Assembly: GCA_963843795.1 (NCBI GenBank)
Contig: CAWJLW010000006.1
Location: 1 to 64,000 of the forward strand
DNA from: an uncultured bacterium
GTDB lineage: Bacteria > Armatimonadota > Abditibacteriia > Abditibacteriales > Abditibacteriaceae
Length of the DNA stretch: 64,000 bases
Direction: 5' to 3'
The translations under genes were made by a program, and so were the position numbers. Position 1 is the stretch's first letter. Each line of letters begins with the position of its first letter. Of this stretch, positions 1-64,000 are shown piece by piece. A model generated the notes under the pieces. It searched no databases. It saw only the letters and a list, made by a program, of their open reading frames with translations, and was not told where the DNA came from.

Positions 1-86
1 CCAGCTGCGAAAACGCCTTGACGTTTTCGCATGGCCTCTCAGCTACGTGCAGATCAAAACCGCACGATCAACTCTATAATTCCAAA

Positions 87-2823
87 ATGAAACTCCAGCA
101 TATTCTTCTAAAATCCGTTGTTCTGCCCTTCCTGTTGCTTCTTGGAACAATATGTTCCTCACCGGCTGTCTTTGCAGCCGATGAAATTTGCACTTCTTGT
201 GGAACCGCAGTGAGCGTTAGTGGCAACTTCTCTCATCGCAAAGAAGCGCCTTCACTGGTCGTTGAAGGCTCCGGGGACCGAGCCGCTGCCTTTCGTGAAG
301 ACGTCAATGGCACAGATTTCACAGTCACTCTCGCTCGGCTTCCGGCGGGCCACTATACCATCACCGTTAGTGCCGCCGAAACAGTGATGGCTAATCCCGG
401 CGACAGGCTTTTTACCGTGACTTCCGGTGACACCGTGCTGGCGAAGGATTTCGACATCATGGCCACCGCAGGTGGAGTGCGAAAGGTCGCCACCTTCAGC
501 GGCACAGTGCAACATGAGGATGATGCTCTGCGCGGGCCGCTGAAAATTTCTTTCGTCGCCAGCAAGGGCACGGCCAAATTCAACACTATTGAAGTCAAGA
601 ATTCCAATGGCGAAGTCGTAACGGATTTGCGTGCCATGGAATTGGCGGACGTTTTTTCTGCGGCTGCCGTGCGGGTGCCGGACATCAAGACACCGCCGAT
701 CTGGCGTGACCCAACCAAACCGTTGAAAGCACGCGAAGATGATTTAATTCGTCGCATGTCGCTCGCGGAAAAAGTCGCGCAATTACAAAATGCCGCTCCT
801 GCGATTGCCCGTCTGGGTCTGCCTTCCTATGACTACTGGAACGAAGCGCTACATGGTGTCGCCAACAACGACATCGCCACGGTCTTTCCGGAACCGGTGG
901 GCGCCGCTTCGTCGTGGAACCCAGGAGTTATTTCGTCAGGAAGGTCGTATCATTGGAATCGAGGGTCGCGCCAAACATAACGATTACATCTCGACTCATA
1001 ACGGCGACTCCAAGTGGTGGGCTGGCCTCACCTTCTGGACTCCCAATATCAACATTTTCCGCGACCCACGTTGGGGGCGTGGTCAGGAAACTTACGGCGA
1101 AGATCCTTATCTTACCAGCGAAATCGGCATTGATTTCGTCCAGGGAATGCAGGGCGACGACCCCAAATATATGCTGGCTATGGCCTGTGCAAAACATTAT
1201 GCAGTGCATAGCGGCCCAGAAAGAGATCGGCATCGCTTCGATGCCGAAGCCACAGAACGCGACCTGTATGAGACGTATCTACCCCAATTCGAGCGAGTCG
1301 TGCGCGAGGGGAAAGTGGGGGGCGTCATGAGTTCTTACAACGCGGTCAACGGCGTGCCCGCCAGTGCCAGTTCCTTTCTACTTGATGATTTGCTGCGGAA
1401 AAAATGGGGGTTCGATGGTTATGTGGTCTCCGACTGCGGAGCAATTGGCGATATCTGGGGCGCCCGGCAGCACCATTACGTGAACACCCCTGAAGCCGCC
1501 GCCGCCGCCGCCGTGAAAGCTGGCTGCAATCTTTGCTGTGGTGGAGATTACAATGCTCTGGTGCGAGCGGTGCAACAAGGTCTCGTTACCGAGAAAGATA
1601 TAGACAAAGCGCTGTATTACACCTTGTGGACTCGCTTCCGTCTCGGTATGTTTGATCCCGCCGAAAACGTTCCCTATACCAAATACACCATCAAAGATAA
1701 TAACACCCCACAAAATGGGCAAGTCGCTCTGGAAATGGCGCGGCAATCGCTGGTGTTGCTCAAAAACGACGGCATTTTGCCGCTCGACCGTTCCAAGTTC
1801 AAACGTATCGCGGTTATTGGCCCCAATAGCGATTCAAAGTCCATGTTGCAGGGCAATTATCATGGTTCCTCTTCACATCCGATCTCGATTCTAAGCGGCA
1901 TCAAACAACTGGCTGGCCCAAACGTCGAAGTCACCTTCGCTTTGGGTAGCCCAATTACGACAAAGCCCGGAACTGCGGCGTGGAGCGGCCAGGATAATAC
2001 GACGACTCGTCCCATACCGGAACTCAGTGCCGAAGCCCTCGCCACTGCGAATAATGCCGATTTGATCATCTATGTCGGCGGTATCACTCCGGCGCAGGAA
2101 GGCGAAGGCTTTGATCGGGATACAATTGAATTGCCCGAAGTGCAGGAAACGCTTGTGCAGGCGCTTCATGCGACTGGCAAGCCGATGATTATGGTCAATT
2201 GCAGCGGTTCCGCTATGGCGTTGCCGTGGGAAGCCGAGCATTTGCCGGCCATCCTGCAAGCTTGGTATCCAGGTCAGGCGGGCGGGCAGGCCGTCGCCGA
2301 GGTACTTTTTGGCGCAGTTAACCCGTCCGGTCATCTGCCAATTACCTTCTATCGCTCTACCGCAGATTTACCGAGTTTCACGGACTACTCGATGAAGAAC
2401 CGCACCTACCGTTACTTTGAAGGTCGGCCTCTCTACGCATTCGGTCATGGTTTGAGCTACACCACCTTCGATTTTAAGAACGGCAAGTTAAATTCGAAAA
2501 AAGTCGCGCCCAACGGCAAATTAAAATTAACGTTTACCCTCACCAACACTGGAAAACGTGATGGCGACGATGTGGCTCAGGTTTATTACCGCCATGTGAA
2601 TTCCAAAGTCGCCCAGCCAAAGCTTTCCCTCTGCAGTTTCCGCCGCGTGAGCTTGAAAAGCGGGAAAGCCAGCCAGGTGACGATAGAAATTCCTGCCGAG
2701 CGGCTGCGCTATTGGAATGTGGACAAAAAGCAGTATGTAGTGGAACCCGGCAACTACGAAATTTGGGTTGGCTCAGCATCTGACGACATCCGGCTAAAAT
2801 TGCCCCTGACGATCACATCGTAA
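87..2823 (+). CDS. Secreted GH3 beta-glycosidase with N-terminal malectin-like domain and C-terminal Fn3-like domain; +1 frameshift near 924
   Basis: ORF 18..980 has a signal peptide, a malectin-like domain (FDIMATAGG) and GH3 start WNEALHG. ORF 790..2823 has GLTFWTPNINIFRDPRWGRGQETYGEDP, KHYAVH and VVSDCGA. Removing one G at about 924 joins WNP-ELFRQEG. Confidence 0.88.
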
Positions 2824-2882
2824 TAAAATCACGCGAAGGAGCAGGATACTTTTCGATGGAAAAGATCGGTATGGGCTTTCTC

Positions 2883-2922
2883 CGTAAATTTGTGCTGCAA
2901 GTACTTGCAGCACAAATTTACG
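2883..2922. repeat. 40-bp perfect loop-less palindrome centred on GCAAGTACTTGC
   Basis: CGTAAATTTGTGCTGCAAGT|ACTTGCAGCACAAATTTACG. Confidence 0.97.
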
Positions 2923-3010
2923 TGTTCGCTTGTCCTCGCTGCACTGTCGCAAAGTTGTTCCGCACAACAAATTTACTCAGCACACCAGATCGCTAAAAGC
3001 AGAAACAAAT

Positions 3011-4849
3011 ATGAAGAATTCAAGGCAACATTTTCTACCCTCACTGTTATTGAGCACAGGTTTTGTCATGGGTGCGTTATCGCTGGCCAACGCGTCTCCC
3101 GTTACCGTCGCCAGTCCCGACGGCAAGGTAAAAGCGGAAATTTCCGATACCAGTGGCAAGCTGCGCTACCAAGTCGTCGTCGATAACCGCCCCGTGTTAC
3201 TGCCCTCGAATCTGGATATTCTGAGCAATGGCGTTGAACTCGGACAGAACGCCACTCTGGGCAAGCCACGATTCAGCCGAATCAACGAGCGTTACCGTTT
3301 TTTTGGCGGTAAAAACGAGGCCATCAATCAGGCGCGGTTGGCCACGGTGCCCGTCATTTCTCAAGGTGAGGCTTGCGAGGCGGATATTTACGTGGCCAAT
3401 GATGGCGTGGGAGTGCGCTTGCGCCTCGCTGCCAAAGCCCAGCGCAAAGTTGAGGCGGAGCGCTCCAGTTGGCGACTTGCGGGCGATCCGGTCGTGTGGG
3501 CCGCCGAGCACGATTTCGGTTACGAAAACACCTTCAAGACGACGAGCTTGTCCGGTTTGAATAATCGGGCTTACGGACTTCCACTCACCGCGAAAGTGGG
3601 CAATATCTATGTGACGCTCGCTCAGGCGGGCCTCAAGGATTACGGCGATATTCAGGTGAAGCGCAATGCTGAGGGCGCTTTGGAAGCCTCGCTGTATGCC
3701 GATCCGCAGGGCTGGAATACTAACGAGGCTGTCGTTCAGCCCTGGCGCGTCACTCTCGTAGCGCGCAACCTGAGCGATCTGGTGAACAGCACCTTCGTGT
3801 CGAACTTGAATCCCCCGCCTGACCCCGCGTTGGCCAAAGCGGATTGGATTCGCCCCGGTCGCTCCAGTTGGCAATGGATGGCGATTGGAGCGCCACGGGC
3901 TGACGATCAGAAGCAGTGGGTGGACTGGACAAAGCAGTTGGGTTTCGAATACTATCTTGTTGATGAAGGCTGGTCGGGGTGGCCAAACGGCTGGAATACT
4001 CTCAAATCGGTGTGCGATTATGCCAAAACGCAGGGTGTGGCGATTTGGGTGTGGGTTCACAGCAACGAAGTTTCGGAACCGGCGGCGCGAAAAGCTTATT
4101 TTCGCAAGCTGGTCGAAACGGGAGCGGTCGGAGTGAAGATCGACTTTCCACGCGCCGCTAATCGTCAGTGGGCCAATTGGTATTACGAAACGGCCAGTGA
4201 CGCCGCCGCGAGCCATCTCATGGTGGATTTCCACGGAGCGGTTGGGGCCACAGGTCTGGAACGCACCTGGCCAAACGTCCTGACCCGCGAAGGAGTGCGA
4301 GGCCACGAGTGGCACATAACTCGTTACAGGCGGATTTTAGAGCCTCAACACGACACGATTCTACCCTTCACTCGTTACCTCTCCGGCCCCGCAGATTACA
4401 CCCCCACCGTTTTTGAACCGAAGGAATTGCAAGGCAATACCTGGGCGCACGAGTTGGCGCAGGCCATCGTGTTTACCTCGCCCTTTCTTTGCACGGGCGG
4501 TCATCCGCGAGATTATTTGAATAAGCTTGCCAAAGACGTGCTGACAAAGATTCCTGCCGTCTGGGATGAAACGCGCGTTCTGCCCTGCAGCGAACCCGGA
4601 AAAATCGCCGCCTTCGCCCGTCGTTCCGGCAACAACTGGTTTATCGGGGTACTCAACGGAGCGGAGGCAAAGACCTTGAATTTACCTCTTGATTTTCTCG
4701 GTCGCGGCCAGTGGAAGATGACGCAGTTGAGTGATGTCGCAGACAAAGCCGACGCTTGGAATCGTCAGGAGAACATAACCACCAAAGCAGCGGCTCTGTC
4801 GCTGAAACTTTCCTCGCGCGGCGGGTATGTCGCTTGGCTGCGCAAATAA
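3011..4849 (+). CDS. GH97 family glycoside hydrolase (alpha-glucosidase/alpha-galactosidase-like), secreted
   Basis: Signal peptide, VASPDGK, YYLVDEGW, GVKIDF, VDFHGA, RTWPNVLTREGVRGHE, PFTRYLSGPADYTP, PAVWDETRVL. Confidence 0.92.
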   Translation: MKNSRQHFLPSLLLSTGFVMGALSLANASPVTVASPDGKVKAEISDTSGKLRYQVVVDNRPVLLPSNLDILSNGVELGQNATLGKPRFSRINERYRFFGGKNEAINQARLATVPVISQGEACEADIYVANDGVGVRLRLAAKAQRKVEAERSSWRLAGDPVVWAAEHDFGYENTFKTTSLSGLNNRAYGLPLTAKVGNIYVTLAQAGLKDYGDIQVKRNAEGALEASLYADPQGWNTNEAVVQPWRVTLVARNLSDLVNSTFVSNLNPPPDPALAKADWIRPGRSSWQWMAIGAPRADDQKQWVDWTKQLGFEYYLVDEGWSGWPNGWNTLKSVCDYAKTQGVAIWVWVHSNEVSEPAARKAYFRKLVETGAVGVKIDFPRAANRQWANWYYETASDAAASHLMVDFHGAVGATGLERTWPNVLTREGVRGHEWHITRYRRILEPQHDTILPFTRYLSGPADYTPTVFEPKELQGNTWAHELAQAIVFTSPFLCTGGHPRDYLNKLAKDVLTKIPAVWDETRVLPCSEPGKIAAFARRSGNNWFIGVLNGAEAKTLNLPLDFLGRGQWKMTQLSDVADKADAWNRQENITTKAAALSLKLSSRGGYVAWLRK

Positions 4850-4922
4850 CATCGGGGGCAAAACGTCGCCGCGACTTGAATAAACGACCGCTTCAACAAG
4901 CGCAACTGCACTTCTTTCAACC

Positions 4923-7576
4923 ATGTTTACACTCAAACACACCCTTCTTCTGACTTTTCCGCTCGCGATTTCGGGCGCGCTTCAAGCTCAGTCAGCACCG
5001 ATTCCGGTGAAGGCTTTCGTCAAAAACGCCGATGGTCTCACGGTTCAAATGAATCCCGGACTGCTGAGGCTGAAGGTGTGCGACGCGCGCACCGTGCGCG
5101 TGCTTTACACGCCAGACGACAAAATTCCGGTGCCAAAAAGCTACGTCATCACGCGCCAATGGAAACCTGTTGCCTTCAAAACCCAGCAAGATGCCAAATC
5201 CATCACGCTTTCAACCGGAAGTTTGCGTGTGGTCGTAAATAAAACGACTGGAGCCGTCACTTTCCTTGATGCGGCGGGACGTACTCTGCTGGCAGAGACG
5301 GCGAATGGCGGAAAAACGCTCACGCCCACCAAAGTCGGCGCGGAGCAGACTCATACGGTGCAGCAGGTCTTTCAAAGCCCACCCGATGAGGCGCTTTACG
5401 GGCTGGGCCAATATCAGGATGGCCTGTGGAACTGGCGTGGCATTCCGCTGGAAATGCGTCAGGTGAACACCCAAATCGCGGTGCCGATGCTGGTTTCCAG
5501 CAAAGGTTACGGCCTGCTTTGGGATAATGCCTCGCTCCTCGATTTCAATCCGGCAGACCAACAAATTCGTCTCGATGGCAGCTCCGCGCCCGCAGTATCT
5601 GGGGCTCAGCCCTTGGCAACGGAAGATTTGGGTCGTGCTCCGATTGACATGAGCAAGCTCGGCAAAAAGACCGGCACGTTTACCACCGGTGAGGCCGGAG
5701 ATTACGTGTTTCTGGCCAAAGATGGCAACCGCCGGGGCGATTTCGCCATCATCGTCGATGGACGACAGGTCGCTGGCGTGACCAACGTGTGGACGCCTTA
5801 CGCACTCAGCGCCAAAGTGAAGTTACCGGCTCGCACCACAGTTACAGTAGGATTACGAGGCGGCGGCGAGAATACCAACCTCTTCGCGCGTCCGGTGGGT
5901 AACACCACGACATTTCGCTCGCAGATGGGCGAGGCCATCGACTACACCTTTTTCTACGGCCCCAAGTTCGACGACATCATCGCCGGTTATCGCTATGCCA
6001 CTGGTGCGGCTCCGATGTGGCCGAAATGGGCTTATGGGTTCTGGCAGTGTCGCGAGCGTTACTCCAGCCAGAAACAGATCGTGGATACGGTGGCCGAATT
6101 TCGCAAACGCCAAATCCCGATGGATCTCATCGTTCAAGATTGGCAGTATTGGGGGCCGCACGGATGGGGCAGCTATCAATGGGATGAGCGGCCATATCCC
6201 GACCCTGCTGGCATGCTCAAGAATTTGCACGATCAGAATAGCAAATTTATGATTTCGACCTGGCATAATCCGCATGGCACGGCCCTTGAGAAATTAAAGA
6301 GTGTCAACGGTATGATTGGCGAGTGGATTGACGTTTATAATCCAGAAGCTCGTCGGGTGCGCTGGAAAGCTCTTGACGAGGCCTTCTTTTCCATCGGCAC
6401 CGACGCCTGGTGGAACGATGCGACCGAACCCGGCGACCCTGGAGAAGGCTTGACGGGTCAGAAAACCGCGATGGGAACTGGCGACCGTTTGCGCAACTCT
6501 TATCCGCTTTTCGCTGCTCAGGGCGTTTATGAAGGACAGCGTTCTTCGTCATCCGCAAAACGAGTCTCAATCTCACGCGCTCGGCCTACGCTGGTATGCA
6601 GCGTTATGGAGCGGCGGCTTGGTCGGGCGATATCAATGGCAACTGGGAAACCTTCAAGCGCCAAATTCCGGCGGGTTTGAACTTCAGTCTGACCGGCATT
6701 CCTTACTGGACAACGGACGCTGGCGGTTTCTTCCATCCGAACGGCCAATACACTTCGGCAGATTACAATGAATTGCTCGCGCGCTGGTTCCAATGGAGCA
6801 CCTTCAGCCCAATTCTTCGCATTCACGGTTACCAAACGGAAACCGAAATGTGGAAATGGCTGCCCGAAACTCAGAAAATCCTGCTCGCCTACGATGAATT
6901 GCGTTACCGGATGTTGCCCTACAACTACTCGGTGGCGTGGAAAGTCACCAACGAGGGTTACACCATTATGCGCCCGTTACCGATGGATTTTTCCAACGAT
7001 CCGAAAACTCTCAATATCTCCGATGAATACCTTTTCGGCCCCGCATTTCTGGTGGTGCCAGTTACCGAATCCATCAAAGACAACGCGGCGACTCGCAAGG
7101 TCTATCTTCCGGCGGGAACGGACTGGATCAATTTCTGGACGGGCGAAAAGCTGCGTGGTGGCCGCGAGATCGTCGCGTTGGCACCGGTTGAACAGATTCC
7201 AATTTTCGTGCGGGCCGGTTCCGTTGTTCCTATGGGGCCAGTCGTCCAATACGCGGATGAAAAGAGCGATGCCCCGTTGGAGGTGCGCGCTTATCCCGGC
7301 GCCGATGGCACCTTCGATCTTTACGATGACGAAGGCGATAATTACAACTACGAAAAGGGCGCGCGTTCGGTAACGACCCTGCGCTGGAACGATAAGCGGC
7401 AACAACTAACCATCAGCGCGCCTCAGGGCCGTTATCCAGGCCAGGCCGCTCAGCGTCAATTTCGCGTCGTGGTCGTCGGTGCAGGGCGCGGAATCGGCAT
7501 CCCAGTGGCCTCAAAGACACAAGCGAATGCGGAGCTTACTCAAAAAGTAAGCTCAGTAAAACTGACTCTCAACTAA
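4923..7576 (+). CDS. GH31 alpha-xylosidase-like enzyme with PA14-like insert; -1 frameshift near 6567
   Basis: LYGLGQYQDG, PKWAYGFWQCRERY, IVQDWQYW, DAWWNDATEP. The second ORF has QRYGAAAWSGDI, GIPYWTTDAGGF, LYDDEGDNYNYEKG. One missing base restores LTRSAYAGMQRY. Confidence 0.9.
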
Positions 7577-7640
7577 AATTGGACTACGAAACAAAGACCA
7601 GTTTAGTTTTCTGGTGAGCGCTGAGCTACCAAATTGAGCG

Positions 7641-7656
7641 CTGCAAGTACTTGCAG
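7641..7656. repeat. Palindrome copy CTGCAAGTACTTGCAG
   Basis: Exact 12-mer at 7643-7654, intergenic. Confidence 0.95.
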
Positions 7657-7920
7657 GTTGCTAATCCCGGCGACCTACGCACGGCGCCCGCAGTGACTCA
7701 TGAAAGCGTCTCGGTTCTGAAGCTAAGATCGAAGAAACGGGCCAGCAAGGTCTGACGGAGCAAAATTTTTATAAAAAATTACTGGTATTTACCGCGATCT
7801 ACTGCTTACATGGAGCAAATTGTTGGGCGCAGTCCGTAGAGGTCAAGGTTGATTTGACTCAGGCAGGAAAAAAGTCAATCCCAATCAGTTCGGAATCTTC
7901 TTTGAGTCGTCGTTCGCCTC

Positions 7921-8157
7921 GTGAACCTTTCGCCGTTGAAGCAAAGCGCGAGCATCGACCTAACCGGCGCAGGCGACAACAAATACTCGGCGGTTGCGTC
8001 AGTGCTGACTTCGGCAGACTTGAATGTGCAGAACTCGCTGTCCGATCCAACCAAAATCGCGCCGGTCGAACGCAAACTGGACGCAGTCGACGCAAAGTTT
8101 CAATTGGAGATGGAAGGCAACTCGTTCACCGTCCTCAAACTCACTCCGCAGAAGTAG
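7921..8157 (+). pseudogene. C-terminal fragment of a GH51 alpha-L-arabinofuranosidase-like gene
   Basis: VLTSADLNVQNSLSDPTKIAPV...GNSFTVLKL resembles the arabinofuranosidase C-terminal domain; no catalytic domain upstream. Confidence 0.65.
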
Positions 8158-8180
8158 TGGTCTGGAGACATCCGTTACAA

Positions 8181-8331
8181 GCAGGGCAAACGCACGAGAG
8201 TTTTCTATCACCTGAAGCTGCAGCTTGAAGTCTGTGGCTGGCTGCCATTCTGCATGAGCACGGTTCCTGCAAATACTTGCAGGCCCACGGCACGCCTCAA
8301 AACTCAGGAAACTCTCGTGCGTTTGCCCTGC
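8181..8331. mobile_element. Putative 151-bp MITE with 23-bp perfect terminal inverted repeats
   Basis: GCAGGGCAAACGCACGAGAGTTT (8181-8203) and its exact reverse complement (8309-8331); no ORF inside; no obvious target duplication. Confidence 0.6.
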
Positions 8332-8484
8332 ACCTGGCATTGGATATACGCATAGCAGTTGACCCAATAAAGATGCTGAAAAGTGGAGCGATGACCTTAG
8401 CGGTCTCAATGGCGATGGCCCAGCCAAGTCAAACGCTTCGAAGTCGGACGCTGCTCAAAATGAGTTTATGGAGTCAAAGTAACA

Positions 8485-9354
8485 ATGAAGATATTAGTGA
8501 CAGGAACCTCAGGCCGCGTTGGAGCAGTCGTGGCCCGAGAACTTTTGGCCGCTGGGCATGAAGTGCGAGCCCTCGACAAAATGGCCCCGCACGCTGATCT
8601 ATACTCGCAGAAGTTAGAGGTCGTTTACGCCGACATCACTGACCGCTTGAGCGTGCTGCGCGCGGCTCAAGGCTGCGAGGCCATCGCGCACTTGGCAGCG
8701 ATTCCTGACCCGATGCGCGGCGCGGATCAGTTGACCGAGGTCAACGTGTGCGGCACGCAATATGTTTTGGAAGCGGCTGAAGCGAACTCTATTGAGCGTG
8801 TCGTCCTGGCCTCTTCGGCGGCGATTTACGGGATGGTGTTCGCTGCTCATCCCGTGGAGCCGAATTACCTTCCCGTAGACGAAGATCATCCCTGCCAACC
8901 ACAGGATGTGTATGGTTTATCGAAGTTGTGCAACGAAGCAGCGGCTGCGACCTACACGCGGCGGGCGGGCCTCACAACAATCTGCCTACGCCCTCCGATG
9001 GTGATTGAACTGGGTGGCGAACGTGCCCGCTGGCAGCGTCGAATGCTCGACGGATCGGCGAACTTCAGGGCGAAGGATGTCTGGACCTATCTTGATGTGC
9101 GAGATGCTGCCCGTGCTTTTCGCTTGAGTCTGGAAATTCCGCTGCAAGGCCACCATCGCCTGCTCATCGCGGCGCGAGATAGTTGGACACGTGACGACAT
9201 CCGAGAGGTAGTGAGCCGCCACTATCCCAACCTGGCGTCATCTGTCGCACATCTGGGGCCAAATGATAGCTTGTATAACACGCGTAAGGCCGAAGAAGTT
9301 TTAGGGTTTGTTTCTCAGCACTCATGGCGCGACGTCGAAGACCTTGCCCGTTAG
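8485..9354 (+). CDS. NAD-dependent epimerase/dehydratase (extended SDR)
   Basis: MKILVTGTSGRVG, HLAAIP, ASSAAIYG, YGLSK motif. Confidence 0.92.
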   Translation: MKILVTGTSGRVGAVVARELLAAGHEVRALDKMAPHADLYSQKLEVVYADITDRLSVLRAAQGCEAIAHLAAIPDPMRGADQLTEVNVCGTQYVLEAAEANSIERVVLASSAAIYGMVFAAHPVEPNYLPVDEDHPCQPQDVYGLSKLCNEAAAATYTRRAGLTTICLRPPMVIELGGERARWQRRMLDGSANFRAKDVWTYLDVRDAARAFRLSLEIPLQGHHRLLIAARDSWTRDDIREVVSRHYPNLASSVAHLGPNDSLYNTRKAEEVLGFVSQHSWRDVEDLAR

Positions 9355-9402
9355 GCAAGTGTATGTTCGTCGGGAGCGCGATCGCATCATTTTCTTCAAA
9401 AC

Positions 9403-11742
9403 ATGAACAAATTTCAGATTTTGTGGGTCGGCGCCTTGCTAATACCTTTCGTCTCTTTTCCCGCCAAAGCCGCAGAGAAACGCACCTTTGAGGCCGAATC
9501 TGCCTCACTTATTGGTGAGGCGCCCAGGTTGGCCAATCGCGTTGACCTCGGCGGCTACGCGGTGAATTTGAGCAAACCCGGCCAAACCATCAAGTTTGTG
9601 GGACTGCCCGCTGCGCACAAATTGGTCATTCGTTATGCATCGCTCTCCGTCGGCACGCTCAGCGTTGCGGTGAATGATGGGCCAACTCGACAGGTGAATA
9701 TTCATTCATCGGGATCTCTGACCGATTCGTTTCTCCATGCCATCCTCGACATGGCGATTCCTGCCAAAGCCACGTTGACCCTTAGTGTGGCGAGCAATGA
9801 TAGCGCGGTGAACATTGATCGAATTATTGTCGGCGATGGGGACTTGGGACTCAAGCCAGATATTTGGAATTTGCCCGCTTTGCCAGTGGCTGCCGGGCCT
9901 TATTCCGCCGATTGGAAAGCTCTCAGCCAGCGCTACACGGTGCCGGAATGGTGGCGCGATGCCAAATTTGGCGCGTGGTCGCATTGGGATCCGCAGTCGA
10001 TGCCCGAAGACGGCGACTGGTATTCGCGCGGTATGTATATGGAAGGCAGCGAGCAATATCGCTACAACCTCGAACATTTTGGTCACCCGTCGGAATATGG
10101 TTATAAGGACATCAGCCACAATTGGAAGATTGACCGCTGGAAACCCGAAGAACTGATGAAATTGTATGTCGAGATGGGCGCGCGCTATTTCATGGCGATG
10201 GGCGTTCATCACGATAATTTCGATTGTTGGGATTCAGCATATCAGCCCTGGAATTCGGTCAACGTCGGCCCTAAAGTGGACATCGTTGGCACCTGGGAAA
10301 AGCTTGCGCGCCAGCACGGATTGCGTTTTGGCATCGGCTTTCACAACACACCAGCGCGAACCTGGGGCCAGTTCATGCCCGTGCGTTACACCAGTGATAG
10401 AAACGGCCCGAAGCAAGGCGTGCCTTATGATGCGCTGCAAACCGTCGCGGACGGAAAAGGCAAATGGTGGCAAGGCATGGATCCGGTTGATCTTTATGGG
10501 CCGGTTCACAACGCCAAAGATCCGCTGCATTCGCCCTTCGCCAATCAATTTATGTGGCGCGTGGACGACGCCATCACTAAATATCATCCCGATATCATCT
10601 ACTTCGATGAACACGGCGGCGACTCGCAGACCGATTTGGGCGTTCGCATGGGACTGGGCTTTCTCGCCCCACAATTGATAGCGAACTACTACAACAAGTC
10701 GCTGGGGTGGAATAAGGGAAAAATGGAAGCAGTCATCAATCTCAAAGGCATCGGTGGACGCTACAACAGCTTCCAGAACAGCCCCGATCTGCTTCCATTA
10801 GTTGATCGCTCTCTGGTCAAAAGCAGCGAATCCGTTATCGAGCCAGAGATTATGGCTTACTCTTTTCAGACCGAAACCAGTATCGCGGATTGGCATTATA
10901 AAACTGGCCAGAAATACTTGGACGCCAAACATCTGGTCAATTTGCTGATGCAGAACGTCTGCCGTAACGGAACGATGCTGCTCAATCTCACGCAGCACGG
11001 TCGCGGCGACTTAGACTCGCAAGTGATTCAAATCAGTAAAGATATTGGCGCATGGCTAAAAGCCAATGGCGAAGCTGTTTATTCTTCCCGACCGTTTGAA
11101 GTTTATGGCGAAAATTCAATTTGCTATACGCGCAACAACGGCAACGTCTATGCGACGCTTCTGGATTGGAACGGCGGCGCGGTCACGCTCAAATCGCTGC
11201 GCGCTGGCGGAGCGACATTGGGCAAGGTGTCCAAAGTCGAACTGCTCGGCTCCAATGTCGCGCTGAAGTTTGCGCAAGATGAGCGGGGATTGACGGTGAC
11301 TCCTCAAAGCACGGTGCCAGCGCTGGCGGGCATCACCGATGCTGCATTGGCCACAAGTTGCCGAGTGCTGCGCATCACGCACGATAAAAGCTGGCTCAAC
11401 GACGATGAACCTGGCACGAAAGCTTCGGGCTGGATTCGCCACTGCAACCTCGGCAGCGGCGACTTCAACAACGACTTGATTCTCAGCGACACGCCCGGCG
11501 ATATTTGGAGCGGCTCATTTTCTGGCACCAGTGTCTCGGTCATCGCCCCAAAAAGCGTGGGGGCTGGAAAAATAGAAATCCAAATTGATGGAAAAAGCCG
11601 AGCCATAGCGGATTTGTCCACGGCGCTTGAACGCCAACCGCAGCAAACGGTGAGCAGAATCACGGGTTTGGCGCGCGGCAAACATACGATTAGCATCATC
11701 AATCGTGGCGGCGGACAAGTGGCATTTGATGCTTTGATCTGA
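9403..11742 (+). CDS. GH29 alpha-L-fucosidase-like enzyme with N- and C-terminal CBM-like beta-sandwich domains, secreted
   Basis: PEWWRDAKFGAWSHW, GARYFMAMGVHHDNF, PDIIYFD, NGTMLLN, IGAWLKANGEAVY. Confidence 0.85.
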   Translation: MNKFQILWVGALLIPFVSFPAKAAEKRTFEAESASLIGEAPRLANRVDLGGYAVNLSKPGQTIKFVGLPAAHKLVIRYASLSVGTLSVAVNDGPTRQVNIHSSGSLTDSFLHAILDMAIPAKATLTLSVASNDSAVNIDRIIVGDGDLGLKPDIWNLPALPVAAGPYSADWKALSQRYTVPEWWRDAKFGAWSHWDPQSMPEDGDWYSRGMYMEGSEQYRYNLEHFGHPSEYGYKDISHNWKIDRWKPEELMKLYVEMGARYFMAMGVHHDNFDCWDSAYQPWNSVNVGPKVDIVGTWEKLARQHGLRFGIGFHNTPARTWGQFMPVRYTSDRNGPKQGVPYDALQTVADGKGKWWQGMDPVDLYGPVHNAKDPLHSPFANQFMWRVDDAITKYHPDIIYFDEHGGDSQTDLGVRMGLGFLAPQLIANYYNKSLGWNKGKMEAVINLKGIGGRYNSFQNSPDLLPLVDRSLVKSSESVIEPEIMAYSFQTETSIADWHYKTGQKYLDAKHLVNLLMQNVCRNGTMLLNLTQHGRGDLDSQVIQISKDIGAWLKANGEAVYSSRPFEVYGENSICYTRNNGNVYATLLDWNGGAVTLKSLRAGGATLGKVSKVELLGSNVALKFAQDERGLTVTPQSTVPALAGITDAALATSCRVLRITHDKSWLNDDEPGTKASGWIRHCNLGSGDFNNDLILSDTPGDIWSGSFSGTSVSVIAPKSVGAGKIEIQIDGKSRAIADLSTALERQPQQTVSRITGLARGKHTISIINRGGGQVAFDALI

Positions 11743-12020
11743 AGTTGCTTCGATAATGCGGACAGGTCCGCTTAGGCTTTGACTGCCTGTTGTTGTTCAA
11801 ACTGCACTGGCGACAGATACCCCGGCGCTGTGTGACCGTTGCCGATTATAGAACACTTCCTCCAAATGTATGGGAGGGCCAACTTCGATCTCCTGCGATT
11901 GCGGATGCTAGATTGACCCAGACCTTTGCAGTGGCAAAGCTTCACGGAAGTTGCGGGAGAGCCCCGTTGGGGGAAGCTCAGGTGTTGCCGTAATGATCAA
12001 AATAATCAATCACAAGTCAA

Positions 12021-12644
12021 ATGAAAAAACTTCTTCTCACGGCCTTCGAGCCTTTTGGCGGTGAAATCATCAACCCTTCGCTCGAAATCGCGCGCGTTAT
12101 CCAGAACATGCATTTTGCCCACGCTCACGTTGAAGTTGTCGAGCTACCCGTCGCCCGTTTTCAAGCCACAGAGATCGCGATCAGATGTATGCGCAGGGCA
12201 AAGCCCGATGTTGTGCTGATGCTGGGCGAAGCAGGAAGTCGTTTGGGTATCACTCCCGAACGCGTGGCGATCAATCTGGACGACTTTCCCATTCCCGACA
12301 AAGAGGGTAATCAGCCCCAAGGTGAGCCGATCATTACACAGGGGCCGGTCGGATATTTTTCCACCTTGCCGCTTGATAAGATCGTGACCCAATTAAAGAT
12401 AGCGCACATTCCAGCCAAGATTTCTAATTCTGCAGGTTTGTATCTCTGCAATCGACTCTTTTACAGCGTGATGCACTGGGTCACGCTGGAACAATTACCT
12501 ATCCGCGCCGGTTTCATCCATCTTCCTTATCTGCACGAACAAACTGTCAATAAGAGTCTTGATGTGCCGAGCTTATCGCGTGAGACCATGACCGAAGCCG
12601 TGCGAATCGCCATCGAAATGTCGTTACAAGCATGTTCCAGCTGA
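12021..12644 (+). CDS. pcp: Pyroglutamyl-peptidase I
   Basis: LLTAFEPFGGE, PERVAIN (Glu), SAGLYLCN (Cys), GFIHLP (His). Confidence 0.95.
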   Translation: MKKLLLTAFEPFGGEIINPSLEIARVIQNMHFAHAHVEVVELPVARFQATEIAIRCMRRAKPDVVLMLGEAGSRLGITPERVAINLDDFPIPDKEGNQPQGEPIITQGPVGYFSTLPLDKIVTQLKIAHIPAKISNSAGLYLCNRLFYSVMHWVTLEQLPIRAGFIHLPYLHEQTVNKSLDVPSLSRETMTEAVRIAIEMSLQACSS

Positions 12645-12916
12645 CCTGCTATATAAGGAAGGTCTATATATAATAACGTGATCCACTAGCATCATCCTTT
12701 TTAATGCCAGATTTCTTTAATTAATCTGCTGCCAGTAAAGTAGACCATTTGAAGAGTCATTGTATAAAACGTCAACATCACTGCGCCTTCTTGTGAAGGA
12801 CAACGGCCTTTGTTGCTCATTTCGGCACGCTTTTCAAGAACTATGCTGATGCACTTCTTCTATCCCAATCTCCATTTTGTTAACTGTTACATATATCGTG
12901 AAATATTAGTTTTCGA

Positions 12917-12974
12917 AAAAGCAAAAAGCGCGCTGCAAGTACTGCGCAGTACCTGCAGCGCGCTTTTTGCTTTT
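12917..12974. terminator. 58-bp near-perfect palindrome with doubled core variant; likely bidirectional terminator
   Basis: AAAAGCAAAAAGCGCGCTGCAAGTACTGC|GCAGTACCTGCAGCGCGCTTTTTGCTTTT, one mismatch; lies between convergent genes. Confidence 0.8.
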
Positions 12975-12982
12975 GGTCTCAC

Positions 12983-14668
12983 TCAGGCAGAGTAAAATGT
13001 CGGCGATTTTTCGCGCATCCAATGTGCCAGCGTAAGTTCGGGAAAAATGTTGTCGTGGGCGCAAAGGAAATCGAGATAGATGCGCTGACCTTCGCTCATG
13101 AATTCGCCATTTGCTATGGTTTCGGCAATCTCTTGCAAACGCTGGAAAGCGGCGACGTGATCGGCGAAACAATTGGCGGCTTGGTGAGCGGGAACGCGAT
13201 GCAGGGCGGCACCGGTCGAGACTTCTGTGGGCCAGTCGCCGCTTTCCAAGAGCAGCAGTTCGCGCGCGGCCTGAAGCAGCACTTCGTGCAGTTTCGGGTT
13301 GTTGGTATCGTAGTGAGCGTGCACCAGTTGTTCCATCTCGTTTTCGCAGGCGGCGATGACGGGCCACAGCCATTCGGTTTGCGCATTGAGCCATAGCGAA
13401 GTTTCGACCTCGCTTTCGGGTGTGAGAGGTTGAGTATCGACGATGTGAGTGGCATCGCCAGTCGTTTCCTGCATCGCGTCCATCGTGACCGATTCGCGCG
13501 CCGGTTGCAATTTCAAGGTTTCGCTGTGTGCGACTTTTTTCAAGACGCGGTAAAGCCAGTTCGGCCCTTCAAACCAGCGTTGGCCCAATAGATCGGCTTC
13601 AAAAGTCGCGCACAATCGTGTGCCTTCTTCTCGCCATTGCGCGGCGCGCTCCAGCCAATGCGCGGCCTGCGCGTCGCACACCGTGGCGTTGCCCAGAGGT
13701 TCAAAAATCTCGCGCTCGGTCAGCAAGGAATCGCTTTCGCTGATGCGCCACAAGCGCAGATGACCTGGTTCTGCGCGACGTTCGGCATCCAAAAAACGCT
13801 CGTCGCCCGCGTAGCCCGCGCGGCTCCATACTTGTTCGCACAACGCGTCGTGAGGTCGCAAAAGCGCAACATCGCCCACGACGGCTACGCCTCCCGCATG
13901 TTGTGAAACTTCGCTATTATCGCTATCGAGCAGGGCACTTAACAGTGGCGAGGTCGCCGCCAGGTAACGCGTGGCGGCATCGTTGCGCGCACTCGGAGCG
14001 CCTGCGATGGCGTATTCGAAACCGGCTTCGGAAACGAGATTGGCCAGGCGCGGCGTCGGGCCATCGCCGGGCCGTCGCCAATCGAGTGGTAACCACACGC
14101 CGCGTGCGCGGCGTGCGAAATGTTTTTTGTAGTTTTCAGCGGCTATGGAAAGCTGCGCAGCAATCGCGGTTTCGCTGTGCAAATAAGGCAAGTGAGCGCC
14201 GGTCGCGGGTGCGCTAAAAATCTCGATGCGGTTCTCGTCTTGCAAAAGGCGCAAAATTTCCATCGGATCGCGTTTGAAAATTTCTTCCCAATCGCGTTCG
14301 GCGCTTTGGTACCAGTTTTCCCAAAACAACGATAAATTAGCGAATTCTTCCTGACCGCGCGCCGCGAACTCGCGTTCGTGGGCGCGGCACAATGCGATGT
14401 GGCGATGCAAGTACTTTTCGTAAGCGGACGACAAACTCAAATCGCTCAGCATTTCGCATAAAATCGGCGACAAACCTAACGAAAGCGGCGCGTCGATATT
14501 TTCGTTTTTCAAACGCAGTAGCGTTTTCAAAAGCGGCGAAAACGATTCGGCCAAAAAGGCGAACCAGGCATCGGAAGCACTGCTATCGGCTTGACGGCGC
14601 GCGACCGCGCCCACGTAAGGTGTGTGTGCGTGAATGGCGATAGTTAAAGGAATCGGCGTGGTGCTCAT
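12983..14668 (-). CDS. GH57/DUF1957 glucan branching enzyme-like protein, catalytic motifs degenerate
   Basis: HAHTPY, LSLGLSPILCEML, THxxLP-like TGAHLPYL, RGVWLP, EQVWS, WFEGP, QAARELLLLESGDW. Confidence 0.8.
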   Translation of the reverse strand: MSTTPIPLTIAIHAHTPYVGAVARRQADSSASDAWFAFLAESFSPLLKTLLRLKNENIDAPLSLGLSPILCEMLSDLSLSSAYEKYLHRHIALCRAHEREFAARGQEEFANLSLFWENWYQSAERDWEEIFKRDPMEILRLLQDENRIEIFSAPATGAHLPYLHSETAIAAQLSIAAENYKKHFARRARGVWLPLDWRRPGDGPTPRLANLVSEAGFEYAIAGAPSARNDAATRYLAATSPLLSALLDSDNSEVSQHAGGVAVVGDVALLRPHDALCEQVWSRAGYAGDERFLDAERRAEPGHLRLWRISESDSLLTEREIFEPLGNATVCDAQAAHWLERAAQWREEGTRLCATFEADLLGQRWFEGPNWLYRVLKKVAHSETLKLQPARESVTMDAMQETTGDATHIVDTQPLTPESEVETSLWLNAQTEWLWPVIAACENEMEQLVHAHYDTNNPKLHEVLLQAARELLLLESGDWPTEVSTGAALHRVPAHQAANCFADHVAAFQRLQEIAETIANGEFMSEGQRIYLDFLCAHDNIFPELTLAHWMREKSPTFYSA

Positions 14669-14776
14669 AAAGATGATGGCGAAATTCGAGGTCAATAGAT
14701 CACAGACAACCGCACAATAAAAATTGTCCGGCGGGTACTTGCTACTGTTGTTTTGCCACATTTTAGTCGCATTTCA

Positions 14777-14821
14777 ATTTCAAAAACGTCCCGCAAGTAA
14801 CTTGCGGGACGTTTTTGAAAT
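14777..14821. terminator. 45-bp hairpin with 13-bp core variant GCAAGTAACTTGC
   Basis: ATTTCAAAAACGTCCCGCAAGT-A-ACTTGCGGGACGTTTTTGAAAT, downstream of the minus-strand TPR gene. Confidence 0.75.
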
Positions 14822-14924
14822 CTGGCAACCTGAAACCGCCCTGAATTTTCACAACGATTTTCAGTGAAATAATCGACCAATCTTAAATTCTGTGTTACGG
14901 ATTTTTAAGAAATTCTTTTCGTTT

Positions 14925-16967
14925 CTAACTCGCGGCTTCCATCGCCTGTGTAGCAGTTTTTTCGGCTTCAAAGGCAGCGTTCATTTCTCGAGCGACTTCA
15001 CTGAAAGCGCGTCGTGTCGCGGCGTCGAGTTGCGGATCATCCAATCGGCTGCGCGCGGGCAAAATGGCCCGCGCGGTTTGGAGATGCACGATGGCTTGAC
15101 GGAACTGTCGGGCGGCGTTTTGCAACATTTTCGAATTTAAATCGCTCGCAGCGGCATCGCAAAATGCGGCAGCACCACGTCGAGCGGTAATCCAATTGTT
15201 GAGCGGGCTGCCAAACCATTCGAGCAAACCACGCGCGATGCGACCGTTGTCGCGCTGCGTGGCAGCAGGTGCTTGGGGCAGCGGCGTCGCGGTCGGCGCG
15301 GGCGTGCTGTCGGGCAGAGCGTTCAGGTTTTCGTCGGGTACGGGCAGTTGAGCGCGCGCAGGCGCATCGTCGAAGCCGGGCGTGGCGAATTCGGCCAGTG
15401 GAGTAACGGCGGGCGCGCGCGACAAAAGTTGACATTCGCGCGCGATTTGCGAGAGTGCTTCTAAATTCAACAAAGCTTGTCCCGCTTGCGGACGCTTCAT
15501 CAAGGCGACGGCGCGACCCAAAGCGCGCTTATGTGCCGAAGGCAGCGAAAGGGATTTCAAGTCGTAGATGAATGTTGGCGTGTCCTGATTAGGCAGCGGT
15601 GTTGCGGTCGGCGCGGGCGTCGGTGCGGTGTTCGGGCTGTCGATAGATTTGGGTTGCGGTGTTGCGCTGAGGCGCGCTTCGATGCGCGAAGTGTTTGTGG
15701 CGAGTGTGGGACGACTTCCGCGCGTGCCGAAGCCGATCATACCGAACGCGCCGCCGATAGGCGAGGAAGCTTGCCAGCTTGCGGCCAATTCCTGAGTGGA
15801 AACCGTTTCCAAACGCGCGCCGTTTTGCAAATAAACCAATCCGCGATTGGAATCGTAACCCACCGCTAAATTCCAGCGCCCGTTGAAAATTAGCGGCGGC
15901 TGCGCCATATCGAGTTCGCGCTGCAAATCGCGAAGAGCGTTCGCGCTGTTGCCACCGGATAAAGGTGCGTAACGCAAACCGGCATTCGAGATGATGTTTT
16001 CCCATTGTACATCAGGAAAAGTCACCGCACGCGAGGGATCAGTGGCTTGATAACCGACATAAAACGGCGTTAAAGTCCAGCCGCGCAAAACGCTTTCGCC
16101 CACATTCAAACCGCGCGCGCCCAATTCTAATCGCAGTGCGTTCAACATTCCGCTGGGGTCCTTGAGATCAATCGGCGGCACTGAGGGCACGTCGATTAAA
16201 ACCCGACGTGCGGCGGGCCGACTCGCGCTGTCGGTGTAATAGAGCAGGCCCAAACGTTCTTTGGCGTCACTGGCATAAACGCTTTGGGGATAACGCTTGA
16301 AAGTCGCTTCATAAGCGCTTTTGGCCCACTCTTTGTGCTTGGCGTCGGGCCATAACGTTTCGTAGGCAACGCCAAGATGGTACTGGGCTTCAGCACAGCG
16401 TTCGGTTTGCTTGGGATAGCGTTGCAGCACGCGCTGAAACCACATCTGCGCGTTTTCGCCATCGCGTTGCGACAAGGCGATACGACCCAATTTCACCATC
16501 GCTTCGGGCGCATAGTCGCGCGAACTGCTATAACGCTCCAACAAAGTGCTGTAAAGCGTTTTTGCAAGCGGCAAATCATTTAAATCAGTCATTGCAATCG
16601 TCGCAGCAGAAGACAAGGCACTGCCCGCCAGCGGGTTAGCTGGGTAGGTATCGGCGAGCTTTTTGTAGGTATCGACGGCGCCGCGCAATTTGATCACATT
16701 GCCATCGGGCCGCCCCAGCGCCGCCAGGATCGAAGCTGTGCCTTCCAGGGCTTGCGGCGCATAGCTGGAATTGGGATGCGAACTGAGCAAAACCGCGTAA
16801 TGCCGAAGCGCCAGATCGTATTGCCCGGCATCTTCCATGCGCTTGGCTTTGTAGAACATATCGGCAGTCGGATCGGGCAACATGGCGCGCATTAACAAGG
16901 CCAGAATTAAAATTGCTGGCAGTGCGGCGAGCAGAGTCGGCCAAAGCGCCGTTTTTTTCGTCGTCAT
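14925..16967 (-). CDS. Membrane-anchored tetratricopeptide-repeat protein with a central papain/C39-like domain and Pro/Thr-rich linkers
   Basis: N-terminal TM segment; CpoB/BamD-style repeats (HPNSSYAPQAL, YPKQTERCAEAQYHLG, YPQSVYASDAKERL); LAVGYDSNRGLVYLQN. Confidence 0.7.
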   Translation of the reverse strand: MTTKKTALWPTLLAALPAILILALLMRAMLPDPTADMFYKAKRMEDAGQYDLALRHYAVLLSSHPNSSYAPQALEGTASILAALGRPDGNVIKLRGAVDTYKKLADTYPANPLAGSALSSAATIAMTDLNDLPLAKTLYSTLLERYSSSRDYAPEAMVKLGRIALSQRDGENAQMWFQRVLQRYPKQTERCAEAQYHLGVAYETLWPDAKHKEWAKSAYEATFKRYPQSVYASDAKERLGLLYYTDSASRPAARRVLIDVPSVPPIDLKDPSGMLNALRLELGARGLNVGESVLRGWTLTPFYVGYQATDPSRAVTFPDVQWENIISNAGLRYAPLSGGNSANALRDLQRELDMAQPPLIFNGRWNLAVGYDSNRGLVYLQNGARLETVSTQELAASWQASSPIGGAFGMIGFGTRGSRPTLATNTSRIEARLSATPQPKSIDSPNTAPTPAPTATPLPNQDTPTFIYDLKSLSLPSAHKRALGRAVALMKRPQAGQALLNLEALSQIARECQLLSRAPAVTPLAEFATPGFDDAPARAQLPVPDENLNALPDSTPAPTATPLPQAPAATQRDNGRIARGLLEWFGSPLNNWITARRGAAAFCDAAASDLNSKMLQNAARQFRQAIVHLQTARAILPARSRLDDPQLDAATRRAFSEVAREMNAAFEAEKTATQAMEAAS

Positions 16968-16987
16968 AAATCGAAGTTTAACGTGGG

Positions 16988-17035
16988 AATTGTCATTTCA
17001 GTGCTGCAAGTACTTGCAGCACTGAAATGACAATT
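16988..17035. repeat. 48-bp perfect loop-less palindrome centred on GCAAGTACTTGC
   Basis: AATTGTCATTTCAGTGCTGCAAGT|ACTTGCAGCACTGAAATGACAATT. Confidence 0.97.
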
Positions 17036-17057
17036 GTAGAAACCTGTTCTGCCCTTT

Positions 17058-18923
17058 TCACAAAGGTGCGAACAAACCTTCTAAGCCCGGAGTTTCTTTT
17101 TCTAAACGCTTTTCCAGCGCTTCCATTTCTTCCTGCAATTCATACGGCAGATGATCGCCAAAACGCTCATAGTTTTTTCGGATATCATCGGCCTCGCGTT
17201 GCCATTCGCTTTCGTCTACCGCAAGTACTTGCCGCATGGTTTCCAGAGAAATTTTTAAGCCTTGGGTATCAATATCGTCGGGCGTCGGTACCAAGCCTAT
17301 CGGCGTAATCTGTGCCTTGGCGGGCGTGGCGCTTTTTTCATCATCGGCGTCGCAGCGCTCGAAAATCCATTTCAATACACGCGCGTTTTCGCCGTAGCCC
17401 GGCCACATAAACTTGCCGTTTTCATCTTTGCGAAACCAGTTGACAGCGAAGAATTTGGGCAGCGTAGTGCGCGCGCCGCCGCTTTCCATATCGAGCCAGT
17501 GCGCGAAATAATCATCCATGTGGTAACCGCAAAACGGCAGCATCGCAAACGGATCGCGCCGAATCTTACCGACCGCACCGCTGGAAGCCGCTGTCGTTTC
17601 GCTGGCAATCGTTGAACCCACGAAAACCCCATGCTTCCAATCAAACGCTTGAAACACCAACGGCACCGTTGTCGGACGGCGACCGCCGAACAAAAACGCC
17701 GAAATTGGCACGCCGAACGGATCTTCCCATTTTGGGTCAATCGAAGGACATTGAGCTGCCGCAACCGTGAAACGCGCGTTCGGATGTGCCGCTGGAGTTT
17801 CGCTTTTCGGTGTCCATTCTTCGCCGCGCCAATCGATTAAGTGCGGCGGCGCAGAGTCGGTCAAACCTTCCCACCACACGCCGCCTTCGGGCGTTAATGC
17901 CACGTTAGTGAAAATCGCATTACGCGCCAAAGTTTTCATGGCGTTCGGGTTGTTATCCGGTGAAGTTCCCGGTGCTACACCGAAGAAGCCGGCTTCGGGG
18001 TTAATCGCATACAAACGTCCGTCCGCGCCCCATTTCATCCATGCAATATCATCACCGACCGTCTCGACTTTCCAACCCGGCAAGTGCGGCTGCAACATCG
18101 CCAAATTCGTCTTGCCGCAGGCCGAAGGAAACGCTGCGGCGATATATTTTTTGCGCCCCTCGGGATTGGTCAAGCCCAGAATCAACATATGCTCGGCCAA
18201 CCATTTATGATCGCGCGCCATCTTCGAAGCGATGCGCAGGGCGAAACATTTTTTGCCCAAAAGCGCGTTGCCGCCATAACCGGAGCCGTAGCTCCAAATT
18301 TTGCGCGCATCGGGAAAATGCGCGATGACAGTGTTTTCGGGATCGCACGGCCACGGCACATCTTCTTGGCCTTCGGCAAGCGGCATTCCGACCGAATGCA
18401 AGCAGCGCACGAACGGATTATCACCCAATATATCCAACACATCGCGCCCGACGCGCGCCATAATGTGCATGGAAGCTGCGACATACGGCGAATCGGTCAC
18501 TTGAACGCCGATGAGTGAAATACGAGAACCCAGTGGCCCCATCGAAAACGGAATCACGTACATCGTGCGCCCACTCATGCTACCATCGAACAAACGATAA
18601 AGTTCGGTTTTGGTAGCTTTGGGTTCGCGCCAGTTATTGGTCGGCCCAGCATCGCTACGCCGCCGCGAGCAGATGAAAGTGCGCTCTTCAACTCGTGCTA
18701 CATCACGCGCATCGGAGCGGCACAGGTATGAATTGGGATGCAATTTTTCGTTTAGTTTGAGCGCGGTACCTTGTTCAACCATTAAGTCGCACAGCAGTTG
18801 ATATTCCTCGGGTGAACCGTCGCACCAGTGAATTGCTTTGGGCCGACATAAAGCGACTTTACCGGCGACCCAATCGAGCAGTAATTCGTTTAATGTCCAA
18901 TTGTAGGGAAAATTTAAATTCAC
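17058..18923 (-). CDS. pckG: Phosphoenolpyruvate carboxykinase (GTP); start codon approximate
   Basis: [81 protein letters not shown]. Confidence 0.96.
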
Positions 18924-18942
18924 GAAACGCTCCTTCAAAGCC

Positions 18943-18960
18943 GTTGCAAGTACTTGCAAC
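18943..18960. repeat. Palindrome copy GTTGCAAGTACTTGCAAC in a divergent intergenic region
   Basis: Exact core 18946-18957; imperfect extension AAAGCC...GGCTTT. Confidence 0.95.
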
Positions 18961-19061
18961 AGGCTTTTCTATGCGCGCAGTTTAGAACAATGAGATTTGC
19001 GCGCATTTTTGGCGCGCATTTTGCCGATAAACAATGACAAGAAACTTCAAGGAGAAAAGCA

Positions 19062-19715
19062 ATGAAAAACGTAGGTAAGCGCAATTGGTTGGCTTTGGTC
19101 GCCCTCGCTTTGGGCGGCACAGTGATGACGCCACAGGCGAAGGCAGATCATCACATGAACGACCCGAAAATGGATTCGAGTGAGGCGCAGATGTTGATTC
19201 AAACTCTGAGCGAAGAAAAAACCGAAATCCAGCAACTTGCCGCTCAACAGGCCAAGTTCAAAACGATGGGCGACAAAAACAGTATGAAATTGGCCATGAT
19301 GTGGGGCCGTTGGATTCGCGAACATAAAGCGGCCGGGCCGACTTTGATGAAGCTCATTAAAAAGCATGGTGGCGATCCGATGCGCGCTACAGTTTTGAAA
19401 ACGCCGTCATCGGGCACGATGGATCAAATGCTGCGCAATACGCACATGGATCACCAGGCCGCTGTGATGACTTCGCAAATGCGCTATAGCAAAACGGGCG
19501 ATCCAATGGTGAAAAAAGCCATGCACGCGCGTGCCAATCTAGCGCGCAAACATCTGAACCAAATGGCACCTTACTATCAGATGGCGCATCCCGAAGAAAA
19601 TGCGCAGGCGCAGAATGTGGCGATGATGTGTCCGCATTGCAATGTCGCGATGAAAGGTGGCGTTTGTCCCAAATGCGGCATGACGATGGAACAGATGAAG
19701 AAAGAAAAAATGTAA
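19062..19715 (+). CDS. Secreted Met/His-rich DUF305/ferritin-like helical protein with C-terminal CxxC-CxxC metal-binding motif
   Basis: RBS AAGGAG; signal peptide; HMDHQAAVMTS; CPHC...CPKCGM. Confidence 0.6.
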   Translation: MKNVGKRNWLALVALALGGTVMTPQAKADHHMNDPKMDSSEAQMLIQTLSEEKTEIQQLAAQQAKFKTMGDKNSMKLAMMWGRWIREHKAAGPTLMKLIKKHGGDPMRATVLKTPSSGTMDQMLRNTHMDHQAAVMTSQMRYSKTGDPMVKKAMHARANLARKHLNQMAPYYQMAHPEENAQAQNVAMMCPHCNVAMKGGVCPKCGMTMEQMKKEKM

Positions 19716-19738
19716 AAACGTCTTAGTCAAAGCTATTC

Positions 19739-19769
19739 AAAAGCCCGTCCAATTTTGGACGGGCTTTTT
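19739..19769 (+). terminator. Intrinsic terminator
   Basis: AAAAGCCCGTCC-AATTTT-GGACGGGCTTTTT after the stop codon. Confidence 0.85.
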
Positions 19770-19946
19770 GTATTTGCGCTAAGTTTCGCCGTAAATAACT
19801 CCTGCAAGTACTTGCACAGCATAGAAGTCGCTCTTAAGTGAGCTTGTAATGCAACTTTGCCTGCGTGCTCGCGTCGAAAACCTTTACGCTGATAAAGCGT
19901 AAATTCAATCAATAAGAATAGAAACGAATATCGTAAGGAAAATTTC

Positions 19947-21146
19947 ATGAAAACACGCTTTTTAATGCGTCGCACTTTGTTAATCGCACTGCTGGCCAGC
20001 GGCGTTGGTGCAAGTACTTGCACTCTCACGCGTGCTCAAAATGCGGCACCCGCCGTTGCCGCCGATGAACTGATTCCACTGCGCGCCAAATGGACACAGG
20101 GCGAAAAATTATCTTATGAAATGCGCTTGGACGGCACGATCAATATGCAAGCCTCGCGCAATAGACCCTCACCTTTCGCGGGTGTGCCACTCGATATTGA
20201 CATGAAAATGTTGGGCGCGACCACTTTGGAAACCCTCAAAGTCGATGAAATGGGTACAGGAACCGTCGCTATGAGCCTGGACGGATTGAAAGTTCTGGCG
20301 CAAAGTTTCGGGCAAAAAGCCGAAATCACTGTCAATAATGGCGAAACTGTATTTTTGCTCAACGGCAAGCGTATGGGCGCACAAAACGCCAAAAAGCCCA
20401 ATGAAGTGAAGAAAATTGAAGCGCCTTTCGCGCTGGAAATTTCCGATCGGGGTCGCATTTTAAAAGCTGTGCCCACTGCCACAGAACCAGTTGTTGAAAA
20501 CGCCGAAGGGGCAGCAAAGCCTAATCTTCTGCCATTCAATTTTAATCAAATGGCGGAATCAGTTTTCTGGCGCATCATTCCCGCATTATGGCCAGCACAA
20601 GCTGTGAAAATCGGTGATAAATGGGCTTCTGAAATCTCATGGCCCGTGCCCGCAGTGGCCGCTACTCAAGGCGATGCCACTAACATTCAACCCGCTCAAC
20701 TCGGCCACTTCGATTTCGAGTTGAAAGGCAGCGAAAACGTTGCCGGTCGTCGGGTTGTGCGCGTGGGCATTGACGGCAAAGTCGAACTCGACGAGGCTCA
20801 GTCGCGCAATTTGAGCATGGCCGCGAAAAATGAAGTTGATAAGCGCGTTCAAGAAGCTATCGATAAAGCCAAAATCGAGGGTGCAAAAGTCGCGGCACCG
20901 GTGCGCCCACCGTTCAGCACGCAGCTCAAAGGGGTAGCGCAAAAAATTAATGGCAACATCTGGGTCGATGCCGATAAGGGTCAGATCGTGCGCGCCGAAC
21001 TCAACATTGAAGGTCAAACTTCGGCGCAAGATGTGCCCGATAACGCCAACGTGAAGCTCAAAGATGGCGAATCGTGGTTCGATTTCGCGGGCACGATGCA
21101 ACTGCAATTGAAGCCGCCCACTGCGACACCTGTCGTCTTGCCCTAG
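19947..21146 (+). CDS. Secreted hypothetical protein (beta-rich, DUF6263-like)
   Basis: 399 aa ORF with signal peptide; LRAKWTQGEKLSY and WPAQAVKIGDKW motifs. Confidence 0.7.
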   Translation: MKTRFLMRRTLLIALLASGVGASTCTLTRAQNAAPAVAADELIPLRAKWTQGEKLSYEMRLDGTINMQASRNRPSPFAGVPLDIDMKMLGATTLETLKVDEMGTGTVAMSLDGLKVLAQSFGQKAEITVNNGETVFLLNGKRMGAQNAKKPNEVKKIEAPFALEISDRGRILKAVPTATEPVVENAEGAAKPNLLPFNFNQMAESVFWRIIPALWPAQAVKIGDKWASEISWPVPAVAATQGDATNIQPAQLGHFDFELKGSENVAGRRVVRVGIDGKVELDEAQSRNLSMAAKNEVDKRVQEAIDKAKIEGAKVAAPVRPPFSTQLKGVAQKINGNIWVDADKGQIVRAELNIEGQTSAQDVPDNANVKLKDGESWFDFAGTMQLQLKPPTATPVVLP

Positions 21147-21163
21147 ATATTACCAACAAGGTT

Positions 21164-21195
21164 AATCTGCGCTGCAAGTACTTGCAGCGCAGATT
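21164..21195. repeat. 32-bp perfect loop-less palindrome centred on GCAAGTACTTGC, followed by a T-tract
   Basis: AATCTGCGCTGCAAGT|ACTTGCAGCGCAGATT TTTT. Confidence 0.97.
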
Positions 21196-21219
21196 TTTTA
21201 GATTTCATATGAGGTCGTT

Positions 21220-22023
21220 ATGAAAAATCGCGTTTTTTCACTGTTTTTGACGGGCGCATTTTGTCTGAGCGCTCTTGCGCCGGTGCAGGCGGGAATGTTC
21301 AAAATCAGTCCGAGCGGCGAGCGCCGCATCGGCGAGGACGCTTCCAAACAAGTCGAAGCGCAAACCCGCGTCATGACTGGCCCGGTCGCCGATTGGGTCG
21401 AGCGCGTTGGCAACCGCTTAGTCGAAAAATCCGATCCGGAATTCAAATATTCTTTCCGCGTTATCGACAGCCCCGAAATCAACGCCTTCGCGCTGCCTTC
21501 GGGCTACATTTATGTGTTTAGCGGCCTGAGTAAAGTCGCGCGCAACGACGATGAACTGGCTGCGGTTCTCGCGCACGAAATCACCCATGCCGAACAGCAC
21601 CATTACGCACGCCAATATGCCAAAGCTTCCAAACGTGGTACGATTTTGGGCTTGGCATCGATCTTCGTAGGCTTGCCGAATTTAGCGCAAAACGTTCTTG
21701 GCATCATTGATTTTTCGATGACGCAGCGTTACTCGCGCGTTCACGAAAGCGAATCGGATCGTCTGGGCATGGAGCGCATGGTGCGCGCCGGATACGATCC
21801 GCAGGGTATGGTGAGCCTGCTGCAACGCTTGCAAAAGCAAGAAGGTGATTTGAAGAATCTGGATAAATGGTTTGCCGACCATCCTGCTGCAGATGACCGC
21901 GTGCGCAAAGCTCAAGCGCAGTTGCAACAATTGAAAGCGACCGGCCACACTGCGCCCGATCCTGAAGAAAACGGCGAGGCGGCTGATGATACGCTTGAAA
22001 CGGTGAAAACCGAGACGAAATAA
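21220..22023 (+). CDS. M48 family zinc metallopeptidase (BepA/LoiP-like)
   Basis: INAFALPSGYIYV, DELAAVLAHEITH (HEXXH), YSRVHESESD, WFADHP. Confidence 0.92.
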   Translation: MKNRVFSLFLTGAFCLSALAPVQAGMFKISPSGERRIGEDASKQVEAQTRVMTGPVADWVERVGNRLVEKSDPEFKYSFRVIDSPEINAFALPSGYIYVFSGLSKVARNDDELAAVLAHEITHAEQHHYARQYAKASKRGTILGLASIFVGLPNLAQNVLGIIDFSMTQRYSRVHESESDRLGMERMVRAGYDPQGMVSLLQRLQKQEGDLKNLDKWFADHPAADDRVRKAQAQLQQLKATGHTAPDPEENGEAADDTLETVKTETK

Positions 22024-22052
22024 GACTCGAGAAAATTTTTCTGCGAGTTGTC

Positions 22053-22081
22053 TTGCGGGCCGTGAACTGTTTCGGTATAAT
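22053..22081 (+). promoter_or_regulatory. Sigma70 promoter of the tRNA cluster
   Basis: TTGCGG-17 bp-TATAAT. Confidence 0.65.
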
Positions 22082-22115
22082 GGTTTGGGCGTCCGCGATT
22101 GATGTGCTGCTTCAT

Positions 22116-22205
22116 GGAGGGGTACCCAAGTGGCTGAAGGGGCGGGTTTGCTAAACCTGTAGAGTGTCGTAAGGCGCTGCGAGGGTTCGAATCCCTCTCC
22201 CTCCG
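22116..22205 (+). tRNA. tRNA-Ser(GCT)
   Basis: Cloverleaf with long variable arm, anticodon loop TTGCTAA, T-loop GTTCGAATC; CCA not encoded. Confidence 0.93.
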
Positions 22206-22248
22206 TGTCGGTTTTCACATCATTGCAGTCAGTCAAAACGTTAGAAAT

Positions 22249-22322
<74 letters not shown>

Positions 22323-22331
22323 GTTCAATCG

Positions 22332-22362
22332 AGGCGGAAGGAAATATTTCCTTCCGCCTTTT
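22332..22362 (+). terminator. Terminator formed by a 28-bp loop-less palindrome plus T-tract
   Basis: AGGCGGAAGGAAAT|ATTTCCTTCCGCCT TTT. Confidence 0.8.
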
Positions 22363-22412
22363 GCGTTTGTGATAGATTATTGTTGTTGGATTGCCTTGTT
22401 TTGTAGTTGTTC

Positions 22413-22485
22413 GCGCTCGTGGCCCAGTGGATAAGGCGTCGCCCTCCGAAGGCGAAGATCGCACGTTCGAGTCGTGCCGGGCGCA
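22413..22485 (+). tRNA. tRNA-Arg(CCG)
   Basis: TCGCC-CTCCGAA-GGCGA anticodon arm; GTTCGAGTC T-loop. Confidence 0.93.
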
Positions 22486-22495
22486 TTTTAGTCTA

Positions 22496-22529
22496 AAAAC
22501 TGTGCTGCAAGTACTTGCAGCACAGTTTT
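22496..22529. repeat. 34-bp perfect loop-less palindrome centred on GCAAGTACTTGC between tRNA genes
   Basis: AAAACTGTGCTGCAAGT|ACTTGCAGCACAGTTTT. Confidence 0.97.
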
Positions 22530-22542
22530 CATTACTGCTTCC

Positions 22543-22614
22543 GCCCTCGTAGCTCAATGGATAGAGCAGACCTCTCCTAAGGGTAAGATCGGGGTTCGAT
22601 TCCCTGTGAGGGCA
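22543..22614 (+). tRNA. tRNA-Arg(CCT)
   Basis: GCCCTCG...TGAGGGC acceptor stem; anticodon loop CTCCTAA; GTTCGATTC T-loop. Confidence 0.9.
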
Positions 22615-22630
22615 TTCCCTTTTCTTTTTC

Positions 22631-23116
22631 ATGACGCACCTCACCCTGCAGCGCGACCAACAATGGATGCGAGCCGCTTTGGACGAAGCGCAACTCTGTC
22701 TGCGTCTCGATTCCCCTGATGACGTACCGGTTGGCGCAGTTTGCGTTTATGAAAACCAAATCATTGCGCGCGCCCACAATCGCCGCGAAATCGACTGCGA
22801 TCCACTTGCTCACGCCGAAGTTTTATGCCTGCGCGCTGCCTCGCAGGTCCTTGCCACTCGCTTTCTATCAGAAGTCACGCTTTACGTCACGCTCGAACCA
22901 TGCCCAATGTGCGCTGGTGCTATCTGGCTTTCGCGTTTGCAGCGCGTCGTTTTCGGCGCGTGGGACGAACGCGCGGGAGCGTGCGGCAGTTTGTTAGATA
23001 TTCCGCGCGACCCGCGATTGAATCATCGACCGCAATTGCGTGGCGGCGTTCTACAAGGCGAATGCGAACAATTGTTACGCGAATTTTTTTCAGGAAAGCG
23101 CGCTCGAAATTTGTAA
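22631..23116 (+). CDS. tadA: tRNA-specific adenosine-34 deaminase
   Basis: DVPVGAV, DPLAHAE, TLYVTLEPCPMCAGA, GACGS, LNHRP, LLREFF. Confidence 0.93.
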   Translation: MTHLTLQRDQQWMRAALDEAQLCLRLDSPDDVPVGAVCVYENQIIARAHNRREIDCDPLAHAEVLCLRAASQVLATRFLSEVTLYVTLEPCPMCAGAIWLSRLQRVVFGAWDERAGACGSLLDIPRDPRLNHRPQLRGGVLQGECEQLLREFFSGKRARNL

Positions 23117-23146
23117 ATTTCGAGCGCATCATGCGACAATGATTCC

Positions 23147-23701
23147 ATGAAAATGACTTTTCCTTTCTCTGTTATCGCTTTCTGCGCTTTGCAAGTACTT
23201 GCAGGTGCCCAAACCTCTGTGCCCGCTCCCGATTTGACCCAGCGCGCTCGTTATGCGCAGCGCGTCGAAATCGTCGGCAGCGATATGCGCTGGGCCGACG
23301 CCAACCTGTGGCGCAGTTGGGAGCAATACGAAGATTTAGACAAGAAGCTGCAAAAGCCTACCCGCAGCGTCGATGTAGAAGCCACCAAAACCGAACTGGC
23401 GACACAAAAATCATTCATCATTGAACACATCGCCAAAGTGCGGGCTAACGCCAAACGTTTGCGCGCGCTTTCGCCCGTTCCACGCGCGTGGAAGAAAGTG
23501 GATGATAAACTGATCGAAGCCTCGCTCGAATGGGAAACTGGTGTTGAAATTCTGGAAACTTGGCTTTTAGTTCCTTCGGACGAAACGCGAAATAATTGCG
23601 CCAAACATCTGCGCCGTGCCCAAACCGTGTGGAATGATGCGCAGCAGGAATTAACGCGCAAAACCGATCCACAGCTGGCCACAAAAAAATATTTCGATTA
23701 A
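23147..23701 (+). CDS. Secreted helical hypothetical protein
   Basis: 184 aa ORF with signal peptide, co-oriented with tadA. Confidence 0.7.
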   Translation: MKMTFPFSVIAFCALQVLAGAQTSVPAPDLTQRARYAQRVEIVGSDMRWADANLWRSWEQYEDLDKKLQKPTRSVDVEATKTELATQKSFIIEHIAKVRANAKRLRALSPVPRAWKKVDDKLIEASLEWETGVEILETWLLVPSDETRNNCAKHLRRAQTVWNDAQQELTRKTDPQLATKKYFD

Positions 23702-23715
23702 TTTTTAAAAACCCC

Positions 23716-23744
23716 TTGACGTGCCCCTGGCACATCGCTATAAT
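23716..23744 (+). promoter_or_regulatory. rRNA promoter P1
   Basis: TTGACG-17 bp-TATAAT with AT-rich upstream sequence. Confidence 0.8.
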
Positions 23745-23941
23745 TTCCTTTGCTGCCTGACGCGAGGTCTTGACCAAACGTTATCGCAGCGTGATATAAA
23801 GAATGTTTTTTGTATCACGTACCTTTATTTTACTGACTGAAGTTGTTGTGTCCTTGCAGTTCGTCTTTTGATTTTGAGTTCAAATGAATTCAGTTGAGAA
23901 AGCGAGCCGCGAAAAAATAAAAAATATTTTTTCGAAAGGGG

Positions 23942-23970
23942 TTGACAAGCGCTTCGAGAGTCGGTAGAAT
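23942..23970 (+). promoter_or_regulatory. rRNA promoter P2
   Basis: TTGACA-17 bp-TAGAAT preceded by A/T tracts (UP element); boxA-like TGTTCTTTGAAAA at about 24034. Confidence 0.85.
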
Positions 23971-24227
23971 ATCTTCTTGCCCCTGACGAGCGACGGCCCG
24001 AAAATAAAGGGAAGTTGAGCGTCAAGAGAGGCGTGTTCTTTGAAAACTGAATAGCGTTTTGCGAAACAATTTAAGCCAGTATTTAACGAGTCATCGTTAA
24101 TACTAAATGTGATGTGCGAGTTTCAGGTCAATCAAGTTCAACTGCTTCTTTGAGCAAAAGAAGCGCTCTTCTTTGTTATCAAAGACCTTCGGGTCAAATA
24201 GCCTTCGGGCTTTATAGATAAACATTT

Positions 24228-25751
<1,524 letters not shown>

Positions 25752-25884
25752 TGGAGAACTATCTCGAAAGTCTTAGGACGAATAGAGACACTCCAAAATC
25801 TCACACATCATGGTTTAGCGGAATTTGACCCCCCGCACTGTTTCGTAAACGTTATTCAGTTTTCAGCGATACACGCCGAAAATG

Positions 25885-25916
25885 AAAATCCCGCAATCGA
25901 TGATTGCGGGATTTTT
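25885..25916. terminator. Bidirectional intrinsic terminator directly after 16S
   Basis: AAAATCCCGCAATC-GAT-GATTGCGGGATTTTT. Confidence 0.88.
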
Positions 25917-25927
25917 GTCGTTGGTAG

Positions 25928-26503
25928 TTAACGTTCCTTTGTTGGCTTCAAGCGCCAGATATGATTAATATAGCGTGCTTTTGTCTTGTCGAAAGCGCCT
26001 TCAGCCAAAGCTAAAACTTCACCCTTGCGACCCACGACTGCTACGTAGATTGTATCAGTCTTAATTTTCCCCAAAGCGCCAGTGATTTTTGAAGGTGGAA
26101 TATAAAGTGTGACGACATGGGCGCGCTTGTCCTCTCCACGAATACCCACACGCATTGCATTATCGAGAAATCCCTGACGCAACTGACTCATCTGGCCAAC
26201 AACAGGAAGTTCATACCAGTTTTTAATTTCGGGCGTGATTTTGAGACCTTCGACCCAACTATCGATGAGATTTTGATGATTGCGCTCAAAAGCGATCAAC
26301 AGTAGAGTGCGTGGCGCGACGAAGTTGTCAGGAATAACAAAGGTATTGCCGTTCAGGTCAGCAGAATCAAGGCGCGGTAAGACAAGTTTCTTGGGTGCAG
26401 GTTTGGCTATTGGCGCAGCTTCTTCGGCGTGCCCCTCTGAAAAGAGGGCCACTGTTGTGACAGACAAGGCAATAAGAGGAAAAATTTTCATAAAAATCAT
26501 CAT
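25928..26503 (-). CDS. Secreted thioredoxin-fold protein (ATP10-like)
   Basis: Signal peptide; DLNGNTFVIP, TLLLIAFER, IDSW, YELPVV, MRVGI; no CxxC. Confidence 0.6.
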   Translation of the reverse strand: MMIFMKIFPLIALSVTTVALFSEGHAEEAAPIAKPAPKKLVLPRLDSADLNGNTFVIPDNFVAPRTLLLIAFERNHQNLIDSWVEGLKITPEIKNWYELPVVGQMSQLRQGFLDNAMRVGIRGEDKRAHVVTLYIPPSKITGALGKIKTDTIYVAVVGRKGEVLALAEGAFDKTKARYINHIWRLKPTKER

Positions 26504-26706
26504 GCAAATTGCAAACCTATAAGAATGGAGTCGACTGGAACGGCAAAATTGCGCGATGAATACGCGTTTGCAAGAGCGCGGCTTGCTTTCAGACGATTAA
26601 AAAAAAGTTTTTTATTTGTCTAAGTAAGAATTAGATATCGAAATGGCGTGAGCCAAAAAGTCATTAGAATTCCTTCCTGCCACTCTCAAAGTCATTGCCC
26701 ACCTGA

Positions 26707-26726
26707 TGCTGCAAGTACTTGCAGCA
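26707..26726. repeat. Palindrome copy TGCTGCAAGTACTTGCAGCA
   Basis: 20-bp perfect palindrome, intergenic. Confidence 0.95.
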
Positions 26727-27052
26727 GGCCTTAGGCTGGAACTCTTTGAGCAATATTGATCAGCATCGATTTATCGCGCACTCCAAGCAAAGTTCGCGAA
26801 GCTAGTGAATATAATGTAGCCATAATTCCTTTCTGGCTCATTTTAAATCGCGAAGTAATTCCATTTTATCGAAGATATCGACGGCTACAACTTGCGAAAT
26901 GTCAGTTCCATTCGCATAATCAACGACGATTGTATAATGGGTTCATTTTCTCCTGCAGGGACTTGCGCTGCAATCTCGGCGCAAACTTCATTCATAACCA
27001 TTTAATCAGGAAAAAGAGTGAGCCAGTCAAAAGTCAAAACGTCTTTTCGTGC

Positions 27053-28111
27053 ATGACTGAAATCGTTGCAGAAAAGCCCGTCGCAAGTACTTGCGCACCG
27101 AAATTATGGATGCCAGAGCGCGTGATTTTTACGCCTGCCGCACTCGATGAAGCGCACGGACAGCGAATTCTTCGACGCTTGCAAGCGCTTGATTTGCCGA
27201 TTGAATATGCAAAATCAAATCGCATCACTGATGTGCGTGGCGCAAACGAGCGAGAAACTTACAACCGGGCGAAGCGCACCTTGGCCGTTGTGAACGCGCC
27301 TCTTGGGCAATTGAAGTTGCAACCTATTCCGCCCAGCGCCGATTGGCAATTCCATCTCGCGCAAGGTTGTCCAGCGCATTGCCAGTATTGTTATCTCGCG
27401 GGAAGTCTCAGTGGGCCGCCTCTGGTGCGCGTTTACGCGAACTTGCCGCAGATTTTGGATAATCTGGCGCAATATGAAAGCGGTAAAGAAACCAGTTATG
27501 AAGTTTCGTGCTACACCGATCCGCTTGCGCTGGAACATCTTACGGGAAGCCTCAGTGAGTGCATTAATTATTTCGGCACGCGCGAAAATGGATTTTTGCG
27601 CTGGGTTTCTAAATTCGATAATGTGGATGATCTGCTTAATTTGAATCATAATCGCCAAACGCGCTGCCGTTTCAGCGTCAATGTGCCAGAAATTTCGCGA
27701 CGTTTGGAGGGTGGAACGTCAAGTGTTGTATCTCGAATAGGTGCAGCCAGTAAATTAGCGTGCGCGGGTTATCCCATCGGTTTTGTCATCGCGCCAATTA
27801 TGCCGGTTGAAAATTGGAAAGAAGCCTACAGCGACTTGTTAGAAAATATCGCAATGGAAATCGGTAATGATGCAGATGTGACTTTCGAATTGATTACTCA
27901 TCGCTTTACGCCTGGCTCGAAAGACGTTTTACTGTCGTGGTATCCAAAGACGAAATTAGATTTAGAGGAAAGCGGCCGCAGTGAAAAGCGCAATAAGTTT
28001 GGTGGAGTGAAATATGTTTACCCTCGCGAAACGATGAAGGAATTGCGGGCGTGGTTTGAAAGTGAAATCGCGCGGCGAATGCCCAACGGGCGCGTGTTGT
28101 ATTGGACGTAA
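27053..28111 (+). CDS. splB: Spore photoproduct lyase family radical SAM protein
   Basis: AKRTLAVV, IPPSADWQFHLAQGCPAHCQYCYL, TDPLALEHLTGSL, FELITHRFT, KFGGVKYVYP, LYWT. Confidence 0.88.
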   Translation: MTEIVAEKPVASTCAPKLWMPERVIFTPAALDEAHGQRILRRLQALDLPIEYAKSNRITDVRGANERETYNRAKRTLAVVNAPLGQLKLQPIPPSADWQFHLAQGCPAHCQYCYLAGSLSGPPLVRVYANLPQILDNLAQYESGKETSYEVSCYTDPLALEHLTGSLSECINYFGTRENGFLRWVSKFDNVDDLLNLNHNRQTRCRFSVNVPEISRRLEGGTSSVVSRIGAASKLACAGYPIGFVIAPIMPVENWKEAYSDLLENIAMEIGNDADVTFELITHRFTPGSKDVLLSWYPKTKLDLEESGRSEKRNKFGGVKYVYPRETMKELRAWFESEIARRMPNGRVLYWT

Positions 28112-28157
28112 AGCGGATGCTGCAAGTTACTTGCCCACAGGAATTTCGCGATTTGAC

Positions 28158-28186
28158 TTGCAAAGTTTGGCGTGAGATGTTAGAAT
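28158..28186 (+). promoter_or_regulatory. Sigma70 promoter of tRNA-Ile
   Basis: TTGCAA-17 bp-TAGAAT with extended -10 TG. Confidence 0.65.
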
Positions 28187-28211
28187 TTTCTTTCGCGCCA
28201 TGCCAACAAGC

Positions 28212-28285
28212 GCGCTCATAGCTCAGCTGGTTAGAGCGCCACACTGATAATGTGGAGGTCCCTGGTTCGAGTCCAGGTGAGCGCA
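28212..28285 (+). tRNA. tRNA-Ile(GAT)
   Basis: GCGCTCA...TGAGCGC acceptor stem; CCACA-CTGATAA-TGTGG anticodon arm; hairpin 28289-28323 follows. Confidence 0.95.
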
Positions 28286-28387
28286 TTTAATAGCCCCACT
28301 TTCTCGGCGAAAATGGGGCTATTCTTCAAATTTTCGGGATAGAACGTTGCCATCAGCCCTTCAAAAAACCCATTTTTGGAGAGGATT

Positions 28388-29500
28388 ATGCGTAACAGGT
28401 CAACACACTTCCGAGATTCCCAACCCACTTCCCACACCCCTTCTGATATAAACGCTGGCCAAGAAGTCGAACCGGCTAAGCCCGCCCCGCTGCGCTTGGT
28501 TTCCAGCCACAATCGCGCAGCACGCGCCGGCTCAAAACGCCCGGCCCAGAGTACCTGCTACCGCCGCGCCGACGAAATTCCCACCGCTCACTAGTTGCCT
28601 TTGTCTTCGGAATGGCTCGATTGGGGCCGCTTGCAGGGCCAAAGTTCGCGCACCGCGGACTTGCGTCGAATGCTGATTGGGCGCTTGCACTGGTTTTTGG
28701 AGCAGGGCAATCACGATATTTGTGGCGGCGCGGAACTACGCAAGTTTTTTACTCACCTCATCGACGGCCACCTTTTACCGGATGGCCGTTGGGGTTGTGG
28801 AAGCGATAACAAGGGCCGCTCGCCGCTCTCGACGGCCACACTGGGCACTTATCACCGCCACTTCAATTCTTTCTTCCATTACCTGATTGAGCAGGAAATG
28901 ATGGAAGTTTCACCATTATTCCAAGTGCCAAAGCAGAAAGACACCTCCGACCAGATCGAGCCGTTCACTTTGGATCAAGTCAAAGCCTTGATGAAGGTTG
29001 CTAACGATTCGCGCTATCCCAAACGCAACACGGCGATCATTCGCCTGTTGCTCGATACGGGAATGCGAGCGTCCGAACTTTGCGGTCTGCGCATGGGACA
29101 TATTGATGTTTTTGAAGCGCGCGCCCGCGTTCTGGGCAAAGGTAATAAGGAACGGACGGTTTACTGGGGGCAGCACTGCGCTCGAGCGCTCCGCTCGTAC
29201 ATCCGCGAAGAATATTATAGTGCTGATAACTACGGTCCCGATGATCCGCTTTTTCTCACCGAAGGCGGCGCGGGTTCGGGAGGCGCACTGACTTACACCG
29301 GATTGCGTTTGCTGATTCAGAAAATGGGCAAGCGGGCAGGGTTGCAGAGCGTACGCTGTTCACCACACACGTTTCGTCATACCTTTGCGATTGAATTTTT
29401 GCGGGCGGGCGGTGGCATTGAAACCTTGCGCGAAATCTTGGGACACACGACGCTGAAAATGACGATGGAATACGTCAAGCTGGTTCGAGTTTTTGCGTGA
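28388..29500 (+). pseudogene. Tyrosine recombinase/integrase (XerC/D-like) with in-frame TAG at 28592-28594 and a probably truncated C-terminus
   Basis: LLLDTGMRASEL, GKGNKER, PHTFRHTFA, LGHTTLKMTMEY; the upstream in-frame ORF has RBS GGAGAGGA; it adjoins tRNA-Ile. Confidence 0.85.
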
Positions 29501-29840
29501 TCGTTAGGCCAACGAGGTCAACTTCTGGCACCCCACTGCCCGCACCGCCTTTCTCCACCGCCTTTGGCGCTCTCGAGCCGGGACAGCTCTTCTTGTGGAA
29601 ACTGCACTCAGCAGAAAACTTCATCAGGGGCGGTTTTTTCGTCCGTTATTCGAGTTTGCCCTTATCGCTCGCGTGGGAAGCGTTTGGTCCCAACATTACA
29701 AGGGCGCAAATACGCGCGCCGACTTTGCGCAGTCTTCGGTAGCTACTTGGCGGCGCACTCTTTCATTCTTGCGTAAATGATCATAGTAGCCGCTACGTGA
29801 GACGCTCAACAGATGGCAGAACTGCCGTTTGCTCCGATCT
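29500..29840 (-). mobile_element. IS3-family transposase (OrfB N-terminal) remnant
   Basis: FCHLLSVSRSGYY motif; heavily decayed. Confidence 0.6.
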
Positions 29841-29907
29841 AATTCAATTTTCCCACCGGCTATGTCGAGTTTGTCTGATAACCTATGATCCATCCAAAAT
29901 TTCCGAA

Positions 29908-29945
29908 CTCCAACGCTTCTGCAAGTACTTGCAGAAGCGTTGGAG
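29908..29945. repeat. 38-bp perfect loop-less palindrome centred on GCAAGTACTTGC
   Basis: CTCCAACGCTTCTGCAAGT|ACTTGCAGAAGCGTTGGAG. Confidence 0.97.
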
Positions 29946-30035
29946 AGGTTAAAAAGTGTTGTGCCGGAGATCCAGTGCCCTTATTGTGGACGTGGATAAT
30001 GGTCTTTTCTTTTCAACGTCTATGCCACCTTCATC

Positions 30036-33000
30036 ATGAAACAACAGATTCGCTTTCTCATCTTGCTGGCCGCGACTTTTCTGGGTTTTGGCGTCGTGCT
30101 TTACGCTTGGGCGGCGATGCTTAAACCGCAACTCAGGGCTGTGGCCATTAGTTATCCCAAGTCCAAAATTCAGGAGATCGAAACGCTGCGCGCTACCCGC
30201 TTCGATCCCAAGAACCCGCCCACCGTCCAACGCGATGTGGAATATGAGCGCGGCAAGGCGGCGGCATGGTATCCCAAAGGCGAATCGCCGATTTTGGCCG
30301 AGCTGGTGAAGGACAAAAAATTGCTGCCGGTCGCCGAGCGCGTGGGGCCGGAGCCGTTGGTATTGGAAGGCGTGGACGGCATTGGCAAGTACGGCGGGAC
30401 GTGGATTCGCGTCGCCAATTCGCCCGGCGATGTGAGCGTGATTACCTGGCGTCTGGCCGGTGCGACGATGGTGCGCTGGTCGCCGATGGGTTATCCCATT
30501 CGCCCCCAGATCGCCAAAAGTTGGAAGGTTAGCCCCGACCGGCGCGAATGGACCTTCCATTTACGAAAAGGCATGAAATGGTCGGATGGGCACCCGTTGA
30601 CTGCTGATGACGCCGTGTATTGGTGGCAAGCCGAGCAGAAGAAAATCGCTGCGACTCCGGTGCCCTGGATGACGGTGGGCGGAAAAACCGGTGACGTGGT
30701 GAAGGTGGACGATTACACCATCAAATTCGTCTTTCCCACGTCCAACGGCGTGCTGCTGGAGCGACTGGCCGGTGCCACTCCCTTTTCCCCACGTCACTAT
30801 CTGGAAAAGTATCATCCCGACCTGGGCGATCAGGAGCTCATCAAGAAAACCATGGCGGCGCGCGGCCTGACTTCGGCGCGCGCGCTTTATACCGCGCTGA
30901 CCGATTTTCGTAATCCCGCACATCCGCGCTTATGGCCGTGGATTTATCGCACCTACAAAGCCAGTCCGCCGGAAAGTTTCGTTCGTAACCCCTACTTTTA
31001 CGGCGTAGACCCGCAGGGCAATCAACTTCCCTACGTCGATAGAGTGCTGTTTGAAGTAAAAAGCCCCAAACTCATCCCGATTTCCGCAGCCAGTGGCGAC
31101 GTGACCATGCAGGCGCGTCACATCGCCTATGATAGCTACACCATGCTGATGGAGAACCGCGCGCGCAACAACTACGATGTTTATCACTGGTTTCCGGCTT
31201 CGCGCTCGGCGTTCACGCTGTGGCCCAACAACAATCGCCGCGTGTTGCCCAACGATGCGACTTCGCGCAACAAAGCCGCTCTGTTAGGTGATAAGCGTTT
31301 TCGACAGGCGCTTTCTTTAGCCATCAACCGCCAACAGATCATCGATTCCATCTACGCTGGATACGGTGAACCAGCGCAAATCGACCCGGGCCGTGAATCG
31401 GAGTTTCACTCCGAAAAGCTGATGAAAAGCTTCACCCAACACGATCCGCAACGCGCCAATACAATGTTGGACGCGTTAGGTTTGGATAAACGTGACATTG
31501 AGGGCATGAGGACATTCCCTGATGGTTCGCGCATGACGTGGTATATTGACTTCACCGACTTCACTGGAGAAGGCCCCAGTCAGTTCGTGGTGGACAACTG
31601 GCGCGAAGTGGGCATCCGCGCCATCCAACGCGAACGCTCGCGCCCATTGTGGACGACCGAAAAAGCGGCTCTGGTTCACGACTTTAGCGTGTGGACGGGC
31701 GAAAGCGAGTTCAATCCGCTGGTCGAGCCGCGCTCTTTTGTAGCGACTTACGGCGAATCACACTTTGCTCCGGCGACGGGTATCTGGTATCAAAAGGGCG
31801 GATTATATGGAAATCCCAAAGCGTTGCAGGGAGGTATTGAGCCGCCCAAAGGTGGCCCGATGCGCCGCGCTCAAGAATTGTTCGAACAAGCGCAGCAGGC
31901 CCCGTCGCGGGCGCGCCAGATCGAGCTTTTTAAACAGATCACCGATATCGCCGCAGAGAACGTGTGGTCGATTTCGATTGCCACGCCGCCGCCGCAGCTC
32001 GCGGTGGTGAAAAAGGGTTTTCGCAATGTGCCGCGCAACGTGATTTACGGCGCGTCGTACAACACGCCCGCCAACGCCGGAATCGAAACCTTTTACTTTG
32101 AAAAACCGAGCGATTCACCCGGAGCAATCGCGCAGATCAAGAGTGAAATGACCCATATCACGCTCGCCCCTGACGCAGCGCGCGCCGAGACAGAGCAGAG
32201 TGGTCAAAGCGGCGGTTTGAGCGGCTTTATCAAGCTGCTAATTTATGGCACTTTGGCGCTGGGCATGGCGTTAGTCGCAGTGCGCCATCCTTACATCGGG
32301 CGGCGCGTGCTGATTATGATCCCGACGCTGTTCATCATTTCGTTGGTGACTTTCGCCATCATTCAGCTTCCCCCCGGCGATTTTATCGAAACGCGTATCA
32401 CCGAACTGCGCTCTACAGGCGATGAGGCCGCTATCGAGGAAGTGGGACGCTTGCGCGAAATGTTTCATCTGGATGAGCCGATTGGACAGCAGTATGCGCG
32501 TTGGATGGGCTTGAAGTGGTTCCTGTCCTTCGATGAGGCCGACAAAGGCTTGTTGCAGGGTGAGATGGGCCGCTCGATGGAAACACAGAAAACAGTTAAC
32601 GACATCGTTGGCGACCGTGTGGCGTTGACCGTTTTGGTATCGCTGGGCACGATTCTTTTCACTTGGGCCATCGCCATGCCCATCGGCATCTATTCGGCGG
32701 TGCGGCAGTATTCGTGGGGCGATTATGTGCTGACCTTTGTCGGTTTCATCGGAATGTGCGTGCCCAACTTTCTGCTCGCCATCATCCTGATGTACGGGAG
32801 CAGCAAGTACTTGGGCATCAACGTTACCGGCCTGTTCTCGCCCGAATACGCTGCCGCGCCAGAATGGACGTGGGGCAAAATTGTGGACTTGCTGCAACAC
32901 ATCTGGGTGCCGATTATCGTTATCGCTACAGCGGGAACGGCGGGCATGATCCGCGTCATGCGCGGCAACCTGTTGGACGAACTTCGCAAACCGTATGTGA

Positions 33001-33317
33001 CAACCGCCATGGCCAAGGGCGTCCGTCCCTTCCGACTTTTGATGAAGTATCCGGTGCGCCTGGCGCTCAATCCGTTTATCTCCGGCATTGGCGGTATTTT
33101 CCCCCAACTCATTTCTGGCGGTGCCATTGTGGCGATTGTGCTCAGCCTGCCGATGGTGGGGCCGGTAATGCTGCAAGGCTTGATGACACAGGACATTTAC
33201 CTCGCAGGTTCGATGCTAATGGTGCTTTCGCTATTGGGCATCTTCGGTACGCTGGTCAGCGATTTATTGCTGTTGTGGCTCGACCCGCGCATTCGCATGG
33301 AAGGTGGCTCCGAATGA
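30036..33317 (+). CDS. Opp/Dpp-type ABC transporter: family-5 substrate-binding domain fused to an OppB-like permease
   Basis: LRKGMKWSDGHPLTADD, RNPYFYGVDPQGNQLPYVD, FRQALSLAINR; then IIQLPPGD, RGNLLDELRKPYVTTAMAKG, LDPRIR; single 1093 aa ORF. Confidence 0.9.
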   Translation: MKQQIRFLILLAATFLGFGVVLYAWAAMLKPQLRAVAISYPKSKIQEIETLRATRFDPKNPPTVQRDVEYERGKAAAWYPKGESPILAELVKDKKLLPVAERVGPEPLVLEGVDGIGKYGGTWIRVANSPGDVSVITWRLAGATMVRWSPMGYPIRPQIAKSWKVSPDRREWTFHLRKGMKWSDGHPLTADDAVYWWQAEQKKIAATPVPWMTVGGKTGDVVKVDDYTIKFVFPTSNGVLLERLAGATPFSPRHYLEKYHPDLGDQELIKKTMAARGLTSARALYTALTDFRNPAHPRLWPWIYRTYKASPPESFVRNPYFYGVDPQGNQLPYVDRVLFEVKSPKLIPISAASGDVTMQARHIAYDSYTMLMENRARNNYDVYHWFPASRSAFTLWPNNNRRVLPNDATSRNKAALLGDKRFRQALSLAINRQQIIDSIYAGYGEPAQIDPGRESEFHSEKLMKSFTQHDPQRANTMLDALGLDKRDIEGMRTFPDGSRMTWYIDFTDFTGEGPSQFVVDNWREVGIRAIQRERSRPLWTTEKAALVHDFSVWTGESEFNPLVEPRSFVATYGESHFAPATGIWYQKGGLYGNPKALQGGIEPPKGGPMRRAQELFEQAQQAPSRARQIELFKQITDIAAENVWSISIATPPPQLAVVKKGFRNVPRNVIYGASYNTPANAGIETFYFEKPSDSPGAIAQIKSEMTHITLAPDAARAETEQSGQSGGLSGFIKLLIYGTLALGMALVAVRHPYIGRRVLIMIPTLFIISLVTFAIIQLPPGDFIETRITELRSTGDEAAIEEVGRLREMFHLDEPIGQQYARWMGLKWFLSFDEADKGLLQGEMGRSMETQKTVNDIVGDRVALTVLVSLGTILFTWAIAMPIGIYSAVRQYSWGDYVLTFVGFIGMCVPNFLLAIILMYGSSKYLGINVTGLFSPEYAAAPEWTWGKIVDLLQHIWVPIIVIATAGTAGMIRVMRGNLLDELRKPYVTTAMAKGVRPFRLLMKYPVRLALNPFISGIGGIFPQLISGGAIVAIVLSLPMVGPVMLQGLMTQDIYLAGSMLMVLSLLGIFGTLVSDLLLLWLDPRIRMEGGSE

Positions 33318-34570
33318 GAATCAATCACGAGAACGAAAGCGGCGAAGAAGCCAAAGCCGGTTTTGAAGCCGACTACATTCGCCTTCCCGATGACATGATG
33401 CCAGTTGTGGCCGAGCTGCCACACTCGCACGACCCGCATCCCGAAAACGCCGAAAAAACCCTGGCGGGAAAAGAGTCCACCGCCACGCTTTCGCAGTGGC
33501 AACTCATTTCGCTGCGCTTCTCCAAGCATTATTTGGCTGTCGGCTCGTTATTCCTGCTCATCGTGCTGTATTCTTTGGCGCTGTTCGCCGAAATCGCCGC
33601 GCCCTATTCGCGCGGTTGGAATAACGTGCAGATGATCTATGCGCCGCCCCAAACGCCCGCGTTCAATTTTCAGCACGGCCTGCACGTCAATCGCGTCGAG
33701 CGACAGATCGACCCCATCACGTTGAAGAACTACTATCTCAGCACTAAGGATGTGGTGCCGCTGGGATTTTTCGTGCGCGGCGAGCCTTACAAACTGTGGG
33801 GCTTGATTCCCGCCGACCGCCACTTCTTCGGTGTGCGCGATTTTGGTGCGGCCAATGCACCCGAAAAACCTGCGACCTTTTACTTCTTAGGAGCCGATAA
33901 GTATGGGCGCGATGTTTACAGTCGTCTGATTTACGGCGCGCGCATCAGCCTTTCCATCGGCATTGTTTCGATCATTGCCACCTTCCTGCTCGGAGCGACC
34001 ATCGGCGGAATTTCGGGCTACGTGGGCGGAACGACAGACACTTTTATTCAACGCGTGATTGAAGTCATCAATTCGTTTCCGCATCTGCCGCTGTGGTTGG
34101 CTTTCGCTGCCGTGTTGCCTTCGGACTGGTCGCCCATCCAAACTTATTTTGCCATTACACTGGTGTTGAGCTTGCTGGGCTGGACGGGATTGGCGCGCGT
34201 GGTGCGTGGCAAAATTCTTTCGCTGCGCGAGGAAGATTACGCTGTCGCCGCGCGTCTATTGGGCGCGAGTCATTCGCGCATCATCTTCCGCCATCTGCTG
34301 CCCGGCTTCACTTCGCACATCATCGTTAGCCTGTCGCTTTCGGTTCCCGGCATGATTTTAGGCGAGACCGCGCTGTCGTTTTTGGGCCTGGGCTTGCGCC
34401 CGCCGGTCGTGAGCTGGGGCGTGATGCTGCAGGACACGCTGAACATAGATGTCGTGGCCAACTATCCGTGGTTGCTGATGCCGGTTGTGTTCATCGTGCT
34501 GACGGTTTTAGCCTTCAACTTCTTCGGTGACGGAATGCGCGACGCCGCCGATCCTTACGCTTCCAAATGA
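33314..34570 (+). CDS. OppC/DppC-like ABC permease
   Basis: ATGA overlap; LGADKYGRDVYSR, LREEDYAVAARLLGA, ETALSFLGLG, GDGMRDAADP. Confidence 0.92.
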   Translation: MRINHENESGEEAKAGFEADYIRLPDDMMPVVAELPHSHDPHPENAEKTLAGKESTATLSQWQLISLRFSKHYLAVGSLFLLIVLYSLALFAEIAAPYSRGWNNVQMIYAPPQTPAFNFQHGLHVNRVERQIDPITLKNYYLSTKDVVPLGFFVRGEPYKLWGLIPADRHFFGVRDFGAANAPEKPATFYFLGADKYGRDVYSRLIYGARISLSIGIVSIIATFLLGATIGGISGYVGGTTDTFIQRVIEVINSFPHLPLWLAFAAVLPSDWSPIQTYFAITLVLSLLGWTGLARVVRGKILSLREEDYAVAARLLGASHSRIIFRHLLPGFTSHIIVSLSLSVPGMILGETALSFLGLGLRPPVVSWGVMLQDTLNIDVVANYPWLLMPVVFIVLTVLAFNFFGDGMRDAADPYASK

Positions 34571-35622
34571 ACAATATTGCTCTCCAAATCGAAGACCTCA
34601 AAACCTACTTTTACACTGAAGAAGGTGAAATCCCTGCCGTCAATGGCGTCGCCGTATCGCTGGAGCGCGGGAAAGTATTGGCACTTGTGGGCGAAAGCGG
34701 CTGCGGCAAAAGCGTGACGGCGTACTCGATTCTACGCCTGATTCGCCCGCCAGGAAGAATCGTCGGCGGCAAAATTCTCTTCACGTCCACAGATGGCGAA
34801 ACCATCGACATCGCGGCTCTGGACGAGAGTTCGGATGCGCTGTATCAGGTGCGCGGCGGCCACATCAGCATGATTTTCCAGGAGCCGATGACCGCTCTGA
34901 GTCCGGTTCACACCATCAACAACCAGATCAGTGAAGCGATTCTGCTGCATCAAGATGTCACGCCCAAACAAGCGCGCGAACGCGCCATCGAAATGCTGCG
35001 CAAAGTGGGCATTCCCGGCGCAGAGCGGCGCATCGACCAGTATCCGCACGAGATGAGCGGCGGCATGAGACAGCGCGTCGTTATCGCGATGGCTCTGGTT
35101 TGTAACCCGCAAGTACTTATCGCCGATGAGCCGACGACTGCCCTGGATGTGACCATTCAAGCGCAGATTCTCAAGCTGCTCAAGGAATTGCAAACTGAGC
35201 ATGGCACTTCGGTAGTTTTCATTACGCACGACTTGGGAGTGGTGGCACAGATCGCCGACGACGTGGCGGTGATGTATCTGGGCCGCGTGGTGGAAAAAGC
35301 CAGCGTGCGCCAAGCGCTGAAGTCGCCTTTGCATCCCTACACCATGGGCCTTTTGCAATCGCTGCCCGGCGTGGGGCAAAGGGGCGAGCGCTTGTCGGCG
35401 ATTCAGGGCAGTGTTCCGTCGCTAAGCCGCATTCCGCCCGGCTGCCCATTTCACCCGCGCTGCCCGCACGCTGTTCCGGGACGTTGCGATGTCGGCGCCC
35501 CGCCCGCCCTGCGCTTCTTTTCCGGTGAGCGTCAGGCGGCTTGCGTGCGCGTCGAAGAAATTCATCCCGGCGTGCACGAAGAAGCAACAGAAGAATCAAC
35601 AATTGCGGCAAAAATTCTATGA
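34567..35622 (+). CDS. OppD/DppD-like ABC ATPase
   Basis: [34 protein letters not shown]. Confidence 0.95.
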
Positions 35623-36638
35623 CAACACACGAACCCCTTTTGGAAGTCCGCGATTTGTGCAAGCATTTTCCTATTATGAGCAAGGGCTTTGCTCGACGCA
35701 AAATCGGCGCGGTGAAAGCTGTTGATGGCGTCAGTTTCGACCTGAGGCGCGGTGAAACTCTGGGTTTGGTAGGCGAAAGCGGATCGGGCAAAACGACCTG
35801 CGCGCGCGCCATTCTGCGCGCTTTGGCTCCGACCAGCGGCCAAGCCTTGTTCCACTTCGATGGCAAAACAGTTGATCTCGTATCCCTGCCGGAAAGGGAG
35901 TTGAAGCCGCTGCGGCAGAAGATGCAGATGATCTTTCAAGATCCGTTCTCTTCGCTCAATCCGCGCATGACGGTAGGCGACATCGTGGCCGAACCTCTGG
36001 TCATACATAAACTCGCACAGGGCCAGGAATTGGAAGACCGCGTGGTCGAAATGCTGGTCAAAGTGGGCCTCAAGCCCGAACACCGTCAGCGCTATCCGCA
36101 CGCCTTTAGCGGCGGACAGCGTCAGCGCATCGGCATCGCGCGCGCGCTGATTATGAAGCCCTCACTTGTGGTGGCCGATGAAGCGGTTTCGGCCCTCGAT
36201 GTTTCGGTACAGGCGCAAGTCATCAATCTGTTGGCCGACTTGCAGGAAGAGTTGGGCCTGACCTACATTTTCGTGGCGCACGATTTAAGTGTAGTGCAGC
36301 ATATCTGCGACCGTGTGGCTGTGATGTATGCCGGTAAAATCGTCGAACTGGCCGAGAGCGCCGAACTGTTCAATAATCCGCGCCACCCCTATACGCAGGC
36401 CTTGCTTTCAGCGATTCCCAATATCGATCCCGACGTCAAAATGAACTTCGGTATCGGCGGCGAAGTAGCCGACGCCGGAAACCTGCCGCCCGGTTGCAGC
36501 TTTCATCCGCGCTGTCCGCACCGCTTCGAGCCGTGCGACAAAATTGTGCCCTGGCTAAAGCCGATTCCTGATGCCGATTGCCGCGTCTCTTGCCACCTTT
36601 ACACCCCCGAAGAAAAGAGCGCCGTGCCCGAATTGTAA
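35619..36638 (+). CDS. OppF/DppF-like ABC ATPase
   Basis: [34 protein letters not shown]. Confidence 0.95.
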
Positions 36639-36849
36639 AGGCTCTGTGAAATGCTTTCTGAACTCAATTTATCTCATTAAACTGTCGACTCCAATTGAGG
36701 CACAATGCAGCAGTCTAATGCAGCAGTCTCTGGATGCGACGGGCCTAAAAAGCCTGATAAGCGTAAAAAGACGTGTTGGCTTGGGCCAAGTCAAGCTCCT
36801 TGATCCAGGTGTTGCGCCGGCTCTTGCGGCTCATACTGCACACGATGCC

Positions 36850-37131
36850 ATCAGCTTGAAGCTGTTTTTTACTGAACCGAGCAAACCAGTCCAGAACGCG
36901 CACCTGCCCAATGGCGCCCAAAAGCTTCAATGGCAAGTGGAGGAACGAGTGCTTGAATCTGGAATGGTTCACCAGCTTACGCGAAGCTCAAACCGTTATT
37001 GAACAGGGGCGCCAGGAATACAACCAATTCCAGCCTCGTAGCGCGCTGGGTAATCTGCCGCCCGAAATTTGGCAGCAAAAACAAGCCGAAATTTCTACAT
37101 TGTAAGTGGGATTAACTTGGGTAGCAGATCA
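36850..37131 (+). mobile_element. IS3-family (IS407-like) transposase C-terminal remnant with right end
   Basis: EPSKPVQNAH, SFNGKWRNECLNLEWFTSLREAQ, YNQFQPRSALGNLPP; terminus ...GGTAGCAGATCA. Confidence 0.85.
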
Positions 37132-37368
37132 CGGCCAAGAGCACACAAGCGGGTGACAAATCAGAAGAGGACAAAACCCCTGCCAAAGTCGTCAGTGCAT
37201 AAGGCTAAGGCTTTCAAGAAGTCAATCTCGTAGAAGTTGATCCCATAAGTTCCTGTTTGGAAACGACCGTCTGCCCGGCGGTCGTTTTTGCGTCTGACGA
37301 GTAGGGATGAGACAAGTAGGGTTGAGTGGTGGCGGTTGAATGACTCTCTTTTTTAGCCAGTGGCCTGT

Positions 37369-37923
37369 TTAGTCAGTGGCCTGCAAGACAAAGTCGCTGA
37401 AGGTGACCGAAAAACCGTCACCATCTGGAGCCGCACACATCATGCCCACTTGGACCGGCAACTCTGGTGGAAGATACGCCATCCGCAGCATCGTCCATTG
37501 CACCTTATCCAGTGAATAACGAATCTCAATGGCATCGTGGTGACGGTCAATCTGCAGGGTCAGCTCAGCAGGGTTGCTGGCCAGGGGGACCATGGACCAG
37601 TCCGAGTAGTCGCGTGTGACCACAGCACTCACATGCTGCACTCCATCCACATACTCAATGCCTGACTTGATCCAGGTCATTGTGTCGTGCCATACAATCA
37701 AACCCGCTTGGTCATATTGCTGATGGTACTGGCCGTGAATGCCGACAGTGCAGCGGAAGTTACCGTTCATCTGCTGGGCATAGAAGTGACCATTGTCACG
37801 GATGAATCCGTAGTGGGTGGTGCGCCAGAAGTCGGTTTTGCTCTCAGCTATCACGTGAAGTTTGTCGTTGTCGACTTTCCATTGAGTTGGCTTGTTATAC
37901 CACTGCATCGTGTAACCCTGCAT
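37369..37923 (-). CDS. DUF1349 family protein (ConA-like beta-sandwich)
   Basis: TDFWRTTHYGFIRDNGH, YDQAGL, WIKSGIE, SAVVTRDYSDWS, VGMMCAAP. Confidence 0.88.
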   Translation of the reverse strand: MQGYTMQWYNKPTQWKVDNDKLHVIAESKTDFWRTTHYGFIRDNGHFYAQQMNGNFRCTVGIHGQYHQQYDQAGLIVWHDTMTWIKSGIEYVDGVQHVSAVVTRDYSDWSMVPLASNPAELTLQIDRHHDAIEIRYSLDKVQWTMLRMAYLPPELPVQVGMMCAAPDGDGFSVTFSDFVLQATD

Positions 37924-38069
37924 GCTGAACTCCTTTCCCTGTTCGCAATAGTATGAACCCATGAGTGCTCAAAATGCCCGTGAGTGTCAGAGACCTCGCG
38001 GAATTTGACCTTCTCCGCAATCCGTTTTCAGGGACCGTTTCGCGAGCGTTGATGGTGGCCAAAAACATC

Positions 38070-38354
38070 CCCTCTTGAATAGGAAGCTTGGCTACCATTC
38101 ATCAACAGCCGCTGCGTCGAATGGATGCAGCGGCCGTGCAAGTACTTGCACGGAACCTTTCTTAAAATTGTTGATACTGCTCAATGTCTGCGCATATGCA
38201 AGCCATGTTAAAGTCAGCTTATAGCCCTATTTTAGGGAATCAACTCGAAATTTACCTTGAAGAACCAAAAGTCTGATTAGTAAAAGCAACACCAAGTCCT
38301 GTTTTTTCTTATCTGTTGGCTTTCCAGGTTCGGGAGAAATTGATAGCTTTCTCC
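38070..38354. repeat. Dispersed repeat copy A (hairpin + GCAAGTACTTGC palindrome + 155-bp conserved block)
   Basis: 38200-38354 aligns without gaps to 56055-56209 (115/155 identical by hand count). Confidence 0.8.
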
Positions 38355-38413
38355 TGAACTGCTCCCATTGTTCGATACAAAGCAAGATTAGGATTTGAGT
38401 TTACCCGTCGTTG

Positions 38414-38860
38414 TCATTGATTTGCTCGGCAAACTGAGCTGGCGGAATATATCCCCTGCCCAAAGGGCGCCCGCGAGTGAGACCGTTGCTGATTGTAATA
38501 GCGGCGAAACAGGTTGAGTTTCATCCTAGCATCGGCCAAGTTATGAAAAACTTCGGCATCCAAACATTCGGCTCGCAGCTGAGCCATGAAGCTTTCGGGC
38601 GCCCTTGTATGGTTTGATTGGTGGTCCAGCTTGGCTAAACAAAGTCTGGGCGCCTTTGCTTTGAGCATGTGTGCGTTCTGAACTGGTTTGCCCGGTTCGA
38701 TGAAGAACAGCTTCACGCGATTCTTGTAAGCCCAAGCGTCCAGTGCATGTCCTGTGAACTCCGGACCACTATCAGTTTGAATCACCACTGGAAGCCCTCT
38801 CGTTTCCTTTAAGCGTTCCAAAAATCGCACCACGCGCTCGCCATTCAAGCTGGTATCCAC
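38414..38860 (-). mobile_element. IS3-family transposase remnant
   Basis: DTSLNGERVVRFLE, RGLPVVIQTDSGPEF, IEPGKPVQNA, ECLDAEVF, YNQQRSHS. Confidence 0.88.
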
Positions 38861-39088
38861 AAAACACCGCGCCCTTCCCGGCAGCGTTTTGACGCCGCGC
38901 CAGCCGCACAAGCGACATGCCACAGCGCACAGGCCGAGGCCCGAACCGGGATAAAGCAAACCGGCCAGCAGTACGGGGAAACTTCGCCCAGCAGCAGCTT
39001 GGCAAAGGGCGTGCTGGCGCCAAAGGGCGCCGCCGCGAACGCCGCGCCGATGCCGGTTGGGAAAGAGCCTTAGGGGAAACTTTTCGGT

Positions 39089-40129
39089 TCAGCCCATCAT
39101 CATAGGTTGCGGCTTGCCCAACACGTTCAGCGCGCGGCGAAAGCCCTGCGCCAAAGTACTGGCCGGGCCACGTCCATAATAGTGCAGAAACATTATGCGC
39201 GGCTGCTCGCCAATCATGTGGTTGTGAACCGCCACCACTTCGATATTCGCGGCTCGCAGCGCCCTGATGACGGAATTGAGTTCACCTGGCACCATGGCGA
39301 AATCGCCCGCGATATGCGCCGCGTCGGACGTGCCTGCGAAGGAGGCCCAGGTGTTCAAGCCGATGCTCTTGGTGAGGTGCGCGCCCATTGCCATGACGGT
39401 GAGATCATCGCGTCCGATGGTGTATTTGTAAGTCGGGCCGTTAACAGTGCCTATAGCGCCGATAATTTTATCCAGCGCGGGGAGATCGAAGAGTTCCTTG
39501 CCGGTGCGCGGTGGAGTCCCCGATGGTGGCCCTGCCGGTGACTGATTGGCCGGAAGCAGTTTGGTGGCACTGATGGCTCGCGCATAGCGGCGCGACACGT
39601 CGGCCACCTCGCCCATGCCATGAACGTGCATATAAAAGATGCGCGGCTCTTCGTAGAAGAAGTGGTTGTGGATGGCGCTCACTTCCAGCCCGTTGGCGTG
39701 TGCGGCGGAAATCAGCGGGTTGACTTCTTCTTGCAGCAAAACTGTGTCGCTCATCAAGACCGCTGATTTGTTATCTATGGTCTTCTTGACCGACACCCAG
39801 CCGCCAAAACCGAACGGAATCGGCACCGCTTCGCCTTTAATGCTCATTTTTAAGTCGTTGCGCGGTAAGGGAACAGTGTAAACGCCTTCGACCTCGACCC
39901 AAGACCCCTTCTTGCCCAATGCGGCCTCTATCGCCGCCATTTCGTTCGGGGTTAGCGGCGGAGTGACGATCTTCAAGGCTCGGCCTGGCATCACTCCGCC
40001 TTGAGTCGGCGCGCGCTCTGCCGCCAGGTGATAGTCGGCTTTGGCGAGTCCAAGACCAGTAACGCCCGCTGCTCCTACCAGAGCAGTTGAGCGCAACAAT
40101 TCGCGGCGACTCATGTTTTTTTCGTTCAT
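39089..40129 (-). CDS. Tat-exported DUF1259 (LppY/LpqO-like) tandem-domain protein
   Basis: SRRELL Tat motif; two copies of the A(I/V)HNH...EPRI-(F/M)-x-H motif. Confidence 0.85.
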   Translation of the reverse strand: MNEKNMSRRELLRSTALVGAAGVTGLGLAKADYHLAAERAPTQGGVMPGRALKIVTPPLTPNEMAAIEAALGKKGSWVEVEGVYTVPLPRNDLKMSIKGEAVPIPFGFGGWVSVKKTIDNKSAVLMSDTVLLQEEVNPLISAAHANGLEVSAIHNHFFYEEPRIFYMHVHGMGEVADVSRRYARAISATKLLPANQSPAGPPSGTPPRTGKELFDLPALDKIIGAIGTVNGPTYKYTIGRDDLTVMAMGAHLTKSIGLNTWASFAGTSDAAHIAGDFAMVPGELNSVIRALRAANIEVVAVHNHMIGEQPRIMFLHYYGRGPASTLAQGFRRALNVLGKPQPMMMG

Positions 40130-40473
40130 CGTTTTCTCCTTGTTGCTTCCCAATGATCACTTTAGGTCCCTGTTTCAGCGCGTGCTATCCAGAGGTCTTG
40201 AGCATGCTTCCTCGACTACTGACCAACCAACTTTTCGACTCTCCGATGTCAGGGATCTCACTTTGTTGCCAACACCCCGATTTGGACACTGGCGGCATGG
40301 TTCAGGATAGGGCCACACTCACCTGCCAACTCTATGCTGTGCGCCCGCCGCTTCGTCGGCACCCTGCTTGACGTGACCTCACTTCAACCACTCCGCATAG
40401 AATCAATTCGTTGAGGCGAGTGAGTCTGCTTGAACAGTGGTTTCTTCAAAGATTCGAAGTCAGTAGCGCCTCG

Positions 40474-43212
40474 CTACTTCACTTCGACAACGGCCTTCTG
40501 GCGCACATCATCCGAAGCGCCGCCCACTTGCAGTTCGTAGCGTCCCTTGGCGACCACGTAAGCGCCCTTCTTCTCGTCCCACAAGCGCAGGCGCGAGGCC
40601 GGAAAGCTCAGGTCAACCGTCGTATTGGCGCCTCGCGCTACCGGAACCCGTCTAAAGGAAACCAGGGTATGCAAGGGCGAGCGGGCGTTGCCGGCACCCA
40701 ATCGGCGCGCGTAGAGCTGCACGACCTCGGCCCCATCGCGCATTCCTTTATTGCTCACTAGAACTCGCACGCTGATTGGGCCACTTGCACTCGCATTACG
40801 GGCCGCCCGCAACGGGCCATAACTCCATGTCGTGTAGCTCAAGCCGTGCCCGAAAGCCCACTGCGCCTGGCCGCCGAAGTAGCGGTAGGTACGATTTTTC
40901 ATGCTGTAATCTTCAAAGGCGGGCAGGTCGCTTGTGGCGCGGTAGAACGTCACCGGCAGGCGGCCTGAGGGGTTGGATTCGCCAAACAGCGTCTGAGCCA
41001 CCGCTGTTCCTCCCGACTGGCCTGGATACCAGACTTGCAGGATGGCCCCGACATTGGCGGCCTCCCACGGCATCGCGACCGCGCCGCCGCTGCAGTTGAC
41101 GAAGACCAGCGGCTTGCCCGTCGCCTGGAGCGCCTGGAGCAAGTGCGTCTGGATGGCGGGCAGCTCGATCTGGGTGCGGTCGCCGCCGCTGAAGCCCTCG
41201 AAGCTGACTCGCATCTCCTCGCCTTCGAGTTGCGGACTCAGCCCGCCCACGTAAATCACCGCGTCCGCTTGGCGCGCTGCGTCCAGAGCAGCCACGAAAT
41301 CAGGCGCGTTCTCGTCAATGGCCTCGCCCGGACGCAGCGCCAGCGCGCAACCACGCGCGGTGATGATGCGCGTGTTCTGGCCCAGATGGTCGCGTAGGCC
41401 CTGTAGAACCGTAATGGGATGGGACGGCTCGCCGTTGTAGTTGCCCAGCAGCACGCTCCGTGCGTCGGCGTTGGCACCAATCACAGCCAGCGTTTTGATC
41501 TTGGCCCGTTCCAGTGGCAGCACGCCGTCGTTCTTGAGCAGCACCAGCGCTTCGCGCGCGGTCTGCAGCGCGACCTGTGCGTGCGCGGGCGTGTCGTTTT
41601 CGCTGGCGGGGATGCGGGCGTAAGCCGAAGTACTGGGGCCATCGAAGAGACCCAGGGCAAGGCGCACGTCCAACACACGACGCAGCGCGCGGTCAATTTC
41701 GGGTTCGGTAATCAAACCCTGCTTGACTGCCGCAATCAGATGCGAATAGGAGGCGCCGCACTCCAGGTCGGTGCCCGCTTTGATGGACAGACTGGCGGCT
41801 TCCTCAAAATTCTGGGCGTACTTGTGTCCCTGCGACACGTCGTTGATGGCACCACAATCCGAGACCACGTGCCCCGTGAAGCCCCATTTGTCGCGCAGAA
41901 TGTTTTGCAGCAAGAAGGTGTTCGCCGGGGCCGGCACGCCGTTGATGGCGTTATAAGCGCTCATCACCGAAGCCACTTTGGCCTCGCGCACCGCGGCCTC
42001 GAAAGCGGGCAGATAGGTGTTGTAAAGGTCGGTCTGTGAAGGCAGAGCGTTGAAGCTGTGCCGGCTCGACTCAGGCCCAGAGTGAACCGCGAAGTGCTTG
42101 GCGCAGGCGGCGGTCTTCAGCGTGTTCGGGTTGTTGCCTTGAAGGCCGGTGATGAAAGCCACGCCAAAGCGCGAGGTCAGGAAGGGGTCTTCTCCGTAAG
42201 TCTCCTGGCCGCGCCCCCAGCGCGGGTCGCGGTAGATGTTGATGTTGGGCGTCCAGAAGGTCAGCCCGTGATAGATGCTGAAGTCGCCTCGCGCCTGCGC
42301 CTCGGCATACTTGGCGCGCGCTTCGGTCGAGACTACATCCGCAACGCTGTGGATGAGCGTGGTGTCCCAGGTCGCCGCCATGCCGATGGCCTGCGGGAAC
42401 ACCGTCGCGGTGCCCGCGCGCGCCACACCATGCAGAGCCTCGTTCCAGTAGTTGTAGCGCGGCACCTTCAAGCGCTCGATGGCCGGGGCGTCGTTTTGCA
42501 ACTGGGCCACCTTCTCGGAAAGTGCCATGCGCGAGATCAGATCGTTGACGCGCGCGAGGCGTGGCCGCCGCGCGTCAAGGTAGATCGGGGCGGTCTTCAC
42601 GGTGGGAATCGCAGTGGCAAAAGCGGTTTCCTGCTCCTCGATTTGCGCGGCCGTCGCGCCTGCAAGTACTTGCCCATCGGCGTCCAGGATGCGAATCGCG
42701 TTGAACTTCGCTTTGTCGGCCTTGGCTGTGAACGAGATGGTGAGCGGCCCCTGCGCGTCGCCGCGATGCTCGACGCTTCCGATCACGCGCGTCGCCTTGC
42801 CCCGTCCGCCCGCTGCGGCGAAGATGTCGTAGTTCTCGGCCAGCCTCTGCGTGCCCACGGCGATGTCCATCACGCGCGCTCCGACAGCTTGCTGATACTG
42901 CTCAGCCAAGTCGATTTCAACCGTGTACTTGCCTGCGGGCAAGCCGGAGATGGCCACCGAGAAGGCGGAGCCGTAGATTTCCTTCTTAAACCAGTCGGGA
43001 GGGAAAACGCCCGCGTCTTGGAGCGGGGCGGCGGTCGTGTAGTAGGCGAAGTCGCCGCGCACCGTGATGCTGGTTCCGGTGCAGCAAGGCATTTCTGAAG
43101 TGGGCGCTACAGGTGGTACAGGCGCCACAGGCGGCAGAGGCGCGGCGTGGATGAGCGGAGCCAGGCTGAGGCAAGCCGCGGTGGTCAAGAGAGCTAAGGG
43201 TTTGAAATTCAT
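40474..43212 (-). CDS. Second malectin-GH3-Fn3 beta-glycosidase, secreted
   Basis: YDIFAAAGG, WNEALHG, GLTFWTPNINIYRDPRWGRGQETYGEDP, KHFAVH, VVSDCGA; intact ORF. Confidence 0.93.
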   Translation of the reverse strand: MNFKPLALLTTAACLSLAPLIHAAPLPPVAPVPPVAPTSEMPCCTGTSITVRGDFAYYTTAAPLQDAGVFPPDWFKKEIYGSAFSVAISGLPAGKYTVEIDLAEQYQQAVGARVMDIAVGTQRLAENYDIFAAAGGRGKATRVIGSVEHRGDAQGPLTISFTAKADKAKFNAIRILDADGQVLAGATAAQIEEQETAFATAIPTVKTAPIYLDARRPRLARVNDLISRMALSEKVAQLQNDAPAIERLKVPRYNYWNEALHGVARAGTATVFPQAIGMAATWDTTLIHSVADVVSTEARAKYAEAQARGDFSIYHGLTFWTPNINIYRDPRWGRGQETYGEDPFLTSRFGVAFITGLQGNNPNTLKTAACAKHFAVHSGPESSRHSFNALPSQTDLYNTYLPAFEAAVREAKVASVMSAYNAINGVPAPANTFLLQNILRDKWGFTGHVVSDCGAINDVSQGHKYAQNFEEAASLSIKAGTDLECGASYSHLIAAVKQGLITEPEIDRALRRVLDVRLALGLFDGPSTSAYARIPASENDTPAHAQVALQTAREALVLLKNDGVLPLERAKIKTLAVIGANADARSVLLGNYNGEPSHPITVLQGLRDHLGQNTRIITARGCALALRPGEAIDENAPDFVAALDAARQADAVIYVGGLSPQLEGEEMRVSFEGFSGGDRTQIELPAIQTHLLQALQATGKPLVFVNCSGGAVAMPWEAANVGAILQVWYPGQSGGTAVAQTLFGESNPSGRLPVTFYRATSDLPAFEDYSMKNRTYRYFGGQAQWAFGHGLSYTTWSYGPLRAARNASASGPISVRVLVSNKGMRDGAEVVQLYARRLGAGNARSPLHTLVSFRRVPVARGANTTVDLSFPASRLRLWDEKKGAYVVAKGRYELQVGGASDDVRQKAVVEVK

Positions 43213-43347
43213 AAAGTCACGCAAAAAGACTGTGTAGGAATAATAGATTCTACATCGCTCGAGTCGGATGTCGCGCAAACGAGTTGGGTGTCCCGCAAAG
43301 ATTATTTTCTCTCAGCGCACAACCAGTGCCCAGCCCATCGGAAGTCG

Positions 43348-43602
43348 TCAGTAGACCCGGTATCGTGTGGATATAGTTTTTGCCGAGTTTTCGTTGACGC
43401 GACACAATCCTGCCAGCAAAGCCAATTGAGTGAGACGGAATTTCTCCTGTTCCCATGATTTTGTTGAACGCTCCTGAATCAGAACTAGATGCTGGCTCAT
43501 ATGAATGCTTTCCAAGTGTTTCGCGGTGGCCGAAGCGAGTGAACTCGCCTTTATCAAGAAGGGCGCCAGCCTTTGCGCGTCACTGAAATCCAAAAACCAC
43601 AC
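43348..43602 (-). pseudogene. Possible AraC-family regulator fragment
   Basis: Weak resemblance: SSLASATAKHL...FRLTQLALLAGL. Confidence 0.3.
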
Positions 43603-43896
43603 TTACCGGAGTCAAGATTGCGATGCAGGTTGCGATGAACGCTGTCCGATAAATTGTGGGTGCGTTCAATAATCTGTAAACCTTCGGCAGAAAAAGTGAC
43701 ATGCATCCCAAGTTCATCCTGACCTGCTTCCTAAGTTCATCTCACTTGAGCATAGAGAATCTGTACTGATTGACCTTGTATGCGGACGCTGAACTCATAG
43801 ACGCTCAGTTCCAAAGTCAATTGGCCTATAATCACAGGCAGGCTCTTTTGAACCATCCGGGTGATAGAGTCGAGGCTCGCACTTTTTACAAACACT

Positions 43897-46800
43897 ATGA
43901 ACTTATCCAATGTACAGGCGCGGACAGCACGTATCAATTTTCTGGGAACTGTTATTCTGTGTAGTTTTTGTGGCAGGGTTTCCGCTCAGGAGGCTGCGGC
44001 ACCGACAGCAAGTGACACGACAACTCCGATGTGGAAAGCCATTGCCGAACGCCCCGTGGCACCGTTACATGGCACTGCTCAACTAGTCCGTGACGGCGGA
44101 AATTTGACCCTCGACACCACATGGAACCGGCCCTTCGAAGGAAAAATTTGGGTGGGTTTCGCGCAAGATGGCGCGTTATACGCATCTCAAAACCTGTCCA
44201 TCGCGAACGATAACAAACACCAATTGAGGTTGGCATTGCCAACCAACTTGCCCGCTGGGCACATCGACGTGCAGTGCGTGCCTCTGGCGCAACCGGTTGC
44301 GGAATCGGCCACATCCTCCTTTGAACTCGCTGCAAACGACGGCGACGCCAAAGCCTTCCCGCGCGCTTGGGGCATTTACCGTGATATCAATCTCGTTATG
44401 CACCCGTGGACGGTTTCCGCGGGCAACATGATGATGTGGGATGGAGAGCCTTACGTCCCTGTCGGAGGCATGGTCAACCTGCAGACTTCCTGGCTGACCA
44501 AAGCCGGTGAATCGGACCAGACCTCGGCCCAGTTCTACGGCTACAATTTCGCAAACGCCAAGTTCGATCTTCTCAAACAATACGGGCTGCGCGACATTTA
44601 TTTCAACGGTTTCTTCAAATTCTCGAATCCCAACGCCCTCAGCGGCACCGTCGGCATCGCCGAACAGAAGGGCATGCGCTACGGCATCAGCGTCGCGTCT
44701 TATCCAGACAATTATAATCTCGGTTTTCTTTCCAACGCCGCCCCAATCGACGTGCCCGCCACAGCAACGGGTGCTGAAATTCGCATTCCCATCGAAGCGG
44801 TCAAAGTCAAGGCGCAACATCGCTGCATCTGGGCACTGCTGAGCAGCGATGGGCAAATTTTGCAAACCGGCATCGGCACGTTCACCACACAGACCCAAAA
44901 AGACAAACCCGAGATGAAAGACTTAGTCCTCACCGCGCACTTCAACGCCGGCAGTAGCAAGAATAATCCGCGTATTAAAGGCAGCACCAATTCTCGACGT
45001 CTCATTTACAGCGCCGAACTGCCTATGAGCGGCTCGGACCCGACGGGCTTCTTCGATAGGTTCGACAAGTACTTGGCCGACCTCAAACAGGTTTATGGCT
45101 CTTTACCGCTGGGGCCGGGAATGCGTTGCTGGCTTGACCCTTTGGGTAACGAAGCGTTTGGCGACAAGCGCCAGTTGACGACCTCGCCCGTCTTTCGCGA
45201 CGGCTTTAAGCACTGGCTATTCGATAAATACAGCGATGTTTCCCAGCTCAACACGGCGTGGCAATCCGTCAAAAAACGCACGCCGCTTGCCAGCTTTGCC
45301 CAGGCCGCCGGTTTGGTGCCGTTCTACGAGCACGACGGCCAAGCTTTCTGGATGGAAGTCGAAACCGGAAAACTCTTTACCTTTTCGTCTGCCGGTTCCG
45401 AAGCTCTGCGCGATCTAACCCTTTACCGCGCTCAAGTCTCCCAACAATGCTTTAACCGCGTTGCCGACCTGCTGAAAACCATCGCCGATGTTCCGGTTAT
45501 CTGCAAACACAACACGTGGTTTAACGATTGGTTTGTGAATCCTCAAAAAGCGGGCGGTCTCGATGGCGTCGGTTATGAACCCTACGGCAACGGTGACAGC
45601 CTGATCTACCATAACGGCTTGGTTGCCTACGCTGAAGTCGCTGCTGCTGGCCGCAGTCAGTGGGCCGTCGTCACCGAAACCTCCCCTGCCGCATTTGATG
45701 GCCAGAAAAATTACGTGGGTTATGTGGACCGCATTCAGATGCTGGACGATTTTGACCAGCTCCTTAAAATCGGAGCCAAGGGTATTTACACTTTCGGCTT
45801 TGTTTTCGATCCCGGCTCGAATTTTCAAGTCACTGAACTGCTGCGCGACCCGCGACAGCTCGAATGGCTGGCGACCTACCAAAAAACCTTACAAGCCGCC
45901 GCGTCGCGTTTAGAGAACTATCGGCCCGAAGTCCACGGCTGGTATCCCGCGTACTTGCGAGAAAACGAAATTGTGCGCGCTCCGGTTGATTCGACTTTTG
46001 GAAGCCATGTGCCGAGTTACGGCATGGACGGGATGTATCTGGGAGTTGCTTCGCAAATCCGCATGGCGCCCGATGGCCGTTGGATTGTGCCGGCCTTTCG
46101 CCCCGATGCGAAGTGGAAAAGCGTGCTCTCCGCCGATAATTTGCTCACTCCCACCGAACGAAAGTTGCTGGCTGCAACTCGAGCGCAAACTCCTGTTGCA
46201 ATTCTGGGAGATAGAACAACACCTGTTGGGAAGAATACTTTTCCGCTCAACGGCTTCACGGCTAACGGTATCGGCGTCATTTCCAAAGCCCAAGCGGGCA
46301 TGACGCTCGATGAGTTTCGCCAAAAGGTGCTTGGTTATCGGGTGTTCCGCACTGCTGATGCTAACGGCCAAACTCTTCCCGATGGACGTGTGATGGTGTG
46401 GACCTGTGTCGAACGCGACCAGGCTACCCTCCAGTTGCCTAAGGCCACCACAGCCGTGAATATCCAGGGCGAAAGCGTCGTCACCACACCAAACGTAAAT
46501 GGAAACGTTTCTTTAACACTTACGCGTCCATCTTATGAACAATCTACCCAGCTTCCTCCGTACCTCAACGTTGGCTATTACTATCCGGACAAAGGTCAGT
46601 CTGAAGTCGTCATTCTTTCCGGTGTCAAAGTTGATGACATTCTGCGCTTGAATGCTCCCGACTGGCAGCGTTGGCTTCCCACTGGTGTTGAGGCGCAAAG
46701 CGTCGCCGTCTGGCAAGAAGCCGAAGAGCCGGTCGAAACGACTTTCGTTCAACCTCGCATCGAGGGTTATAGCCGCTACAGTGGTGCAGGTGCCATAGCT

Positions 46801-47232
46801 ATCAATACCCATTTCTCTCCACCCAAGGGCCAAGACTTCCACGCGTCATACAATGTAAATACTAACCAACCCGCCTCAAAAATCTGGATCCGCCGCATGA
46901 CGAGCCCTGCGATGGATTTAGAAGTATGGATTGACGGAAAAGAAATTGGGCTTTTGAAAGCCGATGCCGGAGCAGGTTCCGACTCCTATGAGCTCACTCC
47001 CTGGAACGCCGGTTTGGGCGCTGGTGGAGTCCATGTAGCTTGGTACTCAATACCGTTAGAACGCCTGCTGGCAGCCGGAACCCACACGGTGAAATTAGTG
47101 GCGCTTTCTTCTCAGAAGAGCAAGGCTGTTGATACCAAACTCCTGGGTGGGCAAGCAGAACACAAAGTACTTACAGAGAGCATCTCGAAAAATCAGGGCT
47201 TGCAAATTGATGTTGTGGCGCTCACCCGTTAG
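43897..47232 (+). CDS. Large secreted protein with a GH42-like (clan GH-A) domain and C-terminal CBM-like domain
   Basis: Signal peptide; MWDGEPYVPVG, LGNE, FKHWLFDKYSDVSQLNTAW, AVVTE. Confidence 0.6.
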   Translation: MNLSNVQARTARINFLGTVILCSFCGRVSAQEAAAPTASDTTTPMWKAIAERPVAPLHGTAQLVRDGGNLTLDTTWNRPFEGKIWVGFAQDGALYASQNLSIANDNKHQLRLALPTNLPAGHIDVQCVPLAQPVAESATSSFELAANDGDAKAFPRAWGIYRDINLVMHPWTVSAGNMMMWDGEPYVPVGGMVNLQTSWLTKAGESDQTSAQFYGYNFANAKFDLLKQYGLRDIYFNGFFKFSNPNALSGTVGIAEQKGMRYGISVASYPDNYNLGFLSNAAPIDVPATATGAEIRIPIEAVKVKAQHRCIWALLSSDGQILQTGIGTFTTQTQKDKPEMKDLVLTAHFNAGSSKNNPRIKGSTNSRRLIYSAELPMSGSDPTGFFDRFDKYLADLKQVYGSLPLGPGMRCWLDPLGNEAFGDKRQLTTSPVFRDGFKHWLFDKYSDVSQLNTAWQSVKKRTPLASFAQAAGLVPFYEHDGQAFWMEVETGKLFTFSSAGSEALRDLTLYRAQVSQQCFNRVADLLKTIADVPVICKHNTWFNDWFVNPQKAGGLDGVGYEPYGNGDSLIYHNGLVAYAEVAAAGRSQWAVVTETSPAAFDGQKNYVGYVDRIQMLDDFDQLLKIGAKGIYTFGFVFDPGSNFQVTELLRDPRQLEWLATYQKTLQAAASRLENYRPEVHGWYPAYLRENEIVRAPVDSTFGSHVPSYGMDGMYLGVASQIRMAPDGRWIVPAFRPDAKWKSVLSADNLLTPTERKLLAATRAQTPVAILGDRTTPVGKNTFPLNGFTANGIGVISKAQAGMTLDEFRQKVLGYRVFRTADANGQTLPDGRVMVWTCVERDQATLQLPKATTAVNIQGESVVTTPNVNGNVSLTLTRPSYEQSTQLPPYLNVGYYYPDKGQSEVVILSGVKVDDILRLNAPDWQRWLPTGVEAQSVAVWQEAEEPVETTFVQPRIEGYSRYSGAGAIAINTHFSPPKGQDFHASYNVNTNQPASKIWIRRMTSPAMDLEVWIDGKEIGLLKADAGAGSDSYELTPWNAGLGAGGVHVAWYSIPLERLLAAGTHTVKLVALSSQKSKAVDTKLLGGQAEHKVLTESISKNQGLQIDVVALTR

Positions 47233-47408
47233 TCAGAAGCGTATTCATCAAGCCACCGTTGAATAATGCAAATTGCCTCCTGGCCCGTCTCGCGACGTGA
47301 TCGACGATTTGCTCTTGAGCTTCGAACTGGGGCACTGCTGACTGTCTTCCCGAAAAATGGCCCAATTGCAGGGTTAACTGTCACACCAGATGAACTTATG
47401 AAAAGAGT

Positions 47409-49939
47409 CTATTTGACTAAGTTCTTAAAAGCGGATCCAAAAATTAAATACTGTGTGTTTCCACCAATTGTGCCCTCATTTTGACCCCACAAAAATGGCC
47501 AGTCATCGTAGTTTTCAAAGTGGTCAGGTTTTCTGAATAACAAGCCGGGAGCAACATTGCCTGGTATGGCCGAAAAATCAGCCCTGTTATTGCCGTAAAA
47601 AACAGCTTTGGGACGGGTCGCACCCACCGTTGCCACTAACGAATAATTATGATACGGATGGCAGCCATAGAGATAGTTGGCGGCTTTATAAGCATGGCTT
47701 TCGTCAATGATGTTCGGGAAATATTTACTGGCAAAGCAAACGGTGGTACCAAAGTTTGTCACCTCTCCGCTACCGGCCCAGTTACCAAGGCCAATCGGTA
47801 CTCCGTAAGGATTATTTTTTTCAAGGCCGTTGATATACTCTTTGTACTTCACGACATACGGGCGAAGCTTTTCTTTATAGGGTGCGTCCATGTGCGGTAT
47901 TGCATCTAAGGCGGTCAGCAGGACGAAATTCACGTTACGGTCCAGTGCGGGCCATAACAGTTGCTGAAATTTATTGAGGTATTGTTGCTCACCGGTGGAG
48001 ATGTACAGTTGAAGATTGGTGGAAATATCTGCACCGCCGCTCCTGCCTCCATTCTGCGGCCGGTTGGCAAGTAATTCCGTTGACTCTTTCAGCAGTCTTT
48101 TTGACTGTTGCAATGCTCTGGCCGAAAGATCGTCGTTATAACCCTTCAACGCCCGACTCGCTGCGGCAAACATCGTTGCTGCACGGAGATCGAGGCCGGG
48201 ATTACGGCTGGTAAACGCCCACATGTCATCCTTAACTCCGCTTGACCGGCCGTCAGCAGCGACTTCATAAGGGCCCAGGTTGGGATTGTAAGGCAGACCG
48301 TCTGTAATTGAGGCGGCATCGCCCAGGTGATGGTAATTGTCAAGAACCGAGTTGGAGAGCGTTTGTGTCATGTGTCCAACGATTTCTGCCTGGGCTACCA
48401 GGTTCAGGGTTCCGTGCTCGATAAACTGCAACACGTCGGGCGTTCCATCAGGCCGGTGAAGATCAACATAACGTTGCTTCTGGTCAACAAAAGTTTGATC
48501 GCGTAGGGGTTTAAAATATTCCCATGTTCTCACAAAGTTTTGCACTACGCTAATATTCGCCCCGGTCTCGATATCAAAATCTCCGGCATCGAAATAACCA
48601 CCCACGTTTAATCCGGGAATCAATTCGAGTGCTTTATACTTGGTATCGGTAGTTGGTCCCTGAGCATGCATGTCGAAGTGATCGGTGTTTGGCGGAGCCT
48701 GGCGATAACCTTCTTTAAAGGGTTCGCCATGCCATACCCGGTAAGCCTCGTTTACAAACATATGGTCCATATGTATCGGTATCCATATATCACTGGTGGC
48801 ATCGGTGATCTTATCGTAAACGTTATCTTGGATTAAGAAGTTATTGGTTTTAAGGCTTCCATACTGAATATAGTAGATGCCGGGAGTCTTGACGGAAGAA
48901 AAGTCGAATTTTACATAGTTGTATTTGAAATAGTTACCCCAGGGCGCAATGTTGCCGCTAAACACTTTTGTGGCTGTGCCGTCAGTCGCCGATTTTGTAT
49001 AACGACGAAGTTGCCAGTGGTTTGTCTTTCTTATCGAGTTCAATGACAGCAACTTTTGGTTGCGCAGGGAGATAGCCCACTTGCGAGAAACCGATATTGG
49101 GTTCCCGTATCCAACCATTAATCGCATTCGGTTCCACTGTCCAGGTCAACACCTTGCCTGTTTTTCCTGCCGGAAGTAGACTGCGCACGACAAACCAGCC
49201 ATTTTGTGCCAGTATACGCCCGTCGAAGAGCATCAGATCAGCGTCCTGCGAAGTAATTTTTACCAGGCGTGAAGGGTTCATCAGGTGCAAAGAGAAAGGT
49301 GCGCCCGGTTTCGAGCGGAAGCGGATCAATATATTTGCCGGTCCCTCTGTCGTCGGAAGTCTTATACCCCTTAAATTGCTTTGGTTTTTCGCTGTTAGGT
49401 CTCGTAATGGTGTTACCTACTACATAGCGCGGAAACCGGTTATAGCGCCCATCCACCAAATAGGCCTTCTGCCAGTATTGCGAAGGTAGAAACTCAAGAT
49501 TAAATCCGGCACTTCCCTCAAGTGCTTTGGGAACGGGTTTATCCAGGTAAACAGCTATCTCAACACCTTTACCCTTTGCCGTCACCACCACCCGCGAATT
49601 AAAATCGTAATCTTTATACCGCAACGTAGCCTCAATCGTTTTTGCGGCACGATCTACCTTTCGGTTGGATATATCAGGAACAAGATCCCACTGCTCCGGA
49701 GTATTGGAAAGTCTCACTGCGCCGCCTTGCGCTGTTCTTACGCCATGGTGAATCAATTCAATTCCCGCGTTCTTCTCATCGTTAAAACCTCCTGTAAAAA
49801 GGTTATTGTACACAAGCACATTGACGCCTTGCTTCTCGAAATACTCAAGATCATTGAGTTTCAAATCTTGGCCCAAAGCAGAATTGATTGAACCGAGTAG
49901 GGGTATGACTAAAACTGATAAAAATGTGAGTGTTTTCAT
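47409..49939 (-). CDS. GH9 family glycoside hydrolase split by two frameshifts (about 49260 and about 48990)
   Basis: Three overlapping ORFs; SQVGYLPAQPKVAVIE, DFSSVKTPGIYYIQY, GGYFDAGDF, ANYLYGCHP, QNEGTI. Confidence 0.85.
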
Positions 49940-50233
49940 GTGATTAGCGTCCTTGATGAAATCGATGGCAATTAACTAAAGATATCATACAGTCTAAAAC
50001 ACGTGGTCTTGTATCTTGAAAAGTCGGTAACATAATGCTTAAGTTGTGGTGTCGATGAGCATGGCAGACCCACGTGGCCAAGGTCACCAAGGTCGAGGCA
50101 GCTCTAATCGCCACGCTCCGATGAACTTGTCCCGATAAAGTGCACCGAAAGTGGCCCGATAGATAAGAGCATTTTCTATTTCACTAACCCGTCCCAAAAA
50201 ATAGCACCCTCCAAAAACCGTTACATATCCAGA

Positions 50234-50400
50234 TCACGATTCGCGCTGCACGCCGCGGCAGCGTTTGAGGAACTCTTCAACATCGCTTTTGCGAAAGCGC
50301 ATCGAACGCCCAGCGCCCGATGGTGTAATAAGGCAGCTCACCTCGCGACGCGCCATACGAGAGATGGTGGTCTGTTCGTTGCTGAATGCGACAGCGAAGA
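50234..50400 (-). pseudogene. Excisionase-like (HTH_17) remnant
   Basis: TISRMARRE...GRSMRFRKSDVEEFL. Confidence 0.5.
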
Positions 50401-50504
50401 CATCACCAAGGACTCGGAAGCTGATTTGAGCGCCCATCAAAGGACTTTAGCGCGGACAAACCAAGTAGAATCCCTTTGTCGGACAAATAACGAAGCCCGG
50501 GAGC

Positions 50505-51560
50505 ATGTCTCAAATGAAAATGCATCTATTCGAGTTCATCTTCAGCAGCCTGTTGTTCGTCGTACTGGCAACGAAGGGCACGTTCGTTTTGACCGCACCT
50601 GGTGCGCCATTGCATTTACCTGAGATGCCCTTGCATGATCCGTTCATCCTCGCGCACAAGGCCTCCCGCACCTACTACCTCTACACCGCGAACGTTCCCG
50701 CTATGACCGGTGTCCAGGGCATCGGCACCATGGCCTACAAATCCACAGACCTGCGCAATTGGGAGAAGCCCATCACGGTGTTTCTGATCCCGCCCACGTC
50801 CTTTGCACAGCGGGGCGCATGGGCACCCGAAGTTCACGAGTACAAAGGCCGTTACTATCTTTTTACCACCCTTCACAATGAGCAGAAGGTCATTTGGGCC
50901 CAGGCGCCATTTCCGACCTATGTCCGTGGGACAATTGTTGCGGTGAGTGACAGCCCTGAGGGACCGTTCCAGATGCTTAACGAGCAGGCTGCCGTACCAC
51001 CCGCCGATTTTATGACTCTGGATGGGACGCTCTATATCGATGAGGCAGGTAAGCCCTGGATGGTCTACGCCCACGAGTGGCTGCAAAGACTGGACGGGAC
51101 AATGGAAGCGGTGCCCCTAAAGCCCGATCTCTCGGCAGCCGATGGGCCTCCGATTCATTTATTTAGAGCCTCTGAAGCGTCCTGGCTCAGCAACTCGATT
51201 CAGCCAAGCGCCCGCAGCCTGACTTACGTAACTGACGGTGCCCAGATGTTTCGCACGCGCACAGGTCGTTTGCTGATGTTGTGGTCGAGTTACGAAAATG
51301 ACTCTTATGTTCAGACACTCGCTCGCTCAAAGAGCGGCCAACTCGCTGGACCCTGGGAACAATTGGAGCCGCTGGTCAAGGACGATTCTGGGCACGGCAT
51401 GCTTTTCCACACCTTTGAGGGCCAGCTGATGATGGTTCTCCACCGCCCCTTCAAAAACGCTCGGGGCAAACTCTATGAGATGGCCGACCAGGGAGATCGG
51501 GTTGGAGTTATCCGACAGCGCACCGATCTCGATGGCGACGCGCCAAAGCCCATCAAGTGA
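50505..51560 (+). CDS. GH43 family glycoside hydrolase
   Basis: LHDPFI, WAPEVH, TLDGTL, VYAHEW, VTDG, DSGHGMLF. Confidence 0.88.
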   Translation: MSQMKMHLFEFIFSSLLFVVLATKGTFVLTAPGAPLHLPEMPLHDPFILAHKASRTYYLYTANVPAMTGVQGIGTMAYKSTDLRNWEKPITVFLIPPTSFAQRGAWAPEVHEYKGRYYLFTTLHNEQKVIWAQAPFPTYVRGTIVAVSDSPEGPFQMLNEQAAVPPADFMTLDGTLYIDEAGKPWMVYAHEWLQRLDGTMEAVPLKPDLSAADGPPIHLFRASEASWLSNSIQPSARSLTYVTDGAQMFRTRTGRLLMLWSSYENDSYVQTLARSKSGQLAGPWEQLEPLVKDDSGHGMLFHTFEGQLMMVLHRPFKNARGKLYEMADQGDRVGVIRQRTDLDGDAPKPIK

Positions 51561-51682
51561 GAACAGCAAGACCTGTCACATTTCCGCACTTTTTTTTCGG
51601 GATCATTGTGAGTACTTTGAACTGCTTTCCTGCGCGTTGTGGCCCCCATTTCGGCTTGTGAGGGCGAGGCGATAGGGCCGTC

Positions 51683-51698
51683 CTGCAAGTACTTGCAG
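51683..51698. repeat. Palindrome copy CTGCAAGTACTTGCAG
   Basis: Exact core 51685-51696. Confidence 0.95.
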
Positions 51699-52086
51699 AA
51701 GACTTTTAAATGACTACTTGTCACAATATGCAGTGGTTGAATCACTTATCACACCGTGGTTGGTGGAAAGGGTTCAGGTTGTTCGTCAGCAATCCAGCAA
51801 ACACCAGGGCGTCCATTTCGGGGTATGAAATCACGATCGGTCGTTAATTTTAATCTTCGCTGAATCGCTGCTTCATTGGAGAATTTCGAGGGAAATTCTT
51901 CCGCTCTTTTGGTCCCCTGACAGGAGTAATGTCAGTGCCACCAGAGGGCGTTGTGAAGGAGTTTGGTTATGATTAGGCCCTGAAAAGTAGCGATCACGTG
52001 GGCTTTAGTTTTGCGCCTGATTCCCGCTACACCTGGCGGCATTCACCACGCGATGTTTCATAATGTGTAGCAAGGAGTATTCTGTG

Positions 52087-53529
52087 ATGGATAAACATTT
52101 CTCAATTTCGCGACGCAAATTTCTCAAGGGTTCTGCGGCCACCATCGCTGTGCCTTATATCATTCCGCACCAGGTTTTAGCGCAGGCGGCGCGACCCGGT
52201 GTCGAAGCCAAACCTGGAGCCAACGACCGCATCAATATCGGTGTTATTGGCACGGGCGGCATGGGCATGAACCACGTGCATCCCGGCACGGTCGCGTTAT
52301 GCGATGTGGATGCCAATCACTTGAATCTCGCCGCCCAAAAAGCAGGCGGCTCACCGTTTCTATGCAAAGACTACCGGCAGATGCTCGATCGCAAGGATGT
52401 CGATGCCGTTATGATTGCCACACCCGATCACTGGCACGCCATCATGACTGTCCACGCCTGTCAGGCTGGCAAAGATGTTTATTCGGAAAAGCCGACATGC
52501 CGCACGATTCGGGAAGGTCAGGCGATGGTGAACGCAGCACGGCGTTATAATCGTGTGGTGCAGATTGGAGCACAAGGCCGCTCGCATCCCGCTGCGCGCG
52601 CCGCCTGTCAGTACATTCGCAACGGTCAAATTGGCCAGGTCAAAAACGTCGAAATTTGGCATCCCAACAACTTTACCGGAGGCGGTTGGGGCGAGGAAAA
52701 GGAACCTCCGTCGAATCTCGATTGGAACTTATGGCTTGGGCCAGCCCGCTGGCGTCCCTATAACCCGCAGATCGCCCATTTCAATTTTCGTTGGATGATG
52801 GATTTTGGCGGTGGTTTCATCCGCGACCGGGGCAACCACATCCTCAGTCTCGTGATGTGGTGCCTGAATGCCGACCAAACCGGCCCGGTTTCCGTTGAGG
52901 CAACCGGAACGCGGGCCAAAGATACCGTGTGGGACGTGCCGGTTGAAATGGAAGCACGCTGGGAGTTCAAGAATCCCGATTGGACATTGACGTGGAGCCA
53001 ACCCGGCAAATCCCGCCCATTGCCCGGCAGCGATCAGCTCATTGACTGGGGTGCACAGTACTTCGGCGATCGTGACAGCCTTATCATCGTCAACGGCGAC
53101 GGCCATACGGACACCGAACCTAAAGCCAAAGAATATAAGCCGCCAGCTTACGGCACGCACATTTTTCAAAGCCCCGGCCATCGCGAAAACTGGATCGATT
53201 GCATTCGCACCCGTGACCGCCCCGTGATGCCTGTAGATGTTGGCCATCGAGTCATCACGCTGCCGATCATCGCCAATATCTCTTACCAGTTGGGTCGCAG
53301 CTTGAATTGGGACCCCGTGCGTGAACAGTTCATCGGCGACGACGAAGCCAACCGCTTTTTATGGCAGCCCTACCGTGCCCCGTGGTACATGAGAGCTTTG
53401 AATAAACGCCACAAGTTAAACGGATGGCAAAAGGCTGGCAAAGCGCATAAATCCAGACACATCGTGAAACGAAACCACCGAAGCCAAGCGCTTTTTGGTG
53501 GTTTCGTTTCACGGCAGGGTAGACGATGA
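52087..53529 (+). CDS. Tat-exported Gfo/Idh/MocA oxidoreductase (tail after PYRAPW may be a non-homologous extension)
   Basis: SRRKFLK, IGVIGTGGMG, IATPDHWH, GKDVYSEKP, LDWNLWLGPA. Confidence 0.92.
   Translation: MDKHFSISRRKFLKGSAATIAVPYIIPHQVLAQAARPGVEAKPGANDRINIGVIGTGGMGMNHVHPGTVALCDVDANHLNLAAQKAGGSPFLCKDYRQMLDRKDVDAVMIATPDHWHAIMTVHACQAGKDVYSEKPTCRTIREGQAMVNAARRYNRVVQIGAQGRSHPAARAACQYIRNGQIGQVKNVEIWHPNNFTGGGWGEEKEPPSNLDWNLWLGPARWRPYNPQIAHFNFRWMMDFGGGFIRDRGNHILSLVMWCLNADQTGPVSVEATGTRAKDTVWDVPVEMEARWEFKNPDWTLTWSQPGKSRPLPGSDQLIDWGAQYFGDRDSLIIVNGDGHTDTEPKAKEYKPPAYGTHIFQSPGHRENWIDCIRTRDRPVMPVDVGHRVITLPIIANISYQLGRSLNWDPVREQFIGDDEANRFLWQPYRAPWYMRALNKRHKLNGWQKAGKAHKSRHIVKRNHRSQALFGGFVSRQGRR
53463..53513. 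terminator. Long hairpin
   Basis: CGTGAAACGAAACCACC...GGTGGTTTCGTTTCACG-type stem (one G-U pair). Confidence 0.6.
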
Positions 53530-53995
53530 TCGATGTCTTTTTCTCAACACATCAATTCTGTGCACGGTCTTTCACCTGGAACTTGCCCCGTAATGTGGAC
53601 ATTTAGTTAAGCAAGGATTGACTGAAACCGATGCCCGCCGAGGAAATTTGGAAGCCAAGCGTTTATTGCGCGCAACGGCACCTGAAATCCTGCGCGCTCT
53701 CATGCGGTGCGCTCTCACGCGGCGTTTTCAACCGCCTTCTTCTTGAACATATTGGAAAGCGCTGTGAAAAGTTTGTCGACGGTAAAGACTTGCTGTCAGA
53801 TACCGCATTGACGCAAGCTCGTCGAAAACTGGTAGCGACCGCTGCTTCTAAAGAAGCCAGATGCCATCTTTAGGAGCAGCACGACTATTCCCCGGGCGCT
53901 CTGGGCAGAGGATTGTTGAACGGCCCGTTGCAATCTCAAAACGGCAACGCACTAGTTCTGTCGGATTGATCCTGTCGGAAGGATTCACTTGCTTT

Positions 53996-54556
53996 TATGG
54001 AGCTGCAACTCCCAAATCTAGATAGAATGCTCGGTTGACGTCATCAGCATTCAAAATTTGAATCTGGAAATCGCCCGTTTTATTGACCTTTAATGAATAC
54101 ATTGCGGGGTTTGCCATTAGATCATACGTGCACTTGACTTTGGAGTCACTGTGGGCGATTTCCTGTCGCTTTTTAAGGAAGCGCGCGACTTCTATTCTTT
54201 GAAACTAATCGTTCTATAACCGCGCGCCCTTTATTGACCTTTAATGAATACAGCTTGCCCGGAGTCACGGTTTTGCCATTCAGATCAATCAGCAACGTGG
54301 CACCCTTGACTTTGGGAGTCACTGTCAGGGCGATTTCCTGTCCGGCTTTGGCGTTGAAGACGAAGCGCTTGGCGCCGTTGGCCAGCACGGTTTTCTCCAG
54401 ATTGACTTCGATGATATCTTTGGAAAACTGAATGCGTTCGGAATCATTAGGAGCGGCCTGAGCGCCCGGTGTTGCTGCGGCAAACACACCAATGGCCATC
54501 ACAGCAGCCAGAACTTTTTTCACTGCGACAGAGCTTGACTTAATTTTTTGCATCAT
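53996..54556 (-). CDS. Secreted single-domain beta-sandwich (PPC-like) protein interrupted by a degraded internal duplication
   Basis: Paralogous to the C-terminal domain of 54883..55632; the true tail KTGDFQIQILNADDVNRAFYLDLGVAAP* lies at 53996-54080. Confidence 0.6.
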
Positions 54557-54882
54557 AAATCTCCTTGTTTATTGCCCGTATTCATTGCCCGATAACAACG
54601 GGGTTGCGGCTTTCTCGCTTGATTGACTTCACACTCGAATGTGAGCTACAGTTACTGTGAGCTATAGGTGATGTGTCAAAGCCAATCAACTATCGCCAAA
54701 GGCAGGCATGAGGCGTAGCGGATTTGGCGTTGGTGGCTCGGTTCACGTCGCCTAACCGTGCTGGCTAAAAACGGTATTGAAATGCAAGGGTGTGTTTGTG
54801 TTGGCGGTCTTGTAAATCTCGATGATGTGATATTTGCTCTGAGTTTGATAGTTGGTGCCGGTTAGGCGCATAACGTCTGCCT

Positions 54883-55632
54883 CTACGGCTTGTGCGGGTA
54901 ATCAATGCCTAAATCAAAGGTGAAACTTCGGACTGAGGTATCGGAGTTGGTCACTTGAAGCTGATAATCTCCCGTTCTGGGTGCGATCATCGTAAACAGC
55001 TTGCCCGAAGCCACCTGCTTGCCGGCAAAATTGGGGGTCAGTTTGGCGTCCTGACTTCTGGGCGTAATGGTAAAGGCGATTTCCTGTCCCTTTTGGGCGG
55101 CAAAGACAAACCGTTTGACGCCCTTGGCTGGAACGCTCTTTTCCAGATTGACCTCGATGCTGTTTTGAGGAAAGCGAATGCGTTCGGTGGACGAAGCCTT
55201 GGCCTTAGCCTTGACGGCTCTGGCTGAAGATTTGGTTGGTCTCGAAGAATCTTTTGCGTCTTCCAGGCTGAAACCGATGCGAAAACTCGTGGCTTTGTTG
55301 CTGTTGTTGAGAACCGTGAGAGTGTAGTCTTTCGAAACCTCGATAGGCATTCTCATCGGCTCAGTATTGGCTTCGACCGAAAACTTTCCCAAATCCATTG
55401 AGCCGACACCGGTATCATCAACAAAACTTAAGGAAAGCTTCTGACCTTTGCGGGCAGTGAAAACATACGTCCTACTGCTTTTGGCGGGAACTGCTGCCTC
55501 CCACACGAGATGACGACCTTCTGTGGCCCAATCAATCCGTTTGGGGGCCTGTGCTTGAATGCAAGGAGGGGCCACCGTGAACACTCCAATGGCCATCGCA
55601 ACTGATAAAAACTTTGTCGTCTTGTTTTTCAT
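54883..55632 (-). CDS. Secreted two-domain beta-sandwich (PPC-like) protein
   Basis: Signal peptide; repeated (Y/F)VF.A.KGQ motif; TGDYQLQV. Confidence 0.7.
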   Translation of the reverse strand: MKNKTTKFLSVAMAIGVFTVAPPCIQAQAPKRIDWATEGRHLVWEAAVPAKSSRTYVFTARKGQKLSLSFVDDTGVGSMDLGKFSVEANTEPMRMPIEVSKDYTLTVLNNSNKATSFRIGFSLEDAKDSSRPTKSSARAVKAKAKASSTERIRFPQNSIEVNLEKSVPAKGVKRFVFAAQKGQEIAFTITPRSQDAKLTPNFAGKQVASGKLFTMIAPRTGDYQLQVTNSDTSVRSFTFDLGIDYPHKP

Positions 55633-55760
55633 ACCATACTCACCTCGTTTAGTAATCCGATAGTAGTTCGGTTAAAAACTGTGTTTTCGCTCGTCATTAT
55701 ACTTAAGTCATCCACGCTGCCTACATTGCTTAATGACCAATCTTTTTTGTTAAAACGGGG

Positions 55761-55812
55761 TGGTCTGCTACCCATAAATCGAAACAAATAAAGATTAGAC
55801 TCAGAACCTGAA
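55761..55812 (-). mobile_element. Solo IS3-like terminus
   Basis: Reverse complement closely matches 62533-62584 and ends in GCAGACCA. Confidence 0.65.
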
Positions 55813-55879
55813 AAGGGCGATAAATGGCCTGTCACCTATTATGATCCATTGAGTGCCAGAGAACTCCCAGAATCCTCGC

Positions 55880-56209
55880 TTCTTGAATGGGAAGCTTGTC
55901 AGGCATAAAATCACTTTTGACGGTCACCCCAGAATCATCCTGTTTTGAGTGCGAGCTTACTGGCTACAACTCATCAAAAGCCGCTGCATCAATTCGATGC
56001 AGCGGCTTTTGCAAGTACTTGCAAGGGGCTTTTACCCTCAAAATGGTTTACGATAAGCCATGCTAAAGACAGTTTATAGCCATATTTCAGTGAACTAACT
56101 CGAACCTTACCTTAAATGAATAAAGGTCCGGATGGTAAAGGCCACACTCGGTACTTGTTTTCCGTATTTGTTGGCTTTACATGTTGGGGAGAGATCAACA
56201 GCTTTTCCC
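55880..56209. repeat. Dispersed repeat copy B
   Basis: CTTGAATGGGAAGCTTG, AGCCGCTGCATC..GATGCAGCGGC hairpin, TTGCAAGTACTTGCAA and the 155-bp block, matching 38070-38354. Confidence 0.8.
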
Positions 56210-56314
56210 CCCAGTATTCTTGGGTTGGCTTATAATAGGTCATCTGTGCTTTTTGCAGACAAACTTCATGGAGAACCTTTACCTTTAGGTGAATGAACTG
56301 GCGTAGCAGATCAG

Positions 56315-57684
56315 GGGGGTGTCAGAAAGATTGTGTAAACGGCAGTTAAACTGAATGTCACAGGAGAAACAGATGCCATCGACACGCCGCAAGCCAGCCG
56401 CCAAAAAGCCAAAGCCCGAAGCACCCGTTTTTGACCCCGAAGCCCTCGATCAACTGCTCGAAGGGCACCGCACGCCCGAAGCCTTCTTCGGTGCCAACGG
56501 CTTGCTCGACCAACTCAGCAAAGCCCTGCTCGAACGCGCTTTGCAGGGCGAGATGACGCATCATCTGGGCTACGAGAAGCACGATCCCGCCGGCCACAAC
56601 TCCGGCAACTCGCGTAACGGCACTTCGCCCAAAACCGTCAAAGGCAAACGCGGCCAGGTGCAGATCGAAGTGCCGCGCGACCGCAACAGCGAGTTCGAGC
56701 CGCAACTCATCCCCAAAGGCCAGAGCCGCATTGACGGCTTCGATGAGCGGGTGCTTTCGCTCTATGCGCGTGGCTTATCGGTGCGCGAGATTCAAGCCCA
56801 TCTCGAAGAGATTTACGGCACTCAGGTTTCGCCCGATCTGATCTCGACAGTGACCGATGCCGTGCTGGACGAAGTGCGGGCGTGGCAAGTGCCGTGGCAA
56901 TCCGGCCCCTGGATGCGCTTTATCCCATCGTCTATCTGGATGCCTTGCAGGTCAAGATCAAAAGCGACGGGCGCATCGCAAACAAAGCGATCTACCTGGC
57001 CATCGGCATCAACCTGCAAGGCCACAAGGAAGTGCTGGGACTGTGGGCGGCGCAAAATGAAGGCGCCAAGTTCTGGCTGGGCGTGGTGACCGAACTCAAG
57101 AACCGCGGCGTGCAGGACATCTTCATCGCCTGCGTCGATGGACTCAAAGGCTTTCCCGAAGCCATCGAAGCGGTCTTTCCGCAGACGCAGGTGCAGCTTT
57201 GTCTGGTGCATCTGGTGCGCTACTCGCTGGCTTTTGTTTCCTTCAAAGATCGCAAAGCCGTGGCCGCCGATCTCAAAGCCATTTATCAGGCGACCACCGC
57301 ACAAGAAGCCGAGCAGCGGCTTGGAAGAGTTTGCGCGCAAGTGGGATGAGCAGTATCCGCTGATCGCCAAGTCGTGGCGCAGCCAACTGGGCGCGCCTGG
57401 TGCCGATGTTTGGCTATCCACCGGAGATCCGCCGTGCCGTTTACACCACCAACACCATCGAATCGCTGAACATGAGCCTGCGCAAAATCATCAAGACCCG
57501 CGCCAGCTTTCCCGCGACGAGGCGGCGTTTAAACTGCTCTATCTGGCGCTGCAAAACATCCAGAAGAAGTGGACGATGCCGATTCCCAACTGGGGCCGTG
57601 CCTTGAACGCTTTGGCCATTCTCTTTGAAGAGAGGATGCCCACCAACTTACTCAGCTCGTTTACACAGAACTTCTGACACCCCC
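56315..57684 (+). mobile_element. IS256-family element, transposase frameshifted several times
   Basis: IRs GGGGGTGTCAGAAAGATTGTGTAAAC / GTTTACACAGAACTTCTGACACCCCC; ERALQGEMTHHLGY, NSRNG, VPRDRNSEFEP, IACVDGLKGF, YTTNTIES. Confidence 0.93.
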
Positions 57685-57709
57685 GTTGACACAATCTATC
57701 TGACACCTT

Positions 57710-57961
57710 CTACCGTGGGCTCGTCGATTCAGGTCGCATTGTTTATGGCGCCACTTTTGGTCATCTGTCGCATTTCACCCCCCATCCGATGAATGTGGTA
57801 TTTTCCATCCGCTGAAATTAATCGCCATCGCGAGCGTGGCATTTGCGGTCAATGCCATCGCGCAAGATGGTGAAATCACACGGTTCGAAGGCGTCTTGCT
57901 ACTGGTGGTTTACCTGTTGTTCGCGATGGCATTCTTTTACGTCACGCCCGCTACCTCATAA
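57710..57961 (+). pseudogene. Ca2+/H+ antiporter (CaCA/ChaA-like) C-terminal fragment
   Basis: Hand translation [30 protein letters not shown]; truncated upstream by IS256 ends. Confidence 0.7.
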
Positions 57962-58029
57962 CGACTTCACGAAGACCTCATAACGAGTCAAAATGGCCTG
58001 GCAAGTGCTTGCCAGAGTTGCCAGGCCAT

Positions 58030-59520
58030 TTTGATGCGCGTTTAGCCACAATGCACGCTTTCCAATTCCGAATTCGCCACCGAACTCCAGCGTCAGCGCT
58101 GCGATGCCATGGGGCGGGATTTCCACGCTGAAACTGACTTCGCCGTTTTTAAATTCAAATTCCAAACTTTCGGGCACCATCTGCGATGCGGCTTGCAGCC
58201 ATTGATGTTCGCGCGCGTTGGGATAAGCCGGTGGCCCAACTCCCACAAACCGTGCGCGTTAGCGTGATTATCATCAATGCGCTCGATTACCAAGCAGCGC
58301 GGGCGCGCTAAATGACTCAGTTTCAATTGCACGTTTTTGACTCGCGATTTCATGGCGCGGGATGCGTGATTGCACAACAAAATTGTGGCGCGCTGGGCAT
58401 TTGAATCGCGAAGGCACCAGGCCTCAACCGTCGCGTGCTCGCCGCTGAGTGGCAATTGTTCCTCGCCCAGCCGGTGCAACAGTTCAAAGGCGCGATAAGC
58501 GGGCTTGGCGATATTATGCATGGTGAGCAAACCAAAGCCGCCTTGAAAGGCGCGGTCGGGCATCTGGTTTTCGACGAAAATATCGCTGAATGTCCAAATC
58601 GAATAGGCATCGACGATGCCTTGCATTTCCATGACGGTTTTAAGGTCGAACGCCGCCGCGTAAGGTTGGTCGTGCAAGTCATCGCGCGGGTTCGAACTGG
58701 AATTCCATTCGGTATAAAACAACGGTTTCGTACCGACCTGTCGGCGCGCGGTTTGAGCTTGTTTGCGCAACATGGCGCGCTCGCCTTGCGCGAGCTTGCT
58801 GATGGTATCGTCGTCGGGTTGTCCCAGCGCATCAGTGGGATAATGATGCGTGGAAACGAAATCACAGGGCAACTCTTCGCGTTCGCAAAACTCGCCGAAT
58901 TCGACGAGCCAAGCGTTTTTAGCCGTCGTCGGACCGCCGACTTGGAGCTTTGAATCGACATTTTTCAAAGCTGTGACAGTGTGTCGATACAATTCGAAAT
59001 ATTGGCTTTGTGTGCCGCTCCAAAAGCTGTCCATATTCGGTTCGTTCCATACTTCGAAATGCCAGCGTCGCACTTCTTCAGCCCCATATCGCGTTATGAG
59101 ATGACGGGCTAGAGTCGTCATCAAATCGTCCCACAAACGCCAATCTCGGGGCGGGGGCACGTTCGAAGCGTAATGCATCACGGTGTGGCTGCCCGAGGCC
59201 AGAGTCGCGGGCATAAATGACAGTTCGAGCCATGGCGTCATACCAATGGACAAAAGAAAATCGAAAATTTGATCAAGGTTGAAAAACGAGTATTGGGTTT
59301 GGTTGCCACGACACAAAATCGTGTCCATCGGCGAGGACAGCAAACCATGAAAGCGCACGCTTTGCATGCCCAACTCGCGATGACAACGCTCGATTTGAGC
59401 TTGCCAATCGGCACGCAAAGCCAGCGGTGCATGACCGCTCCCGATAAGGCGCTCCCAAAAATGTGGAAAAGGCGTGCTGGGGTCAGAAAAATTGCCGGAA
59501 AATGTCGGAGAATTTTGCAT
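58030..59520 (-). CDS. GH39 beta-xylosidase, frameshifts near the C-terminus
   Basis: VRFHGLL, ELSFMP, FEVWNEP (acid/base), DFVSTHHY, FYTEWN (nucleophile), WTFSDIF, GGFGL. Confidence 0.9.
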
Positions 59521-59670
59521 ATGGCCACGAATCGCAACCCGAATGCCGCAAACACCTGCGACGTCCGTAACCGGAAAATCTCGTAAACCAAATGGCGACC
59601 TTACGCTCTTGATGAGCCGGATTGGGAAAGGCCAGCACCTTCGCCGTTGCCAGTACTTGCAACGGTTCAT

Positions 59671-60905
59671 TCAGTATGATTCATCGGATACCGTGCTTGG
59701 GCTCAAATTGGGCGGGATCGTTGATGCGGCGCGCTCTTTTTTAAAACTATATACCCAATGCGTCAGCCAGGCAGTGACGGAAAACGCTACACCTGTCGCG
59801 CACACGCCAGCCCAGCCGGCATAACTCCACGCCAGAGTGCTGCACAACGAGCCGAGGGAGCCGCCCATAAAATAGGCCACCATGTAAACCGTGTTGATAC
59901 GCGAGCGCGCTTCGGGGCGCAGCGCGAAAATGCGAGTCTGGTTGGCGATGTGTGTGGCCTGTATTCCAGCGTCCATGAGCAGCACGCCAATGATCAGGCC
60001 AAAGACGTTGAAACCGAGCAGCCAGAATAAGCCGAAGGAAAGCGCCGTCAAGGCGGCGGAGAAACCGATAACGGCGCGCGAGCCACGCGAATCGGCGATT
60101 TTTCCGGCCACGGGCGCAATCAGCGCGCCCGCCACACCCACCAGTCCGAACAAACCGACAATCTGAGTGGTGTAATGAAATGGCGCACCTTCGAGATGAA
60201 AAGAAATGCTCGTCCAGAACGCCATGAAGGTTGCGAAAACCAGCCCGCCGATCAGCGATGACTCGCGCAAAACAGGCTCTTCTTTGGTCAGATTCCACAT
60301 CGAGCGCATCAAATCGCGAAAGCGAAGCTGGGCAGTCGGCGCGACCTCGGGCAGAGCGCGCGCCAAAACGATGGCTAACACGACAGAAACCGCGCTCGCG
60401 ACCCAAAACATCACACGCCAGCCGAATTGTCCGCCAACGGCTCCGGCGACGACGCGCGCCATCAAAATCCCGAGGAGCAAACCGCTCATCACCGTGCCAA
60501 CGTTTTGACCGCGCTTCTCCGGTTCGGAAAGTTGAGCGACAAGAGGCAGGATCAACTGCGCGGAAACCGAGGCGATGCCAATACCGATACTCGCCAGTTG
60601 AAGCCACGACAGCGAAGGCGAGGCTGCCGCGCACGCAGAAAAGCCGCTTCGACCAGCATCAGTCCAACGATCAAGGGCCGCCGCCGCAAGACATCGCCCA
60701 ACGGTACTAAAAGCAGCAGTCCCAACGTATAACCGACTTGCGTCAGGGTCGAAACCATGCCTGCCGCGCCCGCCGAAGTTCCCAAACTGAGGCGAATCTG
60801 TTCCAGCAACGGTTGCACATAGCAAATGTTGGAGACCGCCGCGCCGCACGCACTGGCTAGCAGAAAAATGAGGCCACGCGTCATTGATGCCGGGGATGTT
60901 CGCAT
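59671..60905 (-). CDS. MFS transporter (YnfM/YgaY-like), frameshift near 60640
   Basis: QVGYTLGLLLLVPLGDV.RRR; GTVMSGLLLGIL.AR; ARSRINTVYM..YF.GG. Confidence 0.88.
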
Positions 60906-61044
60906 AAAAATATTTCTTCAAATCTTATATCTGCCTTGCCTTTGCTATCTGCAATAGTTTTGAACCACACGGTTCATTATAGTGCCGGACAAATGGAATT
61001 GCAAGGGTATTGAACTAAATAGTTCAATAAACGATACTAAAAGC

Positions 61045-61612
61045 ATGGGCAGACCAAAAAAGTTCACTCGCGAAGAGGTACTGAAGAAGGCGATTCCGAT
61101 TTTCTGGAGCATGGCTTTGCCGACACCAGCCTCCAAGATTTGGAAAAGGCGACTGGCGTCAATAAATCGGGTTGTACTCGGAGTTCCAGGGCAAGGAAGA
61201 CCTGTATTTGGCGAGTCTTCAGCATTATCTCGACAATCGAGGCACCAAGAAGAAATTGGCTGCCGAGCCGCTGGGCTGGAACAACATCGAGAACTTTCTA
61301 AAAACCGGGCAAACTCGCTTATGGGGCAAGACAGGGTGTTTTGCGACAAACGCGATTCGCGAGTTTGCGGTGTTGCCACCGGAAGCACTGAAAATGATAC
61401 GCGCAAGCCGCGCCCAGTTGAAGCAGATTGTCATCAAAAACATCGAAGCTGAACAGAACAAAATCGCTGCAGAAACAGTGGATGCAGAAACCATTGCCGA
61501 TATTGTAATGACGATTTTTACAGGGCTTTGCTTGGAACAAAATGATAAACCTTCGCGCATTTCATCCGATCGCAAAGTCGAGAGTATCATGCGACTGATT
61601 CGCTCGCTTTGA
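61045..61612 (+). CDS. TetR-family regulator, two frameshifts
   Basis: MGRPKKFTREEVL..A..FW; GFADTSLQDLEKATGVNKSG; YSEFQGKEDLY; GCFATN; divergent from the MFS gene. Confidence 0.85.
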
Positions 61613-61689
61613 GTGCTTTTTACTGGCCGTCTTCCTGGAAACGAGTCCCGCCGATAAGTTAACTTGTTGAGTAAATTACTATCAAATAG

Positions 61690-61790
61690 AAACCATTTTG
61701 GGCGGACAAACTGATGTCGAGAAGGACCTTTAGCGAAGAATAGATCGTACATATGCTGCGATAGGCAGAGGAATGTGAACAGGCAATAGT
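61690..61790 (+). mobile_element. IS3-family OrfA N-terminal remnant
   Basis: Hand translation MSRRTFSEE*IVHMLR*AE. Confidence 0.55.
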
Positions 61791-61808
61791 GTGAGCCAAA
61801 GGAGCTGT

Positions 61809-62405
61809 ATGCCCATCAAGATTGAAGTTTATTCGGATTATGTGTGCCCTTTTTGCCTGCTGGCCAAAGCGCCCTTGCAGGAAGCAATCGAGGGACAAGA
61901 TGTCGAAATCGAGTGGATGCCGTTTGAACTTCGTCCCTATCCCGAACCGACGCTGCGGCCCGAAGACCCGTACTTGCCGACAGTGTGGAATCGCGCGGTG
62001 TATCCGATGGCGAAGGAATTGGGCGTGGAGATTCAACTGCCCACAGTTTCGCCCCAGCCCTACACCGCACTGGCATTCGAGGGCTATCAGCACGCCAGAG
62101 CCTGTGGACCGGAAATGGCCACGGCTTATAACGACCGCTTGTTGCCCGCGTTTTTTCAGGAAAATCAGGACATCGGCAACCTTGAAGTGCTAACGCAACT
62201 GGCGCAAGAGGTTGGTCTAGAGGCGAGCGAATTTCGCTGGTCGCTGGAAGAGCATCGTTATCGCGCGGCTCACCAAGCGGCGTTGCGGCACGCCAACGAC
62301 CTGGGCATTCACTCAGTCCCAACCTTTGTCATTGGCAACCAGATGTTGTCTGGTGTGCATCGCGCTCACACCTTGCGCCAAGCCATTCAAGCCGCTCAAC
62401 AATAA
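61809..62405 (+). CDS. DsbA/FrnE-family oxidoreductase
   Basis: YSDYVCPFC, PFELRP, GIHSVPTF. Confidence 0.92.
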   Translation: MPIKIEVYSDYVCPFCLLAKAPLQEAIEGQDVEIEWMPFELRPYPEPTLRPEDPYLPTVWNRAVYPMAKELGVEIQLPTVSPQPYTALAFEGYQHARACGPEMATAYNDRLLPAFFQENQDIGNLEVLTQLAQEVGLEASEFRWSLEEHRYRAAHQAALRHANDLGIHSVPTFVIGNQMLSGVHRAHTLRQAIQAAQQ

Positions 62406-62532
62406 ATCGAGCCGCTTAGACGCGCTCTCTCTCTCGCTTCTATACCTGGGACACCGCCAACTCTGCGGAAAACTCCACACGCAATTGGATGGAATAGGGG
62501 TGTAAGGTCAATTCGACTCCTTGGTGAACCTC

Positions 62533-62584
62533 TTCAGGCCCTGAGTCTAATCTTAAATTGTTCCGATTTATGGGGAGCAGACCA
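62533..62584 (+). mobile_element. Solo IS3-like terminus
   Basis: Matches the reverse complement of 55761-55812. Confidence 0.65.
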
Positions 62585-62590
62585 GAACCC

Positions 62591-64000
62591 TTAAGGCGCT
62601 AAGTACTTGATTTGAATAGTAACACCATAGACCTTCACTTGGTCTTTCATAGACTCATTAGTGTTTAATCCATTGATATACAAGTCAACGTAGTTGCCCG
62701 CCAACGGATTAATAGTGCTTAACACCGCCGGGCTTTCGCTGCTCATCACCCCATTACCTGGTTCCGTTGGTGTGACAGCACCAACACGAGCTAAGTCGTT
62801 CTTGCCGTCGCCAGTATAGCTTTCAAGATAAGGAGAAGGTTCTCCCAAGGTCACACTGGCGCCGTCATCATAACTGGAAACAAGCCCAATAACCCTATCT
62901 CTTTGATCACGCTCATGGGCACACCGATGTTATATTTGTACCAGCGGTTCTGCTGTTCTCCGCCTGCCCATTACCAACTATGACCCCGTTAGCTGTGTAG
63001 GTATAATAGCTGTAAACGGCCAGCTCTAGACTGGCTATGTTGTTGCTGGTAGTACTTTCACCCGTCAGCACGACCGCTTCTGCGAAAAGCTTGTGCGTGC
63101 CGAATCCTGCGGTGTCCAAGTGATCTGCACTGTCTTCGAGACACCTGGCGCGAGCGCGTCGATCGTGGCTGTGCCGATGACGGAATCGCTATCGCGGAAG
63201 GTAACTGCATGATTAGTGGCCGTGGTGCTGCCAGAGTTGTTTGTCACAGTCGCATTTAGTACAACACTGTCTCCAACACCTGGAGTGGTAGGATTTGCAC
63301 TCAAGCTCTCAATAAGTAAGTCTGGAGCGACGGTAGTAGCAAACACCTGATCGGAGGGAGCACTCTCACCGGCGTTGTTCACCGCAGTAACTGTGTAGTG
63401 ATAGGTGGTGCTATCAGAGAGATCACGGTCTGTATAGGTGGTATCAACTACGTTCGTGGCAATGGGAGTCGGGTCTTGTGCACCTGCAGCAGTGCCACGA
63501 TAAATTTTGTAGCTGTTAGCACCTGAACTGGCCGTCCAATTGAGTTCGATGTTTCCCCGGCCTCCTAGAGCCGACGGGTTGGTGGGCGCGGCGGGTATTG
63601 CAGAATTCACTTTCTTGGACGAGACAGCAAAGTTATCCAGATAAGCCACGCCTTTTTCACTGTCTACGGTCGCCGGTTGCCCACGTAAGTTGCGATGTTA
63701 ATATTGGATAAGGCCCTAGCTGTGCCGTCACGAAAGCCTCGGTGCGCAGAAGCTTATTATCGGTTGAGACAGAGTAGTGCTGGTTAACAAAATCTATCTC
63801 CAGCGTGAAGTGATGATAAACACCACGGGACACGACCTTTCCTGTCGAGCGCAACTGACCAGTCCCGCTTTCAACGTAGAGGACCTCACCTGTGGCGGCA
63901 TCTACTGAAAAGGCGCCAATAAATTGGTTGCCATTGCGGGCCTCGATGCCAAAGGCTGGGCCGAAGGAGAATCCTGAAAGATTCACTCGCATATCAACAT
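62591..64000 (-). CDS. C-terminal part of a large extracellular protein (beta-sandwich, Fn3 and CARDB domains), fragmented by frameshifts; starts beyond the window
   Basis: Fn3: LNWTASSGANSYKIYRG...YHYTVTAVNNAGES; CARDB: PDLLIESL...ATVTNN...LAPG. Confidence 0.75.

Follow-up and report, generated by a model that had tools for sequence, protein, structure and literature searches.

A palindromic AGTACT-centred 12-mer iterated genome-wide in the Abditibacteriaceae, a possible self-DNA tag

Highly iterated palindromes of cyanobacteria and DNA uptake sequences are the described systems that most resemble the motif reported here. HIP1 (GCGATCGC) exists in cyanobacteria together with alternate HIPs (PMC4390886, PMC5861425, PMC13756078), and methylated HIP1 raises the transformation of Synechococcus (10.1101/2024.09.10.611283). 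Uptake sequences come in dialects that keep a common core, and they occupy permissive regions and terminators (PMC3630211); their flanks are AT-rich, with kinking as uptake begins (PMC7811141). The established ones are non-palindromic: in the available portions of PMC3630211 and PMC7811141 the string 'palindrom' occurs 0 times, and overlapping dyad forms of Simonsiella are mentioned. The origin and maintenance of HIP1 and of uptake sequences have long been in question, and independent cases are few. Other short palindromes, namely the SlmA SBS, matS and parS sites, are region-specific chromosome sites.

The window, a stretch of 64,000 nucleotides from an uncultured member of the Abditibacteriaceae, contains all 17 exact copies of the 12-mer GCAAGTACTTGC and all 10 near-copies that the original prediction had listed. 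Specifically, the exact copies at 2897..2908 (40 bp, terminator-like, in the spacer that follows a glycosidase gene), 17006..17017 (48 bp, after the PEP carboxykinase gene), 21174..21185 (32 bp, 27 bases past a stop codon) and 29921..29932 (38 bp) are the centres of longer perfect palindromes, and that at 22507..22518, lying between two tRNA-Arg genes, is central to a palindrome of 34 bp. The copies at 7643..7654, 19804..19815, 38138..38149 and 51685..51696 are intergenic, the one at 23191..23202 directly follows tadA, and the one at 26711..26722 occupies a divergent gap. Further copies lie within the PEP carboxykinase gene (17221..17232) and at its 5' end (18946..18957), in a coding frame where the motif reads ASTC (20010..20021), within a beta-xylosidase-like gene (42662..42673) and in the longest ORF of a photoproduct-lyase-like gene, at a place that the gene caller leaves intergenic (27083..27094). 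The copy at 56011..56022 opens the contig's longest run without copies, 26.5 kb rich in insertion sequences.

Among the near-copies, single mismatches are found at 8269..8280, 32803..32814 (in a permease gene), 58001..58012 and 59649..59660, double mismatches at 14407, 35109 and 45065, and a central one-base insertion at 14793..14805 (the centre of a long hairpin) and at 28122..28134. The near-copy at 12934 carries a deletion, the assembly giving the motif minus one T (12935..12945), which makes up the first of the two halves in a doubled hairpin centre; this deletion is probably an assembly error, since one short-read contig of depth 2.5 gives an exact copy. One DNA run, perhaps that of the source sample, contains the stretch, at a cover too thin to resolve strain variation, and no RNA run was listed with it. 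The idea that the central-insertion variants are a long-read methylation artefact is unsupported, with 0-3 of them in four relatives. In total, the window holds 21 matches at ≤1 mismatch against 0.13 expected, a number reached in 0 of 100 shuffles, and few stretches of its contig are as poor in copies (27 per 100 kb vs a contig mean of 65).

As the proposed Markov count made clear, the enrichment extends to the whole genome of 4.3 Mb, in which 2,567 copies (~2,600, or ~1 per 1.7 kb) were counted against expectations of 0.65 (Markov-3) and 20 (Markov-4). The preferred (GC)-12-mer-(GC) context also holds, with 1,289 occurrences of TGCAAGTACTTGCA and 377 of GCTGCAAGTACTTGCAGC. A search of a collection of genome contigs with the 16-mer gave 36 single, scattered loci, an uninformative outcome. 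The full palindrome is strongly preferred: the triplet to the left of AGTACT is GCA in 5,134 cases and each other triplet in ≤70, and all single-mismatch variants sum to only 506 genome-wide, being scarce at all six half-site positions and not concentrated at the ends. Density across 34 chromosome bins ranges from 47 to 83 per 100 kb, and the comparison of origin and terminus that had been suggested gave 64 per 100 kb at dnaA and at the terminus alike. The spacing of copies is more even than in the null (CV 0.89 vs 1.20), and islands free of 12-mer copies contain other dialects.

Six of the 27 Abditibacteriaceae genomes, three of them only 63-89% complete, are motif-rich: each has R-AGTACT-Y by the thousand, spelled in the dialect of its species, and such richness was found in 0 of 200 other genomes of the phylum. 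The dialects differ by the flank of AGTACT (GCA-, CAA-, TCG- and (Y)G-), the palindrome is perfect in all six, and the motif is respelled across the whole genome between congeners and lost in two of six g6 genomes. G006 has a 24-bp palindrome, mostly intergenic and REP-like. The lineage of the motif is wider than that of the 12-mer, relatives spelling the flanks of the shared AGTACT core differently. The data fit a lineage-specific signal, HIP-like or uptake-like, kept by a dedicated factor, as had been suggested, and neither of the two conditions named as refuting it holds: the enrichment is genome-wide, and the copies do not belong to one REP/MITE family. Our literature search found no published description of the Abditibacteriaceae 12-mer. 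A tie to AGTACT-rich jumbo phages was considered and rejected: PBECO4 has 891 AGTACT with unphased flanks, and the homologues in common are housekeeping genes only.

With respect to gene organisation, 71% of the copies are intergenic and spacers are 14-fold denser than genes, in which 743 copies use all three reading frames (487/143/113). When coding copies were compared with orthologues, 39 of 49 aligned gap-free (23 of 33 in another comparison), and amino-acid identity at these copies was 0.35 vs 0.63, permissive positions being used. The alignments indicate that coding copies arise via in-register substitution that alters the protein sequence, and not as an inserted repeat. The density of coding copies rises about sixfold with distance from an intergenic copy, from 7-9 per 100 kb at ≤200 bp to 45 at 2-3 kb, whereas control words stay flat. 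Likewise, genes of 600-1200 bases hold 32.5, 22.1 and 7.2 copies per 100 kb when flanked by 0, 1 and 2 copies, respectively. The benefit of the 12-mer saturates over 1-2 kb.

About four fifths of the copies have no extended stem, and 499 lengthen into perfect palindromes by at least 8 further bases, where ~6 would be expected. Terminator-like hairpins have the 12-mer at their centre in 642 of 849 cases (536 exact and 106 near copies), and of the 325 hairpin copies found in co-directional gaps, 246 sit 10-50 bases past the stop. On both sides of the motif, A/T pairs are phased at ~10.5 bp as far as ~100 bp, with an amplitude that falls smoothly away from the palindrome centre, and neighbouring copies 18-80 bp apart lie on the same side of the helix (Rayleigh p ~1e-9 over 114 pairs). 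The flanks carry a bending signature, being shaped so that the DNA would curve in one direction around the palindrome centre. Phasing was absent in G012 and did not exceed the null in G001. It reaches further than any described for uptake sequences in the available portions of PMC3630211 and PMC7811141. The original view that the flanks are otherwise unrelated stands for the hairpin arms, 430 of which are distinct among the 499, but not for the common phased A/T pattern or for the extended palindromes themselves; the same diversity of arms, together with in-register substitution in genes, bears out the claim that the copies are not one mobile element.

The motif resembles HIP1 and the other HIPs in being a perfect palindrome that occurs both within and between genes, at ~1 per 1-1.7 kb, and is gained by substitution, with rare near-copies, a four-base methylase-type core and an orphan methyltransferase in the genome; over-representation near 1 per kb and in-register gain in all frames are HIP traits found here. 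It is not HIP1 proper, the word not being GCGATCGC and the host being not a cyanobacterium but, by its named homologues, a member of the Abditibacteriaceae. It differs from HIP1 in its length (12-14 bp vs 5-8 for HIPs), in its phylum, in being respelled within one genus, in its 14-fold higher density in spacers, in its terminator centres and in its phased A/T flanks, HIP1 being represented here by Nostoc plasmid alpha only, where 247 sites showed no flank phasing and extended palindromes numbered 0 of 250. With the DUS of Neisseriaceae and the USS of Pasteurellaceae it shares thousands of copies, conserved-core dialects, a place in permissive positions, changes to the encoded peptides, recruitment to terminators, foreign dialects within acquired DNA, flanks rich in A and T, and genes for a type IV pilus and ComEA/ComEC, but the 12-mer is palindromic and its flanks are phased on both sides. 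As a short palindrome fit for a dimeric protein it also resembles SlmA SBS, MatP matS and parS, and it has the AGTACT core in common with the E. coli SlmA site. The likeness to the SlmA site drawn earlier disagrees with the distribution, however, since the ~2,600 copies are even over the whole chromosome, with no regional confinement or exclusion. The five parS-like sites of this genome have another sequence and cluster at parAB.

A methyltransferase tracking the motif had been proposed. The only N4/N6 methyltransferase of the genome is present in all six motif-rich genomes, but homologues of this orphan enzyme occur in 21 of 26 relatives, including 16 motif-poor genomes, and it was rejected as sole cause. 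Its nearest solved relative is M.RsrI, which targets GAATTC and not GTAC; GTAC is a candidate target, suggested by the avoidance of this word in relatives that carry a restriction-like nuclease candidate. The latter, mostly in an exported form, adjoins the methyltransferase in some relatives and is found in 0 of 6 motif-rich vs 13 of 21 other family genomes (Fisher p 0.016, overstated because the genomes are kin, and with three of the motif-rich ones incomplete), and the motif-rich G015 retains a nuclease remnant beside the methyltransferase. The observed/expected ratio of GTAC is ≤0.10 in 10 of 12 sampled carriers, G017 (0.26) and G003 (0.59) keeping some, and the non-carriers G007 (0.12) and G016 (0.07) are also short of it. 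Searches of the nuclease candidate gave no Pfam or NCBIfam family and no solved relative; the only Atlas leads, weak ones, were PvuII-like (18% of one cluster) and, below the threshold, ScaI-like folds. Distant homologues in cyanophages go with GTAC ratios of 0.00, 0.02 and 0.39 vs 0.67 and 0.31 in two non-carriers, a comparison over one 18-kb stretch each that is too slight to be relied on.

Our tentative reading, to which we give a little less than an even chance, is that the 12-mer is a palindromic, double-stranded self-tag driven by natural transformation and probably methylated at GTAC. The separate spellings of relatives speak for a tag of self-DNA, like uptake signals. Fragments bearing the 12-mer would be favoured in transformation, at binding and uptake or in processing just after, and the tag would therefore accumulate; gain by point substitution in permissive places and co-option as centres of terminator hairpins are both visible in the genome. 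A two-fold symmetric reader may bend DNA at the 12-mer, and the GTAC core may be methylated by the orphan N6-type enzyme, left over from a methyltransferase-nuclease pair, whose nuclease loss would have let GTAC-centred sites spread, relatives that keep the nuclease purging GTAC. Profile searches found ComEC in 27 of 27 family genomes, and ComEA as well; DprA, ComF and PilB/PilT-like genes are assigned by motif, and pilC is apparently split in this assembly. Competence genes also occur in motif-poor relatives and do not track the motif. No ComP-like reader was identified, including among 33 prepilin-like proteins recognised by motif, and 39 copy clusters gave no convincing candidate for an autoregulated reader gene.

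Selection could instead act on the chromosome, the 12-mers anchoring a dimeric protein of chromosome organisation or topology (a nucleoid-associated protein, an SMC loader or gyrase) by which ~200 bp are bent or wrapped, with one site per 1-2 kb selected; this we consider unlikely, though deserving of serious weight. The symmetric A/T phasing is reminiscent of the phased, 130-bp gyrase motif, and strong gyrase sites too are flanked for 100-200 bp by symmetric AT/GC patterns in phase with the helix, but that motif is degenerate (PMC6379681), whereas the 12-mer has a strict 12-bp core and a smooth decay of amplitude, and its non-hairpin copies do not favour convergent gaps (~142 per 100 kb, vs ~162 in divergent and ~222 in co-directional gaps). 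Perfect symmetry in all motif-rich genomes, a common helical face and even spacing would suit such an anchor, as would the chromosome role once proposed for HIP1 (PMC5861425); yet the 12-mer, in contrast to matS, SlmA and parS sites, is spread evenly over the chromosome, a search of five genomes gave no histone fold (0/5), there is one ordinary HU, and respelling between congeners with loss in two g6 genomes ill suits an essential scaffold. We regard Elhai's ratchet as rather unlikely: the sites would be a side effect of methyl-directed mismatch repair, in which methylated GTAC in this context would guide strand choice and sites would be fixed until every base lies within ~1 kb of one. The model predicts ~1 site per kb with saturation (PMC4390886 section 3.4), matched by the gap filling, and site loss on arrival of a cognate nuclease (section 3.5), matched here as well. 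Phased flanks are not predicted, and HIP1 was unphased on its one plasmid; single mismatches are scarce at all six half-site positions and not gathered at the ends. The orphan methyltransferase fits the ratchet, and MutL is without the first aspartate of its endonuclease motif (CQHRAHE or NQHRAHE in 5/5 genomes), so that another nicking enzyme may be needed; the same change is however seen in motif-poor genomes, no MutH-like gene was found, and the nuclease candidate is missing exactly where the motif is abundant.

The numerous terminator-like hairpins and their position past stop codons would agree with a signal acting in RNA or transcription, such as a terminator loop or a site for RNase or anti-termination, but most copies are stemless beyond the 12-mer, those in genes use all three frames, helical phasing is a property of double-stranded DNA, and hairpins are few in G009 (7/298) and nil in G012 (0/124). 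As a primary cause this explanation is largely refuted, and we hold it very improbable. A REP/MITE-like repeat that a transposase or single-strand nuclease has spread by insertion deserves still less credence and is refuted for most copies, judging from the gap-free alignments of coding copies and the diversity of arms. REP/BIME elements with RAYT and Ssn-associated repeats do share intergenic hairpins in hundreds of copies, in line with the intergenic bias and with the REP-like palindrome of G006, but the 12-mer is without a conserved arm or insertion signature. RAYT and Ssn-type enzymes were rejected, no intact cognate enzyme having been found: the sole Y1 transposase match is broken by stops and flanked by its own unrelated GTAG-type repeats, and the genome has no small GIY-YIG gene, only frames of 450 and 672 residues.

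In conclusion, the Abditibacteriaceae offer, in 27 genomes, a natural experiment with motif-rich, motif-free and GTAC-purged lineages, with dialect changes within a genus and with a candidate enzyme pair that differs in state between lineages. The 10.5-bp flank phasing and the filling of 1-2-kb gaps are measurable constraints on a putative reader, and the cultured Abditibacterium utsteinense encodes both the methyltransferase and the nuclease candidate, whose target is therefore directly testable. It is conceivable, albeit unlikely, that sequence-specific DNA exchange arose independently here from a restriction-modification pair, the methylated, bendable GTAC palindrome being the self-tag, with species dialects, of a branch that lost the nuclease, and an exported nuclease being the gatekeeper of its sisters. 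If so, the sister lineages would purge their own GTAC because this gatekeeper cuts incoming GTAC DNA, and opposite filters acting on transforming DNA would have taken one four-base word either to thousands of copies or to none.

The original prediction, read by eye from the window, had proposed a HIP-like lineage signal: all 17 exact copies of the 12-bp palindrome lie at the coordinates it claimed, its ten near-copies were all found, and the enrichment extends to the whole genome (4.30 Mb, 11 contigs, 92% complete, the window covering positions 1 to 64,000 of contig C6). Specifically, 2,567 copies were counted, compared to 0.65 or 20 expected under Markov models of order 3 and 4, respectively, with copies on all 11 contigs and 506 single-mismatch variants in all. 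By definition, the motif is a highly iterated palindrome. Our own gene calling (3,408 genes, 85% coding, gene starts frequently truncated) placed 743 of the 2,563 non-overlapping copies in coding DNA, at 20 per 100 kb, and the other 1,820 in intergenic DNA, at 282 per 100 kb. A variant with a one-base central insertion, GCAAGT(A/T)ACTTGC, occurs 66 times genome-wide, in the window at 14793 and 28122, and its equivalent is rare in four relatives; the 12-mer is also directly doubled 13 times, at hairpin centres in the doublings inspected.

The exact word is not shared by the relatives (0–3 copies in all 30), but its AGTACT core is common to some of them. The congener G001 carries 2,725 AAGTACTT, mainly as CAAAGTACTTTG, and the relaxed form RAGTACTY, spelled TCGAGTACTCGA or CGAGTACTCG, reaches 3,805, 4,371, 3,262 and 2,695 copies in the relatives G009, G012, G015 and G038, respectively. 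Motif-rich genomes are six of the 27 in the family, spread over two genera, and the motif may have originated only once. RAGTACTY does not exceed 354 in any of the 200 other genomes of the phylum examined, and genera g2 and g5 are depleted in it (0–45, compared to 60–418 for controls). Placement in the Abditibacteriaceae follows named homologues of one protein (77% to Abditibacterium utsteinense).

Other repeated words were also observed. G006 holds 2,412 AGTACGGTCGA half-sites, mainly in a palindrome of 24 bp that has T tails and a GAATTC-like centre (loci L106-L108, L146-L150), possibly a REP, possibly a derived dialect. The non-palindromic CAGCCACG reaches ~60–87 per 100 kb on both strands of G007, G018 and G016 (L052-L055, L125-L131, L201-L202, L094-L096); its flanks in G007 are A/T phased at roughly 11 bp, and in G016 it is a piece of a longer REP-like unit. 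The motif-poor G017 (genus g6) has foreign-species dialects clustered on few contigs (C1, C26, C30, C59, C63), either acquired DNA or bin contamination. Phage PBECO4 (KC295538) contains 891 AGTACT in 348 kb; the flanks there are not phased, and it has no unusual gene in common with the source genome.

Coding copies use every reading frame and skew the encoded proteome (QVL 927 compared to 353 expected, KYL 311 to 114, ASTC 131 to 4). When relatives were aligned (hits with 45% identity or more), no gap fell within 9 bases of 39 of the 49 coding copies, compared to 637 of 691 random positions, and 23 of 33 were gap-free in a second set; amino-acid identity at the copies was low (0.35 vs 0.63). 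The core was kept at the same position for 3 of 8 copies in G001 and 2 of 36 in G009 and G012. The mostly gap-free alignment and low local identity therefore indicate that copies are made by substitution at permissive positions, not by insertion. Perfect palindromes of at least 8 further bases surround 499 copies (~6 expected from shuffled flanks), with 430 different arms, and among 849 terminator-like hairpins, 536 contain an exact copy and 106 a near copy. They resemble normal terminators in which the motif has overwritten the centre.

Density along the chromosome, for which an ori/ter plot had been proposed, is flat (47–83 copies per 100 kb over 34 bins), and spacing is evener than in a null with equal coding/intergenic split (CV 0.89 vs 1.20). 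Coding copies rise from 7–9 per 100 kb at less than 200 bp from an intergenic copy to 45 at 2–3 kb, four control words being flat with distance; in genes of 600–1200 bases the density per 100 kb is 32.5, 22.1 and 7.2 when 0, 1 and 2 copies flank the gene, a trend seen below 2 kb and irregular in longer genes. Gaps between intergenic copies are thus filled by coding copies. The two longest copy-free stretches, each of 26 kb, are islands that carry insertion sequences or a type I restriction locus; AGTACT is present in both, spelled differently.

On both sides of the palindrome, A/T dinucleotides peak ~5 + 10.5n bases from its centre, unlike the genome-wide AA/TT period of 11.2. The phasing amplitude around 570 isolated coding copies was 0.050, 0.033, 0.026, 0.018, 0.016 and 0.007 over windows from 20–52 to 84–126 bases, and fell from 0.056 to 0.012 around 820 intergenic copies outside hairpins; at control positions matched on the first T-tract it was 0.000 +/- 0.004. 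Copies separated by 18–80 bp share a helical phase (114 pairs, p ~1e-9, five periods tried), and those separated by 81–199 bp (97 pairs) do not. Flank phasing also appears in G009 and in G015 with G038 (period ~11); it was absent in G012, did not exceed the null at the 89 sites of G001, and was absent from HIP1 flanks on Nostoc plasmid alpha (247 sites).

All together, these data show four things: a substitution origin, a kilobase-range saturating benefit, bend-shaped flanks and dialects. A process favouring whole DNA fragments with a well-placed site would account for all four, flank shape included. Our tentative preference is for a transformation-linked drive spreading the motif; the source genome encodes ComEC and ComEA (by profile) and DprA, ComF and type IV pilus genes (by motif). 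A chromosome-organising protein reading the sites seems rather unlikely, and the mismatch-repair ratchet of Elhai, set out in PMC4390886, slightly more so. An RNA signal is very improbable, and an insertion repeat, set against copies made by substitution, scarcely credible. The motif works in like manner to HIP1 and to the DUS/USS uptake sequences, but it differs from HIP1 itself and is not a demonstrated uptake sequence. Background lies in papers on HIP1 and alternate HIPs (PMC4390886, PMC5861425, PMC13756078), DUS/USS (PMC3630211, PMC7811141), a gyrase motif (PMC6379681) and HIP1 methylation and transformation (10.1101/2024.09.10.611283), as well as in PMC13284261. GCAAGTACTTGC was not found in print, although the word could be tabulated in a supplement or a subscription journal, nor were AAGTACTT or AGTACT as overrepresented palindromes; searches joining Abditibacteri with palindromes returned only work unrelated by title, and with natural transformation only work on soil DNA decay.

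Several further features were recorded. In the window, a 16S rRNA gene (24228-25750), with no 23S/5S match in the remainder, is an unlinked rRNA gene; a tyrosine integrase gene (28212-29500) directly follows tRNA-Ile, and the region downstream, poor in copies and containing fragments of IS3 and IS256, is probably an island. The alpha-glucosidase-like gene (4923-7576) lies in two frames and an OppB-type permease ends a 1,093-residue ORF (30036-34570), possible long-read frameshifts; a spore-photoproduct-lyase-like radical SAM gene (26756-28111) scored under the family cut-off. Elsewhere on C6, a RAYT-like transposase (751850-752357) was rejected as a candidate, having an internal stop and its own flanking GTAG-type repeats (25 copies genome-wide at up to 2 mismatches). 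MutL (899299-901179; L173-L177) has the first D of its endonuclease motif replaced in five of five family genomes, by C in g1 and g6 and N in g2. BLASTP against our gene calls gave a single gyrA/gyrB pair (1261880-1270238) and no topoisomerase IV paralogue. The contig end (3600000-3623414; 67% GC, type IV secretion-like genes, no motif copies) is either a chimeric join or an element of foreign origin.

A methyltransferase tracking the motif had also been suggested. Of 26 relatives, 21 carry an orthologue of the sole N4/N6 methyltransferase match in the genome (C6:2517365-2518135), interrupted by internal stops in two of them; the enzyme therefore is not by itself the explanation of the motif. 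The methyltransferase gene of G034 and G017 is arranged tail to tail with one that hits a type II restriction-enzyme profile (E 3e-8, 6e-12); this nuclease-like gene lies 1.5 kb away in G003 and on separate contigs in G005, G011 and G032. Thirteen of the 26 relatives carry it and none of the six motif-rich genomes does: a 103-sequence profile found no match in six frames of the source genome, nor in G009, G012, G006 or G007, and in G015 a 30-residue remnant adjoins the methyltransferase. On sampled stretches of 14–120 kb, leaving out carrier G011, GTAC observed/expected was at most 0.10 in 10 of 12 carriers (exceptions G017, 0.26, and G003, 0.59) and 0.07–0.87 in seven motif-poor non-carriers. 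From these sequence comparisons among genomes that are kin, we infer a putative GTAC-directed pair; the comparisons run on both proteins named no target. The restriction-enzyme-like family (L083:800-1447, L087:695-1411, L180-L183; alignment A1) also occurs in Verrucomicrobia and cyanophages, its carriers tending to be without GTAC. A signal-peptide-like start was seen in 95 of 116 nuclease homologues by a crude hydrophobicity rule; an exported site-specific nuclease, if true, would be a separate finding in its own right.
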